Positions 1-64,000 of a DNA stretch of 64,000 nt are shown piece after piece. The stretch lies in assembly GCA_037142615.1 (NCBI GenBank), contig JBAXAI010000004.1, forward strand, positions 1 through 64,000, in the 5' to 3' direction. The position numbers and the translations under genes were made by a program. The DNA comes from Spirochaetales bacterium. GTDB taxonomy: Bacteria; Spirochaetota; Spirochaetia; JABEVK01. Below the pieces are notes generated by a model. That model did not search any database. It was not told the origin of the DNA and saw only the letters and a list, made by a program, of their open reading frames with translations. The first letter of the stretch is position 1. The number at the start of each line of letters is the position of its first letter.

Positions 1-222
1 GAGCACCATGACTATGTCAGCGTCAGGGGCGAGGGCTACCGCGAGGGCGAGGCCGCAGGTCTAGTGAAAGGAGAAGCCCGTGGCGAGGAACGCCTCACCC
101 AGGAAAGGGTCAGGGTTGCGGTCGCACTCCTCGCTGAGGGCATGAGCGTTGCCAAAGTTGCCGAGCTGACTGGGCTGCCTGTGGCGACGGTAGAGGCGCT
201 TGCCGAAGCCCGACCGAACTGA
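1..222 (+). CDS. C-terminal fragment of Rpn/PD-(D/E)XK nuclease family protein (5' end outside window)
   Basis: Frame 1 reads ...EGYREGEAAGLVKGEARGEE...VAVALLAEGMSVAKVAELTGLP...*, the EG-repeat plus HTH tail typical of Rpn/YhgA-like proteins; TGA at 220-222. Confidence 0.7.
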   Translation, partial: EHHDYVSVRGEGYREGEAAGLVKGEARGEERLTQERVRVAVALLAEGMSVAKVAELTGLPVATVEALAEARPN

Positions 223-261
223 ATCCTCCCGCTGACTTCAACCGTGCTATCCTGAGTTCCC

Positions 262-606
262 ATGGAAGAACTGAAAACCTTGTTGTCCGCCAGCCGTGCA
301 GCCCTCGCCGCAGGACAAGCCCCCTTCACCGTCGCCGAGGAGTTCTTTGAGGCGGCAGTCACACCTATTTCGAAGCTGCGTTCCCAAGGAACTCTGCCCC
401 CGGAGGCCGAGGCCACCATCTTGGAAGCGGTGCAGGCCCTGATGGGGTGGGGCGGCTTGCTGTTTGCCGCCGACCGCGACGCCACGCGCAAGCTCGACCG
501 CATTCTGAGCTGGGCAAAGCACCTGGCTGGTAAGTCGGCGGCCCGCCCCGAGCTGGAGCAACTGTTCGACAACGCCTACCAAGACTGGCACTGGCACGGC
601 TGGTGA
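262..606 (+). CDS. hypothetical protein
   Basis: 114 aa ORF; TGnTATCCT upstream; GTGA overlap with next gene. Confidence 0.65.
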   Translation: MEELKTLLSASRAALAAGQAPFTVAEEFFEAAVTPISKLRSQGTLPPEAEATILEAVQALMGWGGLLFAADRDATRKLDRILSWAKHLAGKSAARPELEQLFDNAYQDWHWHGW

Positions 607-1115
607 GCCCGGTCATCCGCCCCGCGCAACCCGACGACGCGCGGGCCTTGCTCGCCTACATGAAGGCCATCTTCTCAGAGCCCGACTTGAGCCTTCCTGT
701 CGAGCCTGACGAGTTCAGCGTGTCGCTTGCGGACGAGAACGAGGTTCTGGCAAAAGCAGCGGCCAACCCGCGCGAGTTGTTCCTGGTGGCCGTCGACGGA
801 GCCAAGGTCGTGGGTGTTCTCAACGTGGTTGCCAACCAACGGCGGGCCAACCAGCACGATGTGTCATTTGGCCTGACGGTGGCCCGCGACTACCGCGGCC
901 AAGGACTCGGCACCCGGTTGTTGGAACAGATGCTCGCCTGGGCCCGGTCGAACGATCTGATCACCTCGGTCAACCTGACCGTGTGGAAGCGCAACCGCGC
1001 GGCCATCCGCCTCTACCGCCGCTTCGGCTTCCGCCCCTGCGGTGAGCGCAAGTACGCGGTGCACCGCTACGGACGCTTTCAGACGGTGGTGGCCATGGAG
1101 TTGTTGCTGCAATAG
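603..1115 (+). CDS. GNAT family N-acetyltransferase
   Basis: IRPA start; acetyl-CoA motif YRGQGLGTRLL; NRAAIRLYRRFGF. Confidence 0.9.
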   Translation: MSPVIRPAQPDDARALLAYMKAIFSEPDLSLPVEPDEFSVSLADENEVLAKAAANPRELFLVAVDGAKVVGVLNVVANQRRANQHDVSFGLTVARDYRGQGLGTRLLEQMLAWARSNDLITSVNLTVWKRNRAAIRLYRRFGFRPCGERKYAVHRYGRFQTVVAMELLLQ

Positions 1116-2005
1116 CGCGCCGCTACGTCATCGACGGTGGGCAACTCGCCGAACAGGTCCTTTTGCTTCTGGGTGTTCTTGCTGACGTAGTCACCCTTCT
1201 TGATCCATTGCACCATGGCCAGCGTGTCCTTGAGGGCAGGGTTGAAGGCGGCCAACAGCGGCATCAGCGCCATCATCACTGGTGAAAAGGCGGGTTTGCT
1301 CACCACGGGCTTTCCCAAAACCTTGGCAAAGGCGGCCGCGAGCACCGTGCCGGTTGCGGGCACGTTCCAGCCGACGTCGACACTTTGGTTCATCGCCGTA
1401 TCGGGCAACTCGAGCGCAGCTTGGGCGGCATACTTGGCCAGGTCGGGGGTGTAGATCATGCCCAGCGTCGCACCCGGCACAAACTCCGGATACACGCCGT
1501 TCTTGAGTCCCGCCGCGACCAGGTCCTTGGACTGATCGAGGAAGGCTCCGGCCCGCAGGGCGAGGTAGGTTTGCTTGCGCTTTTGCAGGTAGCTCTCGGC
1601 GACAAACTTGTTGTAGAAGTGCGGCACCGTGGTGGCCTTGTCGCATTCCAGGATCGAAATGAGCACGAAACGGCCCAGACCGGCGTTCTTGCAGGCATCG
1701 ATCAGGTTGTGGTACCCCTCGGTGTCGACCTTAGCCGTGTCGCCCTTGGTGTGGGCGGTGTAGCCGGCGGCGCTCGCCACGACAGCAACGGCGCGGGGTT
1801 CGGAACTCAGCGCCTTTTGCAGGGTCCCCGGGTCCAGCAAATCAGCGACGACAAAATCCGTGACTCCCGCAGCCGAAAGAGCTGTCCGGTCGCTGGTGGC
1901 CCGGACCAGAGCCCGCACCTGGGCGCCTTTGGCCAGCAGGGCCTTCGCAATCTCAAGCCCGAGGGCTCCTGTGGCTCCCACCACCGTGACAATTTTGCCG
2001 TCCAT
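1079..2005 (-). CDS. NmrA/NAD(P)H-binding atypical SDR
   Basis: VVGATGALG Rossmann motif; NmrA-like length and layout. Confidence 0.85.
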   Translation of the reverse strand: MDGKIVTVVGATGALGLEIAKALLAKGAQVRALVRATSDRTALSAAGVTDFVVADLLDPGTLQKALSSEPRAVAVVASAAGYTAHTKGDTAKVDTEGYHNLIDACKNAGLGRFVLISILECDKATTVPHFYNKFVAESYLQKRKQTYLALRAGAFLDQSKDLVAAGLKNGVYPEFVPGATLGMIYTPDLAKYAAQAALELPDTAMNQSVDVGWNVPATGTVLAAAFAKVLGKPVVSKPAFSPVMMALMPLLAAFNPALKDTLAMVQWIKKGDYVSKNTQKQKDLFGELPTVDDVAARYCSNNSMATTV

Positions 2006-2074
2006 GTGTGCTCCTTGTTAATTCACCTTCGAAAGTCCGACGCTTTGGAGGGAAAGACAAGGAATCCGGGCGCA

Positions 2075-3094
2075 TTAGCCCTTAAATCGGGCCCAATGGA
2101 GCCTGGCAGCCTTGGAACGCGGGTTGTCGTACTTTTCTTGAGCCGAAGGCCGCAGCGGTTCGTCGGAAATCTCAGCGTAGTCGCCCACGTCTTTGCCCCG
2201 CCGGAAGGCCGCCCGGACCCGGGTTTCCTCGCCGGAATGAAAAGTGAGCACGGCGACCCGGCCGCCGGGGGTCAGAGCTCGGGGCAAAGCGAGCAAAAGA
2301 GCGTCGAGCGACGCGAACTCGTCGTTGACCGCGATCCGCAGCGCCTGAAAGGTCCGCTGGAAAGTCTTGTTCAGCGCCTCGTCGTTGCTAACTCGGCCGC
2401 TGACGGCCTTGCGGACGATGTTCACCAAGTCGGTGGTGGTGCGCACCGCGCCACGCCGCGCGCACAGCGCGCCCGCGATTCTGGCGGCCTGCGGTTCGTC
2501 GGCGTGGCTGGTCAGCAGGCGCTCCAGTTCAGCCTGCGTAACCGTTAGCAGGAACTCGGCGGCGCTCTGACCCTGTTCGGGATCGAGCCGCAGGTCGAGC
2601 GGCCCGGTCGCTTTGAACGTGAACCCCCGCTCGGGGTTGTCGATCTGCATCGAGCTGATCCCCAGGTCGGCCAGCACGAAGTCGAAGCCGCCACGGGTCA
2701 GCGGCAAAAGCTCGAGCAGCCGCGAGAAACTCTGCCTGCGAACCGCCAAAGTCGACTCGGGAAAACCGAGGGCCTTCAAGCGGGCTTCGGCCTTGGGCAG
2801 CTCGTGGGGATCGATGTCGGTAGCGACCAATAGTCCCGTTGGCTGCACCGCTTTCAGCAGCTCGGCGCTGTGGCCTCCCCAGCCCAGCGTGCAATCGAGC
2901 CCGGTTTCACCGGGGGAGGGGTGCAACCGTTCCAGAATCTCGGTCAGCAGGATGGGCCGGTGGCTCCCCGCCGGAGTTTGCCCGCGGCCCTGCACCTTGG
3001 CCACGTCATCGGGGTACTGTTCGGGGTTGAGTTCTTTGTACTTGTGGGCAAATTGCCGCGGGTGAGTCCCGCTGTAGCGCGGTCGTCTCACCAA
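2075..3094 (-). CDS. rsmH: 16S rRNA m4C1402 methyltransferase RsmH-family protein with N-terminal extension
   Basis: DCTLGWGGHS, DLGISSMQID, FQALRIAVNDE, TFHSGE, NPRSKAARL motifs. Confidence 0.88.
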   Translation of the reverse strand: MVRRPRYSGTHPRQFAHKYKELNPEQYPDDVAKVQGRGQTPAGSHRPILLTEILERLHPSPGETGLDCTLGWGGHSAELLKAVQPTGLLVATDIDPHELPKAEARLKALGFPESTLAVRRQSFSRLLELLPLTRGGFDFVLADLGISSMQIDNPERGFTFKATGPLDLRLDPEQGQSAAEFLLTVTQAELERLLTSHADEPQAARIAGALCARRGAVRTTTDLVNIVRKAVSGRVSNDEALNKTFQRTFQALRIAVNDEFASLDALLLALPRALTPGGRVAVLTFHSGEETRVRAAFRRGKDVGDYAEISDEPLRPSAQEKYDNPRSKAARLHWARFKG

Positions 3095-5298
3095 AGAAGG
3101 TTCAGAGCCGCTACGAGCTCTTCCCTCAGGTAGGGCTTTTTGATCGCCGCCCGGAAGCCGTGGGCGCTCGGGTTGGCCAGTACCGGGGCCTCCGAATAAC
3201 CGCTGGCGACCATCACGGGGAACTTGTCGTCGAGGGTTCGCACGCCCGCCAGGACTTCCTGTCCCCCGAGACCTCCGCGGATGGTCAGGTCGAGGATGGC
3301 TCCCACCAGAGACTGGGGGCCTTTGCGGTCGGCTTCGAAGGCGTTCAAAGCCTCCTGTCCCGTTGCAACGCGCACCACCCCGTAGCCGAGCGAAACCAAC
3401 ATTTCTTCGAGAATCTGACCTATGGCGGCATCATCCTCGAGCACCAGCAGGCTTCCGTGTCCACGGTGGCCTTCCGATGCGTGGGCGGGCTTGGCGGCAA
3501 CCACCTCTTCGGCGGCCGGCAGCGAGACGTGAAAGGTCGTTCCTTGTCCGAGCTCGGACTCGACCCGGATGCTTCCCCCGTGTTTGGTGACAATGGAGTA
3601 GCAGGTGGTCAGGCCCAGGCCGTGGCCAAGTTCCTTGGTCGTGTAGAAGGGCTCAAAGAGCCGGTCGCGGGTCTCGGCCGTCATGCCGCTTCCGCTGTCG
3701 GTCACGCTGAGGTCGATCCAGCGGCGCTGTTCAGCATCGACGCGGTTGGCGGCCGTGATTCGGATCTTCCCGCCCTGTGGCATGGCCTGAACGGCGTTGA
3801 TGACCAAGTTGTCGATGACCTGGCCTATCTGGTTGTGGTCGTACCGGCAGGGCCAAAGATCGGCCGCAGCGTGGATCTCGAGCCGCACGGTGGAGCCGCT
3901 GAGCGCGAACCGCGCCGTTTCTTCCACAAACGGAAACAGGGGGCCGCTTCGAAGTTCGGGATGCCCTCCTTTCGAAAAGGTCATCAGTTGCTGGGTCAGG
4001 TTACGGGCACGGCCCAGGGTCTCCAGGGTCTTGACCAGATACGGCGAGGCCGGTCCGTTCTTGTCTTTTACCAACGCCAGTTCCATGTTGCCGAAAATCG
4101 CCGCCAGCAAATTATTGAAGTCGTGGGCGATGCCGCCGGCCAACAGCCCCAGGGCCTCCATCCGTTGGTTTTGACTGATCAGCGCCTCGAGCTGGATCCG
4201 TTCGGCGTCACGACGTTCCCGCTCCTGCAACAGGAGGTTCAGGGCCTCGATCAGGTTGCCGATCTCGTTGGTGCGCGGCACCGGCAGGGGCTCGAACTTC
4301 CGGCCAGGCTCTGCCATTTGGGCCAGCTTGTCGATGGTTGTGACCACGGGCAACAGCTGACGCCGAAGCAAGATCCAGTTTGCCGCGCCGGTGAGCAGCG
4401 TCAGCACAAAGACAAAGACGAGCATGCGGTCTTGCAGCACCCGAATGGGCGCAAACACTTCGTGCGTCGGGGTGTTGAGGGCAACGTACCAGTTGGCAAT
4501 CGGAATGTGTTCTACCGAAGCCAGAACCTCGACGCCCTTGGGCGTGACAAGAACCCGAGACCCGTTGGCGCCTTCCAGGAAGGCATCGATGCCCGGATTC
4601 ACACCCTTCGGCGGCAATTGCTCCATGGTGCGGGAACGGTCCGACGAGGTGATGATCAGGCGCTGCGAACGCGTGATCAACAGGTAGCCGGTGGCTCCCC
4701 CCAACGAGCTTTGGTCCAGATAATTGAGGAAGTTCGGCTTGCTGAGATCGATCACGCCGACCAGGCAGCCTTTCACGTTGCCCGTTTCGTCGTCCACCGG
4801 GACGGCGATCGAAAACACCGGAGTCTTGAGGGCAGCCCCCACGACGATATCGCTCAGGGCGACCGAGTTTTCGGTCAGGGCCTTTAGAACGTGCGGCCTT
4901 TCGAGATAGCGGATGCCGACGCGGCCGGCCGCTGCGGGAATCGACGCCAAGGCAACGCCCTCGAGGCCGGTGATGTAACCGCCACCGTTGAAAAGCACCA
5001 TGAGGCTCGGCCGGGTGTCGAGGAACTGCTGCAAGGCCAACTTGTCTTTCAGTAACTCGGGCGTAACCATCCGCGCGATCGCCTTCAGCGATTCGATGCG
5101 GTCGTTCAATTGGTGGCCCACCAAGTCGGCGATCACCGCAGCGGCCACGTGCTGACTGTTCCCGAAGTTCGCTTCGAGTTCGGAACGTTGCGACCAGCCC
5201 ACCGACAGCGCCAAAGCCCACAGGCTGACCAGCCAAACCAACGTCGTGACAAGGGTCAAGCGCGTCTTGAGGGATTGCCAAGGGCGTTTCAAGGGCAT
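3088..5298 (-). CDS. hybrid sensor histidine kinase (TM-Cache-TM-HAMP-HisKA-HATPase-REC)
   Basis: H-box GIAHDFNNLL; N, G1, F, G2 boxes; C-terminal receiver (LEDD...ILDL); GGAGG SD. Confidence 0.92.
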   Translation of the reverse strand: MPLKRPWQSLKTRLTLVTTLVWLVSLWALALSVGWSQRSELEANFGNSQHVAAAVIADLVGHQLNDRIESLKAIARMVTPELLKDKLALQQFLDTRPSLMVLFNGGGYITGLEGVALASIPAAAGRVGIRYLERPHVLKALTENSVALSDIVVGAALKTPVFSIAVPVDDETGNVKGCLVGVIDLSKPNFLNYLDQSSLGGATGYLLITRSQRLIITSSDRSRTMEQLPPKGVNPGIDAFLEGANGSRVLVTPKGVEVLASVEHIPIANWYVALNTPTHEVFAPIRVLQDRMLVFVFVLTLLTGAANWILLRRQLLPVVTTIDKLAQMAEPGRKFEPLPVPRTNEIGNLIEALNLLLQERERRDAERIQLEALISQNQRMEALGLLAGGIAHDFNNLLAAIFGNMELALVKDKNGPASPYLVKTLETLGRARNLTQQLMTFSKGGHPELRSGPLFPFVEETARFALSGSTVRLEIHAAADLWPCRYDHNQIGQVIDNLVINAVQAMPQGGKIRITAANRVDAEQRRWIDLSVTDSGSGMTAETRDRLFEPFYTTKELGHGLGLTTCYSIVTKHGGSIRVESELGQGTTFHVSLPAAEEVVAAKPAHASEGHRGHGSLLVLEDDAAIGQILEEMLVSLGYGVVRVATGQEALNAFEADRKGPQSLVGAILDLTIRGGLGGQEVLAGVRTLDDKFPVMVASGYSEAPVLANPSAHGFRAAIKKPYLREELVAALNLLW

Positions 5299-5326
5299 GG
5301 TACCGCCTCCACACGACCAGTATACG

Positions 5327-6295
5327 CTATGTCCAGCTCTTTAGGACGGTTAACTCGCCCTGAACAACGACGTGGAGGTTCGCCGGCAAGAACCAGGTTT
5401 CGCCCCCCTGCACCAGGTAGGCCTTTCCCGCGTGGACCAGGGCTCCGCCTCCATCGACGATGCTGAGAATCTGGTAGTTGTCGGTCGCCGCAAGGGCCCA
5501 GGTTCCATTCACCGCGACCCGGTCGACACTGTACTGCTCGTCGTGCACCAGAGGCTCCAGTACCGCTCCGGGCACTACCTCGGTGGGGCGCTGGCCCGCG
5601 TGGGTCAGTACGGGCGGGCGGTCAAAACGGATCACCTGCAACGCCTTGTCGAGGTGCAACTCGCGCCTCTTGCCGTTGTCGAGCCGGTCGAAGTCGTAAA
5701 TGCGGTAGGTCGTGTCGCTGTTTTGTTGGATCTCGCAAAGCAGCACCGAGCCGGTGAGCGACGCGTGGACGGTTCCCGGCGTGACGTGCACAAAGTCACC
5801 GGCTTGGACCGCCACCTCACGGAACAGTCCTTTCCACTGCCCGGCACGCGAACGCAGCGCAAACAACTCGGCATCGACTCCTTCAGCCATGCCCAAGATC
5901 AGTTTGGCATCGGGGCTGGCTTGCAGCACGTACCAGCACTCGGACTTGCCGAACTCGCCCTCGTTGGCCAGCGCGTAGGCGTTGTCGGGGTGCACCTGGA
6001 TCGACAGCTTGTCGTGGATATCCAGGTACTTGATCAGCAGAGGGAAGTTGGACCCAAACCGCTGCGCATTGGCCTTTCCCACCAGGCGCGCCCCTTCGCG
6101 TGCAACGAGATCGGGCAGGGTTTGTCCTTGCCAGTCCCCCTCGGCGACCACCGAGGGTCCGTTGGGGTGAGCCGAGACCTCCCAACTTTCGCCGTAAGGG
6201 GCCTCGGTAGGCAGGTCGATGCCGAGAAAGGACTCAAACTCGCGTCCTCCCCAGATTTTTTCCTTCAGAACCTTCTGAAACTTCAGTGGGTACAT
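5327..6295 (-). CDS. manA: class I mannose-6-phosphate isomerase
   Basis: KIWGG, GESWE, LSIQVHP, KSECWY, EIQQNSDTTYR. Confidence 0.93.
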   Translation of the reverse strand: MYPLKFQKVLKEKIWGGREFESFLGIDLPTEAPYGESWEVSAHPNGPSVVAEGDWQGQTLPDLVAREGARLVGKANAQRFGSNFPLLIKYLDIHDKLSIQVHPDNAYALANEGEFGKSECWYVLQASPDAKLILGMAEGVDAELFALRSRAGQWKGLFREVAVQAGDFVHVTPGTVHASLTGSVLLCEIQQNSDTTYRIYDFDRLDNGKRRELHLDKALQVIRFDRPPVLTHAGQRPTEVVPGAVLEPLVHDEQYSVDRVAVNGTWALAATDNYQILSIVDGGGALVHAGKAYLVQGGETWFLPANLHVVVQGELTVLKSWT

Positions 6296-6323
6296 GTCTC
6301 AGTCAATCACAAAACCGCTGGGT

Positions 6324-6352
6324 TTGACAAAGGCCCTTCCTTCCCTCAGTCT
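6324..6352 (+). promoter_or_regulatory. sigma70-like promoter, probably leaderless transcript
   Basis: TTGACA (6324-6329), 17 nt spacer, CAGTCT, 7 nt, then ATG 6360. Confidence 0.5.
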
Positions 6353-6359
6353 AGACCCT

Positions 6360-8000
6360 ATGGAACCCCATTCCACCGCGCGCGACTGGCAGGCCCGGAT
6401 CCGGCTTTGGGCCGCCCTTGTCATTTGCTTCTTTGAACTGCTTTCTATCCTCGTCTACGCCGCCGGCTGGATCTCGGGCGAGGCCATGCAGCAGGTGTTG
6501 GCCTGGGAAGAACCTCTGCTGCTGCTGTTCCCGCTGTTTTCGGTGGCCCTGTACACGCACATGGGCTTGGCCCTGTGGAAGTTTTTTCAGCGCAACACGC
6601 TCAAGATGGCCGTGTGGGAAGCTTTTCAACTGGGCCTGGGCCTGCTCATCCCCCTTTTGATGGTCACGCCCAGCCTGGCTTTGACGCTGATGGACCTCAA
6701 GTACGGCACCGGCGGAATGACCACCGAAGCGCTTCTGGTCGGCTACCCCGAGATCGCCTGGCGAACCGCGGCCATGACCCTCATCGTCGTCATCCACGCC
6801 CAGATCGGTGTCCATACTATCCTTCGTATGCGCCGCTGGTACCCGCAGGTGCGCTGGTTTCTGTTCACTGTACTCGTTGCTTTGCCGCTTGCCGCCGTCA
6901 GTGCCACGTTTCTCACCCAGTCGCTCGGCGCTTTTGCACCGCAGAAACAACTCACGGCCGAGCAGTTGGACTTTCTGCGCCTGGTCGATCTGGAAGCCTC
7001 AGTAGTCGTCATTGCTCTGTACGCTTTGCTGTTCCTGGCCCGCGAACTGCGGCTCAAACGCCGCGAAAGCTTCAACACCATCGAAGTTCTGTACGCCGGC
7101 GGGCGGGTCGTCCGGGTCGCGCCGGGCACCACCGTGCTCGAAGCCAGTCGCATCCACGGCATTCCCCACGCGTCGATCTGCGGAGGTCGGGGCCGCTGCA
7201 CCACTTGCCGCATCAAAGTGAACGCCGGCCAAGGAGGTCTGTCCCCCGTCGGCGAGCGCGAGCACAAGGCCCTCACCCGCATCGGGGCCGCCGAAGGCAT
7301 CCGACTGGCCTGCCAAGCCCAATGTCAGGAAGGCCCGCTGGAAATTGCCATCCTGCTGCCGCAAAGTGTCCACCCCCGTACCGCCCGCCGCGAGACCCCG
7401 AACACCCTGGGCCGCGACGTCGAGTTGGCCGTGATGTTCGTCGATCTGCGGGGCTTCACCAGCCTCTCGGAACAGAAGTTCCCCTACGACGTGGTGTTCA
7501 TTCTCAACAACTACTTTCAAACCATGGGCAACGCCATTCAGGCAGCGGGTGGGGTCGTCGACAAGTTCCTCGGCGATGGTATTTTGGCGTACTTCGGGCT
7601 CGACACCGACCCGCGTGAGGGGTGCCGCAACGCGCTGCTGGCCAGCCGCGAAATGGCCCGCAGCCTGCACGACCTGAACCTTCGCCTGTCGCACGTGCTT
7701 ACCAGCGACCTGCAGATCGGCATCAGCATCCACTTTGGAGACCTCATTTTGGGCGAGATCGGCTTTGACGAAAGGCGTCAGCTCACCATCATCGGCGACA
7801 CAGTGAACACCGCCAGCCGCCTCGAGTCGCTAAACAAGAAGATGGGCAGCCAGTTGATCCTCAGCTCCCGTGTGGCAGCGCTGGCTGGGGCTGACCTGGC
7901 CCACTTGCCCATGGCCAGTGTCACCCCTCGCGGCAAAGAGGAGCCCCTGCGCGTTTACGTGGTCAAGAGCATTCTCGAGGGGCTGGCCGACCTCGGTTAA
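6360..8000 (+). CDS. membrane class III adenylate/guanylate cyclase with 2Fe-2S ferredoxin domain (CyaC-like)
   Basis: N-terminal TM helices; CGGRGRCTTC...RLAC; FVDLRGFT, DKFLGDG, GDTVNTASRLE; start placed at ATG 6360. Confidence 0.9.
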   Translation: MEPHSTARDWQARIRLWAALVICFFELLSILVYAAGWISGEAMQQVLAWEEPLLLLFPLFSVALYTHMGLALWKFFQRNTLKMAVWEAFQLGLGLLIPLLMVTPSLALTLMDLKYGTGGMTTEALLVGYPEIAWRTAAMTLIVVIHAQIGVHTILRMRRWYPQVRWFLFTVLVALPLAAVSATFLTQSLGAFAPQKQLTAEQLDFLRLVDLEASVVVIALYALLFLARELRLKRRESFNTIEVLYAGGRVVRVAPGTTVLEASRIHGIPHASICGGRGRCTTCRIKVNAGQGGLSPVGEREHKALTRIGAAEGIRLACQAQCQEGPLEIAILLPQSVHPRTARRETPNTLGRDVELAVMFVDLRGFTSLSEQKFPYDVVFILNNYFQTMGNAIQAAGGVVDKFLGDGILAYFGLDTDPREGCRNALLASREMARSLHDLNLRLSHVLTSDLQIGISIHFGDLILGEIGFDERRQLTIIGDTVNTASRLESLNKKMGSQLILSSRVAALAGADLAHLPMASVTPRGKEEPLRVYVVKSILEGLADLG

Positions 8001-8019
8001 CAGGCGGTATGTTAGCCCC

Positions 8020-8943
8020 ATGAACACGCCTGTTCTGCCCGTGGTGCTTGTCACCGGTGGTACCGCCGGAATCGGCGGGCAAGTGACGCTTGAGCTCGCC
8101 CGGGCCGGCTTTGAGGTCTGGTTTGCCGGACGATCGGCAGCGCGTGGCCAAGCCATGGAAGGCCGACTGCGCAGCGAGGGCCTTCGCGGCACCTTCATTC
8201 AGGCCCACCTGGAGTCGCAAGACCAGATCGGGGCCTTGGCGGCGAGGGTGGATCATCTGCTCGATGGCCGTCCGTTGGCGGGTTTGGTCAACAACCTCGG
8301 GGGTGTTTTTCCGCACAAGATTCTCACTCCCGATGGGGTCGAAAAGACCTACGCCTTCAACTTCGCGCACCCCTTGCTGCTGGCTTGTTTGCTGCTTCCC
8401 AAGCTCGAGGCGGCTGGGGGGAGGGTGGTGCAAATGAGCACAGGCTACCACCATCTGGTGCGCCTTACCCGGGCCGATCTGGCCGGTCGCCGGTGGGATT
8501 GTGCCATGAACGTGTACGGAAGGGCCAAACTGCTGTCGGTGCAAGTCGGCGAGCTCGTGGGCTTGGCCTGGGCGAAACGGGGGGTTGGACTGCACTTCGC
8601 TGACCCTGGCATGGGCGAGACACCGCTCACCAAATCGATGAACAGCAAGGACTTCCCGTGGTATGGCCGCTTCCTGGCCCCGCTTGTTCACCGAGTTCAG
8701 CCCCTGATACCGCTGCACTGGTGCGCGTCGAGCACCCTCCGCTTGATGACGCCCCGAACCCTCGCGGCCGCCAGCGGCGTCTATGTGTTGCCGGGACCCC
8801 TGGTTCTGGCCCACCCTCTGGTGGGTTACAGCCCCAAGGCGGCCCGAGCCGCGTGGCCGCAGGTACGCAAGTGGTTTACGCCCGCGTGGGGCCCCGTGGT
8901 CGACCAGACCCTCGGTCAGGTCATGGACTCGTCGAGCACCTGA
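8020..8943 (+). CDS. SDR oxidoreductase (retinol dehydrogenase-like)
   Basis: VTGGTAGIG; YGRAK (YxxxK). Confidence 0.85.
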   Translation: MNTPVLPVVLVTGGTAGIGGQVTLELARAGFEVWFAGRSAARGQAMEGRLRSEGLRGTFIQAHLESQDQIGALAARVDHLLDGRPLAGLVNNLGGVFPHKILTPDGVEKTYAFNFAHPLLLACLLLPKLEAAGGRVVQMSTGYHHLVRLTRADLAGRRWDCAMNVYGRAKLLSVQVGELVGLAWAKRGVGLHFADPGMGETPLTKSMNSKDFPWYGRFLAPLVHRVQPLIPLHWCASSTLRLMTPRTLAAASGVYVLPGPLVLAHPLVGYSPKAARAAWPQVRKWFTPAWGPVVDQTLGQVMDSSST

Positions 8944-10229
8944 CGGGCGCGCACCTGGTTGCCGGCGCTCAGCTTGCGGGCCATCAGCTTGGCAAGGAAC
9001 AAGCCATACTGCGGGTAGAGCCTCAGCGTTTTGACGAAACTTCGCCGCGCGATTTTGATGATGCGTCCGGGGTTTTCGCAGATCACGGTGGCAGTGCGCA
9101 TGTTGTTCATCAAAAACGACATCTCGCCCATAAACACATCGGCCGGGGAAAGGCGGCCCACCTCGACCCCATCGTGGTACACCCCGAACTGCCCGCTGGT
9201 GATGTAGAAGATGTGGTCGCTCAGTTCGCCCTGTCGGAACACGATGTCACCCTTTTTGGCGATGAGCACCTGCTCGCCCTCAAAGCCCCTGGGCGTCTTC
9301 CTTTCGGAAGACTGGCTGTGGATCACGGTTAGGCAGGCCACGTTGCCGGTGCGGTTATAGCTGAGCTTGCCGCCCAGGCTCTTTGCCAGCTTGATGCCTC
9401 GTCCCGAAAGCGCCTCAGTACCTAGCGACTTGATCCGTTGCTGGAAGGCAGCCACGTCGAAGCCATTTCCTTGGTCGCGGACGAAGAACCGGGTGTCCTC
9501 GGGCCTGATCTCCCACTCGAGAGTCACCTTCTTGGAGCCAAGTGCCGGGTCCAGGGCGATCTTCTCACTGATGAGGTCGGAAATGTTGCCCCCATTGGAC
9601 AAGAACTCGGCTTTTTCGGTGGCAGTCAGCCCACAGTTGCCGTGTTCGATGCCGTTCTGCACCAGTTCGCTCAGCGCGATCTGCAGGTCGCGCTTCGAGT
9701 TTGGTAGCAGTCGCCCCCGCTGAACCAAGAGCTGGGCCGCCAGACCGGTATAGACCGGCACAACCATCGGATCGTTGTCGATGTTGAAACTGCCGGTGGT
9801 CCTTGCGCCGTCTTCCTCGCCGACTTCCAAGTGAACCAGAATCTGACGGTTGGCATCGATGATGCGCAGGTGTTTGTACAGCGAGTCTTTGAGTTTGTCG
9901 TAGCTGAGCACCGTGAGCACGTTGATGGCCGCCAACTGGCGGCTCACCTCGGTATCGCGGGCCTCCCGGGAATCGTAGATGGCGATGATGCCGAAGTTGT
10001 GCATCCACGAGTCGCTGAGCAGGCTTTCGAGCACCGGCGCCGAATCCAGCTCCGGGTCGGTGGCGTTCCAGATGACGATTTCGGGCAGGTCAAAGCTGAG
10101 GATCTCGAGGGCCTCTTCGACGTTCGACGCCTGATGCAGCAGGAACTCGTCGTTGCGATCCTGTACCAAGGCTTTCTCGAGCAAGGCCTTTACGTCAGGG
10201 CGGGAATTGAGAACAGCGACAAGACTCAT
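8916..10229 (-). CDS. receiver-like / HATPase (RsbW-like) / cyclic-nucleotide-binding domain protein
   Basis: ELVQNGIEHGN, DQGNGFD, SGRGI; C-terminal cNMP domain FMGEMSF...RTATV. Confidence 0.82.
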   Translation of the reverse strand: MSLVAVLNSRPDVKALLEKALVQDRNDEFLLHQASNVEEALEILSFDLPEIVIWNATDPELDSAPVLESLLSDSWMHNFGIIAIYDSREARDTEVSRQLAAINVLTVLSYDKLKDSLYKHLRIIDANRQILVHLEVGEEDGARTTGSFNIDNDPMVVPVYTGLAAQLLVQRGRLLPNSKRDLQIALSELVQNGIEHGNCGLTATEKAEFLSNGGNISDLISEKIALDPALGSKKVTLEWEIRPEDTRFFVRDQGNGFDVAAFQQRIKSLGTEALSGRGIKLAKSLGGKLSYNRTGNVACLTVIHSQSSERKTPRGFEGEQVLIAKKGDIVFRQGELSDHIFYITSGQFGVYHDGVEVGRLSPADVFMGEMSFLMNNMRTATVICENPGRIIKIARRSFVKTLRLYPQYGLFLAKLMARKLSAGNQVRARQVLDESMT

Positions 10230-10307
10230 CGAGAACCTCCGGGAAGCAAGAAAAAGCGGTTGCCTTTTATGGGAATATCGGTAAGATGCTGGAGCTATTG
10301 GAGTGCC

Positions 10308-11297
10308 ATGAAGACTCAAATCCTTTTGCCGGAACAGACCAAAGAAGCCGCAACCTTGATTCGGAAGGGGGGGCTTGTCGTGTTCCCTACCGAGACAGTT
10401 TACGGTTTGGGGGCCTCTGCGTTCAACCCCACCGCCTGCGCCCGCATCTACTCGGCCAAGGGACGACCGTCCGACAACCCCCTCATTGTCCACGTGGCTT
10501 CCGAAGAGCAGTTGAACGCCGTGGTCAGCTCGGTTCCCCCCAAGGCGCGTTCGTTGATCGAGGCCTTCTGGCCCGGTCCACTGTCGCTGATTTTACCTCG
10601 TTCCAGCGACTTGCCCGACATCGTCACGGCCGGTCTGCCGACGGTGGCAGTGCGGTGGCCTCGGCACGCGCAAGCCCTTCAATTCCTTCTCGAAACAGGA
10701 GTTGCGATTGCGGCTCCTTCTGCCAACGTGAGCGGCGCTCCCAGCCCCACCACCTTCGAGATGGCCAAAGGCGCCATGCTGGGCCGGGTGGATGGCATTT
10801 TGATGGGTGACGACGCCGACGAAGGCTTGGAGTCGACCATCGTCGGTTTTGTGGGCGAAGAAGCCCGCATTTTCCGCCCCGGCAGCATCACCGCCGAAGA
10901 CCTGTCCCGCGTGCTGGGCGTCAGTGCCGACTCGCTGACTTACGTGCCGTCTGCCGAAGGTCGTCCTCTGTCGCCCGGTCTCAAGTACGCGCACTACAAA
11001 CCTGCCGCCGAGGTCCGGCTGTACCGCACGGTGGGCGCGCTGGGCGAAGTTGCCGAAGCTGGCGAAAAAGTCGGCGTGCTCGTGCTGGGTTCTGCCGACC
11101 TGCCGTGCCCCGCCAGTTGGACTGTGATCCGGTTTGACGACCTCAAGGCCTACGCCAAGGGTCTCTATTCGTCGTTTTTTGAGCTCGACCGCGTGGGGTG
11201 CACCGAAATCTGGGCCCCCCTTCCCGAGTCTGTGGGCCTGGGAACCGCCTTGGCCAACCGCCTGCTCAAAGCCGCCGGTGGCAAGCTGCCGGAGTAG
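10308..11297 (+). CDS. sua5: L-threonylcarbamoyladenylate synthase (Sua5 type)
   Basis: FPTETVYGLG, KGRPSDNPLIVH, APSAN, SPGLKYAHY. Confidence 0.95.
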   Translation: MKTQILLPEQTKEAATLIRKGGLVVFPTETVYGLGASAFNPTACARIYSAKGRPSDNPLIVHVASEEQLNAVVSSVPPKARSLIEAFWPGPLSLILPRSSDLPDIVTAGLPTVAVRWPRHAQALQFLLETGVAIAAPSANVSGAPSPTTFEMAKGAMLGRVDGILMGDDADEGLESTIVGFVGEEARIFRPGSITAEDLSRVLGVSADSLTYVPSAEGRPLSPGLKYAHYKPAAEVRLYRTVGALGEVAEAGEKVGVLVLGSADLPCPASWTVIRFDDLKAYAKGLYSSFFELDRVGCTEIWAPLPESVGLGTALANRLLKAAGGKLPE

Positions 11298-11315
11298 TAC
11301 AAGCTGCCGGAGTAG
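11282..11315 (+). repeat. 16-bp direct repeat of the sua5 3' end
   Basis: CAAGCTGCCGGAGTAG at 11282-11297 and 11300-11315. Confidence 0.95.
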
Positions 11316-11547
11316 ACAAGAAGCCCTGCTCAAAGCTCAGCGCGGGCTGAGTTTTGAAGACGTTGTTGACGCGTACGCCTCGGGGGACGAGTTGGGAGTT
11401 CGACCACATCCGACACGTCCAAACCAAGTGCTCCTCGTGGTAAGAATCAACGGTTACGTGTGCGTTTGTCCTGCCGTACCGACCACCGAAGGTTACTTTC
11501 TCAAGACGGTCTACCCGAGCCGAAGATTGAACAAGAAAGGTGGCTGA
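11310..11547 (+). pseudogene. BrnT/RelE-fold toxin, apparently 5'-truncated
   Basis: LLKAQRGLSFEDVV...HP...YVCVCP...FLKTVYPSR matches this toxin class; no good start codon or SD. Confidence 0.65.
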
Positions 11548-11552
11548 CGGAC

Positions 11553-11927
11553 ATGTCAAAGAAACCACTCTACCCTGGAGACAGGGGTTTTCAGTACTTG
11601 GATGATGAAGAGAAGCAACTGATTGACGAGATCGAGGGTTCACAATGGACGAGCCTTCCTGCCGATGAGCTCGAGTTCCACGAAGCCAGGGCTCACGAAG
11701 CCGCACGCAACACGCTCGCCGAGATCGGCACCAAGTCGGAACGGATGAACATCCGCATGACTCTGGCCGACATGGAGGCGCTCAAAGCCGCTGCCGAGCG
11801 TGAAGGGCTACCCTACCAGTCGCTGGTGACCAGCGTTCTGCACAAGTTCACCACCGGTCGTCTTGTTGATTTGGACGAGGCCCGCAAGGTGCTGGGTGTC
11901 GAAGGCCGCCCGGAGGCCAGACGCTAG
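11553..11927 (+). CDS. CopG/RHH-type antitoxin
   Basis: LDDEEKQLI...RMNIRM...AEREGLPYQSLVTSVLHKF; directly downstream of toxin. Confidence 0.85.
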   Translation: MSKKPLYPGDRGFQYLDDEEKQLIDEIEGSQWTSLPADELEFHEARAHEAARNTLAEIGTKSERMNIRMTLADMEALKAAAEREGLPYQSLVTSVLHKFTTGRLVDLDEARKVLGVEGRPEARR

Positions 11928-13603
11928 TAGGTGACCGTGATCACCACTAGACCGTCGTTGCCGGGCGTTCCTGCCTGCAGACCACCAGCCCCAGCACTCG
12001 CCGTGTAGGCCGGGTCGGTCGGATTGGCGACACTATCCCAAGGTCCTCCTTTCACCGACTGGCTACCTGAGCCGACTGCGTACCCACCGCCGCCAGAACC
12101 CGCGTAGTAGACAGAGTTGAAGCCTGATGCTGCACCACCGCCGTAGCCGCCGCCACCGCCGCCGGGGCCACCGGACGCTGAGCCGGCAGAGGCGTTTGCA
12201 CCCTTCCCGCCGAGTCCAACGAAACTGGCAGCCGTCAACGACATGTTGGCACCGTCGTTACCTTTGTAACCGTTTGTGTCTGCTACGCAGACGCCGCCAA
12301 ATCCCCCCGACCCTGCACTCGGTGTGGTACCATATGTATCGCCGATCCCGCCACTCACTCCACCGCCCGCTCCGCCATGGAGTCCTGTCCCAGCCCCGCC
12401 GCCGCCACCGCCACCGACGGCCTTTAGGTTAAACGTTGCGCCAACCAGCAGGGCTACGACCGAGCCACCACCTCCGGAGCCCGCAGCGAGCGTACCAGTG
12501 CCACTTCCATTGTTGGTTCCGCCCATGGCAGGTCCCGTATAGGTGACAGTGCGCTTTCCACCCGCGCCGACAGCGACGTGGATCACTTGGCTGCTGAGAG
12601 CGGTGAAAGTCGATTGGGCGAAGCCTCCGCCTCCACCGACCGCCCCACCACTTCCGTAGCTGGTTCCAGCGCCACCCGCACCCCACGCCTTCGCTGTCAC
12701 GGTCGCATCTGCGATCAGGGGGATGTTCGCTAACCCTTGGGTACTGTAAACGTAGGTTCTCGAGAAGTGCGGCGTGATGGTTGCGTCACCGGTCAGCGTC
12801 ACCGTGGTGGAGGCGCTGGTGGCATCGGTGAAGGTCGCGTTTCCTGCCGGACTAGCCGTCCAGCCAGTGAACACATAGCCGGAAGTCGCCGTCGCCGTCA
12901 GCGCAATGGGGTTCGCTGACCCCGTGGCAGCCGAGGGCGCCATAGAGCCCCCGGTTGCGGTGGCCGGCGTCAGAATGAAGCCCTCAAATCCAACGCTGAC
13001 TTTGTACTCTTGCACCTCGCCGTTGCTGCCCGTGACGATATAGGTGACCGTCTGGGCAAAGTCATTGGGTGTGATCCCACTGACCTGAGGCACGACTCCC
13101 ACCTTGGAACTCGCGCCGGCAGAAAGACCGAAGGTTGCCACCAAGCCAGTGATGGTTGTGCCCTTGGGTACCGTCAGCAGGACATTGGCCCCGTCAATGA
13201 TTCCGAGCACCTCGGCCGACGGGTTACCTGCACCTGGTTGCAACTTGAAGGACTCGATGGCCGAGGTGCTCGCCCAGACCGCCCAGAGCGTCACGTCGTC
13301 GGTTCCGGTCACGAAGTCGGCAAGGCCATCATAGTCTTTGTTTCCGTCTTTCGCGACCGACCAACCGAGGAACGTCGAGCCTGCCTTCTTGTAGACGTTA
13401 GGCTTCAAGGACACGAGCTTTCCGGGTGTCGTTACCTGAGTTTGTTTGGCACCCGTACCCCCATTGGCATCAAACGTAATCGTCAACGACTTGGCGCTGT
13501 TGATCGCGGCGTGCACGTCGTTGGGACTATTGAGTGTCGCCAAGCCAACAGCCTCGCAACCCGCGAGCGTGGCGAGAAGTCCCAGGAAGGGTAGAAACCT
13601 CAT
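11924..13603 (-). CDS. surface lipoprotein with InlB B-repeat/Ig-like modules and Gly-rich C-terminus
   Basis: Lipobox LAGC; ITFDANGG...FLGWS; GYVFTGW; long Gly-rich tail. Confidence 0.8.
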   Translation of the reverse strand: MRFLPFLGLLATLAGCEAVGLATLNSPNDVHAAINSAKSLTITFDANGGTGAKQTQVTTPGKLVSLKPNVYKKAGSTFLGWSVAKDGNKDYDGLADFVTGTDDVTLWAVWASTSAIESFKLQPGAGNPSAEVLGIIDGANVLLTVPKGTTITGLVATFGLSAGASSKVGVVPQVSGITPNDFAQTVTYIVTGSNGEVQEYKVSVGFEGFILTPATATGGSMAPSAATGSANPIALTATATSGYVFTGWTASPAGNATFTDATSASTTVTLTGDATITPHFSRTYVYSTQGLANIPLIADATVTAKAWGAGGAGTSYGSGGAVGGGGGFAQSTFTALSSQVIHVAVGAGGKRTVTYTGPAMGGTNNGSGTGTLAAGSGGGGSVVALLVGATFNLKAVGGGGGGGAGTGLHGGAGGGVSGGIGDTYGTTPSAGSGGFGGVCVADTNGYKGNDGANMSLTAASFVGLGGKGANASAGSASGGPGGGGGGYGGGAASGFNSVYYAGSGGGGYAVGSGSQSVKGGPWDSVANPTDPAYTASAGAGGLQAGTPGNDGLVVITVTY

Positions 13604-14867
13604 CAGGAACCTCCCAACAGGGTGATGGACTTGTCCAGGTCGGCGATCTGCTGGTCAAACGACGTGGTGTCGGGAACCACGAAGAACGACGCGGCAAAGG
13701 CGGCCAACCCGACACCGGCTGCTGCCAAACCCGCCGAATACACGGTGTTCATCAAAGTGATTTGAGTCCGATCAGCGTCGAGCAGGAGTTGGTTGGCGCC
13801 GACCAGCTCTGGGCGCCCACCGTCAGGTAGTCGGCAGCAGCCTGGTTGGCGGCGAAGAAGCCGTAGCCTGCGGTGCCTGCTCCCACGGCACCCAGGATTC
13901 CCCCCGCCCATTTGAGCCAACCGCCGTCCTGCGAGGCGGCCACCTTCCGTTTGGACTGGAGCGCGGTTCGCTGCAGGATCAGCGACGCCTTGACTTCGAG
14001 ACCCGGATCTTCGGCCGTGGCCGTTGCTGGCACCGTCCCAGGGGCCGACGTCGGCGTTACGGTAGGCGCAGTCACCGGAACCGGCGCTTTGGTGCGCAGC
14101 GAGGCCGGGACGAGGAAGAACTCATCGCTGAGGCTGAGGCTGCTGTAGGGTGACTGTTTGCCACCCGTGATGCGCTTCACTTCGCCGGTGATCTTGGTTG
14201 CGAGCACCTGAAGTGAAAGATCCGACTTGATGTACTTGAGGAGGGCTTGGGTGAAGACGCCGTTGCGACCGGTGCCGTCGGCCGCCGTGTCGCCCGGAGC
14301 GGTGGCGAACAGCACCGCCGATCCTTCGACGTTGTTGGCCTGGGTGACAACCGAGAGTCCACGGGTTCCTCCCAGCGAGCGGGAGTCTTTTTTGGCAAAG
14401 GGATTGTCGCGGCAGGCATCCAAAATGACAATGTTGGTGCTGACCTTGGCGTCGTTGAACATCGCGAGGACGCTCTGCAGGCCCACCGCTTCGTTGGCGA
14501 TATCGTCGGCAGTCTCGAACGTCTCTTTGACGGGGATCAGATAATTCTGGCCGCCGATTTGGATGCCGTGACCCGCGTAGTAGAACAGCGCCACGGGATT
14601 TCGTGAACCGGCCATGTCGTTGCGGAAACTCACGATCGAGCGGTTCATGGCCTTTCTGTCGCCGTTGATGAGCCGGGTCACCTTCCAACCGATGCTCTCG
14701 AGCGCATCGGCCACATCGCCGGCGTCATTGGCCGCGTTTGCCAGCGCCGCATTGCCGTCGTAGGCCGCGTTGCCAATGACCAGCGCAAACCGCGCTGCGT
14801 CCTCTGAGGCCCCCAGGACCTCCGCAAGAAGCACCATGATTCCCAAGAGCAGCACGCGACACTTCAT
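13603..14867 (-). pseudogene. secreted caspase-like (peptidase C14) protein, frameshifted near 13760-13830
   Basis: Signal peptide; ALVIGN, YYAGHG, ILDACR; hydrophobic C-terminus continues in another frame to a stop coupled (TGATG) to the lipoprotein start. Confidence 0.75.
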
Positions 14868-14928
14868 CTCGTTTCCTCTCAATTCTTCCAAGTTGACGAA
14901 AACAAGTTAAGTTGAGTGAAGATTTTGG

Positions 14929-16398
14929 TCAAGCCAACCCGATCTGCCCCGCCGCGATCTTGGCGCTGAGCAGCACGACAGGCATGCCTGCTCCGGGGTG
15001 ACCGCCGCCGCTGACAAACCAGAGGCCCTTGTGACGGGTGCTGCGGTTGGGGTGACGGTTGAACGCGGCCATGGTCGAGTTCGACGACATGCCGTAGATG
15101 CTGCCGAACGAACTGCCGGTCAGGCGCTCGATGCCCGTGGGGTCGAGTATCTCTTCCTCCACGAGGTAGGGGCGCACGGCCTTACCCAGCAGACCTTCGA
15201 TCTTGTCGAGCACGATTTCGCGGGTCTGCTGGCCCAGAGCCTTCCAGTCCTGGCCCCGGTTGGGCGGCACGTTCACCAGCACAAACCAGTTTTCGTGCCC
15301 GGCTGGCGCATCGCCGGGGGTGAGCTTCGAGGTGATGTTGAGGTAAATCGTGGGGTCGTCGGCAGGAACCCCCTCGTCGAACAGTTGGGCGAACTCGCGC
15401 TGGTAGTCGGCCGAAAAAAAGATGTTGTGCAACCCCAGTTCGGCAAACGACTGGGTGACGCCCCAGGTGTACACCAGCCCCGACGACGAGGGTTGCAGCT
15501 TGCGGTAGCGGCGGGCCCAGGGTGCGTCGTCGTCCCGCAGCATCTGGTAGGTTTTGAGCACGTCGGAATTGGAGACCACCACGTCGGCCTCGTAGGTGCC
15601 TTTGTCGGTGACAAGGCCGCTGACGCGGCCGCCTGTGCTGACGATTTGCGTCACGGTTTCGTTGTAGTGGTAGGTGGCTCCCAGCTCGCGGCCCAGCTGC
15701 TCGATAGCCGTCGGCAGCGCGTAGATGCCGTCGTTGACGCCCGAGCCGCCCAAGCTGTATTCCAGCCACGGAATGATGCCCAGCGTGCCCGGAGTCTTGT
15801 AGGGAGACGACCCGTTGTAGGTAGCATAACGGCCAAAGAGCTGCAGCATCCGGGGATCGCGAAAATACCGCCGGTTCATGGCGTCGAGGGTGGTGAACAC
15901 GTCGAGGAAAGGCATGCGGACAATGCCTCGCAGCCCCTCGGGACCCAGCCACGTGGCCACCGATTGCAGGCTCTTTTCCAGGAACAGCGTGCCCGCCGTT
16001 TCGTAGAGGAACTTCAGGTGGCGAAAGTACTTCTCGAGCGCGGGACGCTCGGCCCAGCCCCGGCCGACCAGGGCCGAAATGGCCCCTTCGACCGAACCGG
16101 GCATGGCGAGCGTGTCGCCGCCCTCAAACCAGTAGTGGCAGATGGTCTCGAGCGGGGTCAGAGCCACCCGCTGGCGGAAGTCTGCACCGCAATCGCGGAA
16201 CAGTTCTTCGAAAACGGGCACCAGCGTCAGGTTGCTTGGGCCGGTGTCGAACCGGTAACCGCCTCGGTTGGCGGTGAAGGCCTTGCCGCCCGGGCCGCTG
16301 CGACGGTCAAACACGTGGACCTGCCAGCCTTGCTTCGACAGCCGAGCGGCCGCCGCCAAACCACCGAGACCGGCACCAACGATAAGGGCTCGCTTCAT
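14929..16398 (-). CDS. phytoene desaturase/CrtI-CrtD family carotenoid desaturase
   Basis: IVGAGLGGL, GGK, FDTGPS, HPGAGMP. Confidence 0.88.
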   Translation of the reverse strand: MKRALIVGAGLGGLAAAARLSKQGWQVHVFDRRSGPGGKAFTANRGGYRFDTGPSNLTLVPVFEELFRDCGADFRQRVALTPLETICHYWFEGGDTLAMPGSVEGAISALVGRGWAERPALEKYFRHLKFLYETAGTLFLEKSLQSVATWLGPEGLRGIVRMPFLDVFTTLDAMNRRYFRDPRMLQLFGRYATYNGSSPYKTPGTLGIIPWLEYSLGGSGVNDGIYALPTAIEQLGRELGATYHYNETVTQIVSTGGRVSGLVTDKGTYEADVVVSNSDVLKTYQMLRDDDAPWARRYRKLQPSSSGLVYTWGVTQSFAELGLHNIFFSADYQREFAQLFDEGVPADDPTIYLNITSKLTPGDAPAGHENWFVLVNVPPNRGQDWKALGQQTREIVLDKIEGLLGKAVRPYLVEEEILDPTGIERLTGSSFGSIYGMSSNSTMAAFNRHPNRSTRHKGLWFVSGGGHPGAGMPVVLLSAKIAAGQIGLA

Positions 16399-16417
16399 CG
16401 CCTGTTTTCCTTCTGCC

Positions 16418-17152
16418 TTATTCCAGCCAAATGAAACTGCCGCAACGCCCGGTCGGTGACTCTCGGCGGTGGCTGAAGAACAGGTCTTTGTCGCGGTAGC
16501 TTTCCCACGGGGCCTGGTGCACTTCGCCGACGCCCAGCGACCGGAGTTGGCGGGCGGCCGCCCCCGAAAGATCAAAGTGCCAATGACCTGGGCCATCGGG
16601 GGCAAAGTCTTCGCGGTGACCATCGTCGTGACGCACGAACACACTCCACACTTCGTCGCCCACCTGGTAGTCTTTCGCGCCGATGCCGGGGCCCACCCAG
16701 TAGCAAAGATCCTCGGCGGGAATCCCGAAGGCTTCGATCCCCTTTGCCAAAATGCCGTCGGCCAGGCCCCGCCAACCCACGTGGAAGGCGCCGACGACGG
16801 TCGAATGGCGGTCGCAAGCAAGCACCGGCAGGCAGTCGGCCGTTTGAACAACCAAGGGTAGCCCACGGCGGCGCGTGATGCACCCGTCGGCCGTCGGAAT
16901 CTCACCCTCACCGACACCCTCGGCGTGAATGACCAGTGTCCCGTGCACCTGGTTGAGCCACACGGGTTCGTGCTGCCAGGCCTGCGTGGAGACGACCAGC
17001 CTGCGGTTTTGCCTCACGAGTTCCGGGTCGTCACCGACGTGAAGGGCAAGGTTGAGGCTTGCAAAATCACCGGTGCTGGTTCCTCCGGTACGGGTCGTCT
17101 GCAGGCTGCGCACGCCTTGCGGCGCGTTCCAAGAAGGGTGAAGAAAGGTCAT
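16418..17152 (-). CDS. pgeF: peptidoglycan editing factor / purine nucleoside phosphorylase YfiH
   Basis: TTRTGG, NLALHVGD, LNQVHG, TADCLPV, HVGWRG, FFSHRR. Confidence 0.93.
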   Translation of the reverse strand: MTFLHPSWNAPQGVRSLQTTRTGGTSTGDFASLNLALHVGDDPELVRQNRRLVVSTQAWQHEPVWLNQVHGTLVIHAEGVGEGEIPTADGCITRRRGLPLVVQTADCLPVLACDRHSTVVGAFHVGWRGLADGILAKGIEAFGIPAEDLCYWVGPGIGAKDYQVGDEVWSVFVRHDDGHREDFAPDGPGHWHFDLSGAAARQLRSLGVGEVHQAPWESYRDKDLFFSHRRESPTGRCGSFIWLE

Positions 17153-18432
17153 TGGAAGGACTCCTGTGGGCTCGTCTCGTCGGCAAACTCGGCCAGAGCC
17201 GCTGCGGCCGAAGGGGGGGCGAGCGCGGTGATTTCGATAGCCGTGTCGGTGTAGGTCTCGGACAGCACCTGCGCATGCTTATACAGGTAGCCAACCAGGT
17301 CTCCACGGTGCAGGGGGAGCCGGTACAGCACCGGGCGGCGAAGGCTCTTCAGTGTTTCCGAAAGCTGAAGTTTCAGCTCGTCCACACCGTCGCCGGTCAA
17401 AAGGCTGACAAACACCGCGTCGGGAAACTGGAGCTCCAAGCCGCGCCGCAGCACCTCATTGCCATTCAGGGCGTCGAGCTTGTTGAACACGAGCAGTTGG
17501 GGCTTGTCGCCGCAACCCAGGCTGGCGAGCACCTCGAGCGTGGTTCTCCTCTGCACGTCCCAATCCTGATGGCTGGCATCGACCACGTGCACCAAGAAGT
17601 CCGAAAACTGAGCTTCTTCGAGCGTGGAGCGGAACGCGTCGACCAGATGGTGGGGCAGCTTTTGGATGAAGCCGACCGTGTCGGTGAGCAGGATTTCGAG
17701 GCCACCGCCGAGTTGGGTCCGCCGCGTGGTGGGGTCGAGGGTGGCGAACAGCTTGTCTTCCTGCAGCACCCCCGCGTCGGTGAGCGTGTTGAGCAGGGTC
17801 GACTTGCCGGCGTTGGTGTAGCCCACAATGCTCGCCACCGGGAGCGTATTGCCCTCGCGCTTGCTGCGGGTGCGGTCGCGGTGACGGCGCACCTTGTCGA
17901 GCTCGTCTTTGAGTTTATCGATCTTGTCGAGGATGACGCGCCGGTCGAGCTCGAGCTGCATTTCCCCGCCGCCGCGGTTGCCGCGGGCACCGCCGCGCTG
18001 GCGGCTCAAGTTGGTGTAGCTGCGGGCCAAGCGCGGAAGGCTGTACTGCATGCGTGCCAAACCCACCTGCAGAACGGCCTCGCGGGTGAAGGCCCGTTCG
18101 CTGAAGATTTCGAGGATGACTTCCTGGCGGTCGATCACGGTGAGGCCCGAAAACTCTTCCCAGTTGCGCTGTTGGCTGGGCGACAAGTCGTCGTCAAAAA
18201 TCACCAGGCTGGCGCCAAAGTCCAGGGCCAGCGCCACGATCTCGTCGGCCTTGCCCGAGCCGACCAACAGACGAGGGTGCGGCTCCCGGTGCCTCACCAC
18301 GTAGCCCTTCGACTCGTCGATGCCCATCGTCTTGACCAAACCGGCAAGTTCGTCGAGGTGCGACTGGGCGGTGCTGTCGGAAAGACCGGGCGGTTGGAGG
18401 GTCACGAGCAGGGCTTTGGGGGCTTCATCCAT
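17149..18432 (-). CDS. hflX: GTPase HflX
   Basis: GYTNAGKSTL, LFATLDPT, DTVGFI, NKLD. Confidence 0.96.
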   Translation of the reverse strand: MDEAPKALLVTLQPPGLSDSTAQSHLDELAGLVKTMGIDESKGYVVRHREPHPRLLVGSGKADEIVALALDFGASLVIFDDDLSPSQQRNWEEFSGLTVIDRQEVILEIFSERAFTREAVLQVGLARMQYSLPRLARSYTNLSRQRGGARGNRGGGEMQLELDRRVILDKIDKLKDELDKVRRHRDRTRSKREGNTLPVASIVGYTNAGKSTLLNTLTDAGVLQEDKLFATLDPTTRRTQLGGGLEILLTDTVGFIQKLPHHLVDAFRSTLEEAQFSDFLVHVVDASHQDWDVQRRTTLEVLASLGCGDKPQLLVFNKLDALNGNEVLRRGLELQFPDAVFVSLLTGDGVDELKLQLSETLKSLRRPVLYRLPLHRGDLVGYLYKHAQVLSETYTDTAIEITALAPPSAAAALAEFADETSPQESFQ

Positions 18433-18505
18433 GGCTCACTATGGGGCCGCAGGGGGGTGGGGGTCAACCGCAGGGAAAACTCTCGCTGGAGGCCGAGAAC
18501 AGGCT

Positions 18506-18520
18506 TATACTTACGTAAGT
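18506..18520 (+). promoter_or_regulatory. -10 box overlapped by perfect 12-bp palindrome (candidate operator)
   Basis: TATACT at 18506-18511; ACTTACGTAAGT at 18509-18520. Confidence 0.4.
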
Positions 18521-18564
18521 GAACCCTCACCCCGTTGGAGGAGGGTCGCGTCAAGGAGGATGTT

Positions 18565-19944
18565 ATGCGTCGCTTCTTTATGGTGCTGATCAGCGTAAGC
18601 CTTGGGATGGCCGGTTTGTCGGCCTAAGATGGTGACACACGCGCTGCCGGCCTGGCCGGAGCCATGACCGCTGTCAAAGGTGACCTGAACTCGCTTTTCT
18701 TCAACCCGGCCGGGCTGGCCTTTGTTGGCGAAGGGCATTTTGATGTCTCGGCCACAGCCGGTGCTGGCCTATCGCGTGGGTTTCTCGCGGTCAACCCGCT
18801 CGTGTACATCGAGCAGCAGTACGACTCGACCTACAGCCCGACCCAGACGTATTGGTATGCTCTTCCCAATACCCCCGACGGCTCGCTACCTGAGGCCAGT
18901 TCGTGGGCCGAGATGGTATCGATTCTCGAGGCAAACGGCCTGGGACCGGCCGAAAAGCAGCAGATTGCCGACGACGCCAATGCCGCCTCATGGGGTTCCC
19001 TGAAGGATTACGACCAGTACAACGCCTACAAAGACCGCTACTACCGCATGCAGGCCTACAAGCAGATTTCCAACACCCGACTTGAACTCTCACCCCGTGT
19101 ATGGGTTGGTGGGCCAGGCTGGGGAGCCGTGTTGGTTGACCAGCTGAAGTACGTTCCCGCCATTTCGACCTTCACCGGCGGCTCAAGTGTGGTCAGCTAC
19201 CAGGTGGCAAAACAACTGGGGGCCGTTGCCGGGCTGGGGCTCAACCTCGGTCCCCTTGCGGTGGGTGCTACCCTCAAAGCTCTTAACCGCAGCACTTTCG
19301 ACACCAAGACGACGACACTCAGCCAAATGAACGGGCCACCACTTCAGGTTCTTGCCGGATCCCTTGGCGACGCATTTTCCGTCCAAGGGAGGTACGACCT
19401 CGGTGTAGGTGTCGGCGCGCTGGCATCATTGGGTCCCCTCAACGTGGGGCTGTCGGTCAGCAATCTGCTTCCTTTTCTTGATTCCAGTCAAGCTGGGACC
19501 CCGTTCCTCGATGCCCTGATGGCGGGAACTGACTTTGGTGTGTCGGTGATGCCGTACGAAGCCAACGACTCAGGTTTCCAGCTCCCGATCCGTCTGGTCG
19601 GTGCCGTAGACCTTCACGGGCTCGGCAGCGATACTCAGCGCGATCTGGCCGCCGGTGCCGAGCTCGGCATCGACGCGTGGGGTTTCTTCCAGGCAGTGGT
19701 GCGTGGAGGCTATCGTCAACCGTTGCCGGGACCCTTGGCTACTTTGGCATCGCAGTTCGACCCCCAGAAGGGGCAACTCTACGCCGGGGCTACCGCCAAA
19801 CTGCTTTTCCTCAAGGTCGAAGTCGCGGGCACTCTGCCCGTTGTGAGTCTTGGATCGTTGCCCGGCAGCGGTTCGAGGCAGACCGATCTTCACGATCCAG
19901 TCCTGCTTGGCGGCGCCCAAGCTACAATCACGTTAGCGTTCTGA
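18565..19944 (+). pseudogene. outer-membrane beta-barrel (FadL/PorV/TraF-like) with in-frame TAA directly after the signal peptide
   Basis: AAGGAGGA SD, ATG 18565 MRRFFMVLISVSLGMAGLSA, TAA 18625-18627, then in frame DGDTRAAGLAGAMTAV...FFNPAGL; terminal Phe. Confidence 0.75.
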
Positions 19945-19953
19945 GGAGGAGCC

Positions 19954-20814
19954 ATGAGCGAGCCCGTGATCTGGATCGACGGACAATGGAAGACCAAAGA
20001 GACGGCGACGGTGTCGGTGTACGACCACGGCCTGCTCTACGGCGACGGCATTTTCGAGGGCATGCGCCTGTACAACGGGCGGGTGTTCCGGCTCGAGGAC
20101 CATCTGGTACGCCTCGAAGAAAGCGCCAAGGCGCTCCTGCTGACCCTTCCCTATTCCCGCCAGGAATTAACAGAGGTGATCGACCAGGCCGTGGCCCGCT
20201 CTGGTCGCCGCGAAGGCTACCTGCGGCTGGTGGTCACCCGGGGCGTCGGGACGCTGGGCCTGGACCCCAACCGCTGCCCGCGGGCCAGCGTCATCCTGAT
20301 TGTGGATGGCATCCAGCTCTACCCTGCTGAACTGTACGCGACGGGCATACCGCTGATCACCGCCAGCACCCGCCGCACCCCCCGCTCCAGCGGCGAGGCT
20401 CGGGTGAAGTCGCTCAACTACCTGAACAACATTCTGGCCAAGATCGAGGCCCAGCGGGCCGGGTGCCTCGAGGCGCTGATGCTCAACACCGATGGGCTCG
20501 TCGTCGAGTGCACGGCCGACAACATTTTTGTCGTCAAAAACGGCGTGCTGAGAACTCCGTCGGCTATCCATGGTGCCCTCGAGGGCATCACGCGCAAAAC
20601 GGTGCTCGAGCTGGCTCAGGGTCTTAAGGTCGCCACCGACGAGTCAGCCCTCGCGCTTTTCGACGTGTACAACGCCGATGAGGCCTTTCTGACCGGCAGC
20701 GGCGCTGAGGTGATGCCCGTCACCGAACTCGACGGTAGGCGTATCGGTAACGGCAAACCGGGCCCGGTCACCTTGCGGTTGCTCGAGGCCTTCCGCACCG
20801 TGACGCAGGGGTAG
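19954..20814 (+). CDS. ilvE: branched-chain amino acid aminotransferase
   Basis: DHGLLYGDGIFEG, KSLNYLNN, LEGITR. Confidence 0.93.
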   Translation: MSEPVIWIDGQWKTKETATVSVYDHGLLYGDGIFEGMRLYNGRVFRLEDHLVRLEESAKALLLTLPYSRQELTEVIDQAVARSGRREGYLRLVVTRGVGTLGLDPNRCPRASVILIVDGIQLYPAELYATGIPLITASTRRTPRSSGEARVKSLNYLNNILAKIEAQRAGCLEALMLNTDGLVVECTADNIFVVKNGVLRTPSAIHGALEGITRKTVLELAQGLKVATDESALALFDVYNADEAFLTGSGAEVMPVTELDGRRIGNGKPGPVTLRLLEAFRTVTQG

Positions 20815-20826
20815 TAAACTTCGCCC

Positions 20827-22623
20827 ATGTACCTTGCAGGACTATTTGAGCATCCGGTGAAGTCGATGCGCGGAAATGCTGTAACTTCGGCGACGGTCCG
20901 TTCGGAAGGCCTGGCCCACGACCGGCGTTTCCTTGTGCACACCCCCGATGGAACTTTCATCAGCGGCCGCAGTCACCCGAAGTTGGTTACCGTGGTTGTG
21001 GCCTTTGACGGCGAAACCCTGACGCTCACGGCGGGCAGTCCGAGTGCCTCGGAGCCCTTGCCACCACTCGTGCTGAAGGCGCACACGGGGCGGCTCTCGA
21101 TGGTCGCCGTTTGGAAAGACCGCTTTGACGCCTGGGACCAGGGCGACGAGGCCGCCCGCTGGTTGTCGAACTTTTTGGGCGAACCGGTGCGCCTGGCGTG
21201 GCTGGGCGACAGTCAAAGGCCGCTGCGCTGGGATAACGACCGCCGGGTGACGTTTGCCGACGCCGCGCCGCTGCTGGTCGTCAGCCAGGCGAGCCTGGAC
21301 GACTTGTCACGGAGGGTCGGCGAGGCTCTCTCGATGCGCCGCTTTCGGCCCAACCTGGTCTTGGGCGGGGCCGAACCCTTTGAGGAAGACACTTGGCGGC
21401 GTTTGCGCATCGGCGAGGTGGAGTTTCTGAACCTCGATGGCTGCAGCCGCTGCGAGTTCACCACCCTTGATCCCGAGACCGGCGAACGCCATCCGGCCGG
21501 CGAACCCGTCAAGACCCTGGAAGCCTACCGCCGGGTCGACACCGGCATCTACTTCGGCATGAACGTGATGCCTTTGTCGCTCGGCACGGTCCGCGTCGGC
21601 GACTCGGTGACGGTGCTCGAGCGCCGGGTTCCCCTGAGCTTCGTGCCAAGTTCCCTGGCCGCTTGGTCGCCTGTTCCCAACGGAACACTGCTGCCCGCGA
21701 GCCCTTTTCTGGAGGACGCCGAGGCCGAACTGGTCTGCCTCAAGGTGCGAGACGAGGCACCGGGCGTCAAGACGTTCACTCTGGCCCGCCAGGACGGGAT
21801 GGAGCTGGCCTGGAAGGCGGGGCAGTACCTCACGTTGCGACTGCCCGGCGAACTGAGGCGCAGCTATAGCATTTCATCGGCCCCCGGTGGTGCTCTCGAG
21901 ATCACCGTGAAACGTCTGCCCGACGGCCGCGCTTCCGGTTGGTTGCACGACAACCTTGTGCCGGGCGGGGCGGCCGTCTGCGAAGGAATCCGCGGACACT
22001 TCACGCTCGAAGATCACCCTTGGAACACCCTGTTGTTGATGGGCGCCGGCTCGGGCGTGACTCCGCTGATGGCGATCCTGCGGAGTTTGTCGCCACGACC
22101 GGTGGCCTTTCACCAGACGGTCCGGAACCGCGAGGATTTGTTGTTTGCCGACGAACTGGAGCGGCTGCGCGGGCAGTGGCGGGGAAACCTGACCGTGAGC
22201 CATCGCGTCACCAGCGAGGAGGGCCACCTCGACCACAACGGCCTGGTACGGTTCTGCCCCGACCTGCGCGACCGCAGGGTGTTTGTGTGCGGTCCGCCGG
22301 GCTACCGGGCGAGTGTGCGGGGCCTGCTCGCCGGGGCCGGCGTCAAGATCGACCGGCGCTACCACGAAGAAGTGTACGGCGAGGCCGCGCTCGAGGTACC
22401 CCAAGACGCCGTTCCCGGCCAGGTGACCTTTGCGCTCACGGGCAAGACGGTCGCCTCCGACGGGCGCACAACGGTTCTGCAACTGGCCGAACGTGTCGGA
22501 CTTACCCTGCCGTTTTCGTGCCGCTCGGGCGATTGCGGAACCTGCCGCGTGCAGACCGAAGCCGGCGAATGGCAGTTGGCCTGCCACACCTTTGCACGTG
22601 GCGACGCCTGCTACAACTTGTAG
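20827..22623 (+). CDS. MOSC domain protein fused to FAD/NAD(P) reductase and 2Fe-2S domain (YcbX-like)
   Basis: PVKS, HDRRF, RFRPN, CSRC; RSYSISS, AGSGVTP, CGP; CRSGDCGTC...LAC. Confidence 0.88.
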   Translation: MYLAGLFEHPVKSMRGNAVTSATVRSEGLAHDRRFLVHTPDGTFISGRSHPKLVTVVVAFDGETLTLTAGSPSASEPLPPLVLKAHTGRLSMVAVWKDRFDAWDQGDEAARWLSNFLGEPVRLAWLGDSQRPLRWDNDRRVTFADAAPLLVVSQASLDDLSRRVGEALSMRRFRPNLVLGGAEPFEEDTWRRLRIGEVEFLNLDGCSRCEFTTLDPETGERHPAGEPVKTLEAYRRVDTGIYFGMNVMPLSLGTVRVGDSVTVLERRVPLSFVPSSLAAWSPVPNGTLLPASPFLEDAEAELVCLKVRDEAPGVKTFTLARQDGMELAWKAGQYLTLRLPGELRRSYSISSAPGGALEITVKRLPDGRASGWLHDNLVPGGAAVCEGIRGHFTLEDHPWNTLLLMGAGSGVTPLMAILRSLSPRPVAFHQTVRNREDLLFADELERLRGQWRGNLTVSHRVTSEEGHLDHNGLVRFCPDLRDRRVFVCGPPGYRASVRGLLAGAGVKIDRRYHEEVYGEAALEVPQDAVPGQVTFALTGKTVASDGRTTVLQLAERVGLTLPFSCRSGDCGTCRVQTEAGEWQLACHTFARGDACYNL

Positions 22624-22626
22624 CCG

Positions 22627-23139
22627 CTACAGGCGGTAGAACAGACCGGTTTCGCCCGAGGGTCCCAGACCGAACCCGCTGCTGCCGAAGCTGGCCTGAA
22701 GCCCGCCCTGGATGTCGAGCACAATGTGATCAAAGAAGATCAACTCGAGCCCGATGCCACCGCCCGCGAACCCGCCGGAAGTCGTCGTAGCGGTACTGGT
22801 CCCGTCGCCGTTGGCGTAACTCGAGCTAGAGTAGTAACCCTGCCCGCCAAAGTACAGGAAGAACCTCGTCCAAGGTGCGTCGTTGAGCCGGTAGAGCCCG
22901 ACGAGACCCAAGTCCAGGGCAGTCACACCGCCAGAAATCACAGGCGTCCCCGTGATCTGAATGCCCATCACGTCGGGCCAGTTGCGGTATGAAATGCCAT
23001 AACCGGTGACAAAACCCGCCGCCATCCCGAAGTACTGCGTGGCGCCGGTGGGAGGTGCTGCCTCTTGCGCTGTGGCTAGTTGAGCCGTGGCAAACGCAGC
23101 CAGCAACGCTAGCGTCAAAACCATCATTGTTCTCTTCAT
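22627..23139 (-). CDS. small outer-membrane beta-barrel-like hypothetical protein
   Basis: Signal peptide; alternating Gly/aromatic strands; ends LFYRL. Confidence 0.7.
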   Translation of the reverse strand: MKRTMMVLTLALLAAFATAQLATAQEAAPPTGATQYFGMAAGFVTGYGISYRNWPDVMGIQITGTPVISGGVTALDLGLVGLYRLNDAPWTRFFLYFGGQGYYSSSSYANGDGTSTATTTSGGFAGGGIGLELIFFDHIVLDIQGGLQASFGSSGFGLGPSGETGLFYRL

Positions 23140-23250
23140 AATCTCTATTCTACTCCTTTTTTTGCGAAAAGCGGGCAAAAGCGCAAGCAAAATCGCGTGG
23201 GCTCGCGTCTGGAGCAGTGACTGTCCGGCCGGATAGAAAAAGGAGAACGC

Positions 23251-23856
23251 ATGAAACGAATTGTTCTATTGGTGGGCTTGGCCTGCCTCGTACTTTCAGG
23301 GGCGGTGGCTTCGGAGTTTGAGGGTTTGGAGACCCTTCCTCAGTTGTCGCTGGCCGACCTTGAAAAGCTTGACGGAGAGGCGCTGTATTTGGGCGTGGAT
23401 CGCACGGGGAAGACGATGACGGTCACCTCGATCGTTCCTGGCGACTACAGTCACATTGAGTGCTACACCGTGGCGGTCAGCACCGAAGTGGTCCGAAACT
23501 CCGACAAGAACCTACCCAAGAACGCCATGGTCAATACCAACAAGACCATCGTCGCGAGCAACGGGGTTTCCTACAATCCCCAGCAACTGACTTCTGGGAC
23601 CTACAACCTGTCGGCGACCAAAGCCAACGTCGGCGGCATGGGTCCGGGCATCAAGATTGATGTCGCCCAGGTCGCGGTCAACCAGAAGGGTCAGGTCGCC
23701 GTCTCGACTGACTTCTTCGTCCACGGGATTCCCTACGACAACACCAATGGGTGCGTCGGCGTCAAGAACGGAAGCATGGCCAAGGTCATGACCACGTACC
23801 AGAACGCCGTCGGACCCAAGACGGTCTCGATCTTCAGCCTGTTCGGCAAGAAATAA
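23251..23856 (+). CDS. secreted protein: signal peptide, C39-type leader motif, L,D-transpeptidase/Tlde1-like domain
   Basis: AAGGAG SD; signal ends AVA; LSLADLEKLDG motif; GTYNL and FFVHG...TNGCVGV (His...GC). Confidence 0.7.
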   Translation: MKRIVLLVGLACLVLSGAVASEFEGLETLPQLSLADLEKLDGEALYLGVDRTGKTMTVTSIVPGDYSHIECYTVAVSTEVVRNSDKNLPKNAMVNTNKTIVASNGVSYNPQQLTSGTYNLSATKANVGGMGPGIKIDVAQVAVNQKGQVAVSTDFFVHGIPYDNTNGCVGVKNGSMAKVMTTYQNAVGPKTVSIFSLFGKK

Positions 23857-23863
23857 CAACCCG

Positions 23864-23891
23864 CCCCGGGCCCAAACGGCCCGGGGTCTTT
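23864..23891 (+). terminator. intra-operon hairpin (weak terminator or RNA-stabilising stem)
   Basis: CCCCGGGCC-caaac-GGCCCGGGG followed by TCTTT. Confidence 0.65.
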
Positions 23892-23903
23892 GAGGAGAAA
23901 CTT

Positions 23904-24665
23904 ATGAAACTACGACTTTTGTTCTCTGCCCTGTTTTGTTTGGCCGCACCCCTGTTCGCCGCGGCCCAGCCCACCCTGACCATCCGAGACGAGAACCTCG
24001 CGTGGGGAGACTGGGGGACTGCCGTGAATGAGTACCGCGTGTATACCGGGTCCGAGGGCCTGATTTCCAAGGTGGAGTTCACCTCCGGCAGCGGATTACC
24101 GGCCCAAAGCGCCGAAGTGAAGCTGGTTGGCGACCGCCTGCAGTGGAGCTGGAATCAGCCGGGTTTGGGCCGCAACGACTACGCGCTCGTCCGGGGCGCC
24201 GACGCGTGGAAGGGCCAAGTAACCTTCACCAGCGATAACAAGGCCTCGGACAACGCCTCGGTGCCGCTGGTTGTCTCGTGGCAGCGCAAGGGCACCTTGG
24301 TTTTCGCCGACCAGGACCGCGTTGCCTCGCTTCTGCCCGGTTTTCATTACGTCGAGAAGGCCGTACGCCCCGATACCCCCAACCGGTGGACGACGGTGTA
24401 CGAGTTTGCCGGCAAAGAGATGACCGAACACTACCGGGACTTCACCAATGCGCGAATGAGCTTTTCCCGCTCCGGAACGCGGGTTGACGTCAAACGCTTG
24501 GAAGAACCCGACGACGGCGGTTGGCAGCAAATGGGCAAGTCCACCTTGGAAGGGCGGTCTCTGGCGGTGGCCAATCCGGCCATCAACGCCGCCAACTGGG
24601 AGATCCTCGGCACAATTGTCCCGTATCCGATCTACCTGCCGTTCCTGCTCGAGTTGGGGTTGTGA
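23904..24665 (+). CDS. secreted beta-rich hypothetical protein (candidate immunity/accessory)
   Basis: GAGGAG SD; signal peptide MKLRLLFSALFCLAAPLFA; TGATG coupling to next gene. Confidence 0.7.
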   Translation: MKLRLLFSALFCLAAPLFAAAQPTLTIRDENLAWGDWGTAVNEYRVYTGSEGLISKVEFTSGSGLPAQSAEVKLVGDRLQWSWNQPGLGRNDYALVRGADAWKGQVTFTSDNKASDNASVPLVVSWQRKGTLVFADQDRVASLLPGFHYVEKAVRPDTPNRWTTVYEFAGKEMTEHYRDFTNARMSFSRSGTRVDVKRLEEPDDGGWQQMGKSTLEGRSLAVANPAINAANWEILGTIVPYPIYLPFLLELGL

Positions 24666-25219
24666 TGGACCTCGCGGCTTGGCACGACAGCGTCCGCAGC
24701 CAGGAGGAACTGAGGTTCCAGTGGGTGGCCGAACAGGCTACAGACACCTCTTGCGGCTACGCATCGGTGGCGACCTTGCTCGACCTGTATTGGGACCAAG
24801 ACACCTCGGAGGCCCAATTGCTGGCCTTGGCCCCGAGCGCCAGCGGCGAGGGTGAGTCGGTTTCGCTCGCGAGTCTAAAGCGGGCTCTTGAGTCGTCGGG
24901 GTTCGAGGCGCGAGGCTACCGGATGGATTACGCACACTTGTCGCAGGTGGTCCCTCTGCACGCGCCGGTGCTGGTGCACTACGACCGGCCCCAAAAGCAC
25001 TTTGCGCTGGTGCTGGGCGTCCAGGGCACCCGGGTCGTGACCGCCGATCCTTCGCGGGGTCTCGAGGTGCTCGACCGTCAGCAGTTTGAGGCCCGGTGGT
25101 CGGGGGTGGCTCTGTTTGTGGCCAACACGCTGGCGGTACGCCAGCAGGCCCGGGTCGAAGCTGCCGTCCACTCGGCCTTGGCCCGCGCAGGGTTGCTCGA
25201 ACATGAGGCTGCGCGATGA
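24665..25219 (+). CDS. stand-alone C39 cysteine peptidase (FapD-like)
   Basis: VRSQEELRF..V..Q..DTSCG.A..ATLL; HFALV; ADP; F..RWSG. Confidence 0.88.
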   Translation: MDLAAWHDSVRSQEELRFQWVAEQATDTSCGYASVATLLDLYWDQDTSEAQLLALAPSASGEGESVSLASLKRALESSGFEARGYRMDYAHLSQVVPLHAPVLVHYDRPQKHFALVLGVQGTRVVTADPSRGLEVLDRQQFEARWSGVALFVANTLAVRQQARVEAAVHSALARAGLLEHEAAR

Positions 25220-25815
25220 GGGCGCTCGCCTTGGTCTTGGCGACCTTGGCGTGGCCGGCTGGCGGTCTCGAAGCGCAGTCAGACCACCAAAGGATTGCGG
25301 CCCACGAGCGCAACGACCACGCGCTGACGGCCTCGGTCGTCACCGCCTGGGCTCCCGTACTGGCGTGGGCACCCGAGGTTCCCTCGGTGTCGCTGGCGTA
25401 CCTGTACCGCGAGGGCTGGCGGGCCAGCGCTGGGTGGGGGCCAGGGGGCATGACCCTCGGAGTCGAGGAACGCCTTTCGTGGGCCAACACCCGGTTTCGG
25501 TTGGGCACGCAGTGGCAGGTTCCCGGCGCGCCGCTGTGGTCGACTGGCGCCAGTTGGATTGTCGACCCGGTGGTGCTTTCGGCCGACCTTCTGTGGCCCG
25601 CGCGCGCCGGTCCGGCTGAGCTGGTGCTCGGGTTCACCGAGGTGGTCAACGAGCATGTGTCGTGGTCCGTGTCGGTGCAACCCAACCCGGCCAACTTCGC
25701 CCTGACGTTCGGTGTGGGTTGGTTCGATGGTCCGTGGAGCCTGGAAAACGGCGTGCAGGCCCGTCCCGAGGGAACCGATGTGTCGCTAGCGGCGGCCGGA
25801 CGCCTCGCCTGGTAG
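25216..25815 (+). CDS. outer-membrane beta-barrel, FapF-like (short)
   Basis: Signal peptide; Trp-rich strands; VDPVVL and GFTEVVNEHVSWS resemble FapF DPxVL and ALNxxxS motifs; terminal Trp; ATGA overlap. Confidence 0.6.
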   Translation: MRALALVLATLAWPAGGLEAQSDHQRIAAHERNDHALTASVVTAWAPVLAWAPEVPSVSLAYLYREGWRASAGWGPGGMTLGVEERLSWANTRFRLGTQWQVPGAPLWSTGASWIVDPVVLSADLLWPARAGPAELVLGFTEVVNEHVSWSVSVQPNPANFALTFGVGWFDGPWSLENGVQARPEGTDVSLAAAGRLAW

Positions 25816-26784
25816 CCGGTCCACCTGCATCGTCAGGTCTTCCAGCTCCCGGATCCAGAACGCTTTGCTGCCCCAGCCTGGGAACGTGGCCTCAAAACCC
25901 CGGTCGCCGCGCTGGTGGTGGCACCACGCCAAAAAGTGCACCATGCGCATCAGGCGAAGTGGTTCCACGAGATCCCAGCTGGCCCAGCCCAGCGGCTGAA
26001 ACTCGCTGTAGCCCTCGCTCAGCAGGTTGACCTCCCGCGGGCAATCTTCGCGGTAGCCGGGCAGCAACAGCCAGAGGTCCTGGATGGGCGGTCCCCACGC
26101 GCAGTCGTCAAAGTCCATCAGCAGAAGGCCTTCACCAGGCCGGTCGAGAATGTTGCCCCGGTGGCAGTCGCCGTGGATGCGCTGCAGACTTTGGCCCTCA
26201 AACAACGGCGCCAGCGCTTGGGCCGCTGGCAACAGCAGGTCTTCAAACTCCCGCCGCAAGTCGGGCACGATGGCACGCGAGTCGAGCAACGCCTCGATTT
26301 GTGGCAGCAGCGTTGTCGCCGGGGTGAAGATGGGACGGTGGGCAAACACCCGGTCGCGGCCTACCCGGTGCAAGCGCCCCAAAAGGCGCCCCAGCCTCAG
26401 CCAGTCGTCGTCACCTTCGGCGTCAAAGTTGCGCCCGCCCTTTTTTTCGAACACCGCAAAATGGTAAGGGAGCTCGCCCGCGCTGGTTTCGACCACAATT
26501 TCGCCCAGCGAATCGCCCTCGTCGTTGACCACGGGCCGGGCGACTGGCAGGTCGGCGGCGGCGGCATCGTTCACCAACGCGTGCTCTTCTTCGAGCGCGG
26601 AGCGGTTCCAGCGATCAGGACGGTAGAACTTGACCACCCAGCCCTTGCCGTCGTCGTCCTTGACCCCGTACACGCGGTTGATGTGGCTGTTGTACGGTAC
26701 CAGCGAGCCGTCAAGACGCCAGCCGGACCAAGCTTCCACAGCCTGAAACACCAGTTGTGGCGAAAGGACGTCGAAAACGCTCAC
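25786..26784 (-). CDS. srkA: stress response Ser/Thr kinase SrkA/RdoA
   Basis: NSHINRVY, VVKFYRP, EEH, RIHGDCHRGN, DFDD, IQDLW; GTG start 26784. Confidence 0.9.
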   Translation of the reverse strand: MSVFDVLSPQLVFQAVEAWSGWRLDGSLVPYNSHINRVYGVKDDDGKGWVVKFYRPDRWNRSALEEEHALVNDAAAADLPVARPVVNDEGDSLGEIVVETSAGELPYHFAVFEKKGGRNFDAEGDDDWLRLGRLLGRLHRVGRDRVFAHRPIFTPATTLLPQIEALLDSRAIVPDLRREFEDLLLPAAQALAPLFEGQSLQRIHGDCHRGNILDRPGEGLLLMDFDDCAWGPPIQDLWLLLPGYREDCPREVNLLSEGYSEFQPLGWASWDLVEPLRLMRMVHFLAWCHHQRGDRGFEATFPGWGSKAFWIRELEDLTMQVDRLPGEASGRR

Positions 26785-27470
26785 CGAGCCGCCTGGGCCC
26801 TCGACTGCCACCAAAACACCGTCGACACCACCTGAAAGTCCTCTTCGATGGTGTGCTCACGGATCAGGTCGAGACCCGCGTCGTAGCCGGCTTCGCGCAC
26901 CGCGTCGAGGTTGTGGTGATGCGAAAGGATGGTGAACTTCTTGGTGCCGGCGACGAGGACCGGCGGTTTGCGCTGGGGAATGGTGTTCATCAACAGAATC
27001 CCTTTTGGCGCCAAGAGCTGCGTCATCGCCTCAAAAAAGTCTGCTTCGCGGTCGATATGCACCAGCAGGAAGAACGCCGACAGCAGGTCGGCCCGGCCAT
27101 GCTGGGCCACCCAGGCCGTGCGCTCGTCCTCGTCCTCGACGTCGAGGGGGCCGACGGTCGCGGTGTGCACTTTCTGCGCGGCCAGCTTCACCATCTCGCG
27201 GCTGATGTCGCAACCCTGTAGGTCCGTGCCCGGTTTGCCGGCAATCCACTTTTCAAAACGCGACAGGCTGCGGCCGTCGCCGCACCCGGCATCGAGCAGC
27301 ACCAGCGGTGCCTTGCGCGACTCCAGCGGTTCGCGGGTTTCGAGCGCCACCAGGGCCTCGCGCCACCAGGCTCCGGCCACGGTCCAGTCGAAGCTGTCGA
27401 GGTTGAGGTGGTCTTTCTTGTAATAGGGAGCGTAACGGTCGTAGCCGTCGGCGGGGTCGAGGTTTTCCAC
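26781..27470 (-). CDS. class I SAM-dependent methyltransferase
   Basis: LLDAGCGDG, GCDIS..M, L.PKG. Confidence 0.88.
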   Translation of the reverse strand: MENLDPADGYDRYAPYYKKDHLNLDSFDWTVAGAWWREALVALETREPLESRKAPLVLLDAGCGDGRSLSRFEKWIAGKPGTDLQGCDISREMVKLAAQKVHTATVGPLDVEDEDERTAWVAQHGRADLLSAFFLLVHIDREADFFEAMTQLLAPKGILLMNTIPQRKPPVLVAGTKKFTILSHHHNLDAVREAGYDAGLDLIREHTIEEDFQVVSTVFWWQSRAQAAR

Positions 27471-27516
27471 CCGGCCAGTCTAGCACCTTCCGCCTCCCTT
27501 CAGGTAGCGTAGCCTC

Positions 27517-28065
27517 ATGGATTCCCCGGAAGAAGAACAATTCGACGTCTGCGACGGACTCGGGAGGCCTACCGGCCTCCGAGAGTCCCGTTCGGTGGTC
27601 CACCGAACGGGACTCTGGCACCGCAGTGCCCACCTCTGGCTGGTCAATCCGGCGGGCCAGGTGCTGCTTCAACAGCGGCACTTAAAAAAGCAGTCCGACC
27701 CGGGCCGTTGGGATATCGCCGTGGCAGGTCACCTCAGCGGGGGCCAAACGGCGCTGCAGGCTATCGTCCGTGAAGCGCACGAAGAACTCGGGCTGGTGCT
27801 GGACCCCGCCTCGCTGACCTTTTTGGGCGAAAAGCGCAAGGAGTACCTCGAGCCGGCCTTTCAAGACCGGGAGTTCCAAGCGGTGTTTGCCGTGCGCCTG
27901 GACGTCGATCTGGCCACGCTGGTTCTACAGGAGAGCGAGGTGATCGCTGTGCGCTTTGAGGCCCCGGACCAGCTGGCTCGAGCCCTCGAGGCGGGCGACG
28001 AGGCCTACGTGAACCGGTCCGGGGAATGGCAAGAGGTCTACAGGTTCTTGGGCCTCGGCCGATAA
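27517..28065 (+). CDS. NUDIX hydrolase (IPP isomerase-like)
   Basis: H..GLWHR, PGRWD..VAGH, REAHEELG. Confidence 0.88.
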   Translation: MDSPEEEQFDVCDGLGRPTGLRESRSVVHRTGLWHRSAHLWLVNPAGQVLLQQRHLKKQSDPGRWDIAVAGHLSGGQTALQAIVREAHEELGLVLDPASLTFLGEKRKEYLEPAFQDREFQAVFAVRLDVDLATLVLQESEVIAVRFEAPDQLARALEAGDEAYVNRSGEWQEVYRFLGLGR

Positions 28066-28072
28066 TTCTGGT

Positions 28073-28747
28073 ATGTCAGACAAAAGTGGTGCGTGGTTCT
28101 TTGAGCTCATACTGAATGTGCTGCTGCTCGCTGGGGTGGCTTGGGTGACCTTCGCCTCTCGCGGAGAGCAGGAACGCGGCCTGGCCGTGCCTCTGTTCGC
28201 CGCCGTCGCGACCATCCAAGGGGGGTCGAGCTCGACAGGCTCCACGACCTTGCCGCCGAACGCCCTGACGCCCGCCGCCCCCGCGCTGACTCCGACCACG
28301 ACTCCCACGACTTCGACAAGTGTTGTGACACCGGTGGTCAAACCCGCGCCCGTCCCCGCTGTCACCGGAAACCTGAGCTACCAGCAGGCTTTCGGCGCCC
28401 TTGAAGTGTGGGCCGCGGGACTCGACGGCAAAATCTCGGCCGACGAACTCAAAAAGATTCAAGACTCGCTGCAGACCGGCTGGAACTCCACCCAAAGCGT
28501 GCGCGACTACCTCAAGAGCGTCAACGACCGCATCAATGCCGGTCAGACCGATGCTGTGATCAACGAGGCCCTCAAGACGCTGTCGCAACAAGTGAACGAA
28601 AAGAAGGTTCTGGTGATGAACGCCGTGCTTCAGATGATGCGCGACAACGGCATCACGTGGGACCAAGCCAAGGTCGTGCTGACCAAGTGGATCACCGAGG
28701 TCCTGAAACTTTCGCCGATGGACGTCGTCAACGCGTTGAAACCCTGA
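28073..28747 (+). CDS. membrane-anchored protein with Thr/Pro linker and TerB-like domain
   Basis: N-terminal TM; T/P-rich linker; AAGLDGKISADELKKI. Confidence 0.6.
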   Translation: MSDKSGAWFFELILNVLLLAGVAWVTFASRGEQERGLAVPLFAAVATIQGGSSSTGSTTLPPNALTPAAPALTPTTTPTTSTSVVTPVVKPAPVPAVTGNLSYQQAFGALEVWAAGLDGKISADELKKIQDSLQTGWNSTQSVRDYLKSVNDRINAGQTDAVINEALKTLSQQVNEKKVLVMNAVLQMMRDNGITWDQAKVVLTKWITEVLKLSPMDVVNALKP

Positions 28748-28758
28748 CCCGCAGGCGC

Positions 28759-30099
28759 CTATTTCTTGGCTTCGCGGCTGGCCATGATTTGCATGACGCG
28801 GTCGTCGAAGTCACGGTAGCGAGTCCTCAGTTGCGTGAAATCGTGCTTGGACAACTGGTAGCCGGTGCCGTAGGTGACCGCGCGGATGCTGGCGTTGCGC
28901 CGCTCTTCCTTGAGCAGCGCCGTTTCGCCGAAAACGGCTCCGGAGCCCAGACTGGCCACCTCGTGCTCGTCCACCAACACCTCCACACTCCCCGAAGTGA
29001 CAAAGTACATCGAGTCGCCGTACTCACCCTGCCGGATGATGTATTCCTTGGGCAGGAACACCCTGGGCTTGAGCATTTGCACGGCCTCGCGGATAAACAG
29101 CTCTTCGGCCCCCTGAAACACCTGCACCTTTTCGAGGACGGCCCGGTTCTGGTGCATGAGGATTTCCATGCTCAAGCTTGAGGGTAGGTCCTCGATAACG
29201 CTGCGCTCGGTGATCGACTTCCTTTCTTGCCACAAGTAGCTGTAGTAGTCGCGGACTCGTTCCTGCAGACTGAAGGGGACTTTTTGGGCCCGGAGAAAGG
29301 CATTCACCTCTTCGAGGTGTTTCTGGTAGGTGGCCCGGGCGACGTCGATGTTCTGAACCAGGCTGGTCACGTTGGCGATGATGTAGGTGTACATGCCGAC
29401 GCCGATCACCTGCACGAAAATGGTGAAAAGAATCTGCACGTTGTTGTCGTGGCTAGGGAAGATGTCGCCGTAGCCGATGGTCGCGATGGTGGTCGTCACC
29501 CAATAGAGCGAGCGGATGTACTGGTCAAAGTGGTCGTAGTCCTTGAACCCCGTGTCGGCGGCCATGGTCCCCATGCCGACCAGCACCCAGCCCAGCGCCG
29601 TCAGGTGGATGGCTTGGCTGAACCAGTAGCCGAAGCTCAACAGCCGCTTGACCGCCGGGCTCAGGCCAAAGGCTTCCTGCAACTCGTTGAACAGCCGCAC
29701 CGCCTTGAGCACCTTGATCAGCGTCAGCGCCTGCAGTCCCAAGTAGACTTGCAACCCCAGTTCGTCAGTAGGCACATGACCATAAATCGCCATGGGAATC
29801 ATCTCGAAGGGCAAGAATGCCATCACATCGATGGCAAACCAACCCTTCAGGTAGTGGCGCCGAATGTCCGCAAACGAGTCTTGCCTGATGTGACCTTCCT
29901 TGATCTTCGTGGCAAAGCCCAAGAGGATGTCGATGAAGAACAGGGTGTTGAGAAAGTAGTAGAGCAGGTCGGCTTGAAAGGTGCGGAACACCAGCCGGTA
30001 GGTGATCAACAGCGTGAACACCAGTACCGTCAGCAGGATGATCAGATCCCAAGCCATCTTGAAGGCACTGTTGTGGTTGATGGGCTTCAGGACGGGCAT
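28759..30099 (-). CDS. cyclic nucleotide-gated K+ channel (SthK/LliK-like)
   Basis: TM helices; filter TIGYGD; C-linker; FGETALL..RRNASI. Confidence 0.92.
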   Translation of the reverse strand: MPVLKPINHNSAFKMAWDLIILLTVLVFTLLITYRLVFRTFQADLLYYFLNTLFFIDILLGFATKIKEGHIRQDSFADIRRHYLKGWFAIDVMAFLPFEMIPMAIYGHVPTDELGLQVYLGLQALTLIKVLKAVRLFNELQEAFGLSPAVKRLLSFGYWFSQAIHLTALGWVLVGMGTMAADTGFKDYDHFDQYIRSLYWVTTTIATIGYGDIFPSHDNNVQILFTIFVQVIGVGMYTYIIANVTSLVQNIDVARATYQKHLEEVNAFLRAQKVPFSLQERVRDYYSYLWQERKSITERSVIEDLPSSLSMEILMHQNRAVLEKVQVFQGAEELFIREAVQMLKPRVFLPKEYIIRQGEYGDSMYFVTSGSVEVLVDEHEVASLGSGAVFGETALLKEERRNASIRAVTYGTGYQLSKHDFTQLRTRYRDFDDRVMQIMASREAKK

Positions 30100-30108
30100 A
30101 TCGCTAGT

Positions 30109-30894
30109 TTAAGGCATCACATTTCGCTTTACAAACGCCGCGGTGGCGAAGCGCCAGGCCGCCTTTCCTCCCGTCAGCCACGCGATCCGGTCGCCGTGTT
30201 TGGGGCCCGCCAGGATCCGGTCAGCGAGCCAGGGCGCCACCGTCTCGACCCGGTCGGCCAAGATGTTGTACAGGCGAACCATGCGGTCGCGTTCGGGACC
30301 CGAGGCCGGCAGATCGTGCAACAGGAGGTCGGTGGTCACCATGCCCGGGCTCAGCCAACAAACGGTGAGCGGCGTGCCCTTGTACTCGGCCACCAGCGCC
30401 TTCGTGAAGTAGGTGAGAGCCCGTTTGCTGGTGCCGTAGATGGCCATGGTGTCGTTGACCATGTCGTTCGACCCGAAGCCTTCCATGTTGAGCAAGGTGC
30501 CCTTGCCCTGTTTGCGAAAGCCGTTCACGGCCACCTGGCTGGCCTCGATCATGCCCAGCAGATTGATGTCGAGCACGCGGCGGATCTCGTCGCGCGGCAG
30601 GTCGGCGGTCGCGACGGAAGACTGCGTGACGCCATGGTTGTTGATCCACACATCGACCGGCGCGCGGGCCGAGGCGAAGTCCCACAGGCGTTGTGCCGAG
30701 CCGGCCTCGGCCAAGTTGGCCGCCAGCCCTTCAACCGGTGCGCCAGGGTAGGCCCCGCGGAGGGTTTTCAGCGCCGCTTCGAGCCCGCCGGTCGTGGTTC
30801 CGTTGACCGTGACGAGGTGACCCTTTTCCAGAAAACGCCGGGCCATGCCGAGCCCGATGCCCCGGGTGCTGCCGGTGACAACGAGGTGGCTCAC
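30109..30894 (-). CDS. SDR oxidoreductase
   Basis: VTGSTRGIG, WINNHG, YGTSK, PGMV.T. Confidence 0.9.
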   Translation of the reverse strand: MSHLVVTGSTRGIGLGMARRFLEKGHLVTVNGTTTGGLEAALKTLRGAYPGAPVEGLAANLAEAGSAQRLWDFASARAPVDVWINNHGVTQSSVATADLPRDEIRRVLDINLLGMIEASQVAVNGFRKQGKGTLLNMEGFGSNDMVNDTMAIYGTSKRALTYFTKALVAEYKGTPLTVCWLSPGMVTTDLLLHDLPASGPERDRMVRLYNILADRVETVAPWLADRILAGPKHGDRIAWLTGGKAAWRFATAAFVKRNVMP

Positions 30895-31892
30895 GCGCTC
30901 TCCTTCCTGGCAAAGCGGTCACCGATCCACGCCGCACCGGCGGCCAGCGCCAAAACCACCGGTACCATCAGGTAAAGGATGGTCGGGATCCATACGATTT
31001 GATGGATGTTTTTCCACTGGCCCCCGCTCCACAAAAAGCCCGAGTACACGGCGGCGACGGCCGCGAAGTACAGTACCGTCAACGAGATATTGACCCACTT
31101 GGGCCACTTGAAACCGTACATCTGCGTAAAAATGGCCATGAACCCGAATCCAAAGGCAAACATGGGCCACAACGTTTGGCCCGCCTGGAGTGCGATGGTG
31201 GTGCCGTGCACCAGCACCGACGCCTCGAGGAAGAACACCCACTTCGGGTTCACGTGGTTGCGGTTCTGGATGAACACCGATTGCAGGAACAGCAGCGCCA
31301 TGTAGAAGAAGCCGGCCAGGTGGCCCCAGGTGCCTTCCATCGGGTGGAACCAGAACGTGTACACCAGACCAAAGCTGATGATGAACCCGTGGTATTTCTT
31401 AAGCCACGCAACGGGCTTAGCCGGCATCGGCACCTTTTTGCCAAAGAATAGACCGCGTCGGTCGTTGAGCAGGATCAAGATGAGGATGAGCATCAGAATA
31501 ACCGAAAACTGGCTCGACCAGACCGGCACATCCTGGGCCGTACCATCGTAAAACAGCGCCGTCTGTGCCAAGTGAAGCAGCCAGAACACGATGTTGACGA
31601 TCAGCGCCCACCAACCGGGCTTCGACAGGTTCTCGCCAAAGGTTTGCGGGTGCTTGAGCGCGTACCCGATCACACCCCAAAGCGCCACCTGGTGCAGCGC
31701 ATACAGGCTCCACGCGCTCACCCGCGCCCACAGTTCGGGCTGGGGAAGTTTCCAGTAGTACCAGGCGGGTCCTTGGTCGGGAAGGAGCAACGCCTGGAAA
31801 GGGGCCAACAGGGGTTGGAGAGCAGCAATCAGGGCGGTCAGGCCGAGCGACGCGGCGACACCCCAAAGCAGAAGTCGGGTGGAGGCTTTCAT
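30891..31892 (-). CDS. multi-pass membrane protein, His-rich TM helices
   Basis: About 9 hydrophobic segments; GTGA overlap with SDR. Confidence 0.75.
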   Translation of the reverse strand: MKASTRLLLWGVAASLGLTALIAALQPLLAPFQALLLPDQGPAWYYWKLPQPELWARVSAWSLYALHQVALWGVIGYALKHPQTFGENLSKPGWWALIVNIVFWLLHLAQTALFYDGTAQDVPVWSSQFSVILMLILILILLNDRRGLFFGKKVPMPAKPVAWLKKYHGFIISFGLVYTFWFHPMEGTWGHLAGFFYMALLFLQSVFIQNRNHVNPKWVFFLEASVLVHGTTIALQAGQTLWPMFAFGFGFMAIFTQMYGFKWPKWVNISLTVLYFAAVAAVYSGFLWSGGQWKNIHQIVWIPTILYLMVPVVLALAAGAAWIGDRFARKESA

Positions 31893-31953
31893 GCGCCCTA
31901 GAATACCTTGCCAAGTGTTGGCGGGCAAGCCTTGCTTGCTCTAAGATGGGGGC

Positions 31954-33621
31954 ATGCCCGATACGCACAAACCCGTCCGAACCCTCCCGCTGGTTGTTGT
32001 GATGACCGTTGCGCTGGTAGGTACTCTGGCCGTTGCCGGCTCGTTTCTTGTCTTTGCCCTCGACCAAGCGTATTCAGCGCAACTTCGAGTCGGGCAAGAA
32101 AACGAGGCTCGTCGGCAGGCCGACTACCTGAAGGAGACGTTTTCGCGCATGCTGTGGAACTTCGACCTGGCCGAGATCGAGGCCGTTGCCGGTTCGGTGA
32201 CCCGAAGCGATGCCGTGCTCGGGTTGTCGATCGTCACCGACGAGGGCAAAGAAATCTACAACGAGTCCAAACCAGGTCAAGCTTTCCTGACAATCACGAG
32301 CCCGTTGTCGTTTCAGCTCGCCAACCTGGGCACGATGACGCTGACGATGTCGGCCCGAGCCTTCGAACTCCAGCGGGCCACCGTGCTGGTCGTGGCCCTT
32401 GAGGCTTTTCTCGGCCTGCTGATTCTGCTGCTCCTTCTTGCCCCGTTGATGTTGAACCGGACCCTCTTGCGGCCCTTCAACCGGCTTGCGCTGGCGCTGG
32501 TTCAGGACAAGGAGGGCGAACCGTTCCCGTTTCTCCCTCCGCCGAGTTCCCGGATCACCGAGGTCCGTACCTTGGAACTTGCCCTTGCCAAGCTCAACGA
32601 TGCTGTGGCCCGGCAGGTCAACGAGTTGGAGACCAGGGTGAGAGCGCGGTCCCGTGAGCTTGAAGAGGCGCAAGCGATGCTGGTGCGGACCGAAACCCTG
32701 GCCACGTTGGGGCAGTTGGCCGCCGGCATCGCCCACGAACTGAATACCCCGCTGGCTGCCATCACCTCGTCGGTCCGGCTGCTGCAAACCGAGTGGGAAG
32801 AGGTTCTCCTGCCGTTGTTCGCCGGCCAGCTTTCGACCCCTGGCCGTGAGTCGGCGGGCTACTTGCGCGAGCTCAGTTTGCTGGCAGCCAATCTGGAGGA
32901 TTTTCCGGATGCCAGCGTTCGGCGCGAGATGCGCAGACGCTGGACGGAACTCGGTCAGGATCCCGACGCGCCGTTTTTCGATATCGTCAGCAGTACCGGG
33001 TTGTCGTCGCGGCTCGAAGAGCTTGCCGCCTTTCCTTCGGGGTCCGAGCTACACCGCGTGCTGGCCTATACGGCAGACTGGGTGCGCTCTTTGGCTATCA
33101 TCGGGTCGGCCTCACAAAAGAGCGCGGCTGTCGTTGCCGCGCTGCGCACTCAGGTTCAGCCCGGAAATGCCCAGGAGCCCAAACCCCTCGAACTGCGCCG
33201 CGAGGTCGATCAGGCGTTGGCCCTGCTTCAGAACAAACTCAGGGAGGGGGTGCAGGTTGAAATGCGCTCTCCCGACCCCGTTTGGGTCTTGGGCGATTCG
33301 ACCGAGCTCAGTAAGGTCTGGCTCAACCTGACCCTGAACGCCGTTCAGGCTCTTGGTGGCACTGGCAAGCTCGAAATCGGCATCCACCGCGAAGGGACTT
33401 GGGCGGTCGTCGACGTCACCGACAGCGGTCCGGGCATTCCCCCTAGCCTGCGCGAGCGCATTTTTGAACCCTTCTTTACCACCAAATCGACCGGCATGGG
33501 GTTGGGTTTGGACATCACCCGCAAGGTGGTCGAGCAGAACCAGGGCCTGATTGAGTTTGACAGCGTTCCGGGACGCACCACGTTCCGGGTTCGTCTGCCC
33601 GCCTTCGAACATCAGGAGTGA
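31954..33621 (+). CDS. membrane sensor histidine kinase
   Basis: 2 TM; GIAHELNTPL; NAVQA, DSGPGI, FEPFFTTK, GMGLGL. Confidence 0.92.
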   Translation: MPDTHKPVRTLPLVVVMTVALVGTLAVAGSFLVFALDQAYSAQLRVGQENEARRQADYLKETFSRMLWNFDLAEIEAVAGSVTRSDAVLGLSIVTDEGKEIYNESKPGQAFLTITSPLSFQLANLGTMTLTMSARAFELQRATVLVVALEAFLGLLILLLLLAPLMLNRTLLRPFNRLALALVQDKEGEPFPFLPPPSSRITEVRTLELALAKLNDAVARQVNELETRVRARSRELEEAQAMLVRTETLATLGQLAAGIAHELNTPLAAITSSVRLLQTEWEEVLLPLFAGQLSTPGRESAGYLRELSLLAANLEDFPDASVRREMRRRWTELGQDPDAPFFDIVSSTGLSSRLEELAAFPSGSELHRVLAYTADWVRSLAIIGSASQKSAAVVAALRTQVQPGNAQEPKPLELRREVDQALALLQNKLREGVQVEMRSPDPVWVLGDSTELSKVWLNLTLNAVQALGGTGKLEIGIHREGTWAVVDVTDSGPGIPPSLRERIFEPFFTTKSTGMGLGLDITRKVVEQNQGLIEFDSVPGRTTFRVRLPAFEHQE

Positions 33622-33657
33622 CGGGCTGGCAACACGGGTGCACGCTTCGCGCCAGGG

Positions 33658-35661
33658 CTATTTGTCGGTGAGGGTCCACACCCCATCCCAGTTCGGTGGC
33701 GGCCGCTTGAGCAGTTCGTCGCAGCGGCCGAGCATCAGCGCGGTGGGGTTGATTCCTTCCGGATGAGCCTCGAGCGCCAAGCAGGGCTCAAACAGCTCGC
33801 GGGCCTTGGCAAACTTCCCTTCGCGGTAGGCGAGGGTGGCTGGTACGAAAGCAGTCCGAAGAGCCGCTTGTCGCTCATCCAGCTGGGCCAGGGTGCCGAA
33901 CAGCTCGAAAACCGCCACAGGCTTGTCCTTGCCCTTGACCCGGATCAGGTCGATCGGCCTCACCGCGAAAGTTTCATGCAGGCCGGCCAACGTGAACTCG
34001 CTCACCAGGTTATCCAGGCCGTACTGCTTGGCTCCCGACTCCAGACGGGCCGCCAGATTCACCGCGTCTCCGATCAGGGTCAGGTCGATGCGGGCCTCGG
34101 CGGCCCCGATGTCGCACAAAATCACCTCGCCGGTATTCAGGCCCATCCGGATGAAAATGGGGTCGTCTTTGAGCAGCGGATGGCTGGCGTTCATTGTCGC
34201 GATTTCTTCGCGGATGCGTGACATATAGCCCAGCGCCGCTGCGGCTGAGCGGGCCGGGTCCTCGTCCATCCAAAAGGCCATGCACGCGTCGCCGATGAAC
34301 TTGTCGATATCGCCCCCGGCGCTCGTAATGGCCCGCGTGATCACCGAAAACAGCGTGTTGATCTGGTCGACAACCTCGCGCGGTGCGTAGCGCTCGCAGC
34401 GGTTGGTGAAGTTCTTGATGTCGCTGAAGAAAATGGTGGCGTTTTTGCGGTAGGCGCGGCTGGTGTTGTCGGCCCCCGAGAGGATGGACTTTTCGACGGC
34501 CATTTTTCGCGAGGCTTTGGAGACGTACTTTTCGATGTGGGCCTTTTCAATCTCGGCCCGCTGATTGGCGATCGTGCGCTCCACGTTGGCGAGCAGGTTG
34601 TCCTGGTTGAAGGGCTTGAGAACCACACCCTTGGCGCCGGCCTGCATCACCATTTTGACTTCGGCCTGGTTGTCCTGGTCGGTGAGCACCAGCAGGTCGC
34701 TGTTTTGAGCCTTGGGGAGCATGCGCATGGCCTTGATCAGGTCGATGGCGCTTCCATCGCCCAGGTCGGCTTCGCTGATCACCAGTTCGTGGGTAAAGCG
34801 GCGTAGCACCTTGATGGCATCTTGGATGGACGTGCAGACGCGAGGTGAAAAGCCCTGCTTGGCCAGGGTCTTGCTCATGTTGCGGGCAATGTTCAGGTCG
34901 GGCTCGACCACCAGAATGCTCTCGCGGCCCACCAGACTGTGCTGAAAAATCCGCTCGAGCCGCACCAGCAACTCGGGAATGTGCACGGGCTTGGTGATGT
35001 ACTCGTCCACCCCGGCCGCAAACCCCTTCCGCTGGTCAGAAACCGAGCCGAGAGTGCTCGACATGATGATGGGAATCTCGGCCAGCGCAGGGATCTTCCG
35101 GATGGCGCTGCAGGCCTCAAAGCCGTTCATCCGGGGCATCTCGATGTCGCTGATGATCAGGTCGGGAAGGATCTTCTGGGCCATTTCGAGCCCTTCCTGC
35201 CCATCCATGGCCGAGAAGGTTTCGTAGCCCTCTTCGGCCAGCGGCGGGCAAAGGTGCTTGTGGACCAGCTTGGAATCGTCAATCAACAGGATTTTGCGCC
35301 GGGTTTCGACCAGTTGACCGAGGGCCATCACCAGCTCTTCCTTCGACACCGGAAACTGAAGGAACGCGTCAACCACCGTCTTGGAGTATTCCTGCACCTG
35401 ATAGTCGGCCGACAGCAACACGATCTTGATGGTGCTCCCAAACAGGCGTTTGAGCTTTTTGCACATTTCGATGACGTCGTACTCGTGGGTTTCGGACTGG
35501 AGCACCAGCACCCCCCGGGGATCCTCGGCCACCCGGTACACGAATTGGTCGTAGTCGACGAAGCTGTCATCCTTGGTTTGAAAGTGCGACTCGAGGTAGT
35601 CTCGAAAGAACCGGTCCTCGACGCAAAAGAGCAGTTTGTTGGCCAGCGGTTCGGTTTTCAT
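33658..35661 (-). CDS. multi-receiver class III adenylate cyclase (REC-like, REC, REC-like, cyclase, TPR-like)
   Basis: IDD...ISDIEMP; FSDIKNFT, DKFIGDA, DLTLIGDAVNLAARLE (complete catalytic set). Confidence 0.92.
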   Translation of the reverse strand: MKTEPLANKLLFCVEDRFFRDYLESHFQTKDDSFVDYDQFVYRVAEDPRGVLVLQSETHEYDVIEMCKKLKRLFGSTIKIVLLSADYQVQEYSKTVVDAFLQFPVSKEELVMALGQLVETRRKILLIDDSKLVHKHLCPPLAEEGYETFSAMDGQEGLEMAQKILPDLIISDIEMPRMNGFEACSAIRKIPALAEIPIIMSSTLGSVSDQRKGFAAGVDEYITKPVHIPELLVRLERIFQHSLVGRESILVVEPDLNIARNMSKTLAKQGFSPRVCTSIQDAIKVLRRFTHELVISEADLGDGSAIDLIKAMRMLPKAQNSDLLVLTDQDNQAEVKMVMQAGAKGVVLKPFNQDNLLANVERTIANQRAEIEKAHIEKYVSKASRKMAVEKSILSGADNTSRAYRKNATIFFSDIKNFTNRCERYAPREVVDQINTLFSVITRAITSAGGDIDKFIGDACMAFWMDEDPARSAAAALGYMSRIREEIATMNASHPLLKDDPIFIRMGLNTGEVILCDIGAAEARIDLTLIGDAVNLAARLESGAKQYGLDNLVSEFTLAGLHETFAVRPIDLIRVKGKDKPVAVFELFGTLAQLDERQAALRTAFVPATLAYREGKFAKARELFEPCLALEAHPEGINPTALMLGRCDELLKRPPPNWDGVWTLTDK

Positions 35662-38606
35662 GCTTCCACCTTCTCAAGCAACCGGCTGTCGAGAAGGTTG
35701 ATGAGGTCTTCACTTTGCACGGGCTTTTTGAACACCTGGTCGATCTTCAGGCTGGCAATACGCATTTGATCCACGTCCTTGCCGGTGATCAGTACCACCG
35801 GGGTCTGCTCGTAAAGTGGGATCTTGCGCAACCGCTCGACAAACTCGTAGCCGTCCATCAGCGGCATCAGGATGTCGACACAAAAGGCGGAGTAGGTTTT
35901 GCTTCGGCAGGCCTTGAGGGCTTCAAAGCCGTTTTCGGCGGTGTCGACCCGGTATTGGGTGTCTTTGAGAATGGTCTTGAGGTTTTCACGCTGAATGGCC
36001 GAATCATCGACAATCAGCACCGTGTGGAGCGTCTGCCCGCCCAGAGTTGTCGGCGCCTGGGCGACCAGATTCATCGTCCCGGCCTGTTTGACGGCCTCGA
36101 CAATTTGCCGGGGGTCGAGGATCAGCACCAAGCGACTGTCGCGGAGGATGGTGCAACCCATCACAAACGGAGCCTTCTTGAGGAACCGCCCCAGGTTCTT
36201 GATCAGGATTTCTTGCCGCCCGAGCACCGAGTCGACCAAAATGCCGGTCAGACGGTTGTTTTCGTTGAGCACCACCATCTGCACCTTGTCGAGCTGAAAA
36301 CGGCTCTGCGGGAAGTTCAGAATCGCCGAAAGACTGGCCACGGGGATAGTTTGACCCTGGTAGTTGAAAATCAGGCGGTTCTCGACGGGGCGGATCTCTT
36401 GGCGCTGCACGGTGATCAGCGCCTCGATGTTGAGGATGGGCAAGGCGAACTGGTACGAGGATTCCTGCACCAGCAGAATTTTCACGATGGCCAGGGTGAG
36501 CGGGAGCTTGAGCTTGAAGCACGAACCATGGCCGGCCTGGCTTTCGGTTTCGATGGTGCCGTGCAGTTGATTGATGGCGGTTTTGACCACATCCATGCCG
36601 ACGCCGCGCCCCGACAGCTCGGTCACCTTGTCGTTGGTCGAAAAGCCGGGGAGGAAGATCAGTTCGAGGATTTCGGCATCGGTCAGCTTTCCCTTCTTGT
36701 TTTCGGGGATCAGATCCTTTTCCAGGGCCTTGGTGAGCACCCGGTCGACGTTGATGCCCCGCCCATCGTCGCGAATTTCGATGACGGCGTACGAACCGTG
36801 GTAGTAGGTTTCGAGCGTGATGGTGCCGACTTCGGGTTTGCCGAGCGCCAGGCGTTCTTCGGGGAACTCGATGCCGTGGTCGATGGAGTTGCGCAGCATG
36901 TGCAGCAGGGGGTCGGCCAGTTTGTTGATCAGCACTTTGTCGAGTTCGGTATCGCCGCCGACGATGTCGACACGGATCTTTTTGCCCACCGTTCGCGCCA
37001 GGTCGCGCAGTTGCAGCGGGAAGCGCTCAAAGAGGTTGGAAATCGGCACCATGCGGAAGCTCATCGCTCCGTTTTGCAGGCGGGTCGATAGCTGCTCCAG
37101 CGTCTCCAGGTTCTTTTGCAGCTGCTTCTGAATCTCTTCTATGGTCAGATAGTTGAGGTTCAGCTCTTCCTGCAGCGACATTTCGGCGCCCGAATTGTCG
37201 GGAATGAGCCGCGTGACCATTTGCGACAGCAGTTCGCCAAGTCGGTTTCCTGAGCTTCGACCGGAGCTGCGGCCGGGTTCGTTCAGGTGTTTGAGTTCTT
37301 TGGCAAACTCGGGAATGTAGAGGTTCAGTTTGGCCAGCATTCTCGAGCGCTGCAGCTCGGAAGCGCGCTCCAAAGTCGACTTGAACGACTTGAGAAACCC
37401 CTCAATGGCGGTGATTTCGTTCTGGAACCGGATGCGGCCGATGAAAATCTCGGAAGCTGTGTTGAGAACCTCGTCGAGTTTTTCGGAGCTCACCCGCAGC
37501 GACTCGGTGTTTTTGCCCCGGTCTTTGTCGGTTCCCCCGGCCCGCGGGGCTGGCGGGGCCACGGGCCCGAGCACCGGCGCAGAAACGGCGGGAGTCGGGG
37601 CCGGTGCCGGTGCCGGTTGACCCGCGATCAGGGCCTGCAGACGTTCCACCAACGGCCGGATCCGGGTGACAAAAGGCCCCCGCGAGGCGGTCTCCTCGAC
37701 CATTTCGGACAAAACGGCCTTGCCATCGAGCAGCAGGTCTACCACCTGCGAGCTGGCCTTCAGTTTGCCCTTGCGCACCAGGTCGAGCAGGTTTTCCATG
37801 TTGTGGGCCAGGCATTCGAGCTTCTTGATGTTGAGCAGGCGCGCGCCACCCTTGACGGTGTGAATCATCCGGAACAGGTCGTCGACGAGGGCAGGCGTGT
37901 CGGTGGCATTTTCGAGGTCGATGAGCAAGTTCGCGAAGTTGGCCAGGATTTCCGAGTTTTCTTCGTAGAAGTCGCTGATCATCCCCACTTTGTCGAGCGG
38001 CACGTTGAGCGGCTCCGGCTCGTCATCAAAGGGAATCTCGAGCGCTGGCAGGGTCGTGGCCGCGACGGGGCCTTCCACAACGGCCTCTTCGACCGGAAGG
38101 TCGTGCACCGGTTGGCTTTGATAGGCCTTGCTCGCCTCGTCGATCCGCAGGTTCCACTCGCGCAGCGGATTCTGCAGGTAATTGCGGCTCTCGTCCACGA
38201 GGTCGGTGATGTCCGGGTCCTGGGTTGCGGCGGACCCCAGGGTCTCCGCCAGTTCGCTGCCCTTGGTATAGAGCAGTTTGATCAGGTAATCGATGGAGTG
38301 CTCGCGAACCGTCTTGCGGTAGCGGGCCCAGTCAAGGGCGAAATCCAAAATCTGAAACAAGTGAGCGAGCTTGTCCAAACCGTGCAGCTTGGCCATCCCC
38401 GCCATGATGTGGTTATTGCGGTACAAATGGTCGAGAAGCTCCTCGCTTTCGGGAGTCAGGCTCAGTTCGTCGAGCAGGTCGAGTTGCGCTCGCACCGAGG
38501 CCGGCAAGCTTTGGGCAAAACTCAGGGCCGCAGGCGAAAGTCCGTCGGGTGCTGCGCTCTGGTGGTCCGACGAAAGGTTGGCGAGCACGCTGTCCTGGTA
38601 CTTCAT
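35658..38606 (-). CDS. cheA: hybrid CheA (two Hpt, HATPase, CheW, REC)
   Basis: LYRNNHIMAGMA; LFRMIHTVKGGA; RNSIDHGIE, DDGRG, SGRGVGMDVV; C-terminal REC; start MKYQ at 38606 after AGGAG. Confidence 0.92.
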   Translation of the reverse strand: MKYQDSVLANLSSDHQSAAPDGLSPAALSFAQSLPASVRAQLDLLDELSLTPESEELLDHLYRNNHIMAGMAKLHGLDKLAHLFQILDFALDWARYRKTVREHSIDYLIKLLYTKGSELAETLGSAATQDPDITDLVDESRNYLQNPLREWNLRIDEASKAYQSQPVHDLPVEEAVVEGPVAATTLPALEIPFDDEPEPLNVPLDKVGMISDFYEENSEILANFANLLIDLENATDTPALVDDLFRMIHTVKGGARLLNIKKLECLAHNMENLLDLVRKGKLKASSQVVDLLLDGKAVLSEMVEETASRGPFVTRIRPLVERLQALIAGQPAPAPAPTPAVSAPVLGPVAPPAPRAGGTDKDRGKNTESLRVSSEKLDEVLNTASEIFIGRIRFQNEITAIEGFLKSFKSTLERASELQRSRMLAKLNLYIPEFAKELKHLNEPGRSSGRSSGNRLGELLSQMVTRLIPDNSGAEMSLQEELNLNYLTIEEIQKQLQKNLETLEQLSTRLQNGAMSFRMVPISNLFERFPLQLRDLARTVGKKIRVDIVGGDTELDKVLINKLADPLLHMLRNSIDHGIEFPEERLALGKPEVGTITLETYYHGSYAVIEIRDDGRGINVDRVLTKALEKDLIPENKKGKLTDAEILELIFLPGFSTNDKVTELSGRGVGMDVVKTAINQLHGTIETESQAGHGSCFKLKLPLTLAIVKILLVQESSYQFALPILNIEALITVQRQEIRPVENRLIFNYQGQTIPVASLSAILNFPQSRFQLDKVQMVVLNENNRLTGILVDSVLGRQEILIKNLGRFLKKAPFVMGCTILRDSRLVLILDPRQIVEAVKQAGTMNLVAQAPTTLGGQTLHTVLIVDDSAIQRENLKTILKDTQYRVDTAENGFEALKACRSKTYSAFCVDILMPLMDGYEFVERLRKIPLYEQTPVVLITGKDVDQMRIASLKIDQVFKKPVQSEDLINLLDSRLLEKVEA

Positions 38607-38608
38607 GG

Positions 38609-39556
38609 TCACTCCTGATAGGGCAAGAGGTGTCGGCTGGCAAAGATCTTGGGCCCCGAGATGACGAAGATTCGCTCGGTTCCCGCCTCGATGATGCCCA
38701 AAAGGTAGTCGGCAAGTTCGCCCGAAAAGATATGGTCCACATTCTGGATCTGGCTGCGCAGGAACTTCTGCTTCTTCGAAATCGAGTCGATGCAAAGGGC
38801 CAGGTCCTGCTCCTCGTGCTGCAGCAAAATGTACTGGTTCTTTTCTTCCATCTTGCGGCTCGAAAGCCCGATCGCCTCCGAGATATCCACGCAGGCGATG
38901 ATCTGGCCACGCAGGTTGATGAGCCCGCGCAGAAAGCTGTTGGTTTGAAACAGTGGCTCGACGCTGTAGCCCGAAACCACCTCGATCAGATCGGTGATCG
39001 GGATCCCGAACCGGTGGTGGTCGATGCCAAAACAGACCATCTCGATTTCGTCCTTGGGGTCCACATGTTCTTCTTCCGGATGGAGTTGGGTGTCTTGCCC
39101 CTGCAGCTGAACGTGGATGTTGTTTTCGACGAACGACTTCAGGTAGTGCAAATTGAGGCGGTTCAGGGCCTTCCCCCGGTAACGGAACACCTGGTCGACC
39201 AGTTGCCCCGAGACTTCGGGCAACGGAGGAGTTTCTTCGGCCCCCTCTGCAGTCTCCAGGACCAAGGATTCGACAAAACGGTCGATCAGGACGGCAAAGA
39301 GCCGCGACTCGCACTCCAGCACCATCAAAGTATGCGGTCCGGCGGCTTCGCTCGGAGGCCGACTTCCGCCGGCCGCGTGAATATCAATCACCGGGCATAG
39401 GGTCTGGCGAAAGTCCAGATACCCCAGGAACCCCGACGTGAGGACCGGAGCCAGTACCAGTGTGGGCGTCCGAATCACCTCGCGGACGTGGTCGATCTGG
39501 ACGCAATAGTGAAACTCGTCCTTGGTGAAAACGGAATAGTGGCTACCGGTATCCAT
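38609..39556 (-). CDS. cheW: tandem CheW-domain protein
   Basis: Two CheW repeats (GYLDFR..CPVID; GLINLRGQIIACVD). Confidence 0.88.
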   Translation of the reverse strand: MDTGSHYSVFTKDEFHYCVQIDHVREVIRTPTLVLAPVLTSGFLGYLDFRQTLCPVIDIHAAGGSRPPSEAAGPHTLMVLECESRLFAVLIDRFVESLVLETAEGAEETPPLPEVSGQLVDQVFRYRGKALNRLNLHYLKSFVENNIHVQLQGQDTQLHPEEEHVDPKDEIEMVCFGIDHHRFGIPITDLIEVVSGYSVEPLFQTNSFLRGLINLRGQIIACVDISEAIGLSSRKMEEKNQYILLQHEEQDLALCIDSISKKQKFLRSQIQNVDHIFSGELADYLLGIIEAGTERIFVISGPKIFASRHLLPYQE

Positions 39557-39579
39557 GGGGGGCCTCTTTTACCGACGGT

Positions 39580-41325
39580 TCAAAAGTCTTCGTCCGCGGC
39601 CTCGCCTTTGCTGCCAGCCGAGCTCAGCGACTTGCGCCGGGAGGGCGGTGACGACAACCGCTCCGTCTGCCGATGCGAGGCCGAGGAAAGTTGCAGCGGT
39701 CGGTCTTCCTTGTGCACCCGGAAGAAGCTCAACGTTTCTTGGAGCAACTGAAGCTGGGCCAAGGAGTCTTTGGCGATGGCGGCCAACTCGACACCGACAC
39801 CGGCGTTGCTCTGCACGCCTTCATCCAGTTGCTGGATGGCTGAGTTGATCTGGTGCACTCCCGTGCTCTGTTCGGCCGAGGCTTCCGAGATTTGCTGCAC
39901 CAGGTCGGCGGTGCGTTGAATATCGGGGGTCAACTTGATCAGTTTTTGCCCGGCAAGTTCGGAAATCTGCATGCACGACGCCGTGAGGTTGGTGATTTCG
40001 ACCGCCGCAGCCTCGCTGCGCTCGGCCAGCTTTTGCACTTCGGAGGCGACCACTGCAAAACCCCGGCCCTGTTCGCCGGCTCGTGCCGCTTCGATCGCCG
40101 CGTTGATGGCCAACAAGTTCGTCTGGCCGGCGATGTCCTGGATGACCGAGATCTTGGCGGCGATTTCTTTCATCGCCTTCACCGTATTGCTCACCGACTC
40201 GCCGGAGTCTTTGGTGTCCATGGTGGCTTGAATGGCAATTCTTTCGGTGCTGATGGCGTTGTCGGCGTTTTGTTGAATGCTGACCGAGATCTCTTCCATT
40301 GCGGCAGCCACTTCTTCGAGCGAAGCCGCCTGCGAACTGGTGCTCAGCGACATTTCCTGCGCAGAGGTGGTCATTTGCCGCGCTCCGGTCGAGATGCTGT
40401 CGACAGCCGTGCCCAACTCGCCGATGATGCGGGTCAGCGACTCCTTCATCCGGGCCAAGGACATCCCCAGCACGTCGCGGTCGTTGAGCGGTTTGATTTC
40501 GAGCAGCAACGAGCCTTTGGAAATCGTTTCCAGCGATTCGGCCCGGTCGCGCAGCGTCACCATCATCTGGTCCATCGCGGTGGCCAACTGGCCCAGTTCG
40601 TCCTTGCGTTTGAGGTCTTTCGGGCGCAAGGTGTGGTCCAGGTCTCCTGCCGCGACCTTGGCGGCGAGGTCCACCGAGCTTCGCAGCGGACCAGAAATCG
40701 AGAAGGCGAGCAGGAAAGCCAAGAGCAGCGAAAGCACCACACCCACCACCATGATCACCGTCAGCAAGACGACCGAGCCCTGAACGTCGAGCTCGCTTTG
40801 TTTGAAAAGGCCTTCCACCTCGCTCACCGTCGAGGTGGTCATCGTACCGAGACTCGCGAGCAAGTCGGTTTTGGCCGCCAGCAACTCCGGCGACTTGAGA
40901 AACGCGACAAAAGCCGGAGTCTTGCCCACCAGCCCCAGACTCATGGCTTTGTCGCAAGCCTGAAACCACGCTACCGACGCCTTTTGCCAGGCTTCGAAGT
41001 TCTTCTGGTCTTGCGGGCTGCTGAAACCCGTGCTGTAGTTCTTGAGCACTTCCACGCAGATCGCCGAGGAATCGTCATAGCTTCGCTTCAAGGCCTCGTC
41101 TTCGGCCAACACCGAAGTGAGGGCCATGTCGCGGACCTGCTGGTTGACCTCGCTGAGGCCATCGGTGTACTTCAGGACCATCAACAGGCTTTGGGTCCCG
41201 TTGTTGTACGAGTCGTCGACCGCCTTGAGGGCCTTTTGAAGGCTGATGATCCCCAGGGCCCCCATCAACAGACCGACCAGGGCGACCCCCACAAAGCCTG
41301 AAATGAGTTTCACACGAATGGACAT
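39580..41325 (-). CDS. methyl-accepting chemotaxis protein (four-helix-bundle sensor)
   Basis: 2 [33 protein letters not shown]. Confidence 0.95.
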
Positions 41326-41492
41326 GAGTTCTCCTCCACAGCGAAGGCTGTAGTTTGAAGTTTAGGCCTATGAAAACGAATAGTCTAGAGATTTTGGAAA
41401 AAAGGTTGATGAATCCCGGCTCCGGTGACGGAACTAAACAATATTGACTGGCATAAACTTCTGATCGATCCTTAGGAGTGCGGAGGCCACCC

Positions 41493-43496
41493 ATGGCGCG
41501 TTCAGTTCTTGCGGGGTTCAAGCACATTTCCACCAAGTTGCAGTTGATTTTCGGGGGGCTGATTCTTTTGGCCCTCGTCGCTCTCGGTGCCGTGGTGTTC
41601 AGCTTTCTTTCGGCCAACCTGGCGGCTCGCGGTAGTTGGGAACTGGGGGTGAATACCCAGATCATCGCGGCGATGACCGAACACCAGATCAACAAGTCAA
41701 TTGAACAGGGCCTGACAAAACACGCCCAGGACGCGGCGGCGGTTGCCCAGTTTCTGTACCAAAAGGCGCTGGATGGAACCCTCAAAGAGCCCGCAGCCCG
41801 CGAATTGTTCACCCAGTTCATTCTGAAGTCCAACATGTCGAAGATCGGCGACACCGGGTATTTGGCGGCGATCAACAGCAACGGCATCGCGGTGGTTCAT
41901 CCGACGAGCCCGGGCAAGGACTTCAGCACCTACGAGTTCATGCAAAGGGCCCTCAAGCAGAAGAACGGAATCATTTCGTACATGCTCAAGGGGGCCAACG
42001 ACACCGAGGAACGCCAAAAGGTAGGCGGCATGGCCTATTTTGAGCCTTGGGACATGATTATCTGGGCCTCGTCGTACCAGTCGGAGTTCACCAACCTTCT
42101 CGACGTTCCCTCGCTGACAAAAATGCTTTCTGAGGTGGCCAAGGAGCAGAAGGTCGAAATCTTCGTCGTGACCAAGGATGGCAAGGCGATCCTGAACCCC
42201 TACCAGAGCAAGCCTCAGATGCTCGAAGCCGTCGATGCCCAAGGTGTACCGTGGGTTCGGCACCTGCTCGAAAACCCTGCGGGAGTGAGCCTTTTTGAGC
42301 CGCTTGATCCGGCGGGCAAACCCCTGGGCCAACGGACGGCCCAATCCGCGAAGCTCGACCTGCTCCCCTGGGTCATCGTCGTCGCTGTGCCCTCGGTGAC
42401 CATTTCGGAGGCGGCCACGACCTCGCTCCTGATCATCATCATCGCCTCGGTGGTGCTTTTTGTGCTGTTCGTTCTGATTACCAACCGGGTGACCCGCAGC
42501 CTGACGCTGCCCATCACCAACACGCAGGCGCTGCTTTCGAAGGCCCTGGCCGGCGATCTGGCCAAGAGAATCCAGATCGAGAGCGCCGATGAGGTGGGCC
42601 AGATGGGTCAGCACTTCAACGAATTGCTGGCCATGTTGTCGGACCTCATCCAGCAAATCCAGTCCAACTCCACCGAGATCACCGACATGGTGCAGGGTCT
42701 GTCGGCCTCGACCCAGGAGATCAGCGCCACCGCCAACGAGCAGGCAGCGGCCGTCAAGGAAATTGTTTCCACCATTGAAGATACCAATCATCTGGCCAAG
42801 AACATCTCGACCCGGGTCGAGGAAGTGAGCCGCATCGCCACCGACACCAAGGGCAATGTCGAAGAAGGCTTCACCGCTGTGCGCGACAACATCTCCAAGA
42901 TGAACGAGATCCACGACGCCAACGGCAAGACCATTTCGGGTATCAACTACCTCAGCGACAAGATCAAGAACATCTGGGACATCGTGAACATCATCAACAG
43001 CATCGCCGACCAGACCAAGATCATCGCCTTCAACGCCGAACTCGAAGCCTCGAGCGCCGGCGAAGCGGGTAAAAACTTCCAGATCGTCGCCTCCGAGATC
43101 CGCCGTTTGGCCGACAGCACCGTCACCTCGACCAACGAGATCAAGATCCGCATTCAGGAAATTGAACGCAGCAGCGACGCCCTGTTGCTGTCGAGCGAGC
43201 AGGGGACCCTGCAAATTGTTCAAGGCAAGGACCTTTCGCAGCGCATGAACAAACTTTTCGGCGACATCGCCCTGAGTTCCGAAGTCAGCAGCAGTTCGAC
43301 CCAGCAGATCGCCGTGTCGATCCGGCAGCAGGTGAGCAGTTTTGAGCAGATTCTCATCGCCATCAAGCAGATTTCGCAGGGGGTCGACAACTTCGTCGTG
43401 GCCACCAAATCGACTTCGGGCACCACCGAAAACCTGCGCAAGATGGCCAACAAGCTGTCGGCCATGCTCGGCAAGTTCGACATGGGGCAAGGCTGA
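41493..43496 (+). CDS. methyl-accepting chemotaxis protein (Cache sensor, divergent tip)
   Basis: 2 TM, Cache-like region, HAMP, QTKIIAFNAELEASSAGEAGKNFQIVA. Confidence 0.93.
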   Translation: MARSVLAGFKHISTKLQLIFGGLILLALVALGAVVFSFLSANLAARGSWELGVNTQIIAAMTEHQINKSIEQGLTKHAQDAAAVAQFLYQKALDGTLKEPAARELFTQFILKSNMSKIGDTGYLAAINSNGIAVVHPTSPGKDFSTYEFMQRALKQKNGIISYMLKGANDTEERQKVGGMAYFEPWDMIIWASSYQSEFTNLLDVPSLTKMLSEVAKEQKVEIFVVTKDGKAILNPYQSKPQMLEAVDAQGVPWVRHLLENPAGVSLFEPLDPAGKPLGQRTAQSAKLDLLPWVIVVAVPSVTISEAATTSLLIIIIASVVLFVLFVLITNRVTRSLTLPITNTQALLSKALAGDLAKRIQIESADEVGQMGQHFNELLAMLSDLIQQIQSNSTEITDMVQGLSASTQEISATANEQAAAVKEIVSTIEDTNHLAKNISTRVEEVSRIATDTKGNVEEGFTAVRDNISKMNEIHDANGKTISGINYLSDKIKNIWDIVNIINSIADQTKIIAFNAELEASSAGEAGKNFQIVASEIRRLADSTVTSTNEIKIRIQEIERSSDALLLSSEQGTLQIVQGKDLSQRMNKLFGDIALSSEVSSSSTQQIAVSIRQQVSSFEQILIAIKQISQGVDNFVVATKSTSGTTENLRKMANKLSAMLGKFDMGQG

Positions 43497-43501
43497 CGGC
43501 C

Positions 43502-44011
43502 ATGGACTCCACCGAGATTCTCGAAGGGATCGAGCGGTCTCAAGACCTCGGAGGGCAGGGCACAGTCGTGGCCTCAAGCGACACCAAGTACATCATCTTC
43601 ACGGCAGGGGCCAAGCTCTACGCCTTGCTCGCTGACGACGTTCAGGAAATCATGCTGGGTTCCGAGATCCACTACCTGCCCTTTTTGCCAAGGTTTGTCC
43701 GTGGTTTGATCAACCGCCTCGGAGAACCGCTCACCGTGCTGGATCTCGAGTGCCTTCTCCAGGGACAACCGTTGCAGGGCAAGGCGTTCATCATCCTCAA
43801 GCCCCACCTTTCGAAGATGGCCCTGCTCATCGATGCGGTGCAGGACATCAGTCGGGTTCCCTCGCTGTCTATCCGCACCGTTTCGGAAGGCAGCCAGGGC
43901 CAGGACGCGTTTGTCGATGGCGTCTTCAGCCGCAAGGACGGCGATGTGACCCTTCTGTCGCTGCCCCACATCATTGCTGCGGTTCGGAAGGCCGTCGATG
44001 CTGCGAGCTGA
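43502..44011 (+). CDS. cheW: CheW
   Basis: LPFLPRFVRGLINRLGEPLTVLDL. Confidence 0.85.
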   Translation: MDSTEILEGIERSQDLGGQGTVVASSDTKYIIFTAGAKLYALLADDVQEIMLGSEIHYLPFLPRFVRGLINRLGEPLTVLDLECLLQGQPLQGKAFIILKPHLSKMALLIDAVQDISRVPSLSIRTVSEGSQGQDAFVDGVFSRKDGDVTLLSLPHIIAAVRKAVDAAS

Positions 44012-44528
44012 CTTTTTGGTGCTGCATTACGGGACTTTCGACCTCCTCTTTGCCCGGGACACGCTCTACGCTTCGACCTTTCGAAAGCCTTGCGAGGGAG
44101 TGACGGGCCGAGCCCGCGTGTCGTTTGGGCAGAAGGCCATCCTCGATATTGACCTTGATTCCTACGTGCGGCACCTGTTTCCTTCGGCCAGCGCGAGCCC
44201 GCCCCACCTGGGTGCCGTCTGCAAGGCCGCCGATCTGGCGGGTGGGAGCGACCAACTCGAGGGCGAGGAGCTTTTTTCGTTGGCCATTCCTTCGGATTCG
44301 GAAGTGCGGGCCTTGGAACTGTCGGAGTTCCGGCCCCTCCCGTTTCACCTGCGCCCTTGCCTCGACCGTCACGGCCTGCGGGCCCTTCGCTTTGAAGGGA
44401 GCCTGATTCAGTTCTTCTGCGACGCCGGAGTCTTTATTCCCGGGTGTCTGGCCTTTCATCAGTACAAAGGAGATAACGATGACCGTTCTGGTAGTTTCCC
44501 CGTCGGCTCTGCTACGCTCCACGCTTAA
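43998..44528 (+). CDS. hypothetical protein, possibly degenerate CheW-like
   Basis: ORF fills the cheW-cheB gap; weak CheW-like pattern. Confidence 0.5.
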   Translation: MLRADFLVLHYGTFDLLFARDTLYASTFRKPCEGVTGRARVSFGQKAILDIDLDSYVRHLFPSASASPPHLGAVCKAADLAGGSDQLEGEELFSLAIPSDSEVRALELSEFRPLPFHLRPCLDRHGLRALRFEGSLIQFFCDAGVFIPGCLAFHQYKGDNDDRSGSFPVGSATLHA

Positions 44529-45450
44529 AGAACTTCTGGGCCAGGTGGCAGGGGTCGATGCGGTGAGGGAGTTGGGCTCCGAGCTCCAGTTGGAATCGAC
44601 TCTCGGCCAATACGACCCCGCCCTAGTTCTCGTCGACGAAGCGCTGAACCTCAACCTGGCGCAGGTTGGCGGAGTATCTGGCACCGCGCCGGTCGTGATC
44701 CTCCTTCAAGGTCCCTCAACGCCGTCGCGAGCGCGGGCGTTGGCCAAACCCGATTTTGCCAGCGCGAGCCAAACCGACCTGAAAAAGACCTTTCTGCCCC
44801 TCCTGAGCGAGCTGGTGGTGGCTGCCGACGAAAAGCGTCAGCGAGGGGCCAACCCGCGCAACGGGGGCTCGACGGGGGCGTTTTCCCTGCTCGTGATCGG
44901 GGCTTCCACCGGCGGACCGGCTGCTGTCCGGACGGTCTTGTCCCATTTCGGCCCCGATTTTCCTTACCCGATAGCGTTGGTGCAGCACATCGATACCGGC
45001 TACGACGAGGGCTACGCCGCGTGGCTGGCACAAAACACCCGGCTGAAGGTGCGTTTGGCGCACGAAAACGACAGACCGTTGCCTGGCGAGGTGATCGTCG
45101 GGCCCAACGACGTGCACCTGGTTTGCCAAGGCGAAACCTTTGGCCTCGACGATGGCCCCAAGGTCCTTAGCCAGAAGCCCGCTGTGGACCGGTTGTTTTC
45201 CAGCGTGGCCCGCTACCATGGGGCGGGGGTTCTCGCGGTGCTTCTCACCGGAATCGGCTCGGATGGAGCCAACGGTTGCCTCGACATCGTGAAAGCCGGG
45301 GGCGTCACGATCGCCCAGGACGAAGCCACTTCGACCGTGTACGGCATGCCCCGGGCCGCCGCCGAGTTGGGGGCCGCCACCTACGTCTTGGGCCTCGACG
45401 CCATCGGCCCGGCGGTCCTGGAGCTGATCGCCAAGCGGCAACCATTGTGA
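44479..45450 (+). CDS. cheB: CheB methylesterase with degenerate receiver
   Basis: GASTGG, VQH, LTGIGSDGA, STVYGMP. Confidence 0.92.
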   Translation: MTVLVVSPSALLRSTLKELLGQVAGVDAVRELGSELQLESTLGQYDPALVLVDEALNLNLAQVGGVSGTAPVVILLQGPSTPSRARALAKPDFASASQTDLKKTFLPLLSELVVAADEKRQRGANPRNGGSTGAFSLLVIGASTGGPAAVRTVLSHFGPDFPYPIALVQHIDTGYDEGYAAWLAQNTRLKVRLAHENDRPLPGEVIVGPNDVHLVCQGETFGLDDGPKVLSQKPAVDRLFSSVARYHGAGVLAVLLTGIGSDGANGCLDIVKAGGVTIAQDEATSTVYGMPRAAAELGAATYVLGLDAIGPAVLELIAKRQPL

Positions 45451-46286
45451 TCGGCGAGCAGCGGCTCGAAGAACTGCGCCACTACCTCGAGCACCGGCTG
45501 TCGCTGGTGGTCCCCGAGACCAACTTTTCGCGGTTGGCCGAGTTCGTCGGCGAGCGCCTGGCCGCCCGGGTTTGTTCGTTCGCCGAGTACCTGGAGTACC
45601 TGGCGATCGACGCGGCCGAAATGGACCTGCTCATCCAGGTCTCCACCATTGGCGAGACCTACTTCTTCCGTGACGAAGACCACTTCACCTTGTTGCAACA
45701 GCAAATCCTGCCTTTCTTTGCCTCCCAGGGGCATACCCCCCTCGCTTGGAGCGCCGCCGCCTCCACCGGTGAAGAGGCTTTGTCGCTCGCCGCCCTTTAC
45801 GCCGACTTTTTCGGCAGTACCCTGCCTTTGGGGGGCAAAATCTGGGCCTCCGACATCAACAACCTCGCGCTCGAATCCCTCGTGTCGGGCTCGTATTCCT
45901 TCCGGTCCCTTCGCGACGACGGAAGCCGGTTTCACCCGCTCTTGGAACCCTGGCTTACTCGCGGCACAGACCATCTCCAGGTCGATTCGCGCCTCAACAG
46001 TCAAGTCCAAGCTCGGCATATCAACCTGATGACCGACAGCTTCGAGAGCATCCCTGGCCGCGTTGATATTCTGTTTCTGAAGAACATGCTGATTTACTTC
46101 CCGCTGGAACGTCGAAAGGCCATTTACCGCAAGGTGAGCGAAAAGCTCTCGCCGGAGGGGTTCTTGATACTCGGGAAGTCCGAAGTCCCCTTTTTCGAGG
46201 ATCCCGGGCTGAAACTCCTGGAACACGGAGGACTGTTCTTCTTTGTCGCCAAGACCTCGTCCTTCGAGGCAAGGAGCCTGCCGTGA
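45447..46286 (+). CDS. cheR: CheR methyltransferase
   Basis: IGETYFFRD, WSAAASTGEE, ASDI, KNMLIYF; GTG start overlapping cheB stop. Confidence 0.9.
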   Translation: MIGEQRLEELRHYLEHRLSLVVPETNFSRLAEFVGERLAARVCSFAEYLEYLAIDAAEMDLLIQVSTIGETYFFRDEDHFTLLQQQILPFFASQGHTPLAWSAAASTGEEALSLAALYADFFGSTLPLGGKIWASDINNLALESLVSGSYSFRSLRDDGSRFHPLLEPWLTRGTDHLQVDSRLNSQVQARHINLMTDSFESIPGRVDILFLKNMLIYFPLERRKAIYRKVSEKLSPEGFLILGKSEVPFFEDPGLKLLEHGGLFFFVAKTSSFEARSLP

Positions 46287-48364
46287 TCTCGACGGAACTT
46301 CTGAGTTTGTTCCAGACCCAAACCCGCGCTACCCTTGTAACGCTTCGCGCACTTCTGGTGCAGGCCCTTCGCAACGCCGACGACGAGATCCTCTGGATAC
46401 GGCTGCGGCGCCTGCTCGAAGCGCTGGCTGCCGACGCCCAGGCTGCCGAAAACACCGGTTTGGCCACGTTGGCAACCGCGATGAACCAGATTCCTACCGG
46501 ACTCCTCGAGGGGCGGTATTCGTTCGGCCCGCTCTACGTCAAGCTTTTGATGCTGCTCGCCGAGCACCTCGAAGACCTTCTGGGTGCCGTGTCGCAAACC
46601 ACCACCGAAAGGCTCGTCACCCTGTGCGACCTGTGCAACCGGGCCTACAACCGCGAGTCGTTTTCGCTCAAGGGGTTCTCGCTGGCCGAAATGCTGCAGC
46701 AAAAGCTGGCGCCGGAGGCCGCCAAGCTCGAGGCCAAGGGTGAGGAGTCGGTCCAAGTGAGCCTCGAGACGGTGGAACGCCTGGGTGAGAGGCTTAATTC
46801 GGTGATCGTGCACCAGTTCCAGCTCAAAAAGAACGGCGACGGCCTCTCGCTGGTCGAAGAAGCCGTGCGTGACCTCCTCGGGGGGTTGGCCGCCGGAGAA
46901 GCGGGGCCCAAAACGCGGCAGCGGGCCGAAACCGTTTTGAAGGACCTGCAGACTCTGGGAACCGGCCTCAAGGAAGACCTGCTGGCGGTGGACCGCTCGT
47001 CGTTTGGACTGCAGGAAGAGATTGCCCGGCTGCGCATGTTGCCCTTCCAGGTGATCTGCGAGCGATTGTCGGCGCACGCCCGCAAGCAGGCCCAGGGGGC
47101 TGGCAAAACCGTTGAGTTAGGCGTTCAGGGCCAAGACACCCTGCTCGACAAATCGATTCTCGAGCTGGTTTTGGTCCCGCTGTCGGAACTGCTTTCGAAC
47201 GCGGTGGCCCACGGAATCGGGCCCGGTGGCGACGGACAGGTGAAACTCGAGTGCTCGAGCGACGGCACCTCGATCCGCATCGCCGTGGTCGATCACGGTC
47301 CCGGGGTTGACTTCGAAGCGCTCCGCACGGCGGCTTTGGCGGCTTTCCCGTTGGAGCGTGCCGAAATCCTGGCCATGGGCGCCGAGCAGTTGACGAGGTT
47401 CCTGTTCGAGCCGGGCCTGGGAAACCGAACCGGGCTCGCCGCTGTCAAAGAAGCTCTCGACGCCATGCAGGGCAAAATCACCGTGGAATCGCCAACGGGA
47501 GCCGGTACGACGGTCGTGCTGCAAATCCCGGCTTCCGTGTCGCTGGTGAGCGGTTTTTTTGTCCGGGCCGGGGGCGAGAGGTTCTTCATTCCCGCCGTGT
47601 ACGTGCGCGAAGTGGTCATTTTTCAGCGCAGCCAACTGGTCAGTTTGCCGGGAGGACCCGTCTACCCGCTGCGGCAGGAAATGGTGCCCGTTGTTCCCCT
47701 GGCGAACGTGTTCGAAGGCAAGGAGGCCCTGCGCAAAGAGGTCGAGCAGATGGCCGTCATTTCGCTGCTAGGCGAAACCTGGGGCCTCATTCTCGACACG
47801 ATTGTGCGCCACGCGACCCTGGGCTACAAACCGCTTCCCGACAACCTTTCGTCGCTCAAGGAGGTGCAGGGCCTCGTCTACGACGAAAAGTTCAACCTGG
47901 TGCCCATCCTGAGCATCCCGGCGATCATCATCCAGATCCGACGCCTGCGCTCGATCGAGTTTCGCCAGCGCTACCAAAGAGCCGACGTTTCGGGGCGCAA
48001 TATCCTCTTGGTGGATGACAGCCTGGTCTCCCGCCAGACCTTGGGGCGCATCCTGACCGACGGAGGTTTCACCGTCGAGGTGGCCGAAGACGGTATCGCG
48101 GCGCTCGAATTGCTGCACCACAAATACTTCCATCTGGTGATCACCGACGACGAAATGCCACGGATGGATGGCCTGACTCTGGTCGAGAATCTGCGCAAAG
48201 AACCCGAGTACGTCGAAGTGCCCGTCATCGTCCTGGTCGCCGAACGCGACGGTGAGGCCGAAGGCCGGTTCCGCAACGCTGGCATCCGCGACTTTTCCCT
48301 CAAGTCCGACTTCGACCGCCACGCCTTGCTGCGCGACATCCGTCGGCTCTTGGCGCGGGGCTAG
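46283..48364 (+). CDS. CheA-like hybrid protein lacking the Hpt histidine
   Basis: LRMLPF, LLDKSILE, NAVAHGI, DHGPG, CheW and REC present; Hpt helix reads LRRLLEALAADA. Confidence 0.85.
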   Translation: MISTELLSLFQTQTRATLVTLRALLVQALRNADDEILWIRLRRLLEALAADAQAAENTGLATLATAMNQIPTGLLEGRYSFGPLYVKLLMLLAEHLEDLLGAVSQTTTERLVTLCDLCNRAYNRESFSLKGFSLAEMLQQKLAPEAAKLEAKGEESVQVSLETVERLGERLNSVIVHQFQLKKNGDGLSLVEEAVRDLLGGLAAGEAGPKTRQRAETVLKDLQTLGTGLKEDLLAVDRSSFGLQEEIARLRMLPFQVICERLSAHARKQAQGAGKTVELGVQGQDTLLDKSILELVLVPLSELLSNAVAHGIGPGGDGQVKLECSSDGTSIRIAVVDHGPGVDFEALRTAALAAFPLERAEILAMGAEQLTRFLFEPGLGNRTGLAAVKEALDAMQGKITVESPTGAGTTVVLQIPASVSLVSGFFVRAGGERFFIPAVYVREVVIFQRSQLVSLPGGPVYPLRQEMVPVVPLANVFEGKEALRKEVEQMAVISLLGETWGLILDTIVRHATLGYKPLPDNLSSLKEVQGLVYDEKFNLVPILSIPAIIIQIRRLRSIEFRQRYQRADVSGRNILLVDDSLVSRQTLGRILTDGGFTVEVAEDGIAALELLHHKYFHLVITDDEMPRMDGLTLVENLRKEPEYVEVPVIVLVAERDGEAEGRFRNAGIRDFSLKSDFDRHALLRDIRRLLARG

Positions 48365-48366
48365 CG

Positions 48367-49914
48367 ATGTTCGTCGTGCTGCTGGGCGACGCGGCGTTGT
48401 GGCCCGAGGTGTGGCGTGCCCCGCCGTTGCAGTTCCTGTGCCTTGCCAGCGACGACGGGTTCGCCGATTTCGACGGGGGCTCGCTGGACACGGTTCCCGA
48501 CCTTGTCGTGCTCGACCAACCGGGCGCCCCAGGGTTTCTCGCCCTTCTGAACCACCTCAAGTTCCAGTTTTCCGAGAACCGGACCCGACTCGTCGCCTGG
48601 TCGGGAACCCCGAGCCCGCGCGAAGTGTTTGTGTGCCACAACGCGGGGCTACTCCTTTTGCACCCCGGCCTGGTCGAGGAACTTCCTTCGCTGGAGGCTC
48701 TACCCAGGCCCGTTCTTCCTGGTTCGCCGAGGCCGGAGGCGCTGAACCTCGAAAATCTCGGGTTCGCGCTGAGCCTGCACCAAAACCTGACCCAGTCGTT
48801 TTTGGAAAGCCAGAACCCGACGGCGCTGTTTTGGCACCTGCGAAATGCCTTTTCCCTGGTTTCGAATCCGGACATCCTGGTATTCATCCTGAAGGACCGC
48901 CCGCAAATCAAGGCGACAATCTTCTCTGGGCCCGGCCTCGCCACCACCGAGTGCGATTATTTTTTACGTTTCTGCCAGCAGGATTTTTTGGGGACCGACC
49001 GGTTTGTCGACCTCGAGTCGATGGAAGTCGAGTACCTCGAAAAGGACCAGCGGCTCTTGACGGGGCGGGGCCGGGGAGCGCTGAGCTCGTATTGGTTCCA
49101 CGAGCTGAAGGACCCGCAGGGAACGAGCCTCGGGACGGTTCACAGCGGCAGTTTCAGCAACCAGTATTTTACCCCCCTGGTCGAGCGGCGTCTGTCGTAC
49201 CTGGCGGTTCTGGTGGGGCCCCTGGTCGGCATGATGCAGCGCGGCCAGCAACTGAGCCGACGTTTCGTGTCGCTGAGGGCCCTGTTCGGAAAGTTCCTCC
49301 CCGACCCGGTGGTGGAAAAACTTCTGGCCGCCGAGCAGGATGGACCGTTGGAAGAGGGCCGGAAGCAGGAGCTGGCCATTTTGTTTTCCGACATCCGGGG
49401 CTTCACGTCGATCACCGAGCGAAACGGTGCCGAGGCGGTGGTCGGCTTCCTGAACCGGCATTTCGACGCCATGGTGACGGCCATTGTGGCCCACGGCGGC
49501 GTTGTCGACAAGTTCATCGGCGATGCCATCGTCGCGGTGTTTGGCATCAACCCGCTGCCGACTTCGGCGGCCGAGGCCGCTGCCCGGGCCGCGCGGGCCA
49601 TGATGGCAACCCTGAACACCGTGGACCTTTCGGGTCTTGCACTCGAAGGCAACGCCTACCGCATCGGCATCGGCCTGCACTTCGGCGAAGTCGTTCTCGG
49701 CTACCTGGGCTCAGACGAAAAGACCTCGTTCACCGTCATCGGAAAGGCCGTGGAAACCGCCGAACTCCTGGAGTCGTCCACCAAGCTTTACCACGTCGAT
49801 ATTTTGGCTTCCGGGGAACTGCGCGACCAGATTCAGGCCGAAGACCTGGCGTTCATCGACCTCGGCAAGCTGGAAGACGCCGAAGGAGACACCCTCAGGG
49901 TGTATACGGTATGA
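48367..49914 (+). CDS. class III cyclase homolog A (metal-binding Asps kept, Asn/Arg lost)
   Basis: FSDIRGFT, DKFIGDA present; GKAVETAELLE replaces GDxVNxAxRLE. Confidence 0.88.
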   Translation: MFVVLLGDAALWPEVWRAPPLQFLCLASDDGFADFDGGSLDTVPDLVVLDQPGAPGFLALLNHLKFQFSENRTRLVAWSGTPSPREVFVCHNAGLLLLHPGLVEELPSLEALPRPVLPGSPRPEALNLENLGFALSLHQNLTQSFLESQNPTALFWHLRNAFSLVSNPDILVFILKDRPQIKATIFSGPGLATTECDYFLRFCQQDFLGTDRFVDLESMEVEYLEKDQRLLTGRGRGALSSYWFHELKDPQGTSLGTVHSGSFSNQYFTPLVERRLSYLAVLVGPLVGMMQRGQQLSRRFVSLRALFGKFLPDPVVEKLLAAEQDGPLEEGRKQELAILFSDIRGFTSITERNGAEAVVGFLNRHFDAMVTAIVAHGGVVDKFIGDAIVAVFGINPLPTSAAEAAARAARAMMATLNTVDLSGLALEGNAYRIGIGLHFGEVVLGYLGSDEKTSFTVIGKAVETAELLESSTKLYHVDILASGELRDQIQAEDLAFIDLGKLEDAEGDTLRVYTV

Positions 49915-51662
49915 GCACCCCACCGAAAACCCTGCTGGTGCTCGATGACTCGGAGTTCTTCTCGGCGTTCCTTGAGCCCATTCTCGAAGCTTCGGGCTAC
50001 GCTGTCACCACGCGCCCGGAACTGGCCGGCGCGTTGCTGATCGATCCCACGTGGCATTCCGATTCGGGCTACCTGCTGCTGGCGGCGCTGCGCGAGCTTG
50101 CCCCCCGCACAACGCTTCCTGTCGTGGTTCTGCTGGCCTCGACGAGCAGCCAGTCGAGGGCCTTTCTTCAGGGCCTGCAGTTCCCCTGGACGGTGAAAGG
50201 TCGGCTGAAGGCCGAGTCTCTGGGCCGCTACGTCGGCCGCCACTTGGGGCAGCAGGCCTGGGCCGGAGAGTTTGGCCGCCTGGTCGAAGAGGCTCTGGCC
50301 AAGTCGCTCCAGGTCGACTCCCGGCCGTTTTTGCACCCGCTGATCAGCGGCTCGTTGCTTCACGCGATTTCCGAGGCCGATCACCTGGCCAGGGCCCTCG
50401 AATTGGGCGTCCAGTCGCTGTTGGATCATTTTCCGTTGCTCGCCGCGGGCCTGGAAGTGAATGGTTCCCGTCTGTTGGCCTGTTGTGCGAACCCCGAGGC
50501 CAGGCGGGCGGCCACGGCAGTCCGCGAGACCTTGGGTTGGTCCCCGGAACCGTCCGAGCCCGAACTGCGCGAACTTTCGGCTGATTTTCCGGGGTGGCGG
50601 GCAACCGGCGGGCAGGCAACCGGGGGGCAGTTCGAGCGGAGTTTCACGTTGCCTCGCTGCGGTGGCCGGCTTGTCGCCGTATTCGGTACCGACGACGACC
50701 TGATTCTCGATTACTTTGGGCGTGCGCTCGACGATTTCGACCGGGCTTTGACGGTCCTGACCCAAGGCCTGGCTCTGGCAAACTCCGAGCGGCGCGTGTT
50801 TCGGGTCTTTTCGCGCTTTGTGCCCTCGGTGGTGATCGAGGATCTGCTGCGAAAACGTTCGGCCGCCGCCCTGCTCACCGGCGAAAAGCGACGCATCGTC
50901 GCGCTGTTTTCCCACGTGCGCGACTTTTCGTTCTACGTCGAGGAAAATGACCCGAAAGAACTGGTGCGGTTCTTGAACCGCCATTTCAGCCTTTACGCCA
51001 AGGTCATCCGCAAGCACGGAGGGTTCATCAACAAATACATCGGCGACGCCGTGTTTGCGATTTTTGGAGCGCCGGTCAGCCACATCGACAACGCCCGCCG
51101 GGCGCTTGCCGCTGCCCTCGAGATCCAGCAGGAACTGGCCCAATTGCCGTTGCTGGACCTGCACTATCCCCCCAGTGGCTACCGGGTCGGCCTGGGCCTC
51201 AACGAGGGCGAGTCCATCGTCGGCAACATCGGCAGCCGGGACTCCTTTGACTACACGGCCATCGGCGACACCATCAATCTCGCGGCCCGTCTGGAATCGC
51301 TGTGCAAGCACTACCAGGTCGAGCTGCTGCTGTCCCAGGATTTCCGGCAGGCCTTGGAGTCGCAGGAAGATCCGCACCCGCTGCGGCAGGTCGACCGGGC
51401 ACGCGTCAAGGGAAAGCTGGTGCCGACGGTATTCCATACCGTGTACCCCGCCGAGTTTGACCTCGAGTTTGACCGCTGCTACCGCAAAGGCCTCACCATG
51501 TTCCGCCTCGGCAACTGGACCACGGCGCTCGAGTTTTTCGAAAAAGGCCTCGAACTGGATCCCAGCGACTTCCTGTGCGGCCTGTACTCGCAGCGCTGCC
51601 GCGAGTTCTTGAAGGCACCTCCTGTGAGTTGGGACGGCGCCATCACGCTGGGGTTCAAATAG
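49911..51662 (+). CDS. class III cyclase homolog B (REC-like N-terminus, first metal Asp lost, Asn/Arg kept, TPR-like tail)
   Basis: FSHVRDFS, NKYIGDA, DYTAIGDTINLAARLE, VKGK; ATGA overlap. Confidence 0.88.
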   Translation: MSTPPKTLLVLDDSEFFSAFLEPILEASGYAVTTRPELAGALLIDPTWHSDSGYLLLAALRELAPRTTLPVVVLLASTSSQSRAFLQGLQFPWTVKGRLKAESLGRYVGRHLGQQAWAGEFGRLVEEALAKSLQVDSRPFLHPLISGSLLHAISEADHLARALELGVQSLLDHFPLLAAGLEVNGSRLLACCANPEARRAATAVRETLGWSPEPSEPELRELSADFPGWRATGGQATGGQFERSFTLPRCGGRLVAVFGTDDDLILDYFGRALDDFDRALTVLTQGLALANSERRVFRVFSRFVPSVVIEDLLRKRSAAALLTGEKRRIVALFSHVRDFSFYVEENDPKELVRFLNRHFSLYAKVIRKHGGFINKYIGDAVFAIFGAPVSHIDNARRALAAALEIQQELAQLPLLDLHYPPSGYRVGLGLNEGESIVGNIGSRDSFDYTAIGDTINLAARLESLCKHYQVELLLSQDFRQALESQEDPHPLRQVDRARVKGKLVPTVFHTVYPAEFDLEFDRCYRKGLTMFRLGNWTTALEFFEKGLELDPSDFLCGLYSQRCREFLKAPPVSWDGAITLGFK

Positions 51663-51714
51663 GCGCCTTTCTCGAAGGCGGAGAATCCGTGCTACTATGC
51701 GCTGGGGGCCCCAC

Positions 51715-52923
51715 ATGGAGCGACTGCAAGACGGTTACTGCCTCGTCCTTTCGGGCGGTGGTGCCAAGGGCGTGTACCACATCGGGGTGTGGAGGGCCCT
51801 CAAGGAACTGGGAATCGGCGTGCAGGCGTTTGTCGGCACCTCCATCGGCGCCATCATGGCCGCTCTTTTGGCCCAAGGTTCCGACGCTGAGCTCGAAACC
51901 ATCGGCAAGACCATCACCCTCGACGCCATCCTTGCTCTGCCTCCCGAGTTGCTCGGTGGCTTGGTCGAACACCGCGGTTTGGACACGGCTCCACTCCGGG
52001 CCCTGTTGGAACAGCACATTCAGGAACCTGCTCTGCGTCGCAGCGGAGTCGATCTGGGCATTGTCACGGTCAACCTGAGTTCGCTCAAGGCCGAGGAACT
52101 GTTCCTCGACAGCATCCCCGAAGGGAGCCTGATCGACTACCTGATGGCCAGTTCGGCCTTCCCGGGGTTTTCCACGCCCGTGATCGAGGGAAAGCGGTAC
52201 GTCGATGGGGGACTTCACGACAACATTCCGCACGCGGTGGCCCGCAAGCGCGGCTATACGAAAGTGATTGTCAGCGACATCTCGGGTTTCGGTTTCAAGA
52301 AGGCGCCCGACGTGGAAGGTTCGGTGACCGTCTTCATCAAAAGTTCCATCAAAATGGGCAGCGTGCTCGACTTTCGTCGGGAGTTCCTCGACGACTTCAC
52401 GCTGCTGGGCTATCTCGATACGCTGCGGACGTTCGGGGTGCTCCACGGACGCGACTACGCGGTTGAGCCCAACCCCGAAGCCGAGGTTGCCTTCGCGCGC
52501 GAGCCCACCAGGATTGCGACCGCGCGGGAGGTCCTTCCCGACGAACGAAAGTTGGATCGACTGGTTTGGTTGCAATTGCTCGAATGCTCTGCCCTCGTGT
52601 TTGGCGTTCCCCGGGTTCGGCGCACAACCTACGAAGAACTGGCGCGGGCCGTCGTGGACCGGCGAACCGCCGAAGACGCCCAAGTCGCCGAACTAGCGCA
52701 GGTGGAGGGAAGCGGGAGGCTCTCGCTGCTCAACACCCTGCGCGAAGCCGTGTCGAAGAAGAGCCTCAACTGGAGTCCCTACGTGACTTGGAAGCTGTTG
52801 GAGCATTTGGTGCCGGCACAAGCTGACCGGCTCGTGCTGAGAACCTTGTCGGCGTTGCAACCCGAGTTACCGGCCGCCCTGCAGGCCTTGCAGACCCTGG
52901 ATCAGGCCACAGCCCTAACTTAG
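51715..52923 (+). CDS. patatin-like phospholipase
   Basis: GGGAKG, GTSIG, DGG. Confidence 0.92.
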   Translation: MERLQDGYCLVLSGGGAKGVYHIGVWRALKELGIGVQAFVGTSIGAIMAALLAQGSDAELETIGKTITLDAILALPPELLGGLVEHRGLDTAPLRALLEQHIQEPALRRSGVDLGIVTVNLSSLKAEELFLDSIPEGSLIDYLMASSAFPGFSTPVIEGKRYVDGGLHDNIPHAVARKRGYTKVIVSDISGFGFKKAPDVEGSVTVFIKSSIKMGSVLDFRREFLDDFTLLGYLDTLRTFGVLHGRDYAVEPNPEAEVAFAREPTRIATAREVLPDERKLDRLVWLQLLECSALVFGVPRVRRTTYEELARAVVDRRTAEDAQVAELAQVEGSGRLSLLNTLREAVSKKSLNWSPYVTWKLLEHLVPAQADRLVLRTLSALQPELPAALQALQTLDQATALT

Positions 52924-52989
52924 CTTTGACGCTAGCGGGGGCTGCGGCCCAATTGTCGGTGGTCTTGAGCCTGGTGGTCTTGTCGGCAC

Positions 52990-53313
52990 CTACATCATGC
53001 GTGTGTTGAGCGTGAAGATGACCCACACCGTGCCGAAGATGAAGATCAGCAGGATGATCGCGGTGAATGTGATCGAGATAAAGTCCCACTGCTTGTCCTT
53101 CGAAAGGTCCAAGTGCAGGAAGTAGTACAGGTGGACCACGATTTGCGCCACGGCGGCGATCACGATGCCCAGGATGGCGGCTACCGGCGGAAGACCGCCG
53201 AACATAACCAATCCGAACGAAACCAAGGTCAAGACAATCGCCAGGGCGAACCCGACCATGTACTTGCCGGCGCTCGAGTGGCCGGTTGCGTGGCTAACTT
53301 GTTCATGCGACAT
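52990..53313 (-). CDS. cyoD: cytochrome bo3 quinol oxidase subunit IV
   Basis: YMVGF.LAIVLT, QIVVHL.YFLH. Confidence 0.93.
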   Translation of the reverse strand: MSHEQVSHATGHSSAGKYMVGFALAIVLTLVSFGLVMFGGLPPVAAILGIVIAAVAQIVVHLYYFLHLDLSKDKQWDFISITFTAIILLIFIFGTVWVIFTLNTRMM

Positions 53314-53335
53314 TTGTTTTGCTCCCCTCTTTCCG

Positions 53336-53926
53336 CTAGACCACGCTCAGCAGGTACACGAACGTGAACACGCCGACCCAGACAATGTCCAGGAAGTGCC
53401 AGAACAGGCTCAACCGGGACAGGCGTCCCATTACCCCAGGGGTCAGACCCTTGGTCAGCACCTGCGTCATCAGGACGATCATCCAGATTAGGCCGCAACT
53501 GACGTGAAAGCCGTGCGTTCCTACCAGTGTAAAGAAGCCAGACAAGAAGCCGCTGCGGTCCGGTCCGGCACCTTCCGCGATCAGGTGCACGAACTCCGAA
53601 ACTTCCATGGAGATGAACGCGACGCCTAGCGCGAACGTCACCAGCAACCAGCCGAACACGAGGTTCTTTTTGCCTTGGTGCATGGCGACGACGGCCAGTC
53701 CGTAGGTGAAGCTACTGATGAGCAGGAACATTGTCTCGACAAACACGTAAGGAAGGTCGAAGAGTTCTTTGGCGCCTGGCCCGCCAGCTACGTTGTTGCG
53801 GATCACCGCGTAGGTGGCGAACAGGAGGGCAAAGATGATCAAGTCGCTCATCAGGTAAATCCAGAACCCGAAGAGTCTGTTGCCGGAGGTGTGTTCCTCT
53901 CCGTGCGAAGTCACTGCACTACTCAT
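53336..53926 (-). CDS. cyoC: cytochrome bo3 quinol oxidase subunit III
   Basis: FGFWIYLMSD, LVGTHG.HV, FWHFLDIVW. Confidence 0.95.
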   Translation of the reverse strand: MSSAVTSHGEEHTSGNRLFGFWIYLMSDLIIFALLFATYAVIRNNVAGGPGAKELFDLPYVFVETMFLLISSFTYGLAVVAMHQGKKNLVFGWLLVTFALGVAFISMEVSEFVHLIAEGAGPDRSGFLSGFFTLVGTHGFHVSCGLIWMIVLMTQVLTKGLTPGVMGRLSRLSLFWHFLDIVWVGVFTFVYLLSVV

Positions 53927-55946
53927 GAGCCTTCCCCTCTGCCTTCACGGTTGTTGGTTTCCAGTCTGGTCCGAACGCCGCCGAAAGCTTGGCGTAGCGT
54001 GCGTCCTCGATTCGCTTCACCTCTTCGGCCGGAATCACGTATTCATTCTCGTCTCGGTTGGCGGCGGCGATCAGCGTCACGATGAAGCCCGCAAAGCCCA
54101 AGATAGCCATCCACCAGATGTACCAGATCATGCCGAAGCCGAAGAAGAACGACGCGATGCCGAGCCACGGGCCATAGGGCGCGTTCTTGGGCATGTGGAT
54201 GTCTTCGTAGGTTTCGGGCCTCTGGTAGGCTGTGCCGGCCTCTTTCTTGGCGGCGAAGTCGTCGAGCTGGGAAACCTCAGGAATGACGGCGAAGTTGTAC
54301 ACGGGGGCCGGAGAATCGATGGACCACTCCAAGGTGCGCCCGTTCCAAGCGTCTCCGGTCTGGTCGGCATTCTTCTTGCGGTCCCTGACGGTCGTGATCA
54401 CCTGCACGGCCATGGCGACGATGCCCAAGGTGATAATGGCCGTACCGATGGCCGCCACAATCAGCAAAGGCTGCCAGGCGGGGTTATCGTAGTGTTCCAG
54501 CCGGCGCGGCATGCCCATCAGGCCCAAAATGTAGAGGGGGAAGAAGGCGAGCGGGAAGCCGATGGCCCAGCCCCAGAACATCAGCTTGCCCCACTTTTCG
54601 TCGAGCTTGAAGCCCATGATCTTGGGGAACCAGTAGATGAGTCCGGCGAAGTACCCGAACAGCGCCCCTGGGATGAGCACGTTGTGGAAGTGCGCTACCA
54701 GGAAGACAGAGTTGTGGACCACGTAGTCGATGGGGGGAACAGCCAGCATGATGCCGGTGGCCCCACCGATGGCAAACAGGACCATGAAGCCCATCGTCCA
54801 GTACATGGGGGTCGAGAAGTGGATGCGCCCCCGGTACATGGTGAACAGCCAGTCGAGGATCTTCACACCCGTGGGGATTCCGATGAGCATGGTGGCGATG
54901 CCGAACGCGATATTCACATCCACCGTGTTGCCCATGGTGAAGAAGTGGTGCAGCCAGACTGTGAACGAAAGGAAGGTGATGACCACCGTGGCCCACACCA
55001 GCGTCGGGTAGCCGAACAGGGTTTTTCGCGAAAAAGTAGCCACCACCTCGGAGAACACGCCAAACGCGGGCAGGATGACGATGTAGACCTCGGGGTGCCC
55101 CCACATCCAGAAGATGTTGTTGTAGAGCATCGAGATGCCACCCATGTCATTGGTGAAGAAGTGCATCCCCAGGTAACGGTCGAGCGACAGAAGGAACAGG
55201 GCCACGGTCAGGGCCGGGAACGACAGGATGATGATGGCCGTGGTGGGCAGCACCGTCCAGGTGAACATTGGCATGCGCATGAACTTGAGGCCCGGGGCCC
55301 GCATGCGAATAATGGTCACGAAGAAGTTGACACCCGTGAGTGTCGTTCCTACCCCTGATATCTGCAGTGCCCATAGCCAGTAGTCGACGCCGGTGCCGGG
55401 ACTGTACTGCTTTTCAAAGAAGGGCGCGATGCCCGTCCAACCTGCCGTCGAGAACTGTCCGATCGAGAGTGACAGCATCACCAGGATCGAGGCAGCGAAC
55501 GTGAGCCAGAAGCTGATTGAGTTCAGCACCGGGAATGCCACGTCGCGGGCACCAATCTGCAGCGGCACCGCGATATTCATCAACCCGAACAGGATGGGCA
55601 TGGCGGCGAAGATGATCATGATGGTGCCGTGCGCCGAGAAAATCTGGGCAAAGTGGTCGGGGTCGAGGTACCCTAGATTGGCCCCTTCGGCGACCGACTG
55701 CTGCGCGCGCATCATGACGGCATCGACACCGCCGCGCACGAACATCAGCAGACCAAGAATCACGTACATGACACCAATCTTCTTGTGGTCGACGGTGGTC
55801 AACCACTCGCGCCAGATGTACTTCCACTTCTTGAAATAGGCAACGATGGCGATCAGGGCGATAACGGCGACCGGCATACCGATCGTGGCGGTCGCAAGGA
55901 AGGGATCGCTCAACGCGAAAGAATCCCAGGTTAGTCTTCCAAACAT
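53919..55946 (-). CDS. cyoB: cytochrome bo3 quinol oxidase subunit I
   Basis: DHKKIG, WGHPEVY, WLHH, AHFH; quinol-site R/D/H/Q pattern. Confidence 0.97.
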   Translation of the reverse strand: MFGRLTWDSFALSDPFLATATIGMPVAVIALIAIVAYFKKWKYIWREWLTTVDHKKIGVMYVILGLLMFVRGGVDAVMMRAQQSVAEGANLGYLDPDHFAQIFSAHGTIMIIFAAMPILFGLMNIAVPLQIGARDVAFPVLNSISFWLTFAASILVMLSLSIGQFSTAGWTGIAPFFEKQYSPGTGVDYWLWALQISGVGTTLTGVNFFVTIIRMRAPGLKFMRMPMFTWTVLPTTAIIILSFPALTVALFLLSLDRYLGMHFFTNDMGGISMLYNNIFWMWGHPEVYIVILPAFGVFSEVVATFSRKTLFGYPTLVWATVVITFLSFTVWLHHFFTMGNTVDVNIAFGIATMLIGIPTGVKILDWLFTMYRGRIHFSTPMYWTMGFMVLFAIGGATGIMLAVPPIDYVVHNSVFLVAHFHNVLIPGALFGYFAGLIYWFPKIMGFKLDEKWGKLMFWGWAIGFPLAFFPLYILGLMGMPRRLEHYDNPAWQPLLIVAAIGTAIITLGIVAMAVQVITTVRDRKKNADQTGDAWNGRTLEWSIDSPAPVYNFAVIPEVSQLDDFAAKKEAGTAYQRPETYEDIHMPKNAPYGPWLGIASFFFGFGMIWYIWWMAILGFAGFIVTLIAAANRDENEYVIPAEEVKRIEDARYAKLSAAFGPDWKPTTVKAEGKAHE

Positions 55947-55995
55947 CTCAGTGACACTCCTCTATGGTGTACATATGCGGCATTTCGACGGGTGG

Positions 55996-56880
55996 CTACA
56001 TTTTCCCGTCGGTCTTCGTCGCGTCGGCCATCGGTTTCAAGAACTCACCCACAATATGGCCAAACAGGTTGGGCTCCACAGAACCGTACGTGGTGGCCGC
56101 CAAACCAGCCTGGGGCTTGTTCAGCTTGTTGAACTCGTCGGTGCTGAGCGGATTGCCCTTGCTCTTGGCGTCTTGCAACCACGTGGCATAGTCGCCCTTG
56201 GTGACCGCGTCGGCCGCGAAGCTCATCGCGGAGTAGCCGATACCGGTAAACTCCATGTTGTGACCGACATAGTGACCCGGCTTGTCGGAAAGCAGGTTCA
56301 GGTGTGTGACCATGCCAGCCATGACGTACATCTGAGTCCCCAATTCGGGAATGAACATGGACGACATGACGGTGGCCGAAGTCAGGTCAAAGGTCACCGG
56401 CGCTCCGGCGGGAATGACCAGCTTGTTGAGCGAGGCCACTTGCTCGTCGGGGTAAATGAACAGCCAGTTCCAGTCGAGCGACACAACCTGCACATGCACC
56501 GGTTTTTCGGTCGACACGATGGGCTTGTACGGGTCCAAGTCGGTGGTCTTCACCCACGTGAGGTACGAAAGCACCCCAATGATCAGGATGGGAATCAGCC
56601 AGATCAGAACTTCCAGCTTGAGGTTTCCCTCCCAGTGCGGCTTGTAAGTGGCCTTGGTGTTCGTCTCGCGGTAGCGGATCGCAAACCAGATGACCATGAT
56701 GAACACGGGCACGATTATGATCAGCGCCAGGCCAACGGCCATCAGGATAAGGTCACGCTCTTGGGCTGCGATCGGCCCTTGGGGGTCGAGCAACGCGACC
56801 CCTTGGCAAGAACTCGCCATAGCGACAAAAAGCAAGATTCCCAAGCGGGTCAGGAATCGTCCAATCTTCGTCTGTCTCAT
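55996..56880 (-). CDS. cyoA: cytochrome bo3 quinol oxidase subunit II
   Basis: Lipoprotein Cys, LDPQGPIA, WLFIYP; no CuA Cys pair. Confidence 0.93.
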   Translation of the reverse strand: MRQTKIGRFLTRLGILLFVAMASSCQGVALLDPQGPIAAQERDLILMAVGLALIIIVPVFIMVIWFAIRYRETNTKATYKPHWEGNLKLEVLIWLIPILIIGVLSYLTWVKTTDLDPYKPIVSTEKPVHVQVVSLDWNWLFIYPDEQVASLNKLVIPAGAPVTFDLTSATVMSSMFIPELGTQMYVMAGMVTHLNLLSDKPGHYVGHNMEFTGIGYSAMSFAADAVTKGDYATWLQDAKSKGNPLSTDEFNKLNKPQAGLAATTYGSVEPNLFGHIVGEFLKPMADATKTDGKM

Positions 56881-56937
56881 CAGGCTCCCCTGGAGCGTGG
56901 ACGTGACCCGAGGATCCACCACACTCTCATAGCAATT

Positions 56938-56966
56938 AATATTGGGGAGATGACTGATCTTGTCAA
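56938..56966 (-). promoter_or_regulatory. sigma70-like promoter of cyo operon
   Basis: Minus strand TTGACA, 17 nt, AATATT. Confidence 0.55.
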
Positions 56967-56999
56967 CAAAGAGTTTACACGCCTGCCTAAACTCTTTGG

Positions 57000-57464
57000 T
57001 TACAAAGCGGCTTCGACCCGGTTCCAGTCGAGAGCGCTGGTGATGCGCAGCACTTCGCCGCCGTTGCCGTCGAGCAGAATCAAGGTGGGGGTGGCCATCA
57101 CGTCGTGCGCCACGGCCGCGTCGAACCCCTCGCTGTTGCTGACGTTGAAGGTGACGCCTTCGAAGGGCAGCAGGGGGAGTTTGTTCTTCAGGGCCGGGCA
57201 CTGGGGGCAGTTGTCCTTGACGAACGCGATCCAGCTGGTGGGCTTGGTGGTTTTTTCGTGGGGCTGGCTGGCGAGGTCTTCGCGGAACGTGACGCGGTGG
57301 TTGTACTCCTCGCGTTTGCCGGCGTTCCAGTTGGCCAGCGACCGGTAGTAGCCCACGATGCGGGTGTAGATTTCGGTGGGATGGTGGCCGGGCTGGGCCG
57401 CCTTGGCTTCGAGTTCAGCGATGCGGGTCGTGATTTCGGTCGTGGTCATTTGGTTGGTGGTCAT
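57000..57464 (-). CDS. NrdD glycyl-radical C-terminal domain fused to glutaredoxin/thioredoxin-like domain
   Basis: AGGAG SD, ATGA overlap with nrdD; EIYTRIVGYYR..NWN.GKREE; CPQC...TPT. Confidence 0.88.
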   Translation of the reverse strand: MTTNQMTTTEITTRIAELEAKAAQPGHHPTEIYTRIVGYYRSLANWNAGKREEYNHRVTFREDLASQPHEKTTKPTSWIAFVKDNCPQCPALKNKLPLLPFEGVTFNVSNSEGFDAAVAHDVMATPTLILLDGNGGEVLRITSALDWNRVEAAL

Positions 57465-59542
57465 AGTTGGCTCCTGAGGGTGACGAGTTCGGTTTCGATG
57501 GCGTGTTTTTCTTCGGCTTCGCACTGGGGGCAGCTGAAATGCTCGCCAGCGAGGTAACCGTGGACGGGGCAAATGCTGAACGTGGGGCTGATGGTGAAGT
57601 ACGGGATGCGGTAGTTGCTGCACATGGCTTTCACCAGGCTGCGACACGCCTTCCAATCGCTGATGCGTTCGCCGAGGAACCCGTGGAACACGGTGCCGCC
57701 GGTGTACTTGGTCTGCAGGCTTTCCTGGTGGTCGAGCGCGTCGAAGATGTCGGCCGTGAAGTCGACCGGCAACTGACTGCTGTTGGTGTAGAACGGCTGC
57801 GCCAGCCCGCTGGTGATGATGTCGGGGTGGTGCTTGCGGTCGTGCAGGGCCAGGCGGTAGCTGGTGCTTTCGGCGGGGGTGGCCTCGAGGTTGAACAGGT
57901 CGCCGTAACGCTCCTGGTAGTCCTGCAGGCGCTCGCGCATGTGCACCAGAATCTCTTCGGCAAACTGCTTGCCCTCGGGGGTCTCGATGCCGTGCTCGCG
58001 GCCTAAGAAGTTCTGGCAGGTTTCGTGGATGCCGCTGAGCCCGATGGTGCTGAAGTGGTTGTCGTAGTGCTTCAAGTAGCGCTTGGTGTAGGGGAACAAG
58101 CCCGCGTCGGTGAGGCGGCTGATCACCTTGCGCTTGATGGTGAGGCTCTGCGCAGCGAGGTCCATCAGGTGGTCGAGGCGGTTGTAAAAGTCCAGTTTGT
58201 CGGGCTTTCCACCACGCGAGGCGAGGTAGCCGATGCGCGGCAAGTTGATGGTGACGACGCCGATGCTGCCGGTGAACTCGTCGCTGCCGAACAAACCGCC
58301 GCCTCGCTTGCGCAGTTCGCGTTTGTCGAGCTGCAGGCGGCAGCACATGGAGCGCACGTCGCTGGGGTCGAGGTCGCTGTTGAGGAAGTTCTGGAAGTAC
58401 GGGGTGCCGTACTTGGCGGTCATGTCGAACAGCAGCTGCGCGTTGGGGCTGTCCCACGCGAAGTCGCGGGTGATGTTGTAGGTGGGAATGGGGTAGGCGA
58501 ACCCTCGGCCCTGAGCGTCGCCGGTGATCATCACTTCGAGGAAGGCCTTGTTCACCAGATCCATCTCGGCCTGGCAGTCGCCGTAGGTGTAGTCCAGGTC
58601 CTTGCCACCGACGACGGCCTGGCGGTCCTTGAGGTCGCTGGGAACGGTCCAGTCGAGCGTGATGTTGGTAAACGGGGCCTGGCTGCCCCAACGGCTGGGA
58701 GTGTTGACGCCGTAAATGAAACTCTGCACGGCCTGCAGCACGTCGTCGTAGCTCAGGTGGTCTTCGCGCACGAACGGGGCCAGGTAGGTGTCGAAGCTGC
58801 TGAGCGCCTGCGCGCCGGCCCACTCGTTCTGCATCACGCCCAGAAAGTTGACCATCTGGTTGACCAGCGTGCTCAGGTGCTTGGCAGGGCTGGAGCAGAT
58901 TTTGTCGTTCACGCCGCCCAGGCCTTCGACGATGAGCTGTCGGAGGCTCCAACCGGCGCAGTACCCGCTGAACATGCTCAGGTCGTGCAGGTGAAAGTCG
59001 GCGTTCTGGTGGGCTTCGGCAATGGCCTCGGGGTACACGTTGCGCAGCCAGTAGTTGGCCGTCAGCGTGCCCGAGTTGTGCAGGATGAGGCCGCCCAGGC
59101 TGTAGTTCACGTTGGCGTTTTCTTTGACCCGCCAGTCGGCGCCCGAAAGGTAGCCTTCCATGGTCTCGCCGATGTCGAGCATGAGCTTTTTGCTGTCGCG
59201 CAGGGCCGCGTGGCGCTCGCGGTAGAGGATGAACGCCTTGGCCAGGTCGGCGTGGTTGCCCTCGATGAGCGCGACCTCGATGCGGTCCTGGATGGCTTCG
59301 ATATCGGGGGTGCCGCTCAGACCGTGGAGCACCTGGTTGGTCAGGTGGGTGACGAGGTCTTCATCGACCGCGCCGCGCACGGCGGTGAACGTTTTGCGGA
59401 GCGTCGCCTTAACGCGCTCAGGGTCGAATGGACGAGTCTCTCCGTCACGGGTGACGACGAGCGGAACGGGTCCGGCCGGCGCGATTTCCTGGCGTGTGAA
59501 CCCCAGAAAGTCCTGCCAGACTTCACGAGAACTATTGGACAT
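57461..59542 (-). CDS. nrdD: anaerobic (class III) ribonucleoside-triphosphate reductase, large part lacking the Gly-radical tail
   Basis: ATP-cone (VVTRDG..FD); SGYCAGW; SMCCRL; EATPAE; CPVHGY...CPQC; no RIVGY. Confidence 0.93.
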   Translation of the reverse strand: MSNSSREVWQDFLGFTRQEIAPAGPVPLVVTRDGETRPFDPERVKATLRKTFTAVRGAVDEDLVTHLTNQVLHGLSGTPDIEAIQDRIEVALIEGNHADLAKAFILYRERHAALRDSKKLMLDIGETMEGYLSGADWRVKENANVNYSLGGLILHNSGTLTANYWLRNVYPEAIAEAHQNADFHLHDLSMFSGYCAGWSLRQLIVEGLGGVNDKICSSPAKHLSTLVNQMVNFLGVMQNEWAGAQALSSFDTYLAPFVREDHLSYDDVLQAVQSFIYGVNTPSRWGSQAPFTNITLDWTVPSDLKDRQAVVGGKDLDYTYGDCQAEMDLVNKAFLEVMITGDAQGRGFAYPIPTYNITRDFAWDSPNAQLLFDMTAKYGTPYFQNFLNSDLDPSDVRSMCCRLQLDKRELRKRGGGLFGSDEFTGSIGVVTINLPRIGYLASRGGKPDKLDFYNRLDHLMDLAAQSLTIKRKVISRLTDAGLFPYTKRYLKHYDNHFSTIGLSGIHETCQNFLGREHGIETPEGKQFAEEILVHMRERLQDYQERYGDLFNLEATPAESTSYRLALHDRKHHPDIITSGLAQPFYTNSSQLPVDFTADIFDALDHQESLQTKYTGGTVFHGFLGERISDWKACRSLVKAMCSNYRIPYFTISPTFSICPVHGYLAGEHFSCPQCEAEEKHAIETELVTLRSQL

Positions 59543-59607
59543 GGTACCGAGCCTCCCAGCTTTCAGCGCTTCCCCAAGCGCATGGCGCTCAGCGAACGCC
59601 GAGCTAA

Positions 59608-59623
59608 CCCCTAGCTGTAGCGT
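59608..59623. promoter_or_regulatory. candidate NrdR box
   Basis: cccCTAgctgTAGcgt fits the CwA-N4-TwG core upstream of nrdD. Confidence 0.4.
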
Positions 59624-59729
59624 GTCAGCGGGGTTGTTTAGCAGGGTAAAACACTATGGAGAAGTTGACAAGGGTAAAACTCGGTAAACTTCTGCTGACT
59701 TGGCGTCAGTTCCGTGCGACACTGGTCGA

Positions 59730-60953
59730 GTGAAGAGCCGACTCACCCTAGCCTTGAACGAACTGATCAGCCTGATCCGCGATATCGGTACCGTCTACGA
59801 CCTGTCCGACGTGCTCAAGCGTGCCGCCGACGTGGTTGCCCGGGTGCTCCCCGCCAATCGCGTCACCATCATCATCGTGAACCGAGAGGAACGCGCCGTT
59901 GAGTACTTCTGCGAGGGTGGACACGGGGCGGGTGACACGGTGGAGTTTAGCTACGACGAGTTCGAGAACAGCCCTGCGGGTTGGGTACTTGAGCACCAGA
60001 CCAGCACCCGTTCCGACACTGGATCCAGTTTGGTTGTGCCGCTGCTGGTGGGCGGTACCGTGCGCGGGACCATGTCGGTCAACAACCGTGCCGACCAATC
60101 GGCGTTCACTGCCGACGACGGTACAGTGCTGGAGATCGTGGGTAACTTCTGTAGCGCCGCGTTTGAAAAGACGGCCGAAGTGTTGCGGGGGCAGCAGGTG
60201 AGCGCGGCCCTCGAAACGGCTAACTTGCTGCTGCGTCACGAAACCGACCTGAAAACCAAGCTGTTCAGCATCCTGGCCCACGACCTGCGCGGCCCTATGG
60301 GCAATGTTCGCGAGGCCCTCCGACTTCTCGTCGATGGTCCCGAGTTTGAAGCTTCGGATCGGCTGGAATTGCTGGCGTTGACGGCTGACTCTGCTGACAA
60401 GGCGTACGGTCTCACGGAAAACGTTCTCGGCTGGATCCAGAATCAGCTCGACCACGATCCGGAACGGTTCGTCGACACGTCGCTGGCCGAGGCCGTGGAT
60501 CAGGTGATCACATGGCTGGCGCCTTTGGCCGTAAAGAAGTCGATTCGCCTGGCCGCCGAGACGTCACCGGAACACCGTTTTTTCGCCGATGCGGGAAGCG
60601 TGGCTGCTATCGTGCGCAATCTGGCCTCGAATGCCATCAAGTTCTCACCTGCGGGGACCACCGTGACCCTTCGTACGTTGCGGGACGACGTCATGACCTG
60701 CGTCGAAGTGCAGGACCAAGGTGTCGGCATTCCTCAGGAAAAGGCCCAGGGGCTTTTCAGTCGGGCAAAGAACGACTCCACAAAGGGAACCAGTGGCGAG
60801 GCCGGCAGCGGCTTGGGCTTGATGTTCTGCTGCGACTTGGCGCAGAGCTTCGGGGGAATTCTGGAAGTAGAGAGCGAGGTGGGCCGGGGGTCCCTCTTCC
60901 GACTGGTCGTTCCCAACGGTTCGGGAACCGACAACGGCGGGATGGAGTTTTAA
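59730..60953 (+). CDS. GAF-domain sensor histidine kinase
   Basis: GAF (LVVPL...GTMSV); ILAHDLRGP; NAIKFS, DQGVGI, GSGLGL. Confidence 0.9.
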   Translation: MKSRLTLALNELISLIRDIGTVYDLSDVLKRAADVVARVLPANRVTIIIVNREERAVEYFCEGGHGAGDTVEFSYDEFENSPAGWVLEHQTSTRSDTGSSLVVPLLVGGTVRGTMSVNNRADQSAFTADDGTVLEIVGNFCSAAFEKTAEVLRGQQVSAALETANLLLRHETDLKTKLFSILAHDLRGPMGNVREALRLLVDGPEFEASDRLELLALTADSADKAYGLTENVLGWIQNQLDHDPERFVDTSLAEAVDQVITWLAPLAVKKSIRLAAETSPEHRFFADAGSVAAIVRNLASNAIKFSPAGTTVTLRTLRDDVMTCVEVQDQGVGIPQEKAQGLFSRAKNDSTKGTSGEAGSGLGLMFCCDLAQSFGGILEVESEVGRGSLFRLVVPNGSGTDNGGMEF

Positions 60954-60994
60954 TCGACCGACTTCATACTGACGAAAGCAAGATCTCTCTGGGA

Positions 60995-61160
60995 TCAAAC
61001 GAGCAGAATACCCGTATCGTAGGCCGCCACCTGGGCCTCGCTGGTGACCAGGCGGTAGGGCTCGTGCAAAGCCTGAGCACCGAGAAGGCGATCAAAGGGA
61101 TCGGTGTGTGCTTGATCGAGATCTCCCACACGGACGCCGCGCTCACGGCTACCTCGATAA
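60995..61160 (-). pseudogene. VapC/PIN toxin remnant
   Basis: VSAASVWEISIK joined out of frame to HTDPFDRLL.AQA..E...LVT. Confidence 0.75.
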
Positions 61161-62102
61161 AGACAAGAATCTCGTCGTTCCTCTGATCTTGGGCAACTAC
61201 CCCGTCCAAAACTTCGATAGCGGCAAGTCGCACAGGATCTTTGATGTATCGGTGCATTCCGACGATCCAACGGTCGTGGTCAGTGGGGGATATCTCGTGA
61301 ATCTCACCACGGGTGCGATGCTTCGAGTCGGCGACTCAGGGGCTTTTCCGTCGGCCCTGATGTATGGCGGCACACTCTTGTGGGGACGAACGGACGCGGG
61401 AGCGAGCGCCGGGGGAACGGTTGTCAACAAATCCCATTTCTATTCTTACCCCACCGAGACTGGGCTGACTACCGAGCTGGCCGGCATTGGCAACTTCTGG
61501 GTAGGGCAAGTGGCACCAGTGAAGCAAGTTGACCAAAGGTGCCGCGTCCGTGGATGCCACAGTCGTCACCCAGCTGACTTTTCCCGAAGGGTCGGTCGCG
61601 CCCCTGGGTGACCGTCCAACCCGACCCCACGTTGACAGTCGCCCGAGCCCTCAAAGTCCAGGTGGGGGACGAAACGGCTGCGAACAAAAACCTGCGATCT
61701 GCGGCGAAGAGTCTGGTCCTCGGGGGCGCGGGGACGCTCATTGGCCGAACGCCCATCGCGCTGGCGTTTCCCGATACGTTGGCCTATCTGGACCTCGTCG
61801 GTGGCAACTTGGTGATTCAGTCTGCCATCGAGGACGCGGTGCCGACCGTCAAAACTGTGACACTCCCAGCCGCGCTGCTTGCGGCCAACTCGTTTGATCC
61901 TGGCCTGCTTCAGGCGGGCGAGCACACCATTTTCTGGAAGGACCAGAAAACTATCCGCATCGCCTGGACGAAGGCCAACCAGATGACGACGGGGCTCGAT
62001 TCGATTGACCCGCCCGGGGGACGCCGCAGCCATGCGCGGCGTGGGGGGCGTGTCAGCCGGCCCTCTTGTGGCAAGGGTCTGACGCCCCCCGGACTCCTGT
62101 GA
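61150..62102 (+). pseudogene. fragmented beta-rich (surface-like) protein gene
   Basis: Protein-like reading switches frame near 61529 and 61608; no start found. Confidence 0.55.
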
Positions 62103-62115
62103 TAAACTAGGGCCC

Positions 62116-63318
62116 ATGGACCCTCGCCTCAAGGCCTATCAGAAGCAAAACGAACCGCCGAAAGCCGAGGCGACCAAACCCGCTGCGCCCAGGCCGGCGC
62201 CGACCGCGACGGCGCCCAAGTGGAACCAGTTTGTGCAGGATGCCGCCGTGCCGAAGACCAAGGCCGCGCCCGAGGCCAAGAAACCCGACCCGACGGCGCC
62301 AACGGCCATCGGCAAAGCGAGCCCCGACGGCGACAAATCGATCCGCAAGGTGGCCAAGTTCCTGATCTTGCTCGGGCAGGACGAAGCGGCCAAGGTGGTG
62401 CGCCACCTCGAGGCCAGTCAGATCGAGGCGATCAGCCACGAAATCGCCACCATCAAAAAGATCGACCCCTTGGAGGCCGAGCATATTTTGAAGGAGTTCG
62501 GCTACATCGCGGCCCAGCAGGTGGGGGTGATGCGGGGTGGCAAGGCGGCGGCGCAGGAGATCCTCGACGAGGCTTTTGGCAAGGAACGTTCCAAGAGCAT
62601 TCTCAACCGCGCCGTGCCCGAAACGCAGATCAAGCCGTTCCTGTTCCTCAAAGACGTCGAAAAAGAGGTGCTGCGCAGCCTGTTGGTCGGGGAATCGTTC
62701 ACGGTGCTGTCGATCGTGGTGCCCTTTTTGGAAAAAACCCAGGCCGCGGTGGTGATGAAGGGGCTTGATCCCAGCTTGAGGCTCGACCTGGTCAAACGGC
62801 TGGCCAAAATGGAAAAAGTCGCCAGTGAAATCGTCGCCAAGGTCGAAGAGGGCCTGCGCGAAAAGCTGCACAACATGAACCCGGCCACCACCGAAGAAAT
62901 CGACGGCAAGTCGCGGCTGGCCGACATTCTGCGGCACATGAGCGTCGACAAAGAGGAGCGCATCCTCAAGGACCTCGACAAGGCCAGGCCCGAGCTCACC
63001 GAGGAACTTCGGCGGCGCCTGTTCACGCCCGAACACCTGGTGCGCGTGGGCGACGACGGCTTTGAAGACATTCTGCGCGCCAAGACGGAGCAGCAACTGG
63101 CACTGCTGTGGCTGGCCAGCCACGACGAACTGCGGGCCAAGATCGAAAAGAACATCTCGACCCGGCGTTTCCTCATCGTGCAAAGTGAAATCGACCTGCT
63201 GCAGGAAACGCCGCGCCGCGAACTGCAAAAAGAAATGCGCTTCTTTCTCGAAGAGGTGCGCGAGGCGGTCCGGTCGGGCAAAGCGGCGCTGTTTGACGAC
63301 ACCGAGGAGTACGTATGA
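62116..63318 (+). CDS. fliG: flagellar motor switch FliG-family paralog with P/A/K-rich N-terminus
   Basis: KVAKFLILLG...A.VVRHL; RGG..A.EIL; PF.FL; DG....ADIL. Confidence 0.85.
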   Translation: MDPRLKAYQKQNEPPKAEATKPAAPRPAPTATAPKWNQFVQDAAVPKTKAAPEAKKPDPTAPTAIGKASPDGDKSIRKVAKFLILLGQDEAAKVVRHLEASQIEAISHEIATIKKIDPLEAEHILKEFGYIAAQQVGVMRGGKAAAQEILDEAFGKERSKSILNRAVPETQIKPFLFLKDVEKEVLRSLLVGESFTVLSIVVPFLEKTQAAVVMKGLDPSLRLDLVKRLAKMEKVASEIVAKVEEGLREKLHNMNPATTEEIDGKSRLADILRHMSVDKEERILKDLDKARPELTEELRRRLFTPEHLVRVGDDGFEDILRAKTEQQLALLWLASHDELRAKIEKNISTRRFLIVQSEIDLLQETPRRELQKEMRFFLEEVREAVRSGKAALFDDTEEYV

Positions 63319-63785
63319 TGGCGCAAGTCTGGATTGCCTACGTGCTGTGGCTCATGAGCGGGTTCGGGGCCCTGGGCTTTCACCGCTTCTACCTGGGCAA
63401 GATTCCAACCGGCATCCTGTGGATGTTTACCGGCGGCCTGGGCATGGTGGGGTCGATCTACGACTTTTTCACCTTGCGCGGCCAGGTCGAACAAGCCAAC
63501 TTCCGGCGAGGCTTCCTGGGTTCGCCTCAGTCGATCGAGGTGCACCACACCCGTGAAAAGCCACCGCTGGAACGGGTGATCCTGAACTTGGCCCAGCAGA
63601 ACTCGGGCCGGGTGACGGCAGCGCAGGTGGCCGCCGGCAGCGACTGGACGGTCGATCAAGCGCAAAAGGAACTCGACAACCTGGTGCGGCGCAACGTGTG
63701 CGAGCTCCGCGTGCTGAAAAGCGGTACCGTGGTGTACCACTTTGCTGAGTTTGACCCCGCGAGCAGTCAAGAGTTCGAGGTGTAG
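63315..63785 (+). CDS. TM2/NINE domain membrane protein with winged-helix-like tail
   Basis: AYVLW...G.HRFYLGK..TGILW.FTGG. Confidence 0.85.
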   Translation: MMAQVWIAYVLWLMSGFGALGFHRFYLGKIPTGILWMFTGGLGMVGSIYDFFTLRGQVEQANFRRGFLGSPQSIEVHHTREKPPLERVILNLAQQNSGRVTAAQVAAGSDWTVDQAQKELDNLVRRNVCELRVLKSGTVVYHFAEFDPASSQEFEV

Positions 63786-63786
63786 C

Positions 63787-64000
63787 ATGAGCGAAGCCCG
63801 AGCGTGGCGCGACAAGGTTGCGGCCGAGATCGGCAAGGTCTTTTTCGGTGACGGGCGTGCGGTGGACTGGCTCTTGACCAGCCTGCTCGCTGGCGGACAC
63901 GTGCTGCTCGAAGACGTCCCCGGGGTGGGCAAGACCCTGCTGGCCAAAGCGGCGGCGCAGGCTCTGGGCGGAAGTTTCGCCCGCGTGCAAGGCACCCCCG
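63787..64000 (+). CDS. moxR: MoxR family AAA ATPase (runs off the window)
   Basis: GGHVLLEDVPGVGKT...FARVQGTP. Confidence 0.9.
   Translation, partial: MSEARAWRDKVAAEIGKVFFGDGRAVDWLLTSLLAGGHVLLEDVPGVGKTLLAKAAAQALGGSFARVQGTP

Follow-up and report, generated by a model that had tools for sequence, protein, structure and literature searches.

The window (the whole stretch of DNA analysed, 64,000 nt) derives from a lake spirochaete, and between positions 33658 and 51662 it contains 12 closely packed genes in two divergent arms (Table 1). Gene content, order and strands, here based on Pfam matches and start refinement, are those given by an earlier sequence-only reading, as is the lack of a stand-alone CheY or phosphatase: the 12 genes fill the interval, with junctions that mostly overlap or lie a few bases apart, so that no room is left between them for a CheY, CheZ, CheC or CheX gene. 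ATGA/GTGA overlaps occur at 35658–35661, 45447–45450, 46283–46286 and 49911–49914, with the cyclase genes overlapping CheA or a neighbouring gene by 4 nt.

Table 1. Genes and features of the two chemosensory arms
Feature	Position	Strand	Basis
RRcyc_L (667 aa)	33658..35661	-	Pfam Response_reg (two stretches), Guanylate_cyc
CheA_L (982 aa)	35658..38606	-	Pfam Hpt, H-kinase_dim, HATPase_c, CheW, Response_reg
CheW-CheW, tandem coupling protein	38609..39556	-	Pfam CheW, two stretches
MCP_L	39580..41325	-	Pfam 4HB_MCP_1 5e-12, HAMP 2e-9, MCPsignal 7e-34; second HAMP-like stretch
Divergent intergenic region, 167 bp	41326..41492	.	Sequence
MCP_R, Cache chemoreceptor	41493 (or GTG 41478)..43496	+	Pfam dCache_2/sCache_2, HAMP, MCPsignal
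CheW_R	43502..44011	+	Pfam CheW 4e-17; kept across right-arm family
CheW2, divergent CheW-fold protein (formerly 'unknown')	43998..44528	+	Predicted structure, Foldseek
CheB_R methylesterase	44479..45450	+	Pfam CheB_methylest 6e-53; no Response_reg match
CheR_R methyltransferase	45447..46286	+	Pfam CheR 2e-33; GTGA overlap at each end
CheA_R, CheA-like	46283..48364	+	Pfam HATPase_c, CheW, Response_reg; no Hpt match
cycA (cyclase A)	48367..49914	+	Pfam Guanylate_cyc 6e-18
cycB (cyclase B)	49911..51662	+	Pfam Guanylate_cyc, TPR_2; ATGA overlap with cycA

The 167 bp previously measured between the arms hold with ATG 41493 as the MCP_R start, which has GGAGG 7 nt upstream; no match to the sigma-70 consensus was found within this region (41326–41492). 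A contig from an independent DNA run spans 37726–41747 and bridges the intergenic region, ruling out an assembly artefact at the back-to-back junction. In two metatranscriptome libraries, contigs with at least 99 % identity fall within both arms, including 39618–41340 and several right-arm genes; such contigs hint at transcription of both arms and are not proof of it.

MCP, CheW, and the dimerisation, ATPase and CheW-like (P5) domains of CheA are present in both arms according to Pfam, and NCBIfam CheA models align to residues 490–831 of CheA_L and 231–543 of CheA_R. No Pfam GGDEF domain occurs among the 12 proteins, and, as previously read, the only outputs encoded in either cluster are class III cyclases. 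Elsewhere in the genome there are four more chemosensory clusters, and these come with response regulators of their own (CheY or REC-PP2C); the clusters of contigs C1 and C7 include stand-alone CheY genes, and each has its own CheA. Genome-wide, there are 29 matches to cyclase domains and 18 to cNMP-binding domains. Near the two arms lie genes for a hybrid Cache-HK-REC and for a further HK.

Estimated from residue counts, MCP_L fits around 34 heptads and the arms of MCP_R around 20+20, or about 40 (141 and 143 residues flanking the tip Glu529). MCP_R aligns to CtpM without net indels; its sensor half diverges from that of the sister species G002, the match being confined to residues 353–671 (86 %). 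The protein from 43998–44528, formerly read as unknown, has no Pfam or NCBIfam match, and a gene at this place between cheW and cheB is conserved in 19 of 21 loci. A predicted structure (pLDDT 86, pTM 0.80) nevertheless reveals its fold, as the 17 Foldseek matches up to E 0.001 and the one ranked after them (1.5e-3) are exclusively CheW or CheA P5 (best E 4e-7, TM up to 0.69). The match at the sequence level is weak, with an hhalign probability of 19.6 % and a PDB profile search returning CheW chains and nothing else, at E ~0.5. On this structural model, the product is a second, highly divergent CheW-fold protein.

The left arm and its relation to the right arm

Within the left arm, the tandem coupling protein displays two CheW matches, at 38645–39043 and 39248–39532, and CheA_L starts 2 nt past its stop codon, with an ATGA overlap connecting RRcyc_L to CheA_L. 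CheA_L consists of a degenerate Hpt-like region, a canonical Hpt, dimerisation, ATPase and CheW-like domains and a REC domain, with its phospho-accepting His intact (Hpt 6e-16, motif HTVKGG). The description of its partner as a 'REC-cyclase' is correct for both named parts but falls short on receivers, as RRcyc_L has three receiver-like domains of which the second alone is canonical; the full order is pseudo-REC, canonical REC, pseudo-REC (Glu at the Asp site), class III cyclase and a TPR-like tail. The receiver residues (acidic pair, Asp, Thr/Ser, Lys) are complete in the REC of CheA_L and in REC2 of RRcyc_L, and the set of a phosphorylatable receiver is incomplete in REC1 and REC3. RRcyc_L has the full catalytic set of six (D,K,D,T,N,R), as does its G002 orthologue. 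From these intact residues we infer that the left arm is a complete phosphorelay ending in a homodimeric adenylate cyclase. Its 4HB receptor would govern an ordinary CheA-REC kinase via CheW-CheW, CheA_L would phosphorylate the one canonical receiver of RRcyc_L, and the latter would act as a homodimer.

The earlier reading treated both arms as a single 18-kb module, a notion that does not survive comparison with other genomes. In G002, contig C11 carries the left arm and contig C2 the right arm, with no left-arm genes in the 5 kb upstream of the right-arm MCP. Amongst 401 genomes of the class, the left arm is found only in the window species and G002, the latter holding the only CheA_L orthologue, whilst the right arm is old and widely shared. 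The synteny survey bears out the recurrence of the right-arm CheA–cyclase adjacency, with the left arm found in this genus only and lying apart from the right arm in G002. We propose that the locus harbours two independent, non-flagellar chemosensory pathways positioned head to head, each ending in cAMP synthesis.

The right-arm family

The right arm belongs to a conserved MCP-CheW-CheW2-CheB-CheR-CheA/REC-cyclase system present in Spirochaetia and Desulfobacterales, across two phyla. CheA and cyclase are adjacent in 20 of 20 loci fetched from other genomes (20 of the 29 non-self loci), and the cyclase comes directly after CheA in 52 of the 53 family loci with downstream sequence, these two locus sets having genomes in common. 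Such recurrence excludes chance adjacency for the right arm, despite the 29 cyclase-domain matches in the genome. The 56 family loci comprise 36 with a single cyclase, 12 with two, four with a cyclase cut by the contig end, three with no room and one with none. In what looks to be the ancestral form, a CheA with His and a CheB with a normal receiver accompany one REC-GAF-cyclase with complete catalytic residues; the canonical family CheAs match Pfam Hpt, and the single cyclase matches Response_reg. Of 21 family cyclases compared with Pfam, all match the cyclase domain, 13 match REC and 4 match GAF_2. CheR measures 444–497 aa in the family and 274–279 aa in the window, G002 and L058, with CheR_R being a short form devoid of the ~200-aa extension of most members; the long CheR gives no Pfam match to TPR.

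The N-terminal parts of both right-arm cyclases are degenerate receiver-like and GAF-like. cycA is built of a pseudo-receiver, a GAF-like domain, a long helix and the cyclase domain, and cycB of a degenerate receiver, a GAF-like domain, the cyclase domain and a TPR tail. Asp is the sole receiver residue kept by cycA; cycB retains DD, D and K in the window genus, with an 11-residue deletion and no Pfam receiver match. In its catalytic domain, cycA ('C1-like') keeps the two metal Asp and has E and L in place of the transition-state Asn and Arg, and cycB ('C2-like') has His for the first metal Asp and keeps Lys, Thr, Asn and Arg. This pattern is uniform across the two-cyclase rows, where cycA shows D,K,D,T in 13/13 and Asn and Arg in 0/13 each, and cycB shows His at metal site 1 in 13/13 with K,D,T,N,R retained; this His (H335) is invariant in all 15 cycB sequences from two-cyclase genomes. 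Every one of the 13 cycA/cycB pairs has complementary residue sets, and the six catalytic residues are complete in 36 of 36 single cyclases. Neither cycA nor cycB holds the complete set in one chain, although RRcyc_L does. In mammalian C1/C2 cyclases, one subunit provides the metal-binding Asp and the other the substrate-specifying and transition-state residues. As the patterns of cycA and cycB are complementary in the same manner, we predict an obligate heterodimer, active as a pair only; rather than two independent outputs, cycA and cycB would be complementary halves of one enzyme. The Lys/Thr substrate-specifying pair marks adenylate cyclases, and cAMP, as previously suggested, is the predicted product, a specificity resting on two residues. 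The modelled cyclase domain of cycA superposes on CyaB (3r5g) with a TM of 0.83 normalised to the target and an rmsd of 2.0 Å, and soluble guanylate cyclase (sGC) chains are amongst its fold matches.

CheA_R comprises a P1-like bundle without His, a dimerisation region, an altered ATPase domain, a CheW-like domain and an intact REC. Glu replaces the phospho-accepting P1 His of the family, and the Pfam Hpt match is absent. The family alignment displays deletions of 9 and 10 residues, with an ATP lid 10 residues shorter, whilst the P1-like bundle stays collinear and offers no conserved substitute His. As the N-box Asn and the DxGxG G1 box are kept, CheA_R may still bind ATP. The REC residues D578, D579, D622 and K674 are invariant. 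Of the 52 rows in which P1 can be read, 11 lack the His, the window amongst them, and the C-terminal receiver of these His-less members retains D,D,D in 11/11 and K in 9/11. CheB_R likewise has a degenerate receiver, with SP instead of DD, and the CheB receiver is degenerate in 11 of 11 His-less loci and intact in all 35 His-bearing loci with data; the covariation represents one clade and one evolutionary event rather than 11 independent ones. Without a P1 His and with a degenerate CheB receiver, ordinary phosphotransfer from CheA_R seems unlikely. Phosphorylation of the cyclases by CheA, as implied in the earlier reading, fits the left arm only, in view of the Glu and shortened lid of CheA_R.

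With regard to phylogeny, the His-less CheAs group in a single clade (SH-aLRT 99), within which the branch bearing the window and G002 is very long, at 3.06 substitutions per site, meaning that long-branch attraction may affect their placement. The cycA sequences also form one clade (SH-aLRT 97), in which a His-bearing two-cyclase group branches first; together, the two trees are consistent with duplication before His loss. Against G002, dN/dS is 0.07 for CheA_R, 0.08 for cycA, 0.11 for cycB, 0.06 for CheB and 0.15 for CheW2, and ranges from 0.06 to 0.21 over the six computable right-arm genes, values that are rough as dS is saturated (above 1.5). In two species, each of the eight right-arm frames is intact. 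To judge by these sequence comparisons, the right-arm genes are under purifying selection despite their lost phospho-sites.

Proposed signal flow in the right arm

The best explanation, and one that we regard as reasonably probable, joins the left phosphorelay to a derived right arm in which a kinase-dead CheA signals by contact to a heterodimeric cyclase. The cyclase gene would have been duplicated in the window's lineage and the copies turned complementary, with cycA giving the two metal-binding Asp and cycB the Lys, Thr, Asn and Arg, and the heterodimer possessing one complete active site and one dead pseudo-site. After duplication, CheA would have lost its His and part of the ATP lid, and CheB the acid pocket or Asp of its receiver. 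The receptor-CheW-CheA_R array would no longer signal by His-to-Asp transfer from CheA_R, which would instead act on the cyclase through protein contacts, the pseudo-receivers being docked by the P1-like and REC domains that it retains, whilst methylation by CheR/CheB would still set the receptor state. Gene content, residue patterns, conservation and purifying selection are observations, from which we infer the heterodimerisation, the cAMP product and the signal route to the cyclase. That the array dispenses with any phosphotransfer, with CheA, under strong purifying selection, serving as an allosteric scaffold that relays receptor and methylation state to a single-site heterodimeric cyclase via the pseudo-receivers, is put forward tentatively, as it has rather less than an even chance of being correct.

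The retention of D,D,D/K in the REC of CheA_R and of DD,D,K in cycB speaks for continued selection on some phosphorylation chemistry, which makes a foreign phosphodonor a live alternative, albeit one to which we would assign about one chance in four. Phosphate from CheA_L, another histidine kinase or acetyl phosphate would load the CheA_R receiver, and perhaps that of cycB, with the array gating a phospho-dependent REC/pseudo-REC switch. Candidate donors are at hand, since CheA_L, with its canonical Hpt and second Hpt-like region, lies 167 bp away on the opposite strand, and the hybrid Cache-HK-REC and another HK are nearby; furthermore, the CheA_R receiver keeps its D,D,D in every His-less member. 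However, CheA_L is a doubtful source, as the arms occupy different contigs in G002, the only one of 401 genomes with an orthologue, and the 8-kb flanks of nine His-less loci outside the genus contain no left-arm-type gene. The decay of the CheB receiver at all 11 His-less loci is what would be expected if phosphorylation had stopped mattering, and the deletion and missing Pfam match at the cycB N-terminus also speak against a working receiver there.

It is very improbable that the cyclases are mere neighbours, run by their own GAF-like domains and by cAMP-unrelated inputs whilst the chemosensory target is elsewhere, for example a flagellar CheY. Chance neighbours do occur in a genome with this many cyclase domains, the GAF-like middle domain could bind a ligand, and stand-alone CheY is encoded in the C1 and C7 clusters; yet these clusters possess their own CheA, and the 4-nt overlaps, the placement directly after CheA across two phyla, the canonical receiver of the ancestral-type cyclase and the same grouping in the cycA, cycB and CheA trees all tie the cyclases to the array. 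Ongoing decay of the right arm, as what is left of an ancestral system that no longer works, would account for the lost His, short ATP lid, degenerate receivers, very long branch and individually incomplete cyclases, but we give this reading hardly any credence. The cyclase losses are exactly complementary and invariant over 13 to 16 genomes, the same derived state recurs in 11 loci of one clade, and the intact frames, low dN/dS and RNA-library contigs on several genes are likewise at odds with decay.

On the reading without any phosphotransfer, living genomes would hold all three evolutionary stages of the family: a phosphorelay to a homodimeric REC-cyclase, then a stage in which the cyclases are split and complementary but CheA is still active, and finally His loss together with CheB receiver decay. 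The sequence-only interpretation as a whole is supported in part, as the cyclase outputs and predicted cAMP are retained, and the one module and the implied phosphotransfer in the right arm are given up.

Comparison with known systems

Mammalian membrane C1/C2 cyclases and the alpha/beta pair of sGC resemble the predicted cycA/cycB in having one active site and one pseudo-site. They differ in that cycA and cycB are distinct bacterial genes that go back to a homodimeric REC-GAF-cyclase and lie within a chemosensory operon, and in that cycA retains its own Lys and Thr, with an invariant His replacing the cycB Asp. CheA3 and CheA4 of Rhodobacter sphaeroides, examples of split or incomplete CheAs, are, as CheA_R appears to be from its sequence, CheA homologues unable to autophosphorylate alone. 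They complement each other, and phosphotransfer is kept; CheA_R, in contrast, keeps a P1-like domain without His, alongside a decayed CheB receiver.

Activity of the chemosensory Pil-Chp system of Pseudomonas aeruginosa increases cAMP, as would that of the window's arms. Its cyclase CyaB is encoded at an unlinked locus, lacks a receiver domain and is under indirect Chp control, whereas the cyclases of the window are operon-encoded and the ancestral form of the right-arm cyclase has a canonical receiver. The ACF-class Wsp system of Pseudomonas contains an MCP, CheW-type couplers, CheR, CheB, a hybrid CheA-REC and WspR, a REC-GGDEF output. It shares with the window a chemotaxis-like cluster whose operon encodes a second-messenger cyclase response regulator.

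WspR is cited in PMC3447774, where Table S2 also lists a 'REC - CHD mononucleotidyl cyclase' response regulator for a CheR-TPR cluster of delta proteobacterium NaphS2. Given there as a single table row that leaves the cyclase and CheA unanalysed, it is the one precedent that we found for a REC-cyclase response regulator in a chemosensory cluster (PMC3447774). NaphS2 is a Desulfobacterales-type organism, matching the second lineage of the right-arm family; its cluster is of the CheR-TPR kind, and the long CheR of the family has no Pfam TPR match. Compared with the GGDEF output and c-di-GMP of Wsp, the window employs class III mononucleotidyl cyclases (Pfam PF00211) with cAMP as the predicted product, and its right arm combines a His-less CheA with a predicted two-gene heterodimer output bearing pseudo-receivers. 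The right arm is, on sequence grounds, a derived member of a conserved chemosensory-cyclase system.

Two divergent arms and their surroundings

The region 33658–51662 harbours 12 genes arranged in two divergent arms, with contents, order and strands as the sequence-only reading had described them (see table). Neighbouring starts and stops abut or overlap throughout both arms, and this packing leaves no space for a CheY or phosphatase gene, neither of which occurs within 33658–51662, again as first described. The reported gap of 167 bp between the arms is likewise correct, given an ATG for the right-arm receptor gene at 41493 with GGAGG positioned 7 nt upstream; a promoter and terminator scan of this intergenic region returned no match. 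A DNA contig from an independent run covers 37726–41747, and the head-to-head junction is therefore real. DNA of the window is also present in freshwater and lake metagenome runs.

The proposal of a single 18 kb unit does not withstand comparison with the sister species G002, whose proteins display 41–86 % identity to those of the window. There, the arms lie on separate contigs (left on C11, right on C2), and no left-arm gene is found in the 5 kb upstream of the right arm. The left and right arms are separate systems. The suggested chemosensory-to-cAMP module holds with regard to its output, the cyclases, but not with regard to the unity of the arms or the mechanism. Contigs from two metatranscriptome libraries fall on both arms at an identity of at least 99 % (21/30 and 17/30 bins), a hint of transcription that is short of proof; no RNA-library contig from the two runs covers 48372–50363, an interval comprising the greater part of cycA and the first part of cycB, and no conclusion is drawn from this gap.

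Features of the window and further chemosensory clusters of the genome (locations are within the window unless a contig is named)
Feature	Location	Strand	Content
Fer2–cyclase fusion	6294–8000	+	568 aa; 2Fe-2S ferredoxin-type domain (Fer2, 1e-8) and class III cyclase domain
ATPase/cNMP-binding protein	8916–10493	−	525 aa; RsbW-like anti-sigma kinase ATPase (HATPase_c_2) and cyclic-nucleotide-binding domain
Caspase-domain protein	13752–14891	−	Peptidase_C14; adjoining protein with Listeria-Bacteroides repeat domains
Ion-channel protein	28759–30099	−	Ion_trans and Ion_trans_2, C-terminal cyclic-nucleotide-binding domain
Left arm	33658–41325	−	MCP (4HB-HAMP), CheW-CheW, CheA, REC-cyclase
Right arm	41493–51662	+	Cache-MCP, CheW, 176-aa protein without family matches, CheB, CheR, CheA-like, two cyclases (cycA, cycB)
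Sensor half of right-arm MCP	41493–42500	+	Cache
Patatin-like phospholipase	51697–52923	+	Starts 35 bp after cycB
Second FliG paralogue	62116–63318	+	FliG_N, FliG_M, FliG_C
Chemosensory cluster	contig C8		CheA with P2 domain, CheW-CheR fusion
Chemosensory clusters	contigs C1 and C7		With CheY
Chemosensory cluster (L145)	contig C16, 7285–14897		MCP, REC-SpoIIE (PP2C) phosphatase, RsbW-like ATPase, CheA, CheW, CheB, CheR

In the CheA of the left arm, a canonical Hpt domain (HTVKGG) follows a degenerate Hpt-like stretch, and both the ATPase boxes and the receiver are normal. Amongst 401 genomes sampled from the class, this CheA has an orthologue in G002 alone; a recent origin by copying of another CheA in the genome was ruled out, as identities are just 25–37 %. 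Of the three receiver-like domains in the REC-cyclase of this arm, the second alone is canonical, whilst Glu takes the place of the Asp in the third; G002 shares this arrangement. The protein has the full set of six class III catalytic residues. The arm has no CheB or CheR of its own, and its simplest reading is an ordinary phosphorelay ending in a homodimeric adenylate cyclase.

The genome (4.27 Mb, 62 % G+C), of whose contig C4 the window forms the first 64 kb, contains 29 cyclase-domain and 18 cNMP-binding-domain matches, two FliG genes (the main one on contig C8) and four other chemosensory clusters, all of which encode regulators of their own. That on contig C16, which includes a REC-PP2C and an RsbW-like protein and whose CheA displays two CheW-like stretches plus a receiver, is predicted to be a non-motility chemosensory input to a partner-switching module. 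Within the window, the Fer2–cyclase fusion could be a redox-sensing cyclase, and the ATPase/cNMP-binding protein could link cAMP to partner switching. Two neighbouring genes were considered as linked effectors and rejected. The patatin-like gene weakly resembles a CBASS cGAMP-activated lipase in NCBIfam, with a score (1.6e-10) that falls below the cut-off; it gave no cNMP-binding match, and no such gene lies in the 4.7 kb after the G002 cycB. The gene resembling a cNMP-gated channel is separated from the left arm by 3.5 kb that contain unrelated genes.

Distribution and ancestral form of the right-arm family

Full-length relatives of the right-arm CheA (E ≤ 1e-87) occur in 30/401 genomes of the class, across many families. 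For synteny comparison 20 of the 29 non-self loci were fetched, and all 20 contain MCP, CheW, CheB, CheR, CheA and cyclase in unchanged order. Scanning 185,579 species genomes with a CheA alignment yielded 56 family loci, from genomes partly shared with the 20-locus set. The majority are from Spirochaetales/Spirochaetia MAGs, including Marispirochaeta, Sediminispirochaeta, Treponemataceae and Breznakiellaceae; one is labelled Leptospirales, and nine are from Desulfobacteraceae or Desulfococcaceae MAGs. The CheA tree places the Desulfobacterota members within the spirochaete sequences. Downstream of CheA lies one complete cyclase in 36 of the 56 loci, two complete cyclases in 12, and a cyclase cut by the contig end in four, whilst contig ends leave no room in three. 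The sole locus with room but no cyclase within 8 kb (L094, from Desulfococcaceae bacterium HSG8) has an altered order of MCP, CheW, CheA, CheB and CheR, with a cNMP-binding-domain match approximately 3 kb upstream of the MCP.

In genomes with a single cyclase, Pfam recognises an Hpt domain in CheA, the motif reads LHTIKGSSRM and the N, G1 and G2 boxes are normal, as is the CheB receiver. The cyclase of these genomes has a REC-GAF-cyclase-TPR architecture, and its six class III catalytic residues are complete in 36/36 cases; of 21 members searched with Pfam, all 21 show the cyclase domain, 13 Response_reg, 11 TPR_2 and four GAF_2. As a rule, a Lys/Thr pair marks ATP as the substrate of class III cyclases, and the presence of this pair predicts ATP for the right-arm enzymes. 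This conserved family, which occurs in free-living spirochaetes and in relatives of sulfate reducers, has a predicted cAMP cyclase as the response regulator of the pathway itself. The family's long CheR was considered as a CheR-TPR and dropped, its extension of approximately 200 aa giving no TPR or other Pfam match.

The gene between cheW and cheB, found at the same place in 19/21 loci, had been listed as unknown. It indeed has no family match by sequence, profile comparisons giving a mere hint of CheW in weak sequence-only tests, but its identity is recovered by fold. The predicted model, a confident one (pLDDT 86, pTM 0.80), matches CheW and CheA P5 domains only, both in its 17 matches at E ≤ 0.001 and in the next (1.5e-3), and the protein is, by this model, a second, very divergent CheW.

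Divided cyclases and a CheA lacking its phospho-histidine

In genomes with two cyclases, the catalytic residues are divided between cycA and cycB. In 13/13 rows, cycA keeps both metal-binding Asp residues, Lys and Thr, whilst Asn is changed to E, S, A, G, T or R, Arg to L, E, N or H, and the TPR tail is absent. Conversely, cycB keeps Lys, the second Asp, Thr, Asn, Arg and the TPR tail in 13/13 rows, with the first metal Asp replaced by His (H335, invariant in 15/15). Animal adenylate cyclases show the same division of residues between their C1 and C2 halves, and to our knowledge an arrangement of C1-like and C2-like subunits is otherwise known from animal enzymes. The predicted cycA model (pLDDT 75) comprises a small alpha/beta N-terminal domain, a GAF-like middle domain, a long helix and a cyclase domain that superposes on CyaC (1wc1, TM 0.82) and CyaB (3r5g, TM 0.83). 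A Foldseek search with the entire cycA protein gave matches for the cyclase domain and for complete sensor-cyclase chains only; the receiver- and GAF-like parts of cycA are assigned from alignment to canonical members, secondary structure and Pfam matches in relatives. Every cycA falls in one clade of the cyclase tree (SH-aLRT 97) and every single cyclase in another (99), and therefore one duplication suffices.

The P1 histidine is absent from 11/52 family CheAs with a readable P1, including those of the window (Glu) and G002. The P1-like bundle is still collinear in these proteins, and they contain no other conserved His. The window CheA additionally has two deletions, one of 9 residues following the N box and one of 10 residues within the ATP lid; the N-box Asn and a DxGxG box are kept. 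Where the contig allows, cycA and cycB accompany 11/11 His-less CheAs. In 11/11 His-less loci, either the Asp of the CheB receiver is replaced by G or A, or the acidic pair is missing (SP in the window), as against D, D, D and K in 35/35 His-bearing loci with data. As the 11 His-less CheAs form a single clade (SH-aLRT 99), one loss event is indicated rather than eleven; the stem of the window's genus in the CheA tree is 3.06 substitutions per site. Three two-cyclase genomes retain both the His and a normal CheB. These branch before the His-less group within the cycA clade, which suggests that cyclase duplication came first and His loss later.

Comparison of the window with G002 gives dN/dS values, rough because dS is saturated, of 0.06 for CheB, 0.07 for CheA, 0.08 for cycA, 0.11 for cycB, 0.15 for the CheW-like gene and 0.21 for the MCP, with no ratio computable for CheW and CheR. 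The right arm is very probably not a wreck. The C-terminal receiver of the His-less CheAs keeps D, D and D in 11/11 cases and K in 9/11, and the window cycB retains DD, D and K. This speaks against an arm working entirely without phosphate, and the main rival reading is therefore that a foreign phosphodonor serves it. With regard to the MCP, the Cache sensor half is strongly divergent from its G002 counterpart, the match being limited to residues 353–671 (86 %); whole-protein identity is 57 %, as against 72–83 % for the signalling half and all downstream genes, suggesting either domain replacement or fast divergence.

Relation to known chemosensory systems

Non-motility chemotaxis-like pathways are common, and few of their outputs are known; in the textbook examples, Wsp sets c-di-GMP and Chp is linked indirectly to cAMP. 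No study was found in the literature of a chemosensory-to-class-III-cyclase system in spirochaetes, of a His-less CheA or of bacterial heterodimeric class III cyclases. The nearest earlier record found is one row of Table S2 in PMC3447774, in which a CheR-TPR cluster of delta proteobacterium NaphS2 has a 'REC - CHD mononucleotidyl cyclase' regulator; that paper's text names mononucleotidyl cyclase among output domains, and no relevant passage on such systems was found in PMC8396549, PMC2447327 and PMC9239204.

The family provides a direct, testable wire from receptor to cAMP, and nature has run two experiments within it. In one, a class III cyclase of bacteria has been split into C1-like and C2-like subunits. 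In the other, CheA has lost its phospho-site whilst the whole cluster is still under selection, which raises the question of whether a receptor array needs phosphotransfer in order to signal. Since intermediates are still extant, living systems can be compared to study the sequence in which these changes arose. The right arm is of a known kind, that of non-motility chemosensory pathways setting a second messenger, and has two unusual derived features.

What the first reader, a model, noticed from the sequence alone, without database searches (positions are those of the whole stretch)
48367..51662. Two coupled cyclase genes with complementary catalytic defects: candidate bacterial heterodimeric adenylate cyclase
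Seen: gene A keeps both metal-binding Asp (FSDIRGF, IGDA) but loses the transition-state Asn/Arg (GKAVETAELLE). Gene B has the first Asp replaced by His (FSHVRDF) but keeps Lys, Thr, Asn and Arg (NKY, DYT, INLAARLE). They overlap by ATGA. Known: class III active sites form at the dimer interface; mammalian C1 supplies the Asps and C2 supplies K/D/N/R, whereas characterised bacterial enzymes are mostly homodimers. Inference: an obligate A/B heterodimer with one active site and one degenerate, possibly allosteric, pocket, convergent with eukaryotic C1/C2.
Basis: partly seen in the sequence, partly recalled or inferred. Interest (0 to 1): 0.87.

Follow-up and report, generated by a model that had tools for sequence, protein, structure and literature searches.

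The report
Two-gene split-active-site bacterial adenylate cyclase
Two neighbouring cyclase genes at the end of a chemotaxis-like operon in a spirochaete each lack a different half of the catalytic residues, and this reciprocal pattern is conserved in related operons, so they most likely work only as a two-protein enzyme with one active site, as animal cyclases do.

Summary
Gene A (48367-49914) and gene B (49911-51662) overlap by ATGA, and both carry a class III cyclase domain. A keeps both metal Asp (D342, D386) but has Glu and Leu in place of the transition-state Asn and Arg. B has His335 for the first Asp and keeps Lys, Thr, Asn and Arg.

The defects are not decay. Among 401 genomes of the class, 34 hold the orthologous Che operon. 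Ten show an A+B pair, all with the same reciprocal pattern. Two more hold a His-type B cut at a contig end. The other 22 hold one gene (receiver, GAF-like, cyclase, TPR tail) with every catalytic residue. All A form one clade and all B another. dN/dS is 0.04-0.11. A global library holds 22 A-type and 21 B-type clusters among the top 150 hits.

A complex model supports the usual cyclase dimer (0.75 against 0.00 in controls), probably by likeness to solved dimers.

Best reading: an obligate A/B heterodimer with one active site and one degenerate pocket, as the cAMP output of a chemosensory pathway. It arose by duplication and complementary loss. No enzyme assay exists. I found no such natural bacterial pair in print.

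The parts
41478..43496 (+). Chemoreceptor (dCache, HAMP, MCP signalling domain); first gene of the operon
   Evidence: Pfam: MCPsignal 7.6e-30, dCache_2 1.7e-19, HAMP 6.6e-08. Syntenic in related operons.
43502..44011 (+). CheW coupling protein
   Evidence: Pfam CheW 3.7e-17. Syntenic.
44479..45450 (+). CheB methylesterase
   Evidence: Pfam CheB_methylest 6.2e-53.
45276..46286 (+). CheR methyltransferase. The ORF start is probably over-extended, because orthologues align only from about residue 58-66.
   Evidence: Pfam CheR 1.8e-33; BLAST to orthologues.
46283..48364 (+). Hybrid CheA kinase (HATPase, CheW-like, C-terminal receiver). Its stop lies 2 nt before the start of gene A.
   Evidence: Pfam: HATPase_c 3.9e-14, CheW 9.9e-14, Response_reg 8.5e-20. 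Junction sequence.
48367..49914 (+). Gene A, 515 aa: the metal-binding half-enzyme (degenerate receiver-like domain, GAF-like domain, long helix, cyclase domain; no TPR tail)
48367..48666 (+). A, residues 1-100: receiver-derived domain without the acidic pair (pseudo-receiver)
   Evidence: hhalign against the receiver of the single-gene orthologues: probability 63.4, E 6.8e-5. Pfam Response_reg in 0 of 10 A proteins. Alternating strand/helix pattern at low pLDDT. Residues read from the alignment.
48733..49161 (+). A, residues ~123-265: GAF-like sensor domain shared with the single-gene orthologues
   Evidence: BLAST to orthologues starts at about residue 165. Atlas feature search: GAF clusters at 0.95. 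GAF_2 at 0.063 in 1 of 10 A proteins and at 0.00014 in the G029 orthologue.
49174..49338 (+). A, residues 270-324: long helix leading into the cyclase domain; part of the modelled A/B interface
   Evidence: AF2 secondary structure H270-307 and H313-324. Interface residues 293-323.
49357..49911 (+). A, cyclase homology domain
   Evidence: PF00211 6.4e-18. Foldseek to CyaB 3r5g and CyaC 1wc1 among others, E 1e-11 to 1e-15.
49390..49392 (+). A D342: first metal-binding Asp, kept
   Evidence: invariant in 10 of 10 A proteins.
49522..49524 (+). A D386: second metal-binding Asp, kept
   Evidence: invariant in 10 of 10 A proteins.
49753..49755 (+). A E463: sits at the transition-state Asn position (Asn lost)
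   Evidence: This position is E, A, G, T or S in 10 of 10 A proteins, never N.
49765..49767 (+). A L467: sits at the transition-state Arg position (Arg lost). The preceding E466 is invariant in A proteins.
   Evidence: This position is L in 2 and E in 8 of 10 A proteins.
49911..49914 (+). ATGA: the stop of A overlaps the start of B, an arrangement usually read as translational coupling
   Evidence: In all 11 pairs the order is A then B on one strand, separated by -65 to +10 nt by first-start ORF calls.
49911..51662 (+). Gene B, 583 aa: the substrate and transition-state half-enzyme (receiver-like domain, diverged middle domain, long helix, cyclase domain, TPR tail)
49923..50246 (+). B, residues 5-112: receiver-like domain. 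In this genus it keeps DD, the acceptor-position Asp, Ser/Thr and Lys by alignment.
   Evidence: hhalign against the orthologues' receiver: probability 97.6, E 3.5e-12. Alignment. Pfam does not call it here; it calls Response_reg in 2 of 10 B proteins.
50883..51443 (+). B, cyclase homology domain
   Evidence: PF00211 4e-16; PDB sequence matches.
50913..50915 (+). B H335: His in place of the first metal-binding Asp
   Evidence: His in 10 of 10 paired B proteins, in 2 of 2 truncated B proteins, in the L069 pair and in 20 of 21 B-type library clusters.
51276..51290 (+). B N456 to R460 (NLAAR): transition-state Asn and Arg, kept
   Evidence: invariant in 10 of 10 B proteins.
51462..51659 (+). B, residues 518-583: TPR-like tail ending in the conserved W-D-G ... 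F-K motif. Shared with the single-gene orthologues and absent from A.
   Evidence: Pfam TPR_2 7.3e-08; alignments.

Best explanation
A and B are the two subunits of an obligate heterodimeric class III adenylate cyclase. It is the cAMP-producing output of a chemotaxis-like (non-motility) signalling operon: MCP, CheW, CheB, CheR, hybrid CheA, A, B. The cyclase domains pair head to tail. A gives the two metal-binding Asp (D342, D386). B gives the adenine-selecting Lys and Thr (K375, T449) and the transition-state Asn and Arg (N456, R460). That makes one complete active site. The symmetry-related pocket has B's H335 and D379 facing A's K382, T456, E463, E466 and L467. It cannot catalyse, but it may still bind a nucleotide or act as a heterodimer-specific contact. 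The pair arose when a single receiver-GAF-cyclase-TPR response regulator was duplicated in tandem and each copy lost a different half of the site. Shown here: the residues, their conservation, the single origin of each subunit type, purifying selection, and the operon context. Inferred: that the proteins bind each other, that only A+B is active, that the product is cAMP (from the Lys/Thr pair), and that the Che kinase controls the enzyme. In this genus that control would most likely run through B's receiver-like domain, which keeps the hallmark residues, while A's is a pseudo-receiver.
For: 1. Reciprocal residues confirmed by alignment.
2. Census of 401 genomes of the class with B: 34 hold an orthologue at E <= 1e-70. 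Ten show an adjacent A+B pair. In 10 of 10, A keeps D, K, D, T and lacks both N and R. In 10 of 10, B has His for the first Asp and keeps K, D, T, N, R. Two more hold a His-type B cut at a contig end. The other 22 hold one gene with D, K, D, T/S, N, R in 22 of 22.
3. An 11th pair lies on a metagenome contig (DKDTGE next to HKDTNR). The other 79 loci of that scan held only canonical domains, 80 of 82 ORFs in all.
4. Tree of 42 rows: the 10 A form one clade (95/97) and the 10 B another (96/91). All four sister pairs are shared between the two clades.
5. dN/dS: A 0.084 and B 0.107 for G000 against G002, compared with CheA 0.073; A 0.044 and B 0.054 for G249 against G273.
6. Same strand, order A then B, spacing -65 to +10 nt in 11 of 11 pairs; ATGA overlap here.
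7. Global library, best 150 hits to the A profile: 22 A-type and 21 B-type single-domain clusters, near-equal numbers, with median lengths of 518.5 and 598 aa that match A and B.
8. Complex model of the helix plus cyclase domains with ATP and 2 Mg: score 0.75 (runs 0.74-0.77), best of 3 controls 0.00. The mark was reached by 58 of 80 solved complexes and 2 of 110 mismatched pairs. The runs share at least 86% of contacts and the partner's pLDDT is 85. Cyclase dimers are solved, so this pass may come from likeness.
9. Synteny of the Che operon with the cyclase gene or genes last.
Against: There is no biochemical datum. It would be expected to pass for any two cyclase domains.

His can bind metals, so a B homodimer with His/Asp sites is not excluded. 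The strict conservation of His, rather than any residue, hints at a function I cannot name.

All pairs trace to one duplication, so the 10 of 10 count shows long retention, not ten independent events.

The tree leaves A, B and the single-gene clades in a polytomy, and the basal split has 60/9 support. That A and B are sister lineages is therefore not shown. The A branch in this genus is very long (2.62).

Pfam does not call a receiver in A (0 of 10) and calls one in only 2 of 10 B. The link from CheA to the enzyme is thus inferred from the operon and from the orthologues. Sixteen of 19 orthologues show the canonical DD, D, T, K by my reading of the alignment, and only two of them were scanned in Pfam (5.2e-22 and 1.3e-05).

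dS is 1.6-1.9, near saturation, so the ratios are rough.
Confidence: 0.7

Rival explanations
1. B is the real enzyme and works as a homodimer, with His335 standing in for Asp as a metal ligand (for example with Mn). A is a catalytically dead paralogue that regulates B by forming less active or inactive heterodimers.
For: B keeps five of the six residues and the second Asp. His is conserved in 10 of 10 pairs and in 20 of 21 B-type library clusters, which suggests His is used for something. B also keeps the ancestral TPR tail, and in this genus the receiver hallmark residues.
Against: A keeps both metal Asp, Lys and Thr invariantly across proteins that are only 25-29% identical to the window's A. 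A mere inhibitor has no need of these. The losses are exactly reciprocal. The single-gene orthologues never carry His at this position (0 of 22). From recall, not from a call: replacing this Asp in mycobacterial Rv1625c nearly abolishes activity.
Confidence: 0.12
2. A and B do not pair with each other exclusively. Each complements other cyclases among the 29 cyclase domains of this genome, giving a combinatorial network of heterodimers.
For: The genome holds 29 PF00211 matches. These include another adjacent pair with partly reciprocal defects on contig 7 and a fused two-domain protein on contig 16.
Against: A and B are always adjacent, in fixed order, usually overlapping or nearly so, and their trees agree. 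Twenty-two of the 29 domains are complete and need no partner. Both share the same long helix before the cyclase domain, which forms part of the modelled interface.
Confidence: 0.08
3. Both proteins are pseudo-enzymes. The pair makes no cyclic nucleotide and instead acts as a nucleotide-binding or scaffolding output of the Che pathway.
For: Neither chain has a full set of residues. Both N-terminal receivers are degenerate in most lineages.
Against: Between them the two chains keep every catalytic residue, each invariant on the chain that needs it. Loss of function would not preserve that split over this much divergence.
Confidence: 0.05
4. Simple decay: one or both genes are drifting towards pseudogenes after a duplication.
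For: Catalytic residues are missing in each gene. A in this genus sits on a long branch (2.62).
Against: The frames are open. dN/dS is 0.04-0.11, like the neighbouring CheA. The pattern is identical in 10 of 10 pairs and in a metagenome pair. The global library holds 22 A-type and 21 B-type clusters among the top 150 hits.
Confidence: 0.02

Closest known systems
Mammalian membrane adenylyl cyclase C1/C2 catalytic core (e.g. PDB 1azs, 1cjk, which matched A weakly)
   Same: One domain supplies the two metal Asp and the other supplies Lys, the base-selecting residue, Asn and Arg. This gives one active site and one degenerate, symmetry-related pocket. The residue roles are recalled from the literature. 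That mammalian enzymes are pseudoheterodimers derived from a bacterial progenitor by duplication is stated in PMC9552081 (passages read).
   Different: C1 and C2 are fused in one 12-helix membrane protein regulated by G proteins. Here there are two soluble proteins from two overlapping genes. Each has its own receiver-like and GAF-like domains, Thr rather than Asp as the base-selecting residue, and an independent bacterial origin.
Soluble guanylate cyclase alpha/beta (PDB 3uvj, 4ni2, 6jt0 matched; PMC3591389, abstract seen)
   Same: Two separate homologous gene products form an obligate heterodimer of cyclase domains with one catalytic site and one pseudo-site. Each subunit has its own N-terminal sensor-type domains and a helical linker.
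   Different: It is eukaryotic, makes cGMP, and is controlled by NO through H-NOX. Its genes are not in an operon.
Single-gene receiver-GAF-cyclase-TPR response regulators in the orthologous Che operons (22 genomes here); receiver-cyclase regulators in cheR-TPR 'alternative cellular function' clusters (PMC3447774, passages read)
   Same: Same operon position, same domain order, and 34-49% identity to A and B. Presumably the same pathway output.
   Different: One gene with all six residues (22 of 22), so presumably a symmetric homodimer with two sites. Sixteen of 19 have canonical receiver residues by my reading of the alignment.
Soluble-AC-like proteins with two fused cyclase domains followed by an AAA-type NTPase and TPRs. 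One is in this same genome: contig 16, 45796-49551, minus strand.
   Same: They show that bacteria hold asymmetric cyclase domain pairs. Here the first domain keeps D..D and lacks N/R, and the second keeps N/R (signatures DGDAAL and -QDSNR).
   Different: The two domains are fused in one chain. The family and domain context are unrelated, and it does not lie in a Che operon.
Mycobacterium tuberculosis Rv1625c complementing point mutants, and the asymmetric homodimer Rv1900c (recalled; Rv1625c dimer complementation is mentioned in PMC9552081)
   Same: They gave the experimental proof of principle: a cyclase lacking the Asp and a cyclase lacking the Arg or Asn restore one active site when mixed.
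   Different: Those are engineered mutants or a homodimer of identical chains, not a naturally fixed pair of genes.
Wsp pathway (Che-like system with the receiver-GGDEF output WspR) and Pil-Chp control of CyaB in Pseudomonas (listings and abstracts)
   Same: A chemosensory pathway whose output is a nucleotide second messenger rather than flagellar switching.
   Different: WspR makes c-di-GMP. The cyclase CyaB controlled by Chp is not encoded as a receiver-cyclase in the operon. Neither is a split-site heterodimer.

Membership tests
Class III nucleotidyl cyclase (Pfam PF00211) | Sequence match to the cyclase homology domain above the curated cut-off | tested here: met
   A 65.4 bits and B 59.6 bits against a cut-off of 21.9. 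Matched in 10 of 10 A and 10 of 10 B proteins.
Class III nucleotidyl cyclase (Pfam PF00211) | Cyclase fold | tested here: met
   The AF2 model of A (mean pLDDT 70.4; most 10-residue blocks of the cyclase domain average 62-93) matches bPAC, CyaC, CyaB and Rv1625c at Foldseek E 1e-10 to 1e-15. B's fold was not searched. Its cyclase domain has block pLDDT of about 80-95, with dips (45 over residues 441-450).
Class III nucleotidyl cyclase (Pfam PF00211) | All six catalytic residues (two Asp, Lys, Thr/Asp, Asn, Arg) in one chain, as in homodimeric bacterial enzymes | tested here: not met
   A lacks Asn and Arg, and B lacks the first Asp. The full set exists only across the two chains.
Adenylate-specific subclass with a Lys/Thr substrate pair (called class IIIb from recall) | Lys and Thr at the two base-selecting positions | tested here: met
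   K375 and T449 in B, K382 and T456 in A, by alignment. The subclass label and the inference of ATP specificity are recalled, not tested.
Heterodimeric or pseudo-heterodimeric cyclases (functional kind: mAC C1/C2, sGC alpha/beta) | Complementary split of catalytic residues between two homologous domains | tested here: met
   10 of 10 pairs, plus one metagenome pair.
Heterodimeric or pseudo-heterodimeric cyclases (functional kind: mAC C1/C2, sGC alpha/beta) | The two chains bind each other through the cyclase-domain dimer interface | tested here: inconclusive
   The model supports binding: score 0.75 against a best control of 0.00; the mark was reached by 58 of 80 solved complexes and 2 of 110 mismatched pairs; at least 86% of contacts shared between runs; partner pLDDT 85. 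Like complexes are solved, and homodimers were not modelled for comparison.
Heterodimeric or pseudo-heterodimeric cyclases (functional kind: mAC C1/C2, sGC alpha/beta) | Activity requires both chains | not testable with these tools
   Needs an enzyme assay or complementation of a cya mutant.
Chemosensory pathway with a non-motility output | MCP, CheW, CheA, CheB and CheR in one cluster, with a multidomain enzymatic output in place of a lone CheY | tested here: met
   Pfam on each gene. Synteny checked in 19 related operons: G002 and five single-gene operons, plus 13 loci (eight paired, three single-gene, two contig-end fragments).
Response regulator receiver (PF00072) | Pfam match and the acidic pair, acceptor Asp, Ser/Thr and Lys | tested here: inconclusive
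   No Pfam match in A or B of the window; 0 of 10 A and 2 of 10 B match. Profile comparison to the orthologues' receiver gives probability 97.6 for B and 63.4 for A. By alignment, B of this genus has DD, D, S/T and K, while A lacks the acidic pair and the Lys.

The most novel reading that the evidence does not exclude
This is a natural bacterial family of obligate two-gene class III adenylate cyclases. A response-regulator cyclase was duplicated and each copy lost the opposite half of the active site. It would represent the unfused stage that is postulated, but not observed, on the way to eukaryotic C1/C2 enzymes. In it the dead second pocket (conserved His from B, conserved Lys, Thr and acidic residues from A) has become a heterodimer-specifying or nucleotide-sensing allosteric site. 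In this genus the asymmetry would extend to the input: one phosphorylatable receiver (B) and one pseudo-receiver (A) controlling a single catalytic site downstream of a Che kinase.
Probability: 0.45. Interest if true: 0.78.

Novelty: new variant of a known kind. Interest (0 to 1): 0.68.

Why it matters
A recent review describes bacterial class III cyclases as chains that homodimerise to form the catalytic centre (PMC9552081, passages read). The asymmetric one-site design is usually seen as a eukaryotic feature.

A conserved, operon-encoded bacterial pair with exactly reciprocal losses would be an independent evolutionary replay of that design. Here it can be compared directly with its intact single-gene ancestors, which still occupy the same operon position in sister lineages.

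That makes several questions testable in soluble bacterial proteins:
- What is gained by giving up one of two active sites?
- What does the leftover pocket do?
- How is heterodimer specificity enforced?
- How does one receiver control one site?

It is also a clear case of duplication followed by complementary degeneration at the level of single catalytic residues. Finally, it shows a chemosensory pathway whose output is probably cAMP.

Tried and rejected
Promoter and terminator scan of 41200-53200: 2 promoter-like sites against 1.4 expected and 14 terminator-like sites against 14.7 expected. Nothing usable came of it.

Pfam on the ORF at 43974-44528, between CheW and CheB: no family.

Reading the 2004 survey of actinobacterial cyclases (PMC2447327) for its remarks on heterodimers: only the abstract and references are held. 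Whatever it says on possible heterodimerisation I could not see. Supplements were not consulted for any paper.

Foldseek on the full-length A model returned only cyclase-domain matches and did not resolve the N-terminal or middle domains. The GAF assignment rests on the Atlas feature search (0.95) and weak Pfam hits, so it is a lead. Both AF2 models are mediocre outside the cyclase domain (mean pLDDT 70.4 and 61.6; B residues 113-312 are below 50). I therefore drew only secondary-structure patterns from them.

The search for related loci with A alone in genome contigs found only the G002 contig.

The CheA tree joins six pair-operon kinases at 100 but leaves the two long-branch lineages apart. 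It neither shows nor excludes a single origin or operon transfer.

I considered that A and B might be one gene split by a frameshift. I rejected this because each has its own N-terminal receiver-like and middle domains and a full cyclase domain.

I considered that the His in B might be an alignment artefact. I rejected this because the motif FSH[VIM][RK] aligns without gaps to FSDIR in all rows.

Searches for prior description found no natural two-gene bacterial class III heterodimer. The library lacks most subscription journals, so absence there is weak evidence.

This call is the same report with that field added.

Full report
**1. The observation**

The ORF list and translations give gene A at 48367-49914 (+, 515 aa) and gene B at 49911-51662 (+, 583 aa). 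The stop of A and the start of B share ATGA.

Both proteins match the class III cyclase domain PF00211: A at 6.4e-18 and B at 4e-16. B also has a TPR-like tail. Their best solved relatives are bacterial class III enzymes such as Cya2 (2w01), CyaB (3r5g), CyaC (1wc0) and the photoactivated cyclases.

I aligned both proteins to these structures and to intact orthologues and checked the codons.
- A has D342, K382, D386 and T456, but E463 at the Asn position and L467 at the Arg position.
- B has H335 at the first Asp position, then K375, D379, T449, N456 and R460.

One addition: A also keeps the Lys and Thr.

**2. Context**

The two genes end a tightly packed plus-strand cluster:

| Coordinates | Gene |
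|---|---|
| 41478-43496 | dCache-HAMP chemoreceptor |
| 43502-44011 | CheW |
| 44479-45450 | CheB |
| ending at 46286 | CheR |
| 46283-48364 | hybrid CheA with CheW-like and receiver domains |
| 48367-49914 | A, starting 2 nt after the CheA stop |
| 49911-51662 | B |

Promoter and terminator scans were at chance level.

The genome is a 4.27-Mb assembly of 76 contigs and holds 29 cyclase-domain matches. Its nearest relative with the pair has a record titled 'MAG: Spirochaetales bacterium'.

**3. Relatives: one gene or two**

Searching 41 related genomes with A gave a full-length match only in the window's genome and in G002 (79% identity). Five genomes of other families had a 613-639 aa protein matching A from about residue 130-170 onwards.

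That single protein also matches B over the cyclase domain and the tail, at 42-47% identity. It sits at the same place, directly after the hybrid CheA in an MCP-CheW-CheB-CheR-CheA operon. Pfam reads it as receiver plus weak GAF plus cyclase.

A census of 401 genomes of the class with B found 98 genomes with a match at E <= 1e-50. Thirty-four of them had a match at E <= 1e-70, followed by a gap down to 5.6e-59. I examined all 34:
- Ten have an adjacent A-like and B-like gene after CheA. They are G000 and G002 in the window's genus, seven genomes coded f35, and one coded f2.
- Two (G140, G384) have a B-like gene cut by the end of a short contig.
- Twenty-two have the single gene.

**4. The reciprocal defects are conserved**

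In the alignment of 39 proteins:
- All 10 A proteins keep D, K, D, T. None has Asn (E, A, G, T or S instead) and none has Arg (Glu in 8, Leu in 2).
- All 10 B proteins have His at the first Asp position and keep K, D, T, N, R.
- All 19 single-gene proteins have all six residues.

The three further single-gene proteins read DKDTNR, DKDTNR and DKDSNR. The two truncated B proteins read HKDTNR.

A metagenome scan with the A alignment returned 80 loci. The best locus (L069) carries an adjacent DKDTGE gene and HKDTNR gene. The other 79 loci carry only canonical domains, so 80 of the 82 cyclase ORFs are canonical.

I searched a library of 1.84 billion cluster representatives with the A profile. The best 150 of 107,624 hits fall as follows:

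| Class | Count | Note |
|---|---|---|
| A-type, single domain | 22 | median length 518.5 aa |
| B-type, single domain | 21 | 20 His, 1 Lys; median length 598 aa |
| Canonical | 86 | |
| Only one of Asn/Arg lost | 2 | |
| Gapped | 2 | |
| Multi-domain | 17 | |

Many of the multi-domain proteins are about 2000 aa and carry an A-like domain followed by a B-like one. That is the eukaryote-style fused arrangement, though I did not check where those proteins come from. The near-equal numbers and matching lengths of the A-type and B-type clusters fit partners that travel together. This library gives no genomic context.

**5. Origin and selection**

I built a maximum-likelihood tree of the helix plus cyclase region: 42 rows, 210 columns, 3 outgroup cyclases.
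- All A proteins form one clade (95/97) and all B proteins another (96/91).
- The same four sister pairs appear in both clades: G000+G002, G360+G342, G075+G156 and G249+G273.
- A, B and the single-gene clades meet in an unresolved polytomy, and the split from the outgroups has only 60/9 support.
- The tree is therefore compatible with one duplication of a single-gene ancestor but does not prove it.

Domain content points the same way. A keeps the GAF-like middle domain at recognisable sequence similarity and has lost the tail. B keeps the tail, and its middle region has diverged beyond sequence recognition but keeps the same helix/strand pattern.

Pairwise dN/dS (Nei-Gojobori):

| Comparison | A | B | CheA |
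|---|---|---|---|
| G000 against G002 | 0.084 | 0.107 | 0.073 |
| G249 against G273 | 0.044 | 0.054 | not computed |

dS is 1.6-1.9, so the ratios are rough. Both genes are clearly constrained.

In the CheA tree, six pair-operon kinases form one clade (100). The f2 genome G075 sits beside the f35 genome G156, which suggests the operon moves or is inherited as a unit. Genomes coded to the same genus can hold either form: G075 has the pair and G049 the single gene. I saw no genome with both.

**6. Do the two chains bind?**

The complex model used A residues 290-515 and B residues 283-512, each with its 10-row alignment, plus ATP and 2 Mg riding along.
- Score 0.75 (runs 0.74, 0.75, 0.77) against 0.00 for the best of 3 controls.
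- The mark was reached by 58 of 80 solved complexes and 2 of 110 mismatched pairs.
- The runs share at least 86% of contacts, and the partner's pLDDT is 85.
- The interface covers the helices before the cyclase domains and the central dimer surface.

Many cyclase-domain dimers are solved, so this pass probably reflects likeness. It does not compare the heterodimer with the homodimers.

In all 11 pairs the order is A then B on one strand, separated by -65 to +10 nt by first-start ORF calls. A 4-nt overlap occurs in 4 of the 11, including the window's pair. This fits co-translation in equal amounts.

**7. Mechanism proposed**

By the established geometry of class III dimers, each site is built from the two Asp of one chain and the Lys, Thr/Asp, Asn and Arg of the other. 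This is general knowledge of the family; PMC9552081 states that the active centres are dimeric.
- An A/B dimer has one complete site: A's D342 and D386 with B's K375, T449, N456 and R460.
- It has one incomplete site: B's H335 and D379 with A's K382, T456, E463, E466 and L467.
- An A/A dimer would lack Asn and Arg in both sites.
- A B/B dimer would have His in place of a metal ligand in both sites.

The Lys/Thr pair predicts ATP as the substrate (recalled rule, not tested).

The leftover pocket is not random. His in B, and Lys, Thr and Glu466 in A, are invariant in the 10 pairs. In 8 of 10 A proteins the Arg position is Glu. My inference is that the acidic residues from A face the His from B. 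That would disfavour A/A, where acidic residues face acidic residues, and either seal the pocket or let it bind a nucleotide without turnover. This step is speculation.

**8. Input side**

By my reading of the alignment, the single-gene proteins carry a canonical receiver (DD, D, T, K) in 16 of 19. Pfam gave 5.2e-22 for G029 and 1.3e-05 for G019, which is one of the three degenerate ones.

The N-termini of A and B derive from that receiver. Profile comparison gives probability 97.6 for B and 63.4 for A. Pfam, however, calls a receiver in 0 of 10 A and 2 of 10 B.

In the window's genus, B has the acidic pair, the Asp at the acceptor position, Ser/Thr and Lys. A has lost the acidic pair and the Lys. 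In the other eight B proteins the acidic pair and the Asp appear to be lost (the alignment is uncertain there).

In this organism the likeliest route is therefore CheA to B's receiver-like domain, with A as a pseudo-receiver. That is an inference from residues only.

**9. Comparison with what is known**

In working principle the pair matches the mammalian C1/C2 core and the sGC alpha/beta heterodimer. In ancestry it belongs to bacterial receiver-cyclase response regulators of Che-like clusters. That kind of output has been noted bioinformatically: 'mononucleotidyl cyclase' is listed among the receiver fusions in cheR-TPR clusters (PMC3447774).

Bacteria also hold fused two-domain soluble-AC-like proteins, and one is in this genome.

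Seven full-text searches found no natural, conserved, operon-encoded pair of bacterial class III cyclase genes with reciprocal catalytic losses. A recent review states that bacterial class III cyclases homodimerise (PMC9552081). I recall that older surveys speculated that bacterial cyclases lacking residues might heterodimerise. I could not read the one candidate paper's body. The claim of novelty is therefore moderate.

**10. Verdict**

- It remains unproven biochemically.
- It is a new variant of a known kind.
- Interest 0.68. Confidence in the obligate one-site heterodimer 0.7.

Noticed in passing
window 33658-41325, minus strand: There is a second Che-like system with a cyclase output, arranged divergently from the first. 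It comprises an MCP (39580-41325), a 1218-aa CheA with Hpt, dimerisation, HATPase, CheW-like and receiver domains (35658-39314), and a 667-aa cyclase in which Pfam finds two receiver stretches and whose cyclase domain has all six catalytic residues (33658-35661).
   Followed up: partly
own genome, contig C7 125252-127960 and 127971-130532, plus strand (L155): Another adjacent pair of large cyclase-domain proteins (902 and 853 aa, NHL repeats at the N-termini, 10-nt gap) has partly reciprocal defects. The first reads S,K,G,T,N,H (both metal Asp lost). The second reads D,H,D,T,D,R (both Asp kept; Lys and Asn lost). This may be a second split-site pair, but I did not check its conservation in relatives.
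   Followed up: partly
own genome, contig C16 45796-49551, minus strand (L156): A 1251-aa protein has two cyclase domains followed by AAA_16 and TPR repeats, the architecture of soluble-AC-like enzymes. The first domain reads D,G,D,A,A,L and the second -,Q,D,S,N,R.
   Followed up: partly
window 6294-8000, plus strand: A cyclase carries a 2Fe-2S ferredoxin-type domain (Fer2, 1.1e-08) directly before its catalytic domain. This would suit a redox-sensing adenylate cyclase.
   Followed up: no
window 44012-44478, and the same gap in related operons: A stretch of about 470-520 nt between CheW and CheB is present in all the operons examined. The ORF found there in the window (43974-44528) has no Pfam match. 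A small conserved gene may lie here.
   Followed up: no
CheR genes of the related operons (L022-L026, L057-L067): CheR is 444-486 aa in most of these operons but only about 274-336 aa in the window's genus and in G360 and G342. The longer forms may be CheR-TPR fusions of the kind described in PMC3447774. I did not test this with Pfam.
   Followed up: no
G002 contig C14 87355-87777, minus strand: A 204-aa open frame is 63% identical to the C-terminal part of B (residues 440-581), away from the operon. It may be a partial extra copy.
   Followed up: no
window 51697-52923, plus strand: A patatin-like phospholipase gene starts 35 nt after B (Pfam 4.8e-34). It is not part of the related operons, where an MCP gene often follows instead.
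   Followed up: no
own genome, all contigs: The 4.27-Mb genome holds 29 class III cyclase domains, 22 of them with all six catalytic residues. This is a large lineage-specific expansion.
   Followed up: partly

Follow-up and report, generated by a model that had tools for sequence, protein, structure and literature searches.

A probable two-subunit class III ribonucleotide reductase with its glycyl-radical loop on a separate, thioredoxin-bearing polypeptide in a freshwater spirochaete

The usual account of class III ribonucleotide reductase (RNR) is of a single-chain enzyme accompanied by an activase. The reference systems for such an enzyme are one-chain NrdD proteins with NrdG (NF006126/PRK08270 type), and structures from T. 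maritima (4COI, 4U3E), phage T4 (1H78) and P. copri (8P23) are available for comparison. The finger loop of these enzymes has been sorted into motif classes, the MCCR type being compatible with formate or thioredoxin as reductant, and some class III enzymes depend on thioredoxin (PMC9669993, section 2.5). Excerpts of a June 2026 review name formate lyases as the only class of glycyl-radical enzymes with identified spare-part proteins (PMC13450708). In a RefSeq survey (PMC6187632, its Table S1 aside), one grx::nrdD fusion (Lachnospiraceae bacterium) is reported and no split NrdD.

We analysed a window of 64,000 nucleotides (the whole stretch of DNA considered here) from a freshwater spirochaete, in which an anaerobic class III RNR is encoded by two genes on the minus strand. 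The nrdD body (57461..59542, 693 aa) ends with ...CPQCEAEEKHAIETELVTLRSQL* at a TGA stop (57461-57463). The small subunit gene (57000..57464, 154 aa, stop codon 57000-57002) starts with MTTNQMTTTEITTRIAELEAKA and encodes both YTRIVGYY and CPQC. Its ATG (57462-57464) overlaps the nrdD stop in an ATGA junction, the two frames sharing 4 nt, and is preceded at a distance of 7-11 nt by an AGGAG ribosome-binding site (57471..57475, minus strand) that lies within the end of nrdD. A sequence-only reading of this DNA had placed the end of NrdD past its Zn ribbon and the RIVGY and CPQC motifs in the next gene, and had given that gene an AGGAG Shine-Dalgarno (SD) sequence and an ATGA overlap of its own; all of this was confirmed in the sequence at the positions given above. 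The Pfam NRDD profile (PF13597, cut-off 26.2 bits) is divided between the two products, with positions 1-532 of 562 on the large protein (580.5 bits) and positions 531-562 on residues 28-60 of the small one (31.1 bits). NF006126 (NCBIfam, cut-off 548 bits) is divided in the same manner, with 5-651 of 684 on the large protein (1049 bits) and 648-682 on the small protein. Barrel and glycyl-radical domain, which the NrdD family definition puts on one polypeptide, are therefore found on two at this locus. A search of the genome returned a single NRDD body (profile 1-532) and a single radical ORF. Overall, we consider it likely that the locus encodes a genuine two-subunit class III (glycyl-radical) RNR, composed of a body and a subunit that combines the radical loop with a thioredoxin domain. 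Of this reading, the split, how widely it is kept, the domains of the two proteins and the association of both terminal helices with the split are shown directly by the data. A quinol oxidase operon adjoins nrdD. A promoter and terminator scan of 56700-59800 gave one promoter-like site (56966-56938, minus strand), which is the chance level (0.7 expected); it lies in the gap that separates the small gene from the oxidase genes.

The large subunit consists of an ATP-cone and a catalytic barrel, and beyond the Zn site a C-terminal helix follows before the chain stops. The ATP-cone (residues 28-112, 59207..59461, minus strand) matches PF03477 with 54.7 bits. The finger-loop motif M399-C400-C401-R402 (MCCR; 58337..58348, minus strand) is of the double-cysteine type with the methionine retained, and is invariant in 37/37 split NrdDs and in 58/58 NrdDs of all layouts. 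The beta-A cysteine C195 (GYCAGW) is likewise invariant in 37/37 split NrdDs. E553 (NLEATPAE) is invariant in the split NrdD alignment; its counterpart in T. maritima NrdD is also a Glu, possibly the named catalytic one that would act as active-site proton source. A Zn site is predicted at C658, H661, C671 and C674 (C-x2-H-x9-C-x2-C; 57521..57571, minus strand) from invariant alignment columns that correspond to the Zn ribbon of T. maritima NrdD. The remaining C-terminal tail (residues 675-693, 57464..57520, minus strand) forms an amphipathic helix, predicted by AF2 at 672-692, with a core of I682, L686, L689 and L693 flanked by E685 (g) and R690 (e). The working large subunit would comprise the ATP-cone, the barrel with MCCR and C195, the C/H/C/C zinc site and a terminal amphipathic helix of 19-21 residues.

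In the small protein, an N-terminal helix is followed by the glycyl-radical loop, a linker and the thioredoxin domain. The helix (residues 8-23 in the AF2 model; 57396..57443, minus strand) has a core of I11, I15, L18 and A22 flanked by R14 (g) and E19 (e), and I15 and L18 are nearly invariant in the small-subunit alignment. This helix would match the body tail and lead into the radical loop. The loop (residues 28-60, TEIYTRIVGYYRSLANWNAGKREEY; 57285..57383, minus strand) contains the radical glycine G38 (codon 57351-57353, minus strand), predicted from the RxxGY motif; R35-I-V-G38-Y39 is invariant in 31/31 small subunits, and across the loop T30, E31, Y33, R35-S42, N45-N47, G49-R51 and E53 do not vary. 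The linker (residues 61-76, 57237..57284, minus strand) is modelled with a pLDDT of 54-65, and its length and sequence differ among relatives (gappy alignment columns at about 67-135). The C-terminal domain (residues 77-154, 57003..57236, minus strand) is modelled with a pLDDT of 96-98 in the order beta-alpha-beta-alpha-beta-beta-alpha. It carries C86-P-Q-C89 (CxxC; 57198-57209, minus strand) with P126 as the cis-Pro, and C86, C89, P90 and P126 are invariant. Pfam matches to this domain are all below threshold: Thioredoxin_2 (24.9 against 27 bits, spanning residues 79-154), Thioredoxin_3 (20.1 against 24.8) and Glutaredoxin (14 against 22.9). Foldseek searches with the model of the small protein gave thioredoxins as the best matches, with 76 matches at E<=1e-3, and the modelled structure confirms a real thioredoxin fold. 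Relatives of the small protein fall into 109 clusters of 84-270 aa; 153 representatives were found at E<=1e-30, and every one of the best 150 measures 125-320 aa.

The sequence-only reading had proposed a coiled coil between the two new termini. The distribution of the helices, their heptads, charge-swap covariation and a model of the complex now back this proposal. Both helices go with the split: all split loci that could be parsed (71/71) have a body tail of 19-39 aa and an N-terminal extension of 25-41 aa on the small protein, whereas thioredoxin-bearing one-chain relatives run through as CPxCG-x-ETEIYTRIVGYY and have neither helix. The heptad signal is 0.47 for the body tail (0.28 in shuffles) and 0.81 for the small-subunit helix (0.33 in shuffles), each matched by 0/200 shuffles. 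Charges at tail position 16 and small-subunit position -12 (e-e') are opposite in 61/71 loci and the same in 0/71; at tail 11 and small -17 (g-g') they are opposite in 58/71 and the same in 5/71. Both pairs fit one antiparallel register. A phylogeny-aware charge-swap test was underpowered for either pair, with 3 independent pairs on well-supported branches, all in one direction, for 16/-12 (p 0.25) and just 2 of this kind for 11/-17. Modelling of the complex, which the earlier reading had called for, gave a score of 0.84 versus 0.01 for the best of 3 controls. This mark was reached by 116/157 solved complexes and 2/215 mismatched pairs, counts that hold only roughly here because our own alignments were used. 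At least 82% of contacts were common to three runs, with a partner pLDDT of at least 79. The modelled interface includes residues 674-675, 678-679, 682-683, 685-686, 689-690 and 692-693 of the body and residues 6, 8, 11-12, 14-15, 18-19 and 21-22 of the small subunit. The radical loop is placed on body strand 654-658 with an expected error of 0.5-0.9 Å; since the loop resembles that of solved one-chain NrdDs (T4, T. maritima), its share in the performance of the model may reflect memory. From these several independent lines we infer that the subunits dock through both a coiled coil and the radical loop. The body tail and the small-subunit helix would form a short antiparallel coiled coil standing in for the lost peptide bond, with core layers I682/A22, L686/L18, L689/I15 and L693/I11 and salt bridges R690-E19 and E685-R14. 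The radical loop would enter the barrel and pair with strand 654-658, like the C-terminal domain of one-chain NrdDs.

Gene order in relatives bears on how the two proteins work together. In one genus, each of three complete genomes separates the radical ORF from the body by 97-603 kb; the radical gene there, encoding 97 aa, overlaps the start of nrdG (TIGR02495, 151.7 bits). Of 80 loci, 74 have nrdG after the small gene and in the same orientation, and in most relatives the two genes are direct neighbours. The host genome has its NrdG (TIGR02495, 150.4 bits, cut-off 131.15) on contig C31, apart from the nrdD contig. We infer that the radical-bearing small protein acts in trans on the body, and the gene linkage seen in relatives suggests that NrdG would load the radical onto G38 of the small subunit.

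A small glycyl-radical protein acting in trans invites comparison with spare parts. The sequence-only reading had indeed suggested a spare part in the sense of GrcA, an idea that does not fit a genome with one body and one small gene: the stand-alone protein with a glycyl-radical loop is there, and a coexisting full-length enzyme is not. Because the small gene is present in a single copy and the body has no radical domain, the small protein would be an obligate subunit and not a spare. An extension of the two-subunit reading makes the small protein an exchangeable 'radical cartridge': after cleavage by O2 it would be swapped for a fresh copy that NrdG has loaded, and the 693-aa body would be spared. 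This applies the logic of GrcA to an RNR and adds to our best explanation without excluding it, and we regard it as a tentative possibility. It draws on the genus mentioned above, where nrdG and the small gene share an operon remote from the body gene, and on genomes from other classes of the phylum with one body and 2-4 radical ORFs (three radical ORFs in G192, four in G229, two each in G146, G101 and G136, and further cases). A Ribonuc_red_lgC match indicates that the host also encodes the large subunit of a class I or II RNR, and the quinol oxidase operon is beside nrdD; hence the organism probably meets oxygen. PMC13450708 and PMC8683613 describe cleavage of glycyl-radical enzymes by O2 at the glycine and rescue of PFL by GrcA. 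Against exchange, the small gene of this genome stands alone, translationally coupled to its body by ATGA, with neither a spare copy nor separate regulation, and a coiled-coil clamp argues for tight binding rather than easy replacement. We are equally tentative about the phylum-wide version of this idea, according to which the radical tip may be a detachable, separately regulated cartridge, loaded by NrdG off the enzyme, held by the coiled-coil clamp, equipped with its own thioredoxin and replaced after exposure to O2. If it is true, the most oxygen-sensitive RNR would be repairable in microaerophiles, and spare parts would for the first time be known from enzymes other than the formate lyases.

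What the thioredoxin domain does is a separate question. In the model of the complex it makes no confident contact with the body, which fits a tether and lends a role as reductant no support. By analogy with known systems, its most likely role is nevertheless that of a tethered reductant: on its flexible linker it would serve C195 together with C400/C401, and it could be re-reduced by the thioredoxin reductase of the genome (TrxB, 381 bits). The earlier suggestion of a thioredoxin-dependent form with a CC finger loop stands as to the double cysteine. The methionine is kept (MCCR), and dependence on thioredoxin is not established, because MCCR is compatible with formate and the host has three PFL-like enzymes. 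Among the features that mark thioredoxin-only class III enzymes (N. bacilliformis / T. maritima type), the double cysteine is present and the change at the methionine is absent, M399 being invariant. We also asked whether the finger loop predicts the presence of the thioredoxin domain; it does not, as RSMCCRL is common to all 58 NrdDs.

These observations leave some room, though in our judgement an unlikely case, for a thioredoxin domain that serves activation or protection while turnover proceeds with formate; for example, it might keep cysteines of the Zn site or of the radical domain reduced for radical formation by NrdG. MCCR retains the methionine that takes part in formate chemistry (PMC9669993, section 2.5), and both the finger loop and NLEA[TS]P[AG]E are the same with or without thioredoxin. 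As MCCR is kept in thioredoxin-less relatives and the three PFL-like enzymes are a possible source of formate, the enzyme may use formate. [quoted passage not shown] On the other hand, the CxxC and the cis-Pro are strictly invariant over about 150 clusters at 50% identity, suggesting a redox function in constant use, and the known redoxin fused to an RNR acts as the reductant of that RNR, according to excerpts of PMC6187632. The tethered reductant is the role that we prefer.

The split had been taken as native, and a survey of homologs, proposed along with that claim, found the same split in relatives: it is conserved and old. All 11 relatives' loci inspected (11/11) are split, with differing frames, stop codons (TGA, TAA, TAG) and spacers. 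Among the best 80 related loci in a contig search (plus-strand ORFs only), the body ORF ends just upstream of the small gene in 66, five are split with a long overlapping frame, eight have the small gene alone (6 of them at contig edges) and one is fused. In a sample of 121 Spirochaetota genomes, each at least 90% complete, NrdD was present in 68; it is split in 51 of these and contiguous in 10, a long linker fuses the two parts in 5, and 2 cases are ambiguous. The layout also occurs in cultured Marispirochaeta, Spirochaeta cellobiosiphila and Treponema relatives. Fused forms P0113-P0115 and L089 nest among split ones, which suggests re-fusion of this group in a tree where the direction of change is unrooted. 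A single origin of the split with helix and thioredoxin was rejected: an AU test gave p 0.037 against one clade (LG+G4 quick tree), well-supported branches of a careful tree force at least 3 changes, and one change sufficed in 0/200 bootstrap trees. The sequence-only reading had allowed that the split might already be recorded in other spirochaetes. Such genes are indeed in databases, the small ones under the names 'thiol reductase thioredoxin', 'glutaredoxin' or 'hypothetical', but no published description of a split NrdD was found in the set of open-access and bioRxiv papers searched; RNRdb and Table S1 of PMC6187632 may list such genes.

The diversity of junctions also speaks to whether ribosomes could still join the two parts into one chain at the ATGA, by programmed frameshifting or by reading through the stop codon, as the 4-nt overlap of frames at this locus and the single in-frame stop between the two ORFs of some relatives might suggest. 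The second ORF can be in frame 0, 1 or 2 relative to the first, the body can end with TGA, TAA or TAG, sometimes with several stops in succession, spacers range from -20 to 242 nt, SD-like GGAGG/AGGAG sequences precede most candidate small-gene starts in 12 loci, and the genes are 97-603 kb apart in three genomes. Because frames and stops vary and the genes can be unlinked, we reject this mechanism as highly improbable. Logan contigs from two other studies, which provide independent sequence, span the junction and match it without a difference or a gap (X3 record 6, covering 57230-57750; X5 record 8, covering 57195-57510) and confirm that the split is real and not an artefact. The weakest alternative, that the split is a frameshift introduced by assembly or sequencing, or else a pseudogene in decay, could appeal to the origin of the DNA as a metagenome-assembled genome and to a small-gene frame that is open far upstream in GC-rich DNA, so that a hidden indel would be hard to notice, but we give it a negligible chance in view of the exact junction agreement in these bridging contigs, the split layout in 11/11 relatives' loci, 71/80 loci and 51/68 genomes, complete genomes among them, and strong purifying selection on both parts.

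The split of the radical domain extends across the phylum, and one large branch would have added a thioredoxin domain and a coiled-coil clamp. Such a layout opens tests of the activase on a free radical domain, of the exit and re-entry of that domain from the barrel, of repair of oxygen damage by subunit exchange, and of the access of thioredoxin to a class III active site. Annotation is affected as well: surveys that require full profile coverage, as in the methods excerpts of PMC6187632, would miss the small genes.

Like one-chain NrdD, the system described here has an ATP-cone, a barrel, a double-cysteine finger loop, the beta-A cysteine, a predicted Zn site, RxxGY and a genomic NrdG. It differs from one-chain NrdD in that a second polypeptide bears the radical loop, followed by a thioredoxin domain, and in having about 20 extra residues at the C-terminus of the body and about 25 at the N-terminus of the small subunit. 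The thioredoxin-dependent class III RNR of Neisseria bacilliformis, as portrayed in excerpts of PMC9669993 and PMC4493059, shares the double-cysteine finger loop and possibly the conserved Glu (E553 here, aligned with a T. maritima Glu). Its motif is SCCR, in contrast to MCCR here, so the spirochaetal enzyme could also use formate; its redoxin is a free housekeeping thioredoxin, whereas here the radical subunit itself contains the redoxin as a fused domain. A split is also known from class II, where NrdJa and NrdJb of Pseudomonas aeruginosa carry the C-terminal redox-active domain in a gene beside the barrel gene (excerpts of PMC5704485 and PMC9669993). According to these sources that class is B12-dependent and NrdJb is a cysteine-rich zinc domain for terminal reduction that has no radical site; the parts separated in NrdJa/NrdJb and in split NrdD are not homologous. 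The Grx::NrdB fusion of Facklamia ignava likewise joins a redoxin to the radical component and uses it as reductant, and differs in being of class I, with a tyrosyl or metal radical subunit and an N-terminal glutaredoxin (excerpts of PMC6187632). Finally, GrcA/YfiD of E. coli and Y06I of phage T4 are, like the small protein, small autonomous glycyl-radical proteins that act in trans on a large barrel. GrcA has a PFL-type loop and backs up an intact PFL with a radical domain of its own, whereas the spirochaetal loop is of the NrdD type and the body that it would complete has no such domain, which makes the small protein obligatory.

The nrdD body in the window (59542-57461, minus strand; 693 aa), delimited as an ORF with profile matches, covers positions 1-532 of the 562 in Pfam NRDD (580.5 bits), with an ATP-cone, and positions 5-651 of 684 in NCBIfam NF006126 (1049 bits). 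Its C-terminal end is EAEEKHAIETELVTLRSQL, and the last zinc-site cysteine lies 19 residues before the terminus. The rest of the NRDD profile (531-562) matches residues 28-60 of the 154-aa protein encoded by the next gene (57464-57000, minus strand; likewise an ORF with profile matches) at 31.1 bits against a cut-off of 26.2, and the R-I-V-G38-Y motif lies within these residues. The nrdD TGA and the small-gene ATG overlap as ATGA, AGGAG stands 7-11 nt 5' of that ATG, and small-subunit residues 79-154 give Pfam thioredoxin-family matches, all below threshold. The sequence-only reading had proposed an NrdD split so that the radical motif falls in the following gene, and we found every detail it described. 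Genome-wide, body and small gene are the only two NRDD matches. The NrdG activase (TIGR02495, 150.4 bits) is encoded on a separate contig, and a class I or II RNR large subunit is also present.

That the split is native, as had been proposed, is borne out by independent assemblies. The stretch was found in freshwater metagenome runs, and Logan contigs from two other studies (X3 record 6, 57230-57750; X5 record 8, 57195-57510) bridge the junction with 0 differences and 0 gaps and no single fused ORF there; this check rests on assembled contigs, not raw reads. All 11 fetched loci of relatives carry the radical motif in a separate short ORF 3' of a truncated nrdD, in relative frame 0, 1 or 2 and after TGA, TAA or TAG stops, and SD-like sequences precede most candidate small-gene starts. 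In one genus of the window's class, three complete genomes (L106 in G241 at 3210-4246, G055 and G103; gene structure read in one) separate the radical ORF (profile 533-562) from the body (1-532) by 97, 509 and 603 kb. Because frames, stops and spacers vary (-20 to 242 nt among parsed split loci) and the genes can be this distant, a frameshift or readthrough product is excluded. The bridging contigs and the 11 split relatives together rule out an assembly artefact.

Body and small subunit thus work in trans. At the unlinked locus L106, the radical gene encodes 97 aa with helix and loop and without thioredoxin, and the start of nrdG (TIGR02495, 151.7 bits) overlaps it; the protein ends in a Cys-rich CNCDCPP tail and its gene is in an operon with nrdG. 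More widely, the small gene is followed directly by nrdG in the same orientation in 74 of the best 80 loci of the genome scan described below; L022-L026, which are the nearest kin of the window, and L098 are the exceptions. Given this linkage, we infer the small protein to be the target of NrdG. In the window, quinol oxidase genes rather than nrdG come next. These genes, COX1 and COX2/COX_ARM (subunits I and II of a quinol or cytochrome oxidase; 53919-56880, minus strand), are immediately 3' of the oxygen-sensitive RNR genes and share their strand; upstream of the RNR genes, a GAF-histidine kinase gene (59700-60953, plus strand) is divergent.

Relatives of the small subunit form 109 clusters in the protein database (84-270 aa), from Spirochaetales and Spirochaetota MAGs, named at source, if at all, 'thiol reductase thioredoxin', 'glutaredoxin', 'ribonucleoside-triphosphate reductase' or 'hypothetical'. 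Searched with a profile, 1.84 billion representatives gave 153 proteins at E<=1e-30, the best 150 all of 125-320 aa. Scanning one genome per species listed at least 600 stretches, 596 of them confirmed. The best 80 of these at least 596 loci, with layout read from plus-strand ORFs only, are nearly all from Spirochaetota (Treponema, Treponemataceae, Oceanispirochaeta, Marispirochaeta, Spirochaetaceae). The body ORF stops directly 5' of the small ORF in 66 of them and 5 are split with a long overlapping frame, so that 71/80 show the same split; 8 show the small gene alone (6 of the 8 at contig edges) and 1 is fused. Two carry other labels, L026 ('Borreliella garinii', a cave MAG) and L042 ('Candidatus Marinamargulisbacteria'), owing either to gene transfer or to bins that are mislabelled; in the careful NrdD tree, L042 branches close to the base of the thioredoxin clade. 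Among 121 evenly drawn Spirochaetota genomes (>=90% complete), 68 have NrdD, which is split in 51 (38 because the tabulated radical match falls in another open frame or at another locus, 13 by junction sequence), contiguous in 10, one-chain with a long low-complexity linker in 5 (sequence-verified) and of unclear layout, assigned to no class, in 2. The guess that split nrdD might already be recorded in other spirochaetes proved right for databases: truncated NrdDs of 696 and 699 aa are on record in cultured Spirochaeta cellobiosiphila and Marispirochaeta aestuarii.

A second split layout occurs in other Spirochaetota classes. At L103 (G056, 4233-4424), L104 (G212, 4126-4305), L105 (G128, 4184-4381) and L107 (G252, 3916-4122), an nrdD of 689-758 aa ending ...CPYPHTEADLKRYGKYLECL* is followed by an SD and a 'micro' ORF of 50-60 aa, which holds the glycyl-radical loop only, without helix or thioredoxin. 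In one-chain NrdDs of 768-849 aa (L110, L111, L114, L116-L119), zinc site and radical loop are separated by a long insert of low complexity, rich in Lys, Asn and Glu, at the site where relatives are split. Three further arrangements were seen. L121 (G092:C3:252400-252900), an NrdD of another subtype with the radical loop RIRRITGYLVG, has one in-frame stop before the loop and then a possible new start. At G051:C1:392614-394464, the NrdD body is itself divided in two (profile 1-115 and 113-530; one TGA) and accompanied by a 64-aa radical ORF, possibly as a further split, possibly as a pseudogene. The relative P0148 (950 aa) joins PF00085 thioredoxin, ATP-cone and NRDD on a single chain, a different way of linking thioredoxin and NrdD.

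In a 31-member alignment of the small subunit, T30, E31, Y33, R35-S42 (G38 included), N45-N47, G49-R51 and E53 of the radical loop are invariant, as are C86, C89, P90, G113 and P126 of the C-terminal domain; I15 and L18 of the N-terminal segment are almost invariant and linker length is highly variable. AlphaFold2 on this alignment gave a helix at 8-23, a radical loop of low confidence, since the barrel is absent from the single-chain model, and a beta-alpha-beta-alpha-beta-beta-alpha domain at 77-153 (pLDDT 96-98). Foldseek with this model ranked thioredoxins first (76 hits at E<=1e-3). Together with the invariant residues, these results identify the domain as a thioredoxin fold with intact CxxC and cis-Pro loop.

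The sequence-only reading had also placed a coiled coil between the two new termini, and several lines of evidence concur with it. One-chain relatives that already carry a C-terminal thioredoxin (P0113-P0116, L089, L108, L112, L113; 732-877 aa) run as CPxCG-x-ETEIYTRIVGYY directly from zinc site to radical loop. All 71 parsed split loci have both added segments: a charged body tail of 19-39 aa (median 27), a helix at 672-692 according to AlphaFold2, and a small-subunit N-terminal extension of 25-41 aa (median 26). Heptad periodicity is 0.47 versus 0.28 shuffled for the tail and 0.81 versus 0.33 for the extension, each above 200/200 shuffles, a test inflated by related sequences. A single antiparallel register fits the hydrophobic positions (I682/A22, L686/L18, L689/I15, L693/I11). 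Charges at tail position 16 (R690) and small-subunit position -12 (E19) are opposite in 61/71 loci and alike in 0/71, and 11 loci of several lineages have the reverse orientation (K/R with E); tail 11 (E685) and small -17 (R14) are opposite in 58/71 and alike in 5/71. These pairs occupy the e-e' and g-g' positions of the register, and such charge pairs are the signature of antiparallel coiled-coil pairing. On a 37-row tree, each member of pair 16/-12 changed 4 times and each member of pair 11/-17 changed 6 times. The phylogeny-aware sign test gave the same direction in 3/3 independent pairs on well-supported branches for 16/-12 (p 0.25), 3 being too few for significance, as are the 2 such pairs for 11/-17.

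A complex prediction with body residues 126-693 (37-row alignment) and the small subunit (31-row alignment) scored 0.84 versus 0.01 for the best control, a mark reached by 116/157 solved complexes and 2/215 mismatched pairs; our own alignments were used and this calibration is only rough. Runs share >=82% of contacts, with partner pLDDT >=79. In the best-determined contacts, small-subunit residues 28-34 pair with strand 654-658 of the body as well as with its residues 667-671, and small-subunit residues 52-60 pair with 582-622. The radical loop is modelled where one-chain NrdDs have their radical domain, and this part of the model's pass may therefore stem from similarity to solved structures and not be independent evidence. 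The helix contacts (body 674-675, 678-679, 682-683, 685-686, 689-690, 692-693; small subunit 6, 8, 11-12, 14-15, 18-19, 21-22) are without counterpart in solved structures and involve the same residues singled out by heptads and covariation. Overall, the new termini are predicted to form a docking module. For the thioredoxin domain the complex model shows no confident contact, as a flexible tether would lead one to expect.

The 58 NrdD bodies in a careful tree fall into two deep clades. Clade one holds plain one-chain, one-chain thioredoxin and split helix-plus-thioredoxin forms; clade two, from other Spirochaetota classes, mixes long-linker one-chain forms with 'micro' splits (50-60 aa peptide). 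The split state changes 5 times on the best tree, at least 3 of these forced by well-supported branches, fused forms include one group nested among split ones, and a single clade of split forms is disfavoured (AU test, p 0.037). The multiple changes and the nested group indicate that split and fused states switched more than once, on an unrooted tree that does not give directions; re-fusion by in-frame deletion of both helices is possibly among the switches.

What the thioredoxin domain does can be read in two ways. It may be a tethered reductant: CxxC and cis-Pro are invariant, thioredoxin reductase (TrxB) is encoded in the genome, a fused glutaredoxin is a proven class I RNR reductant (PMC6187632), and the body finger loop carries a double cysteine, which in the thioredoxin-dependent enzyme of N. 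bacilliformis makes the active-site disulfide (PMC9669993 section 2.5). However, in this loop, MCCR, the formate-pathway methionine is retained, and in MCCR-type enzymes either reductant, formate or thioredoxin, may serve (same section). Moreover, the motif is identical in 58/58 NrdDs compared, with or without thioredoxin, some lineages (L106) have lost the domain, and formate may be at hand from three PFL-like enzymes. The latter, glycyl-radical enzymes encoded on contigs C6 (60649-62553, 71291-73258) and C16 (38538-39776) of the window's genome, adjoin activase-like radical-SAM matches. A role of the domain in activation is a fair rival to the tethered reductant; PMC4390871 mentions such a role for E. 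coli.

The small protein had also been seen as a replaceable spare part. In the GrcA sense this does not hold for the window's genome, where one body and one small gene, ATGA-coupled, make the small protein an obligate subunit. In other classes, there are single-body genomes with 2-4 radical ORFs, each at its own locus (G192 3, G229 4, G146, G101 and G136 2 each; further cases are G170, G120, G068, G177 and G050). Their extra ORFs are candidates for true spare copies, which keeps the idea of radical-subunit exchange alive for the phylum.

The window encodes a genuine and conserved class III RNR of two subunits. Its radical subunit bears a thioredoxin domain and a predicted coiled-coil clamp to the body. 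Because cultured spirochaetes carry the split enzyme, it is well suited to experiment. Full-text searches of open-access papers and bioRxiv, together with passages from the RNRdb paper (PMC2795772), the RNR phylogeny papers PMC9669993 and PMC4390871 and a glycyl-radical enzyme review of June 2026, gave us no description of a split NrdD. The known split RNR is class II NrdJa/NrdJb, and known redoxin fusions to RNR components include one grx::nrdD (PMC6187632).
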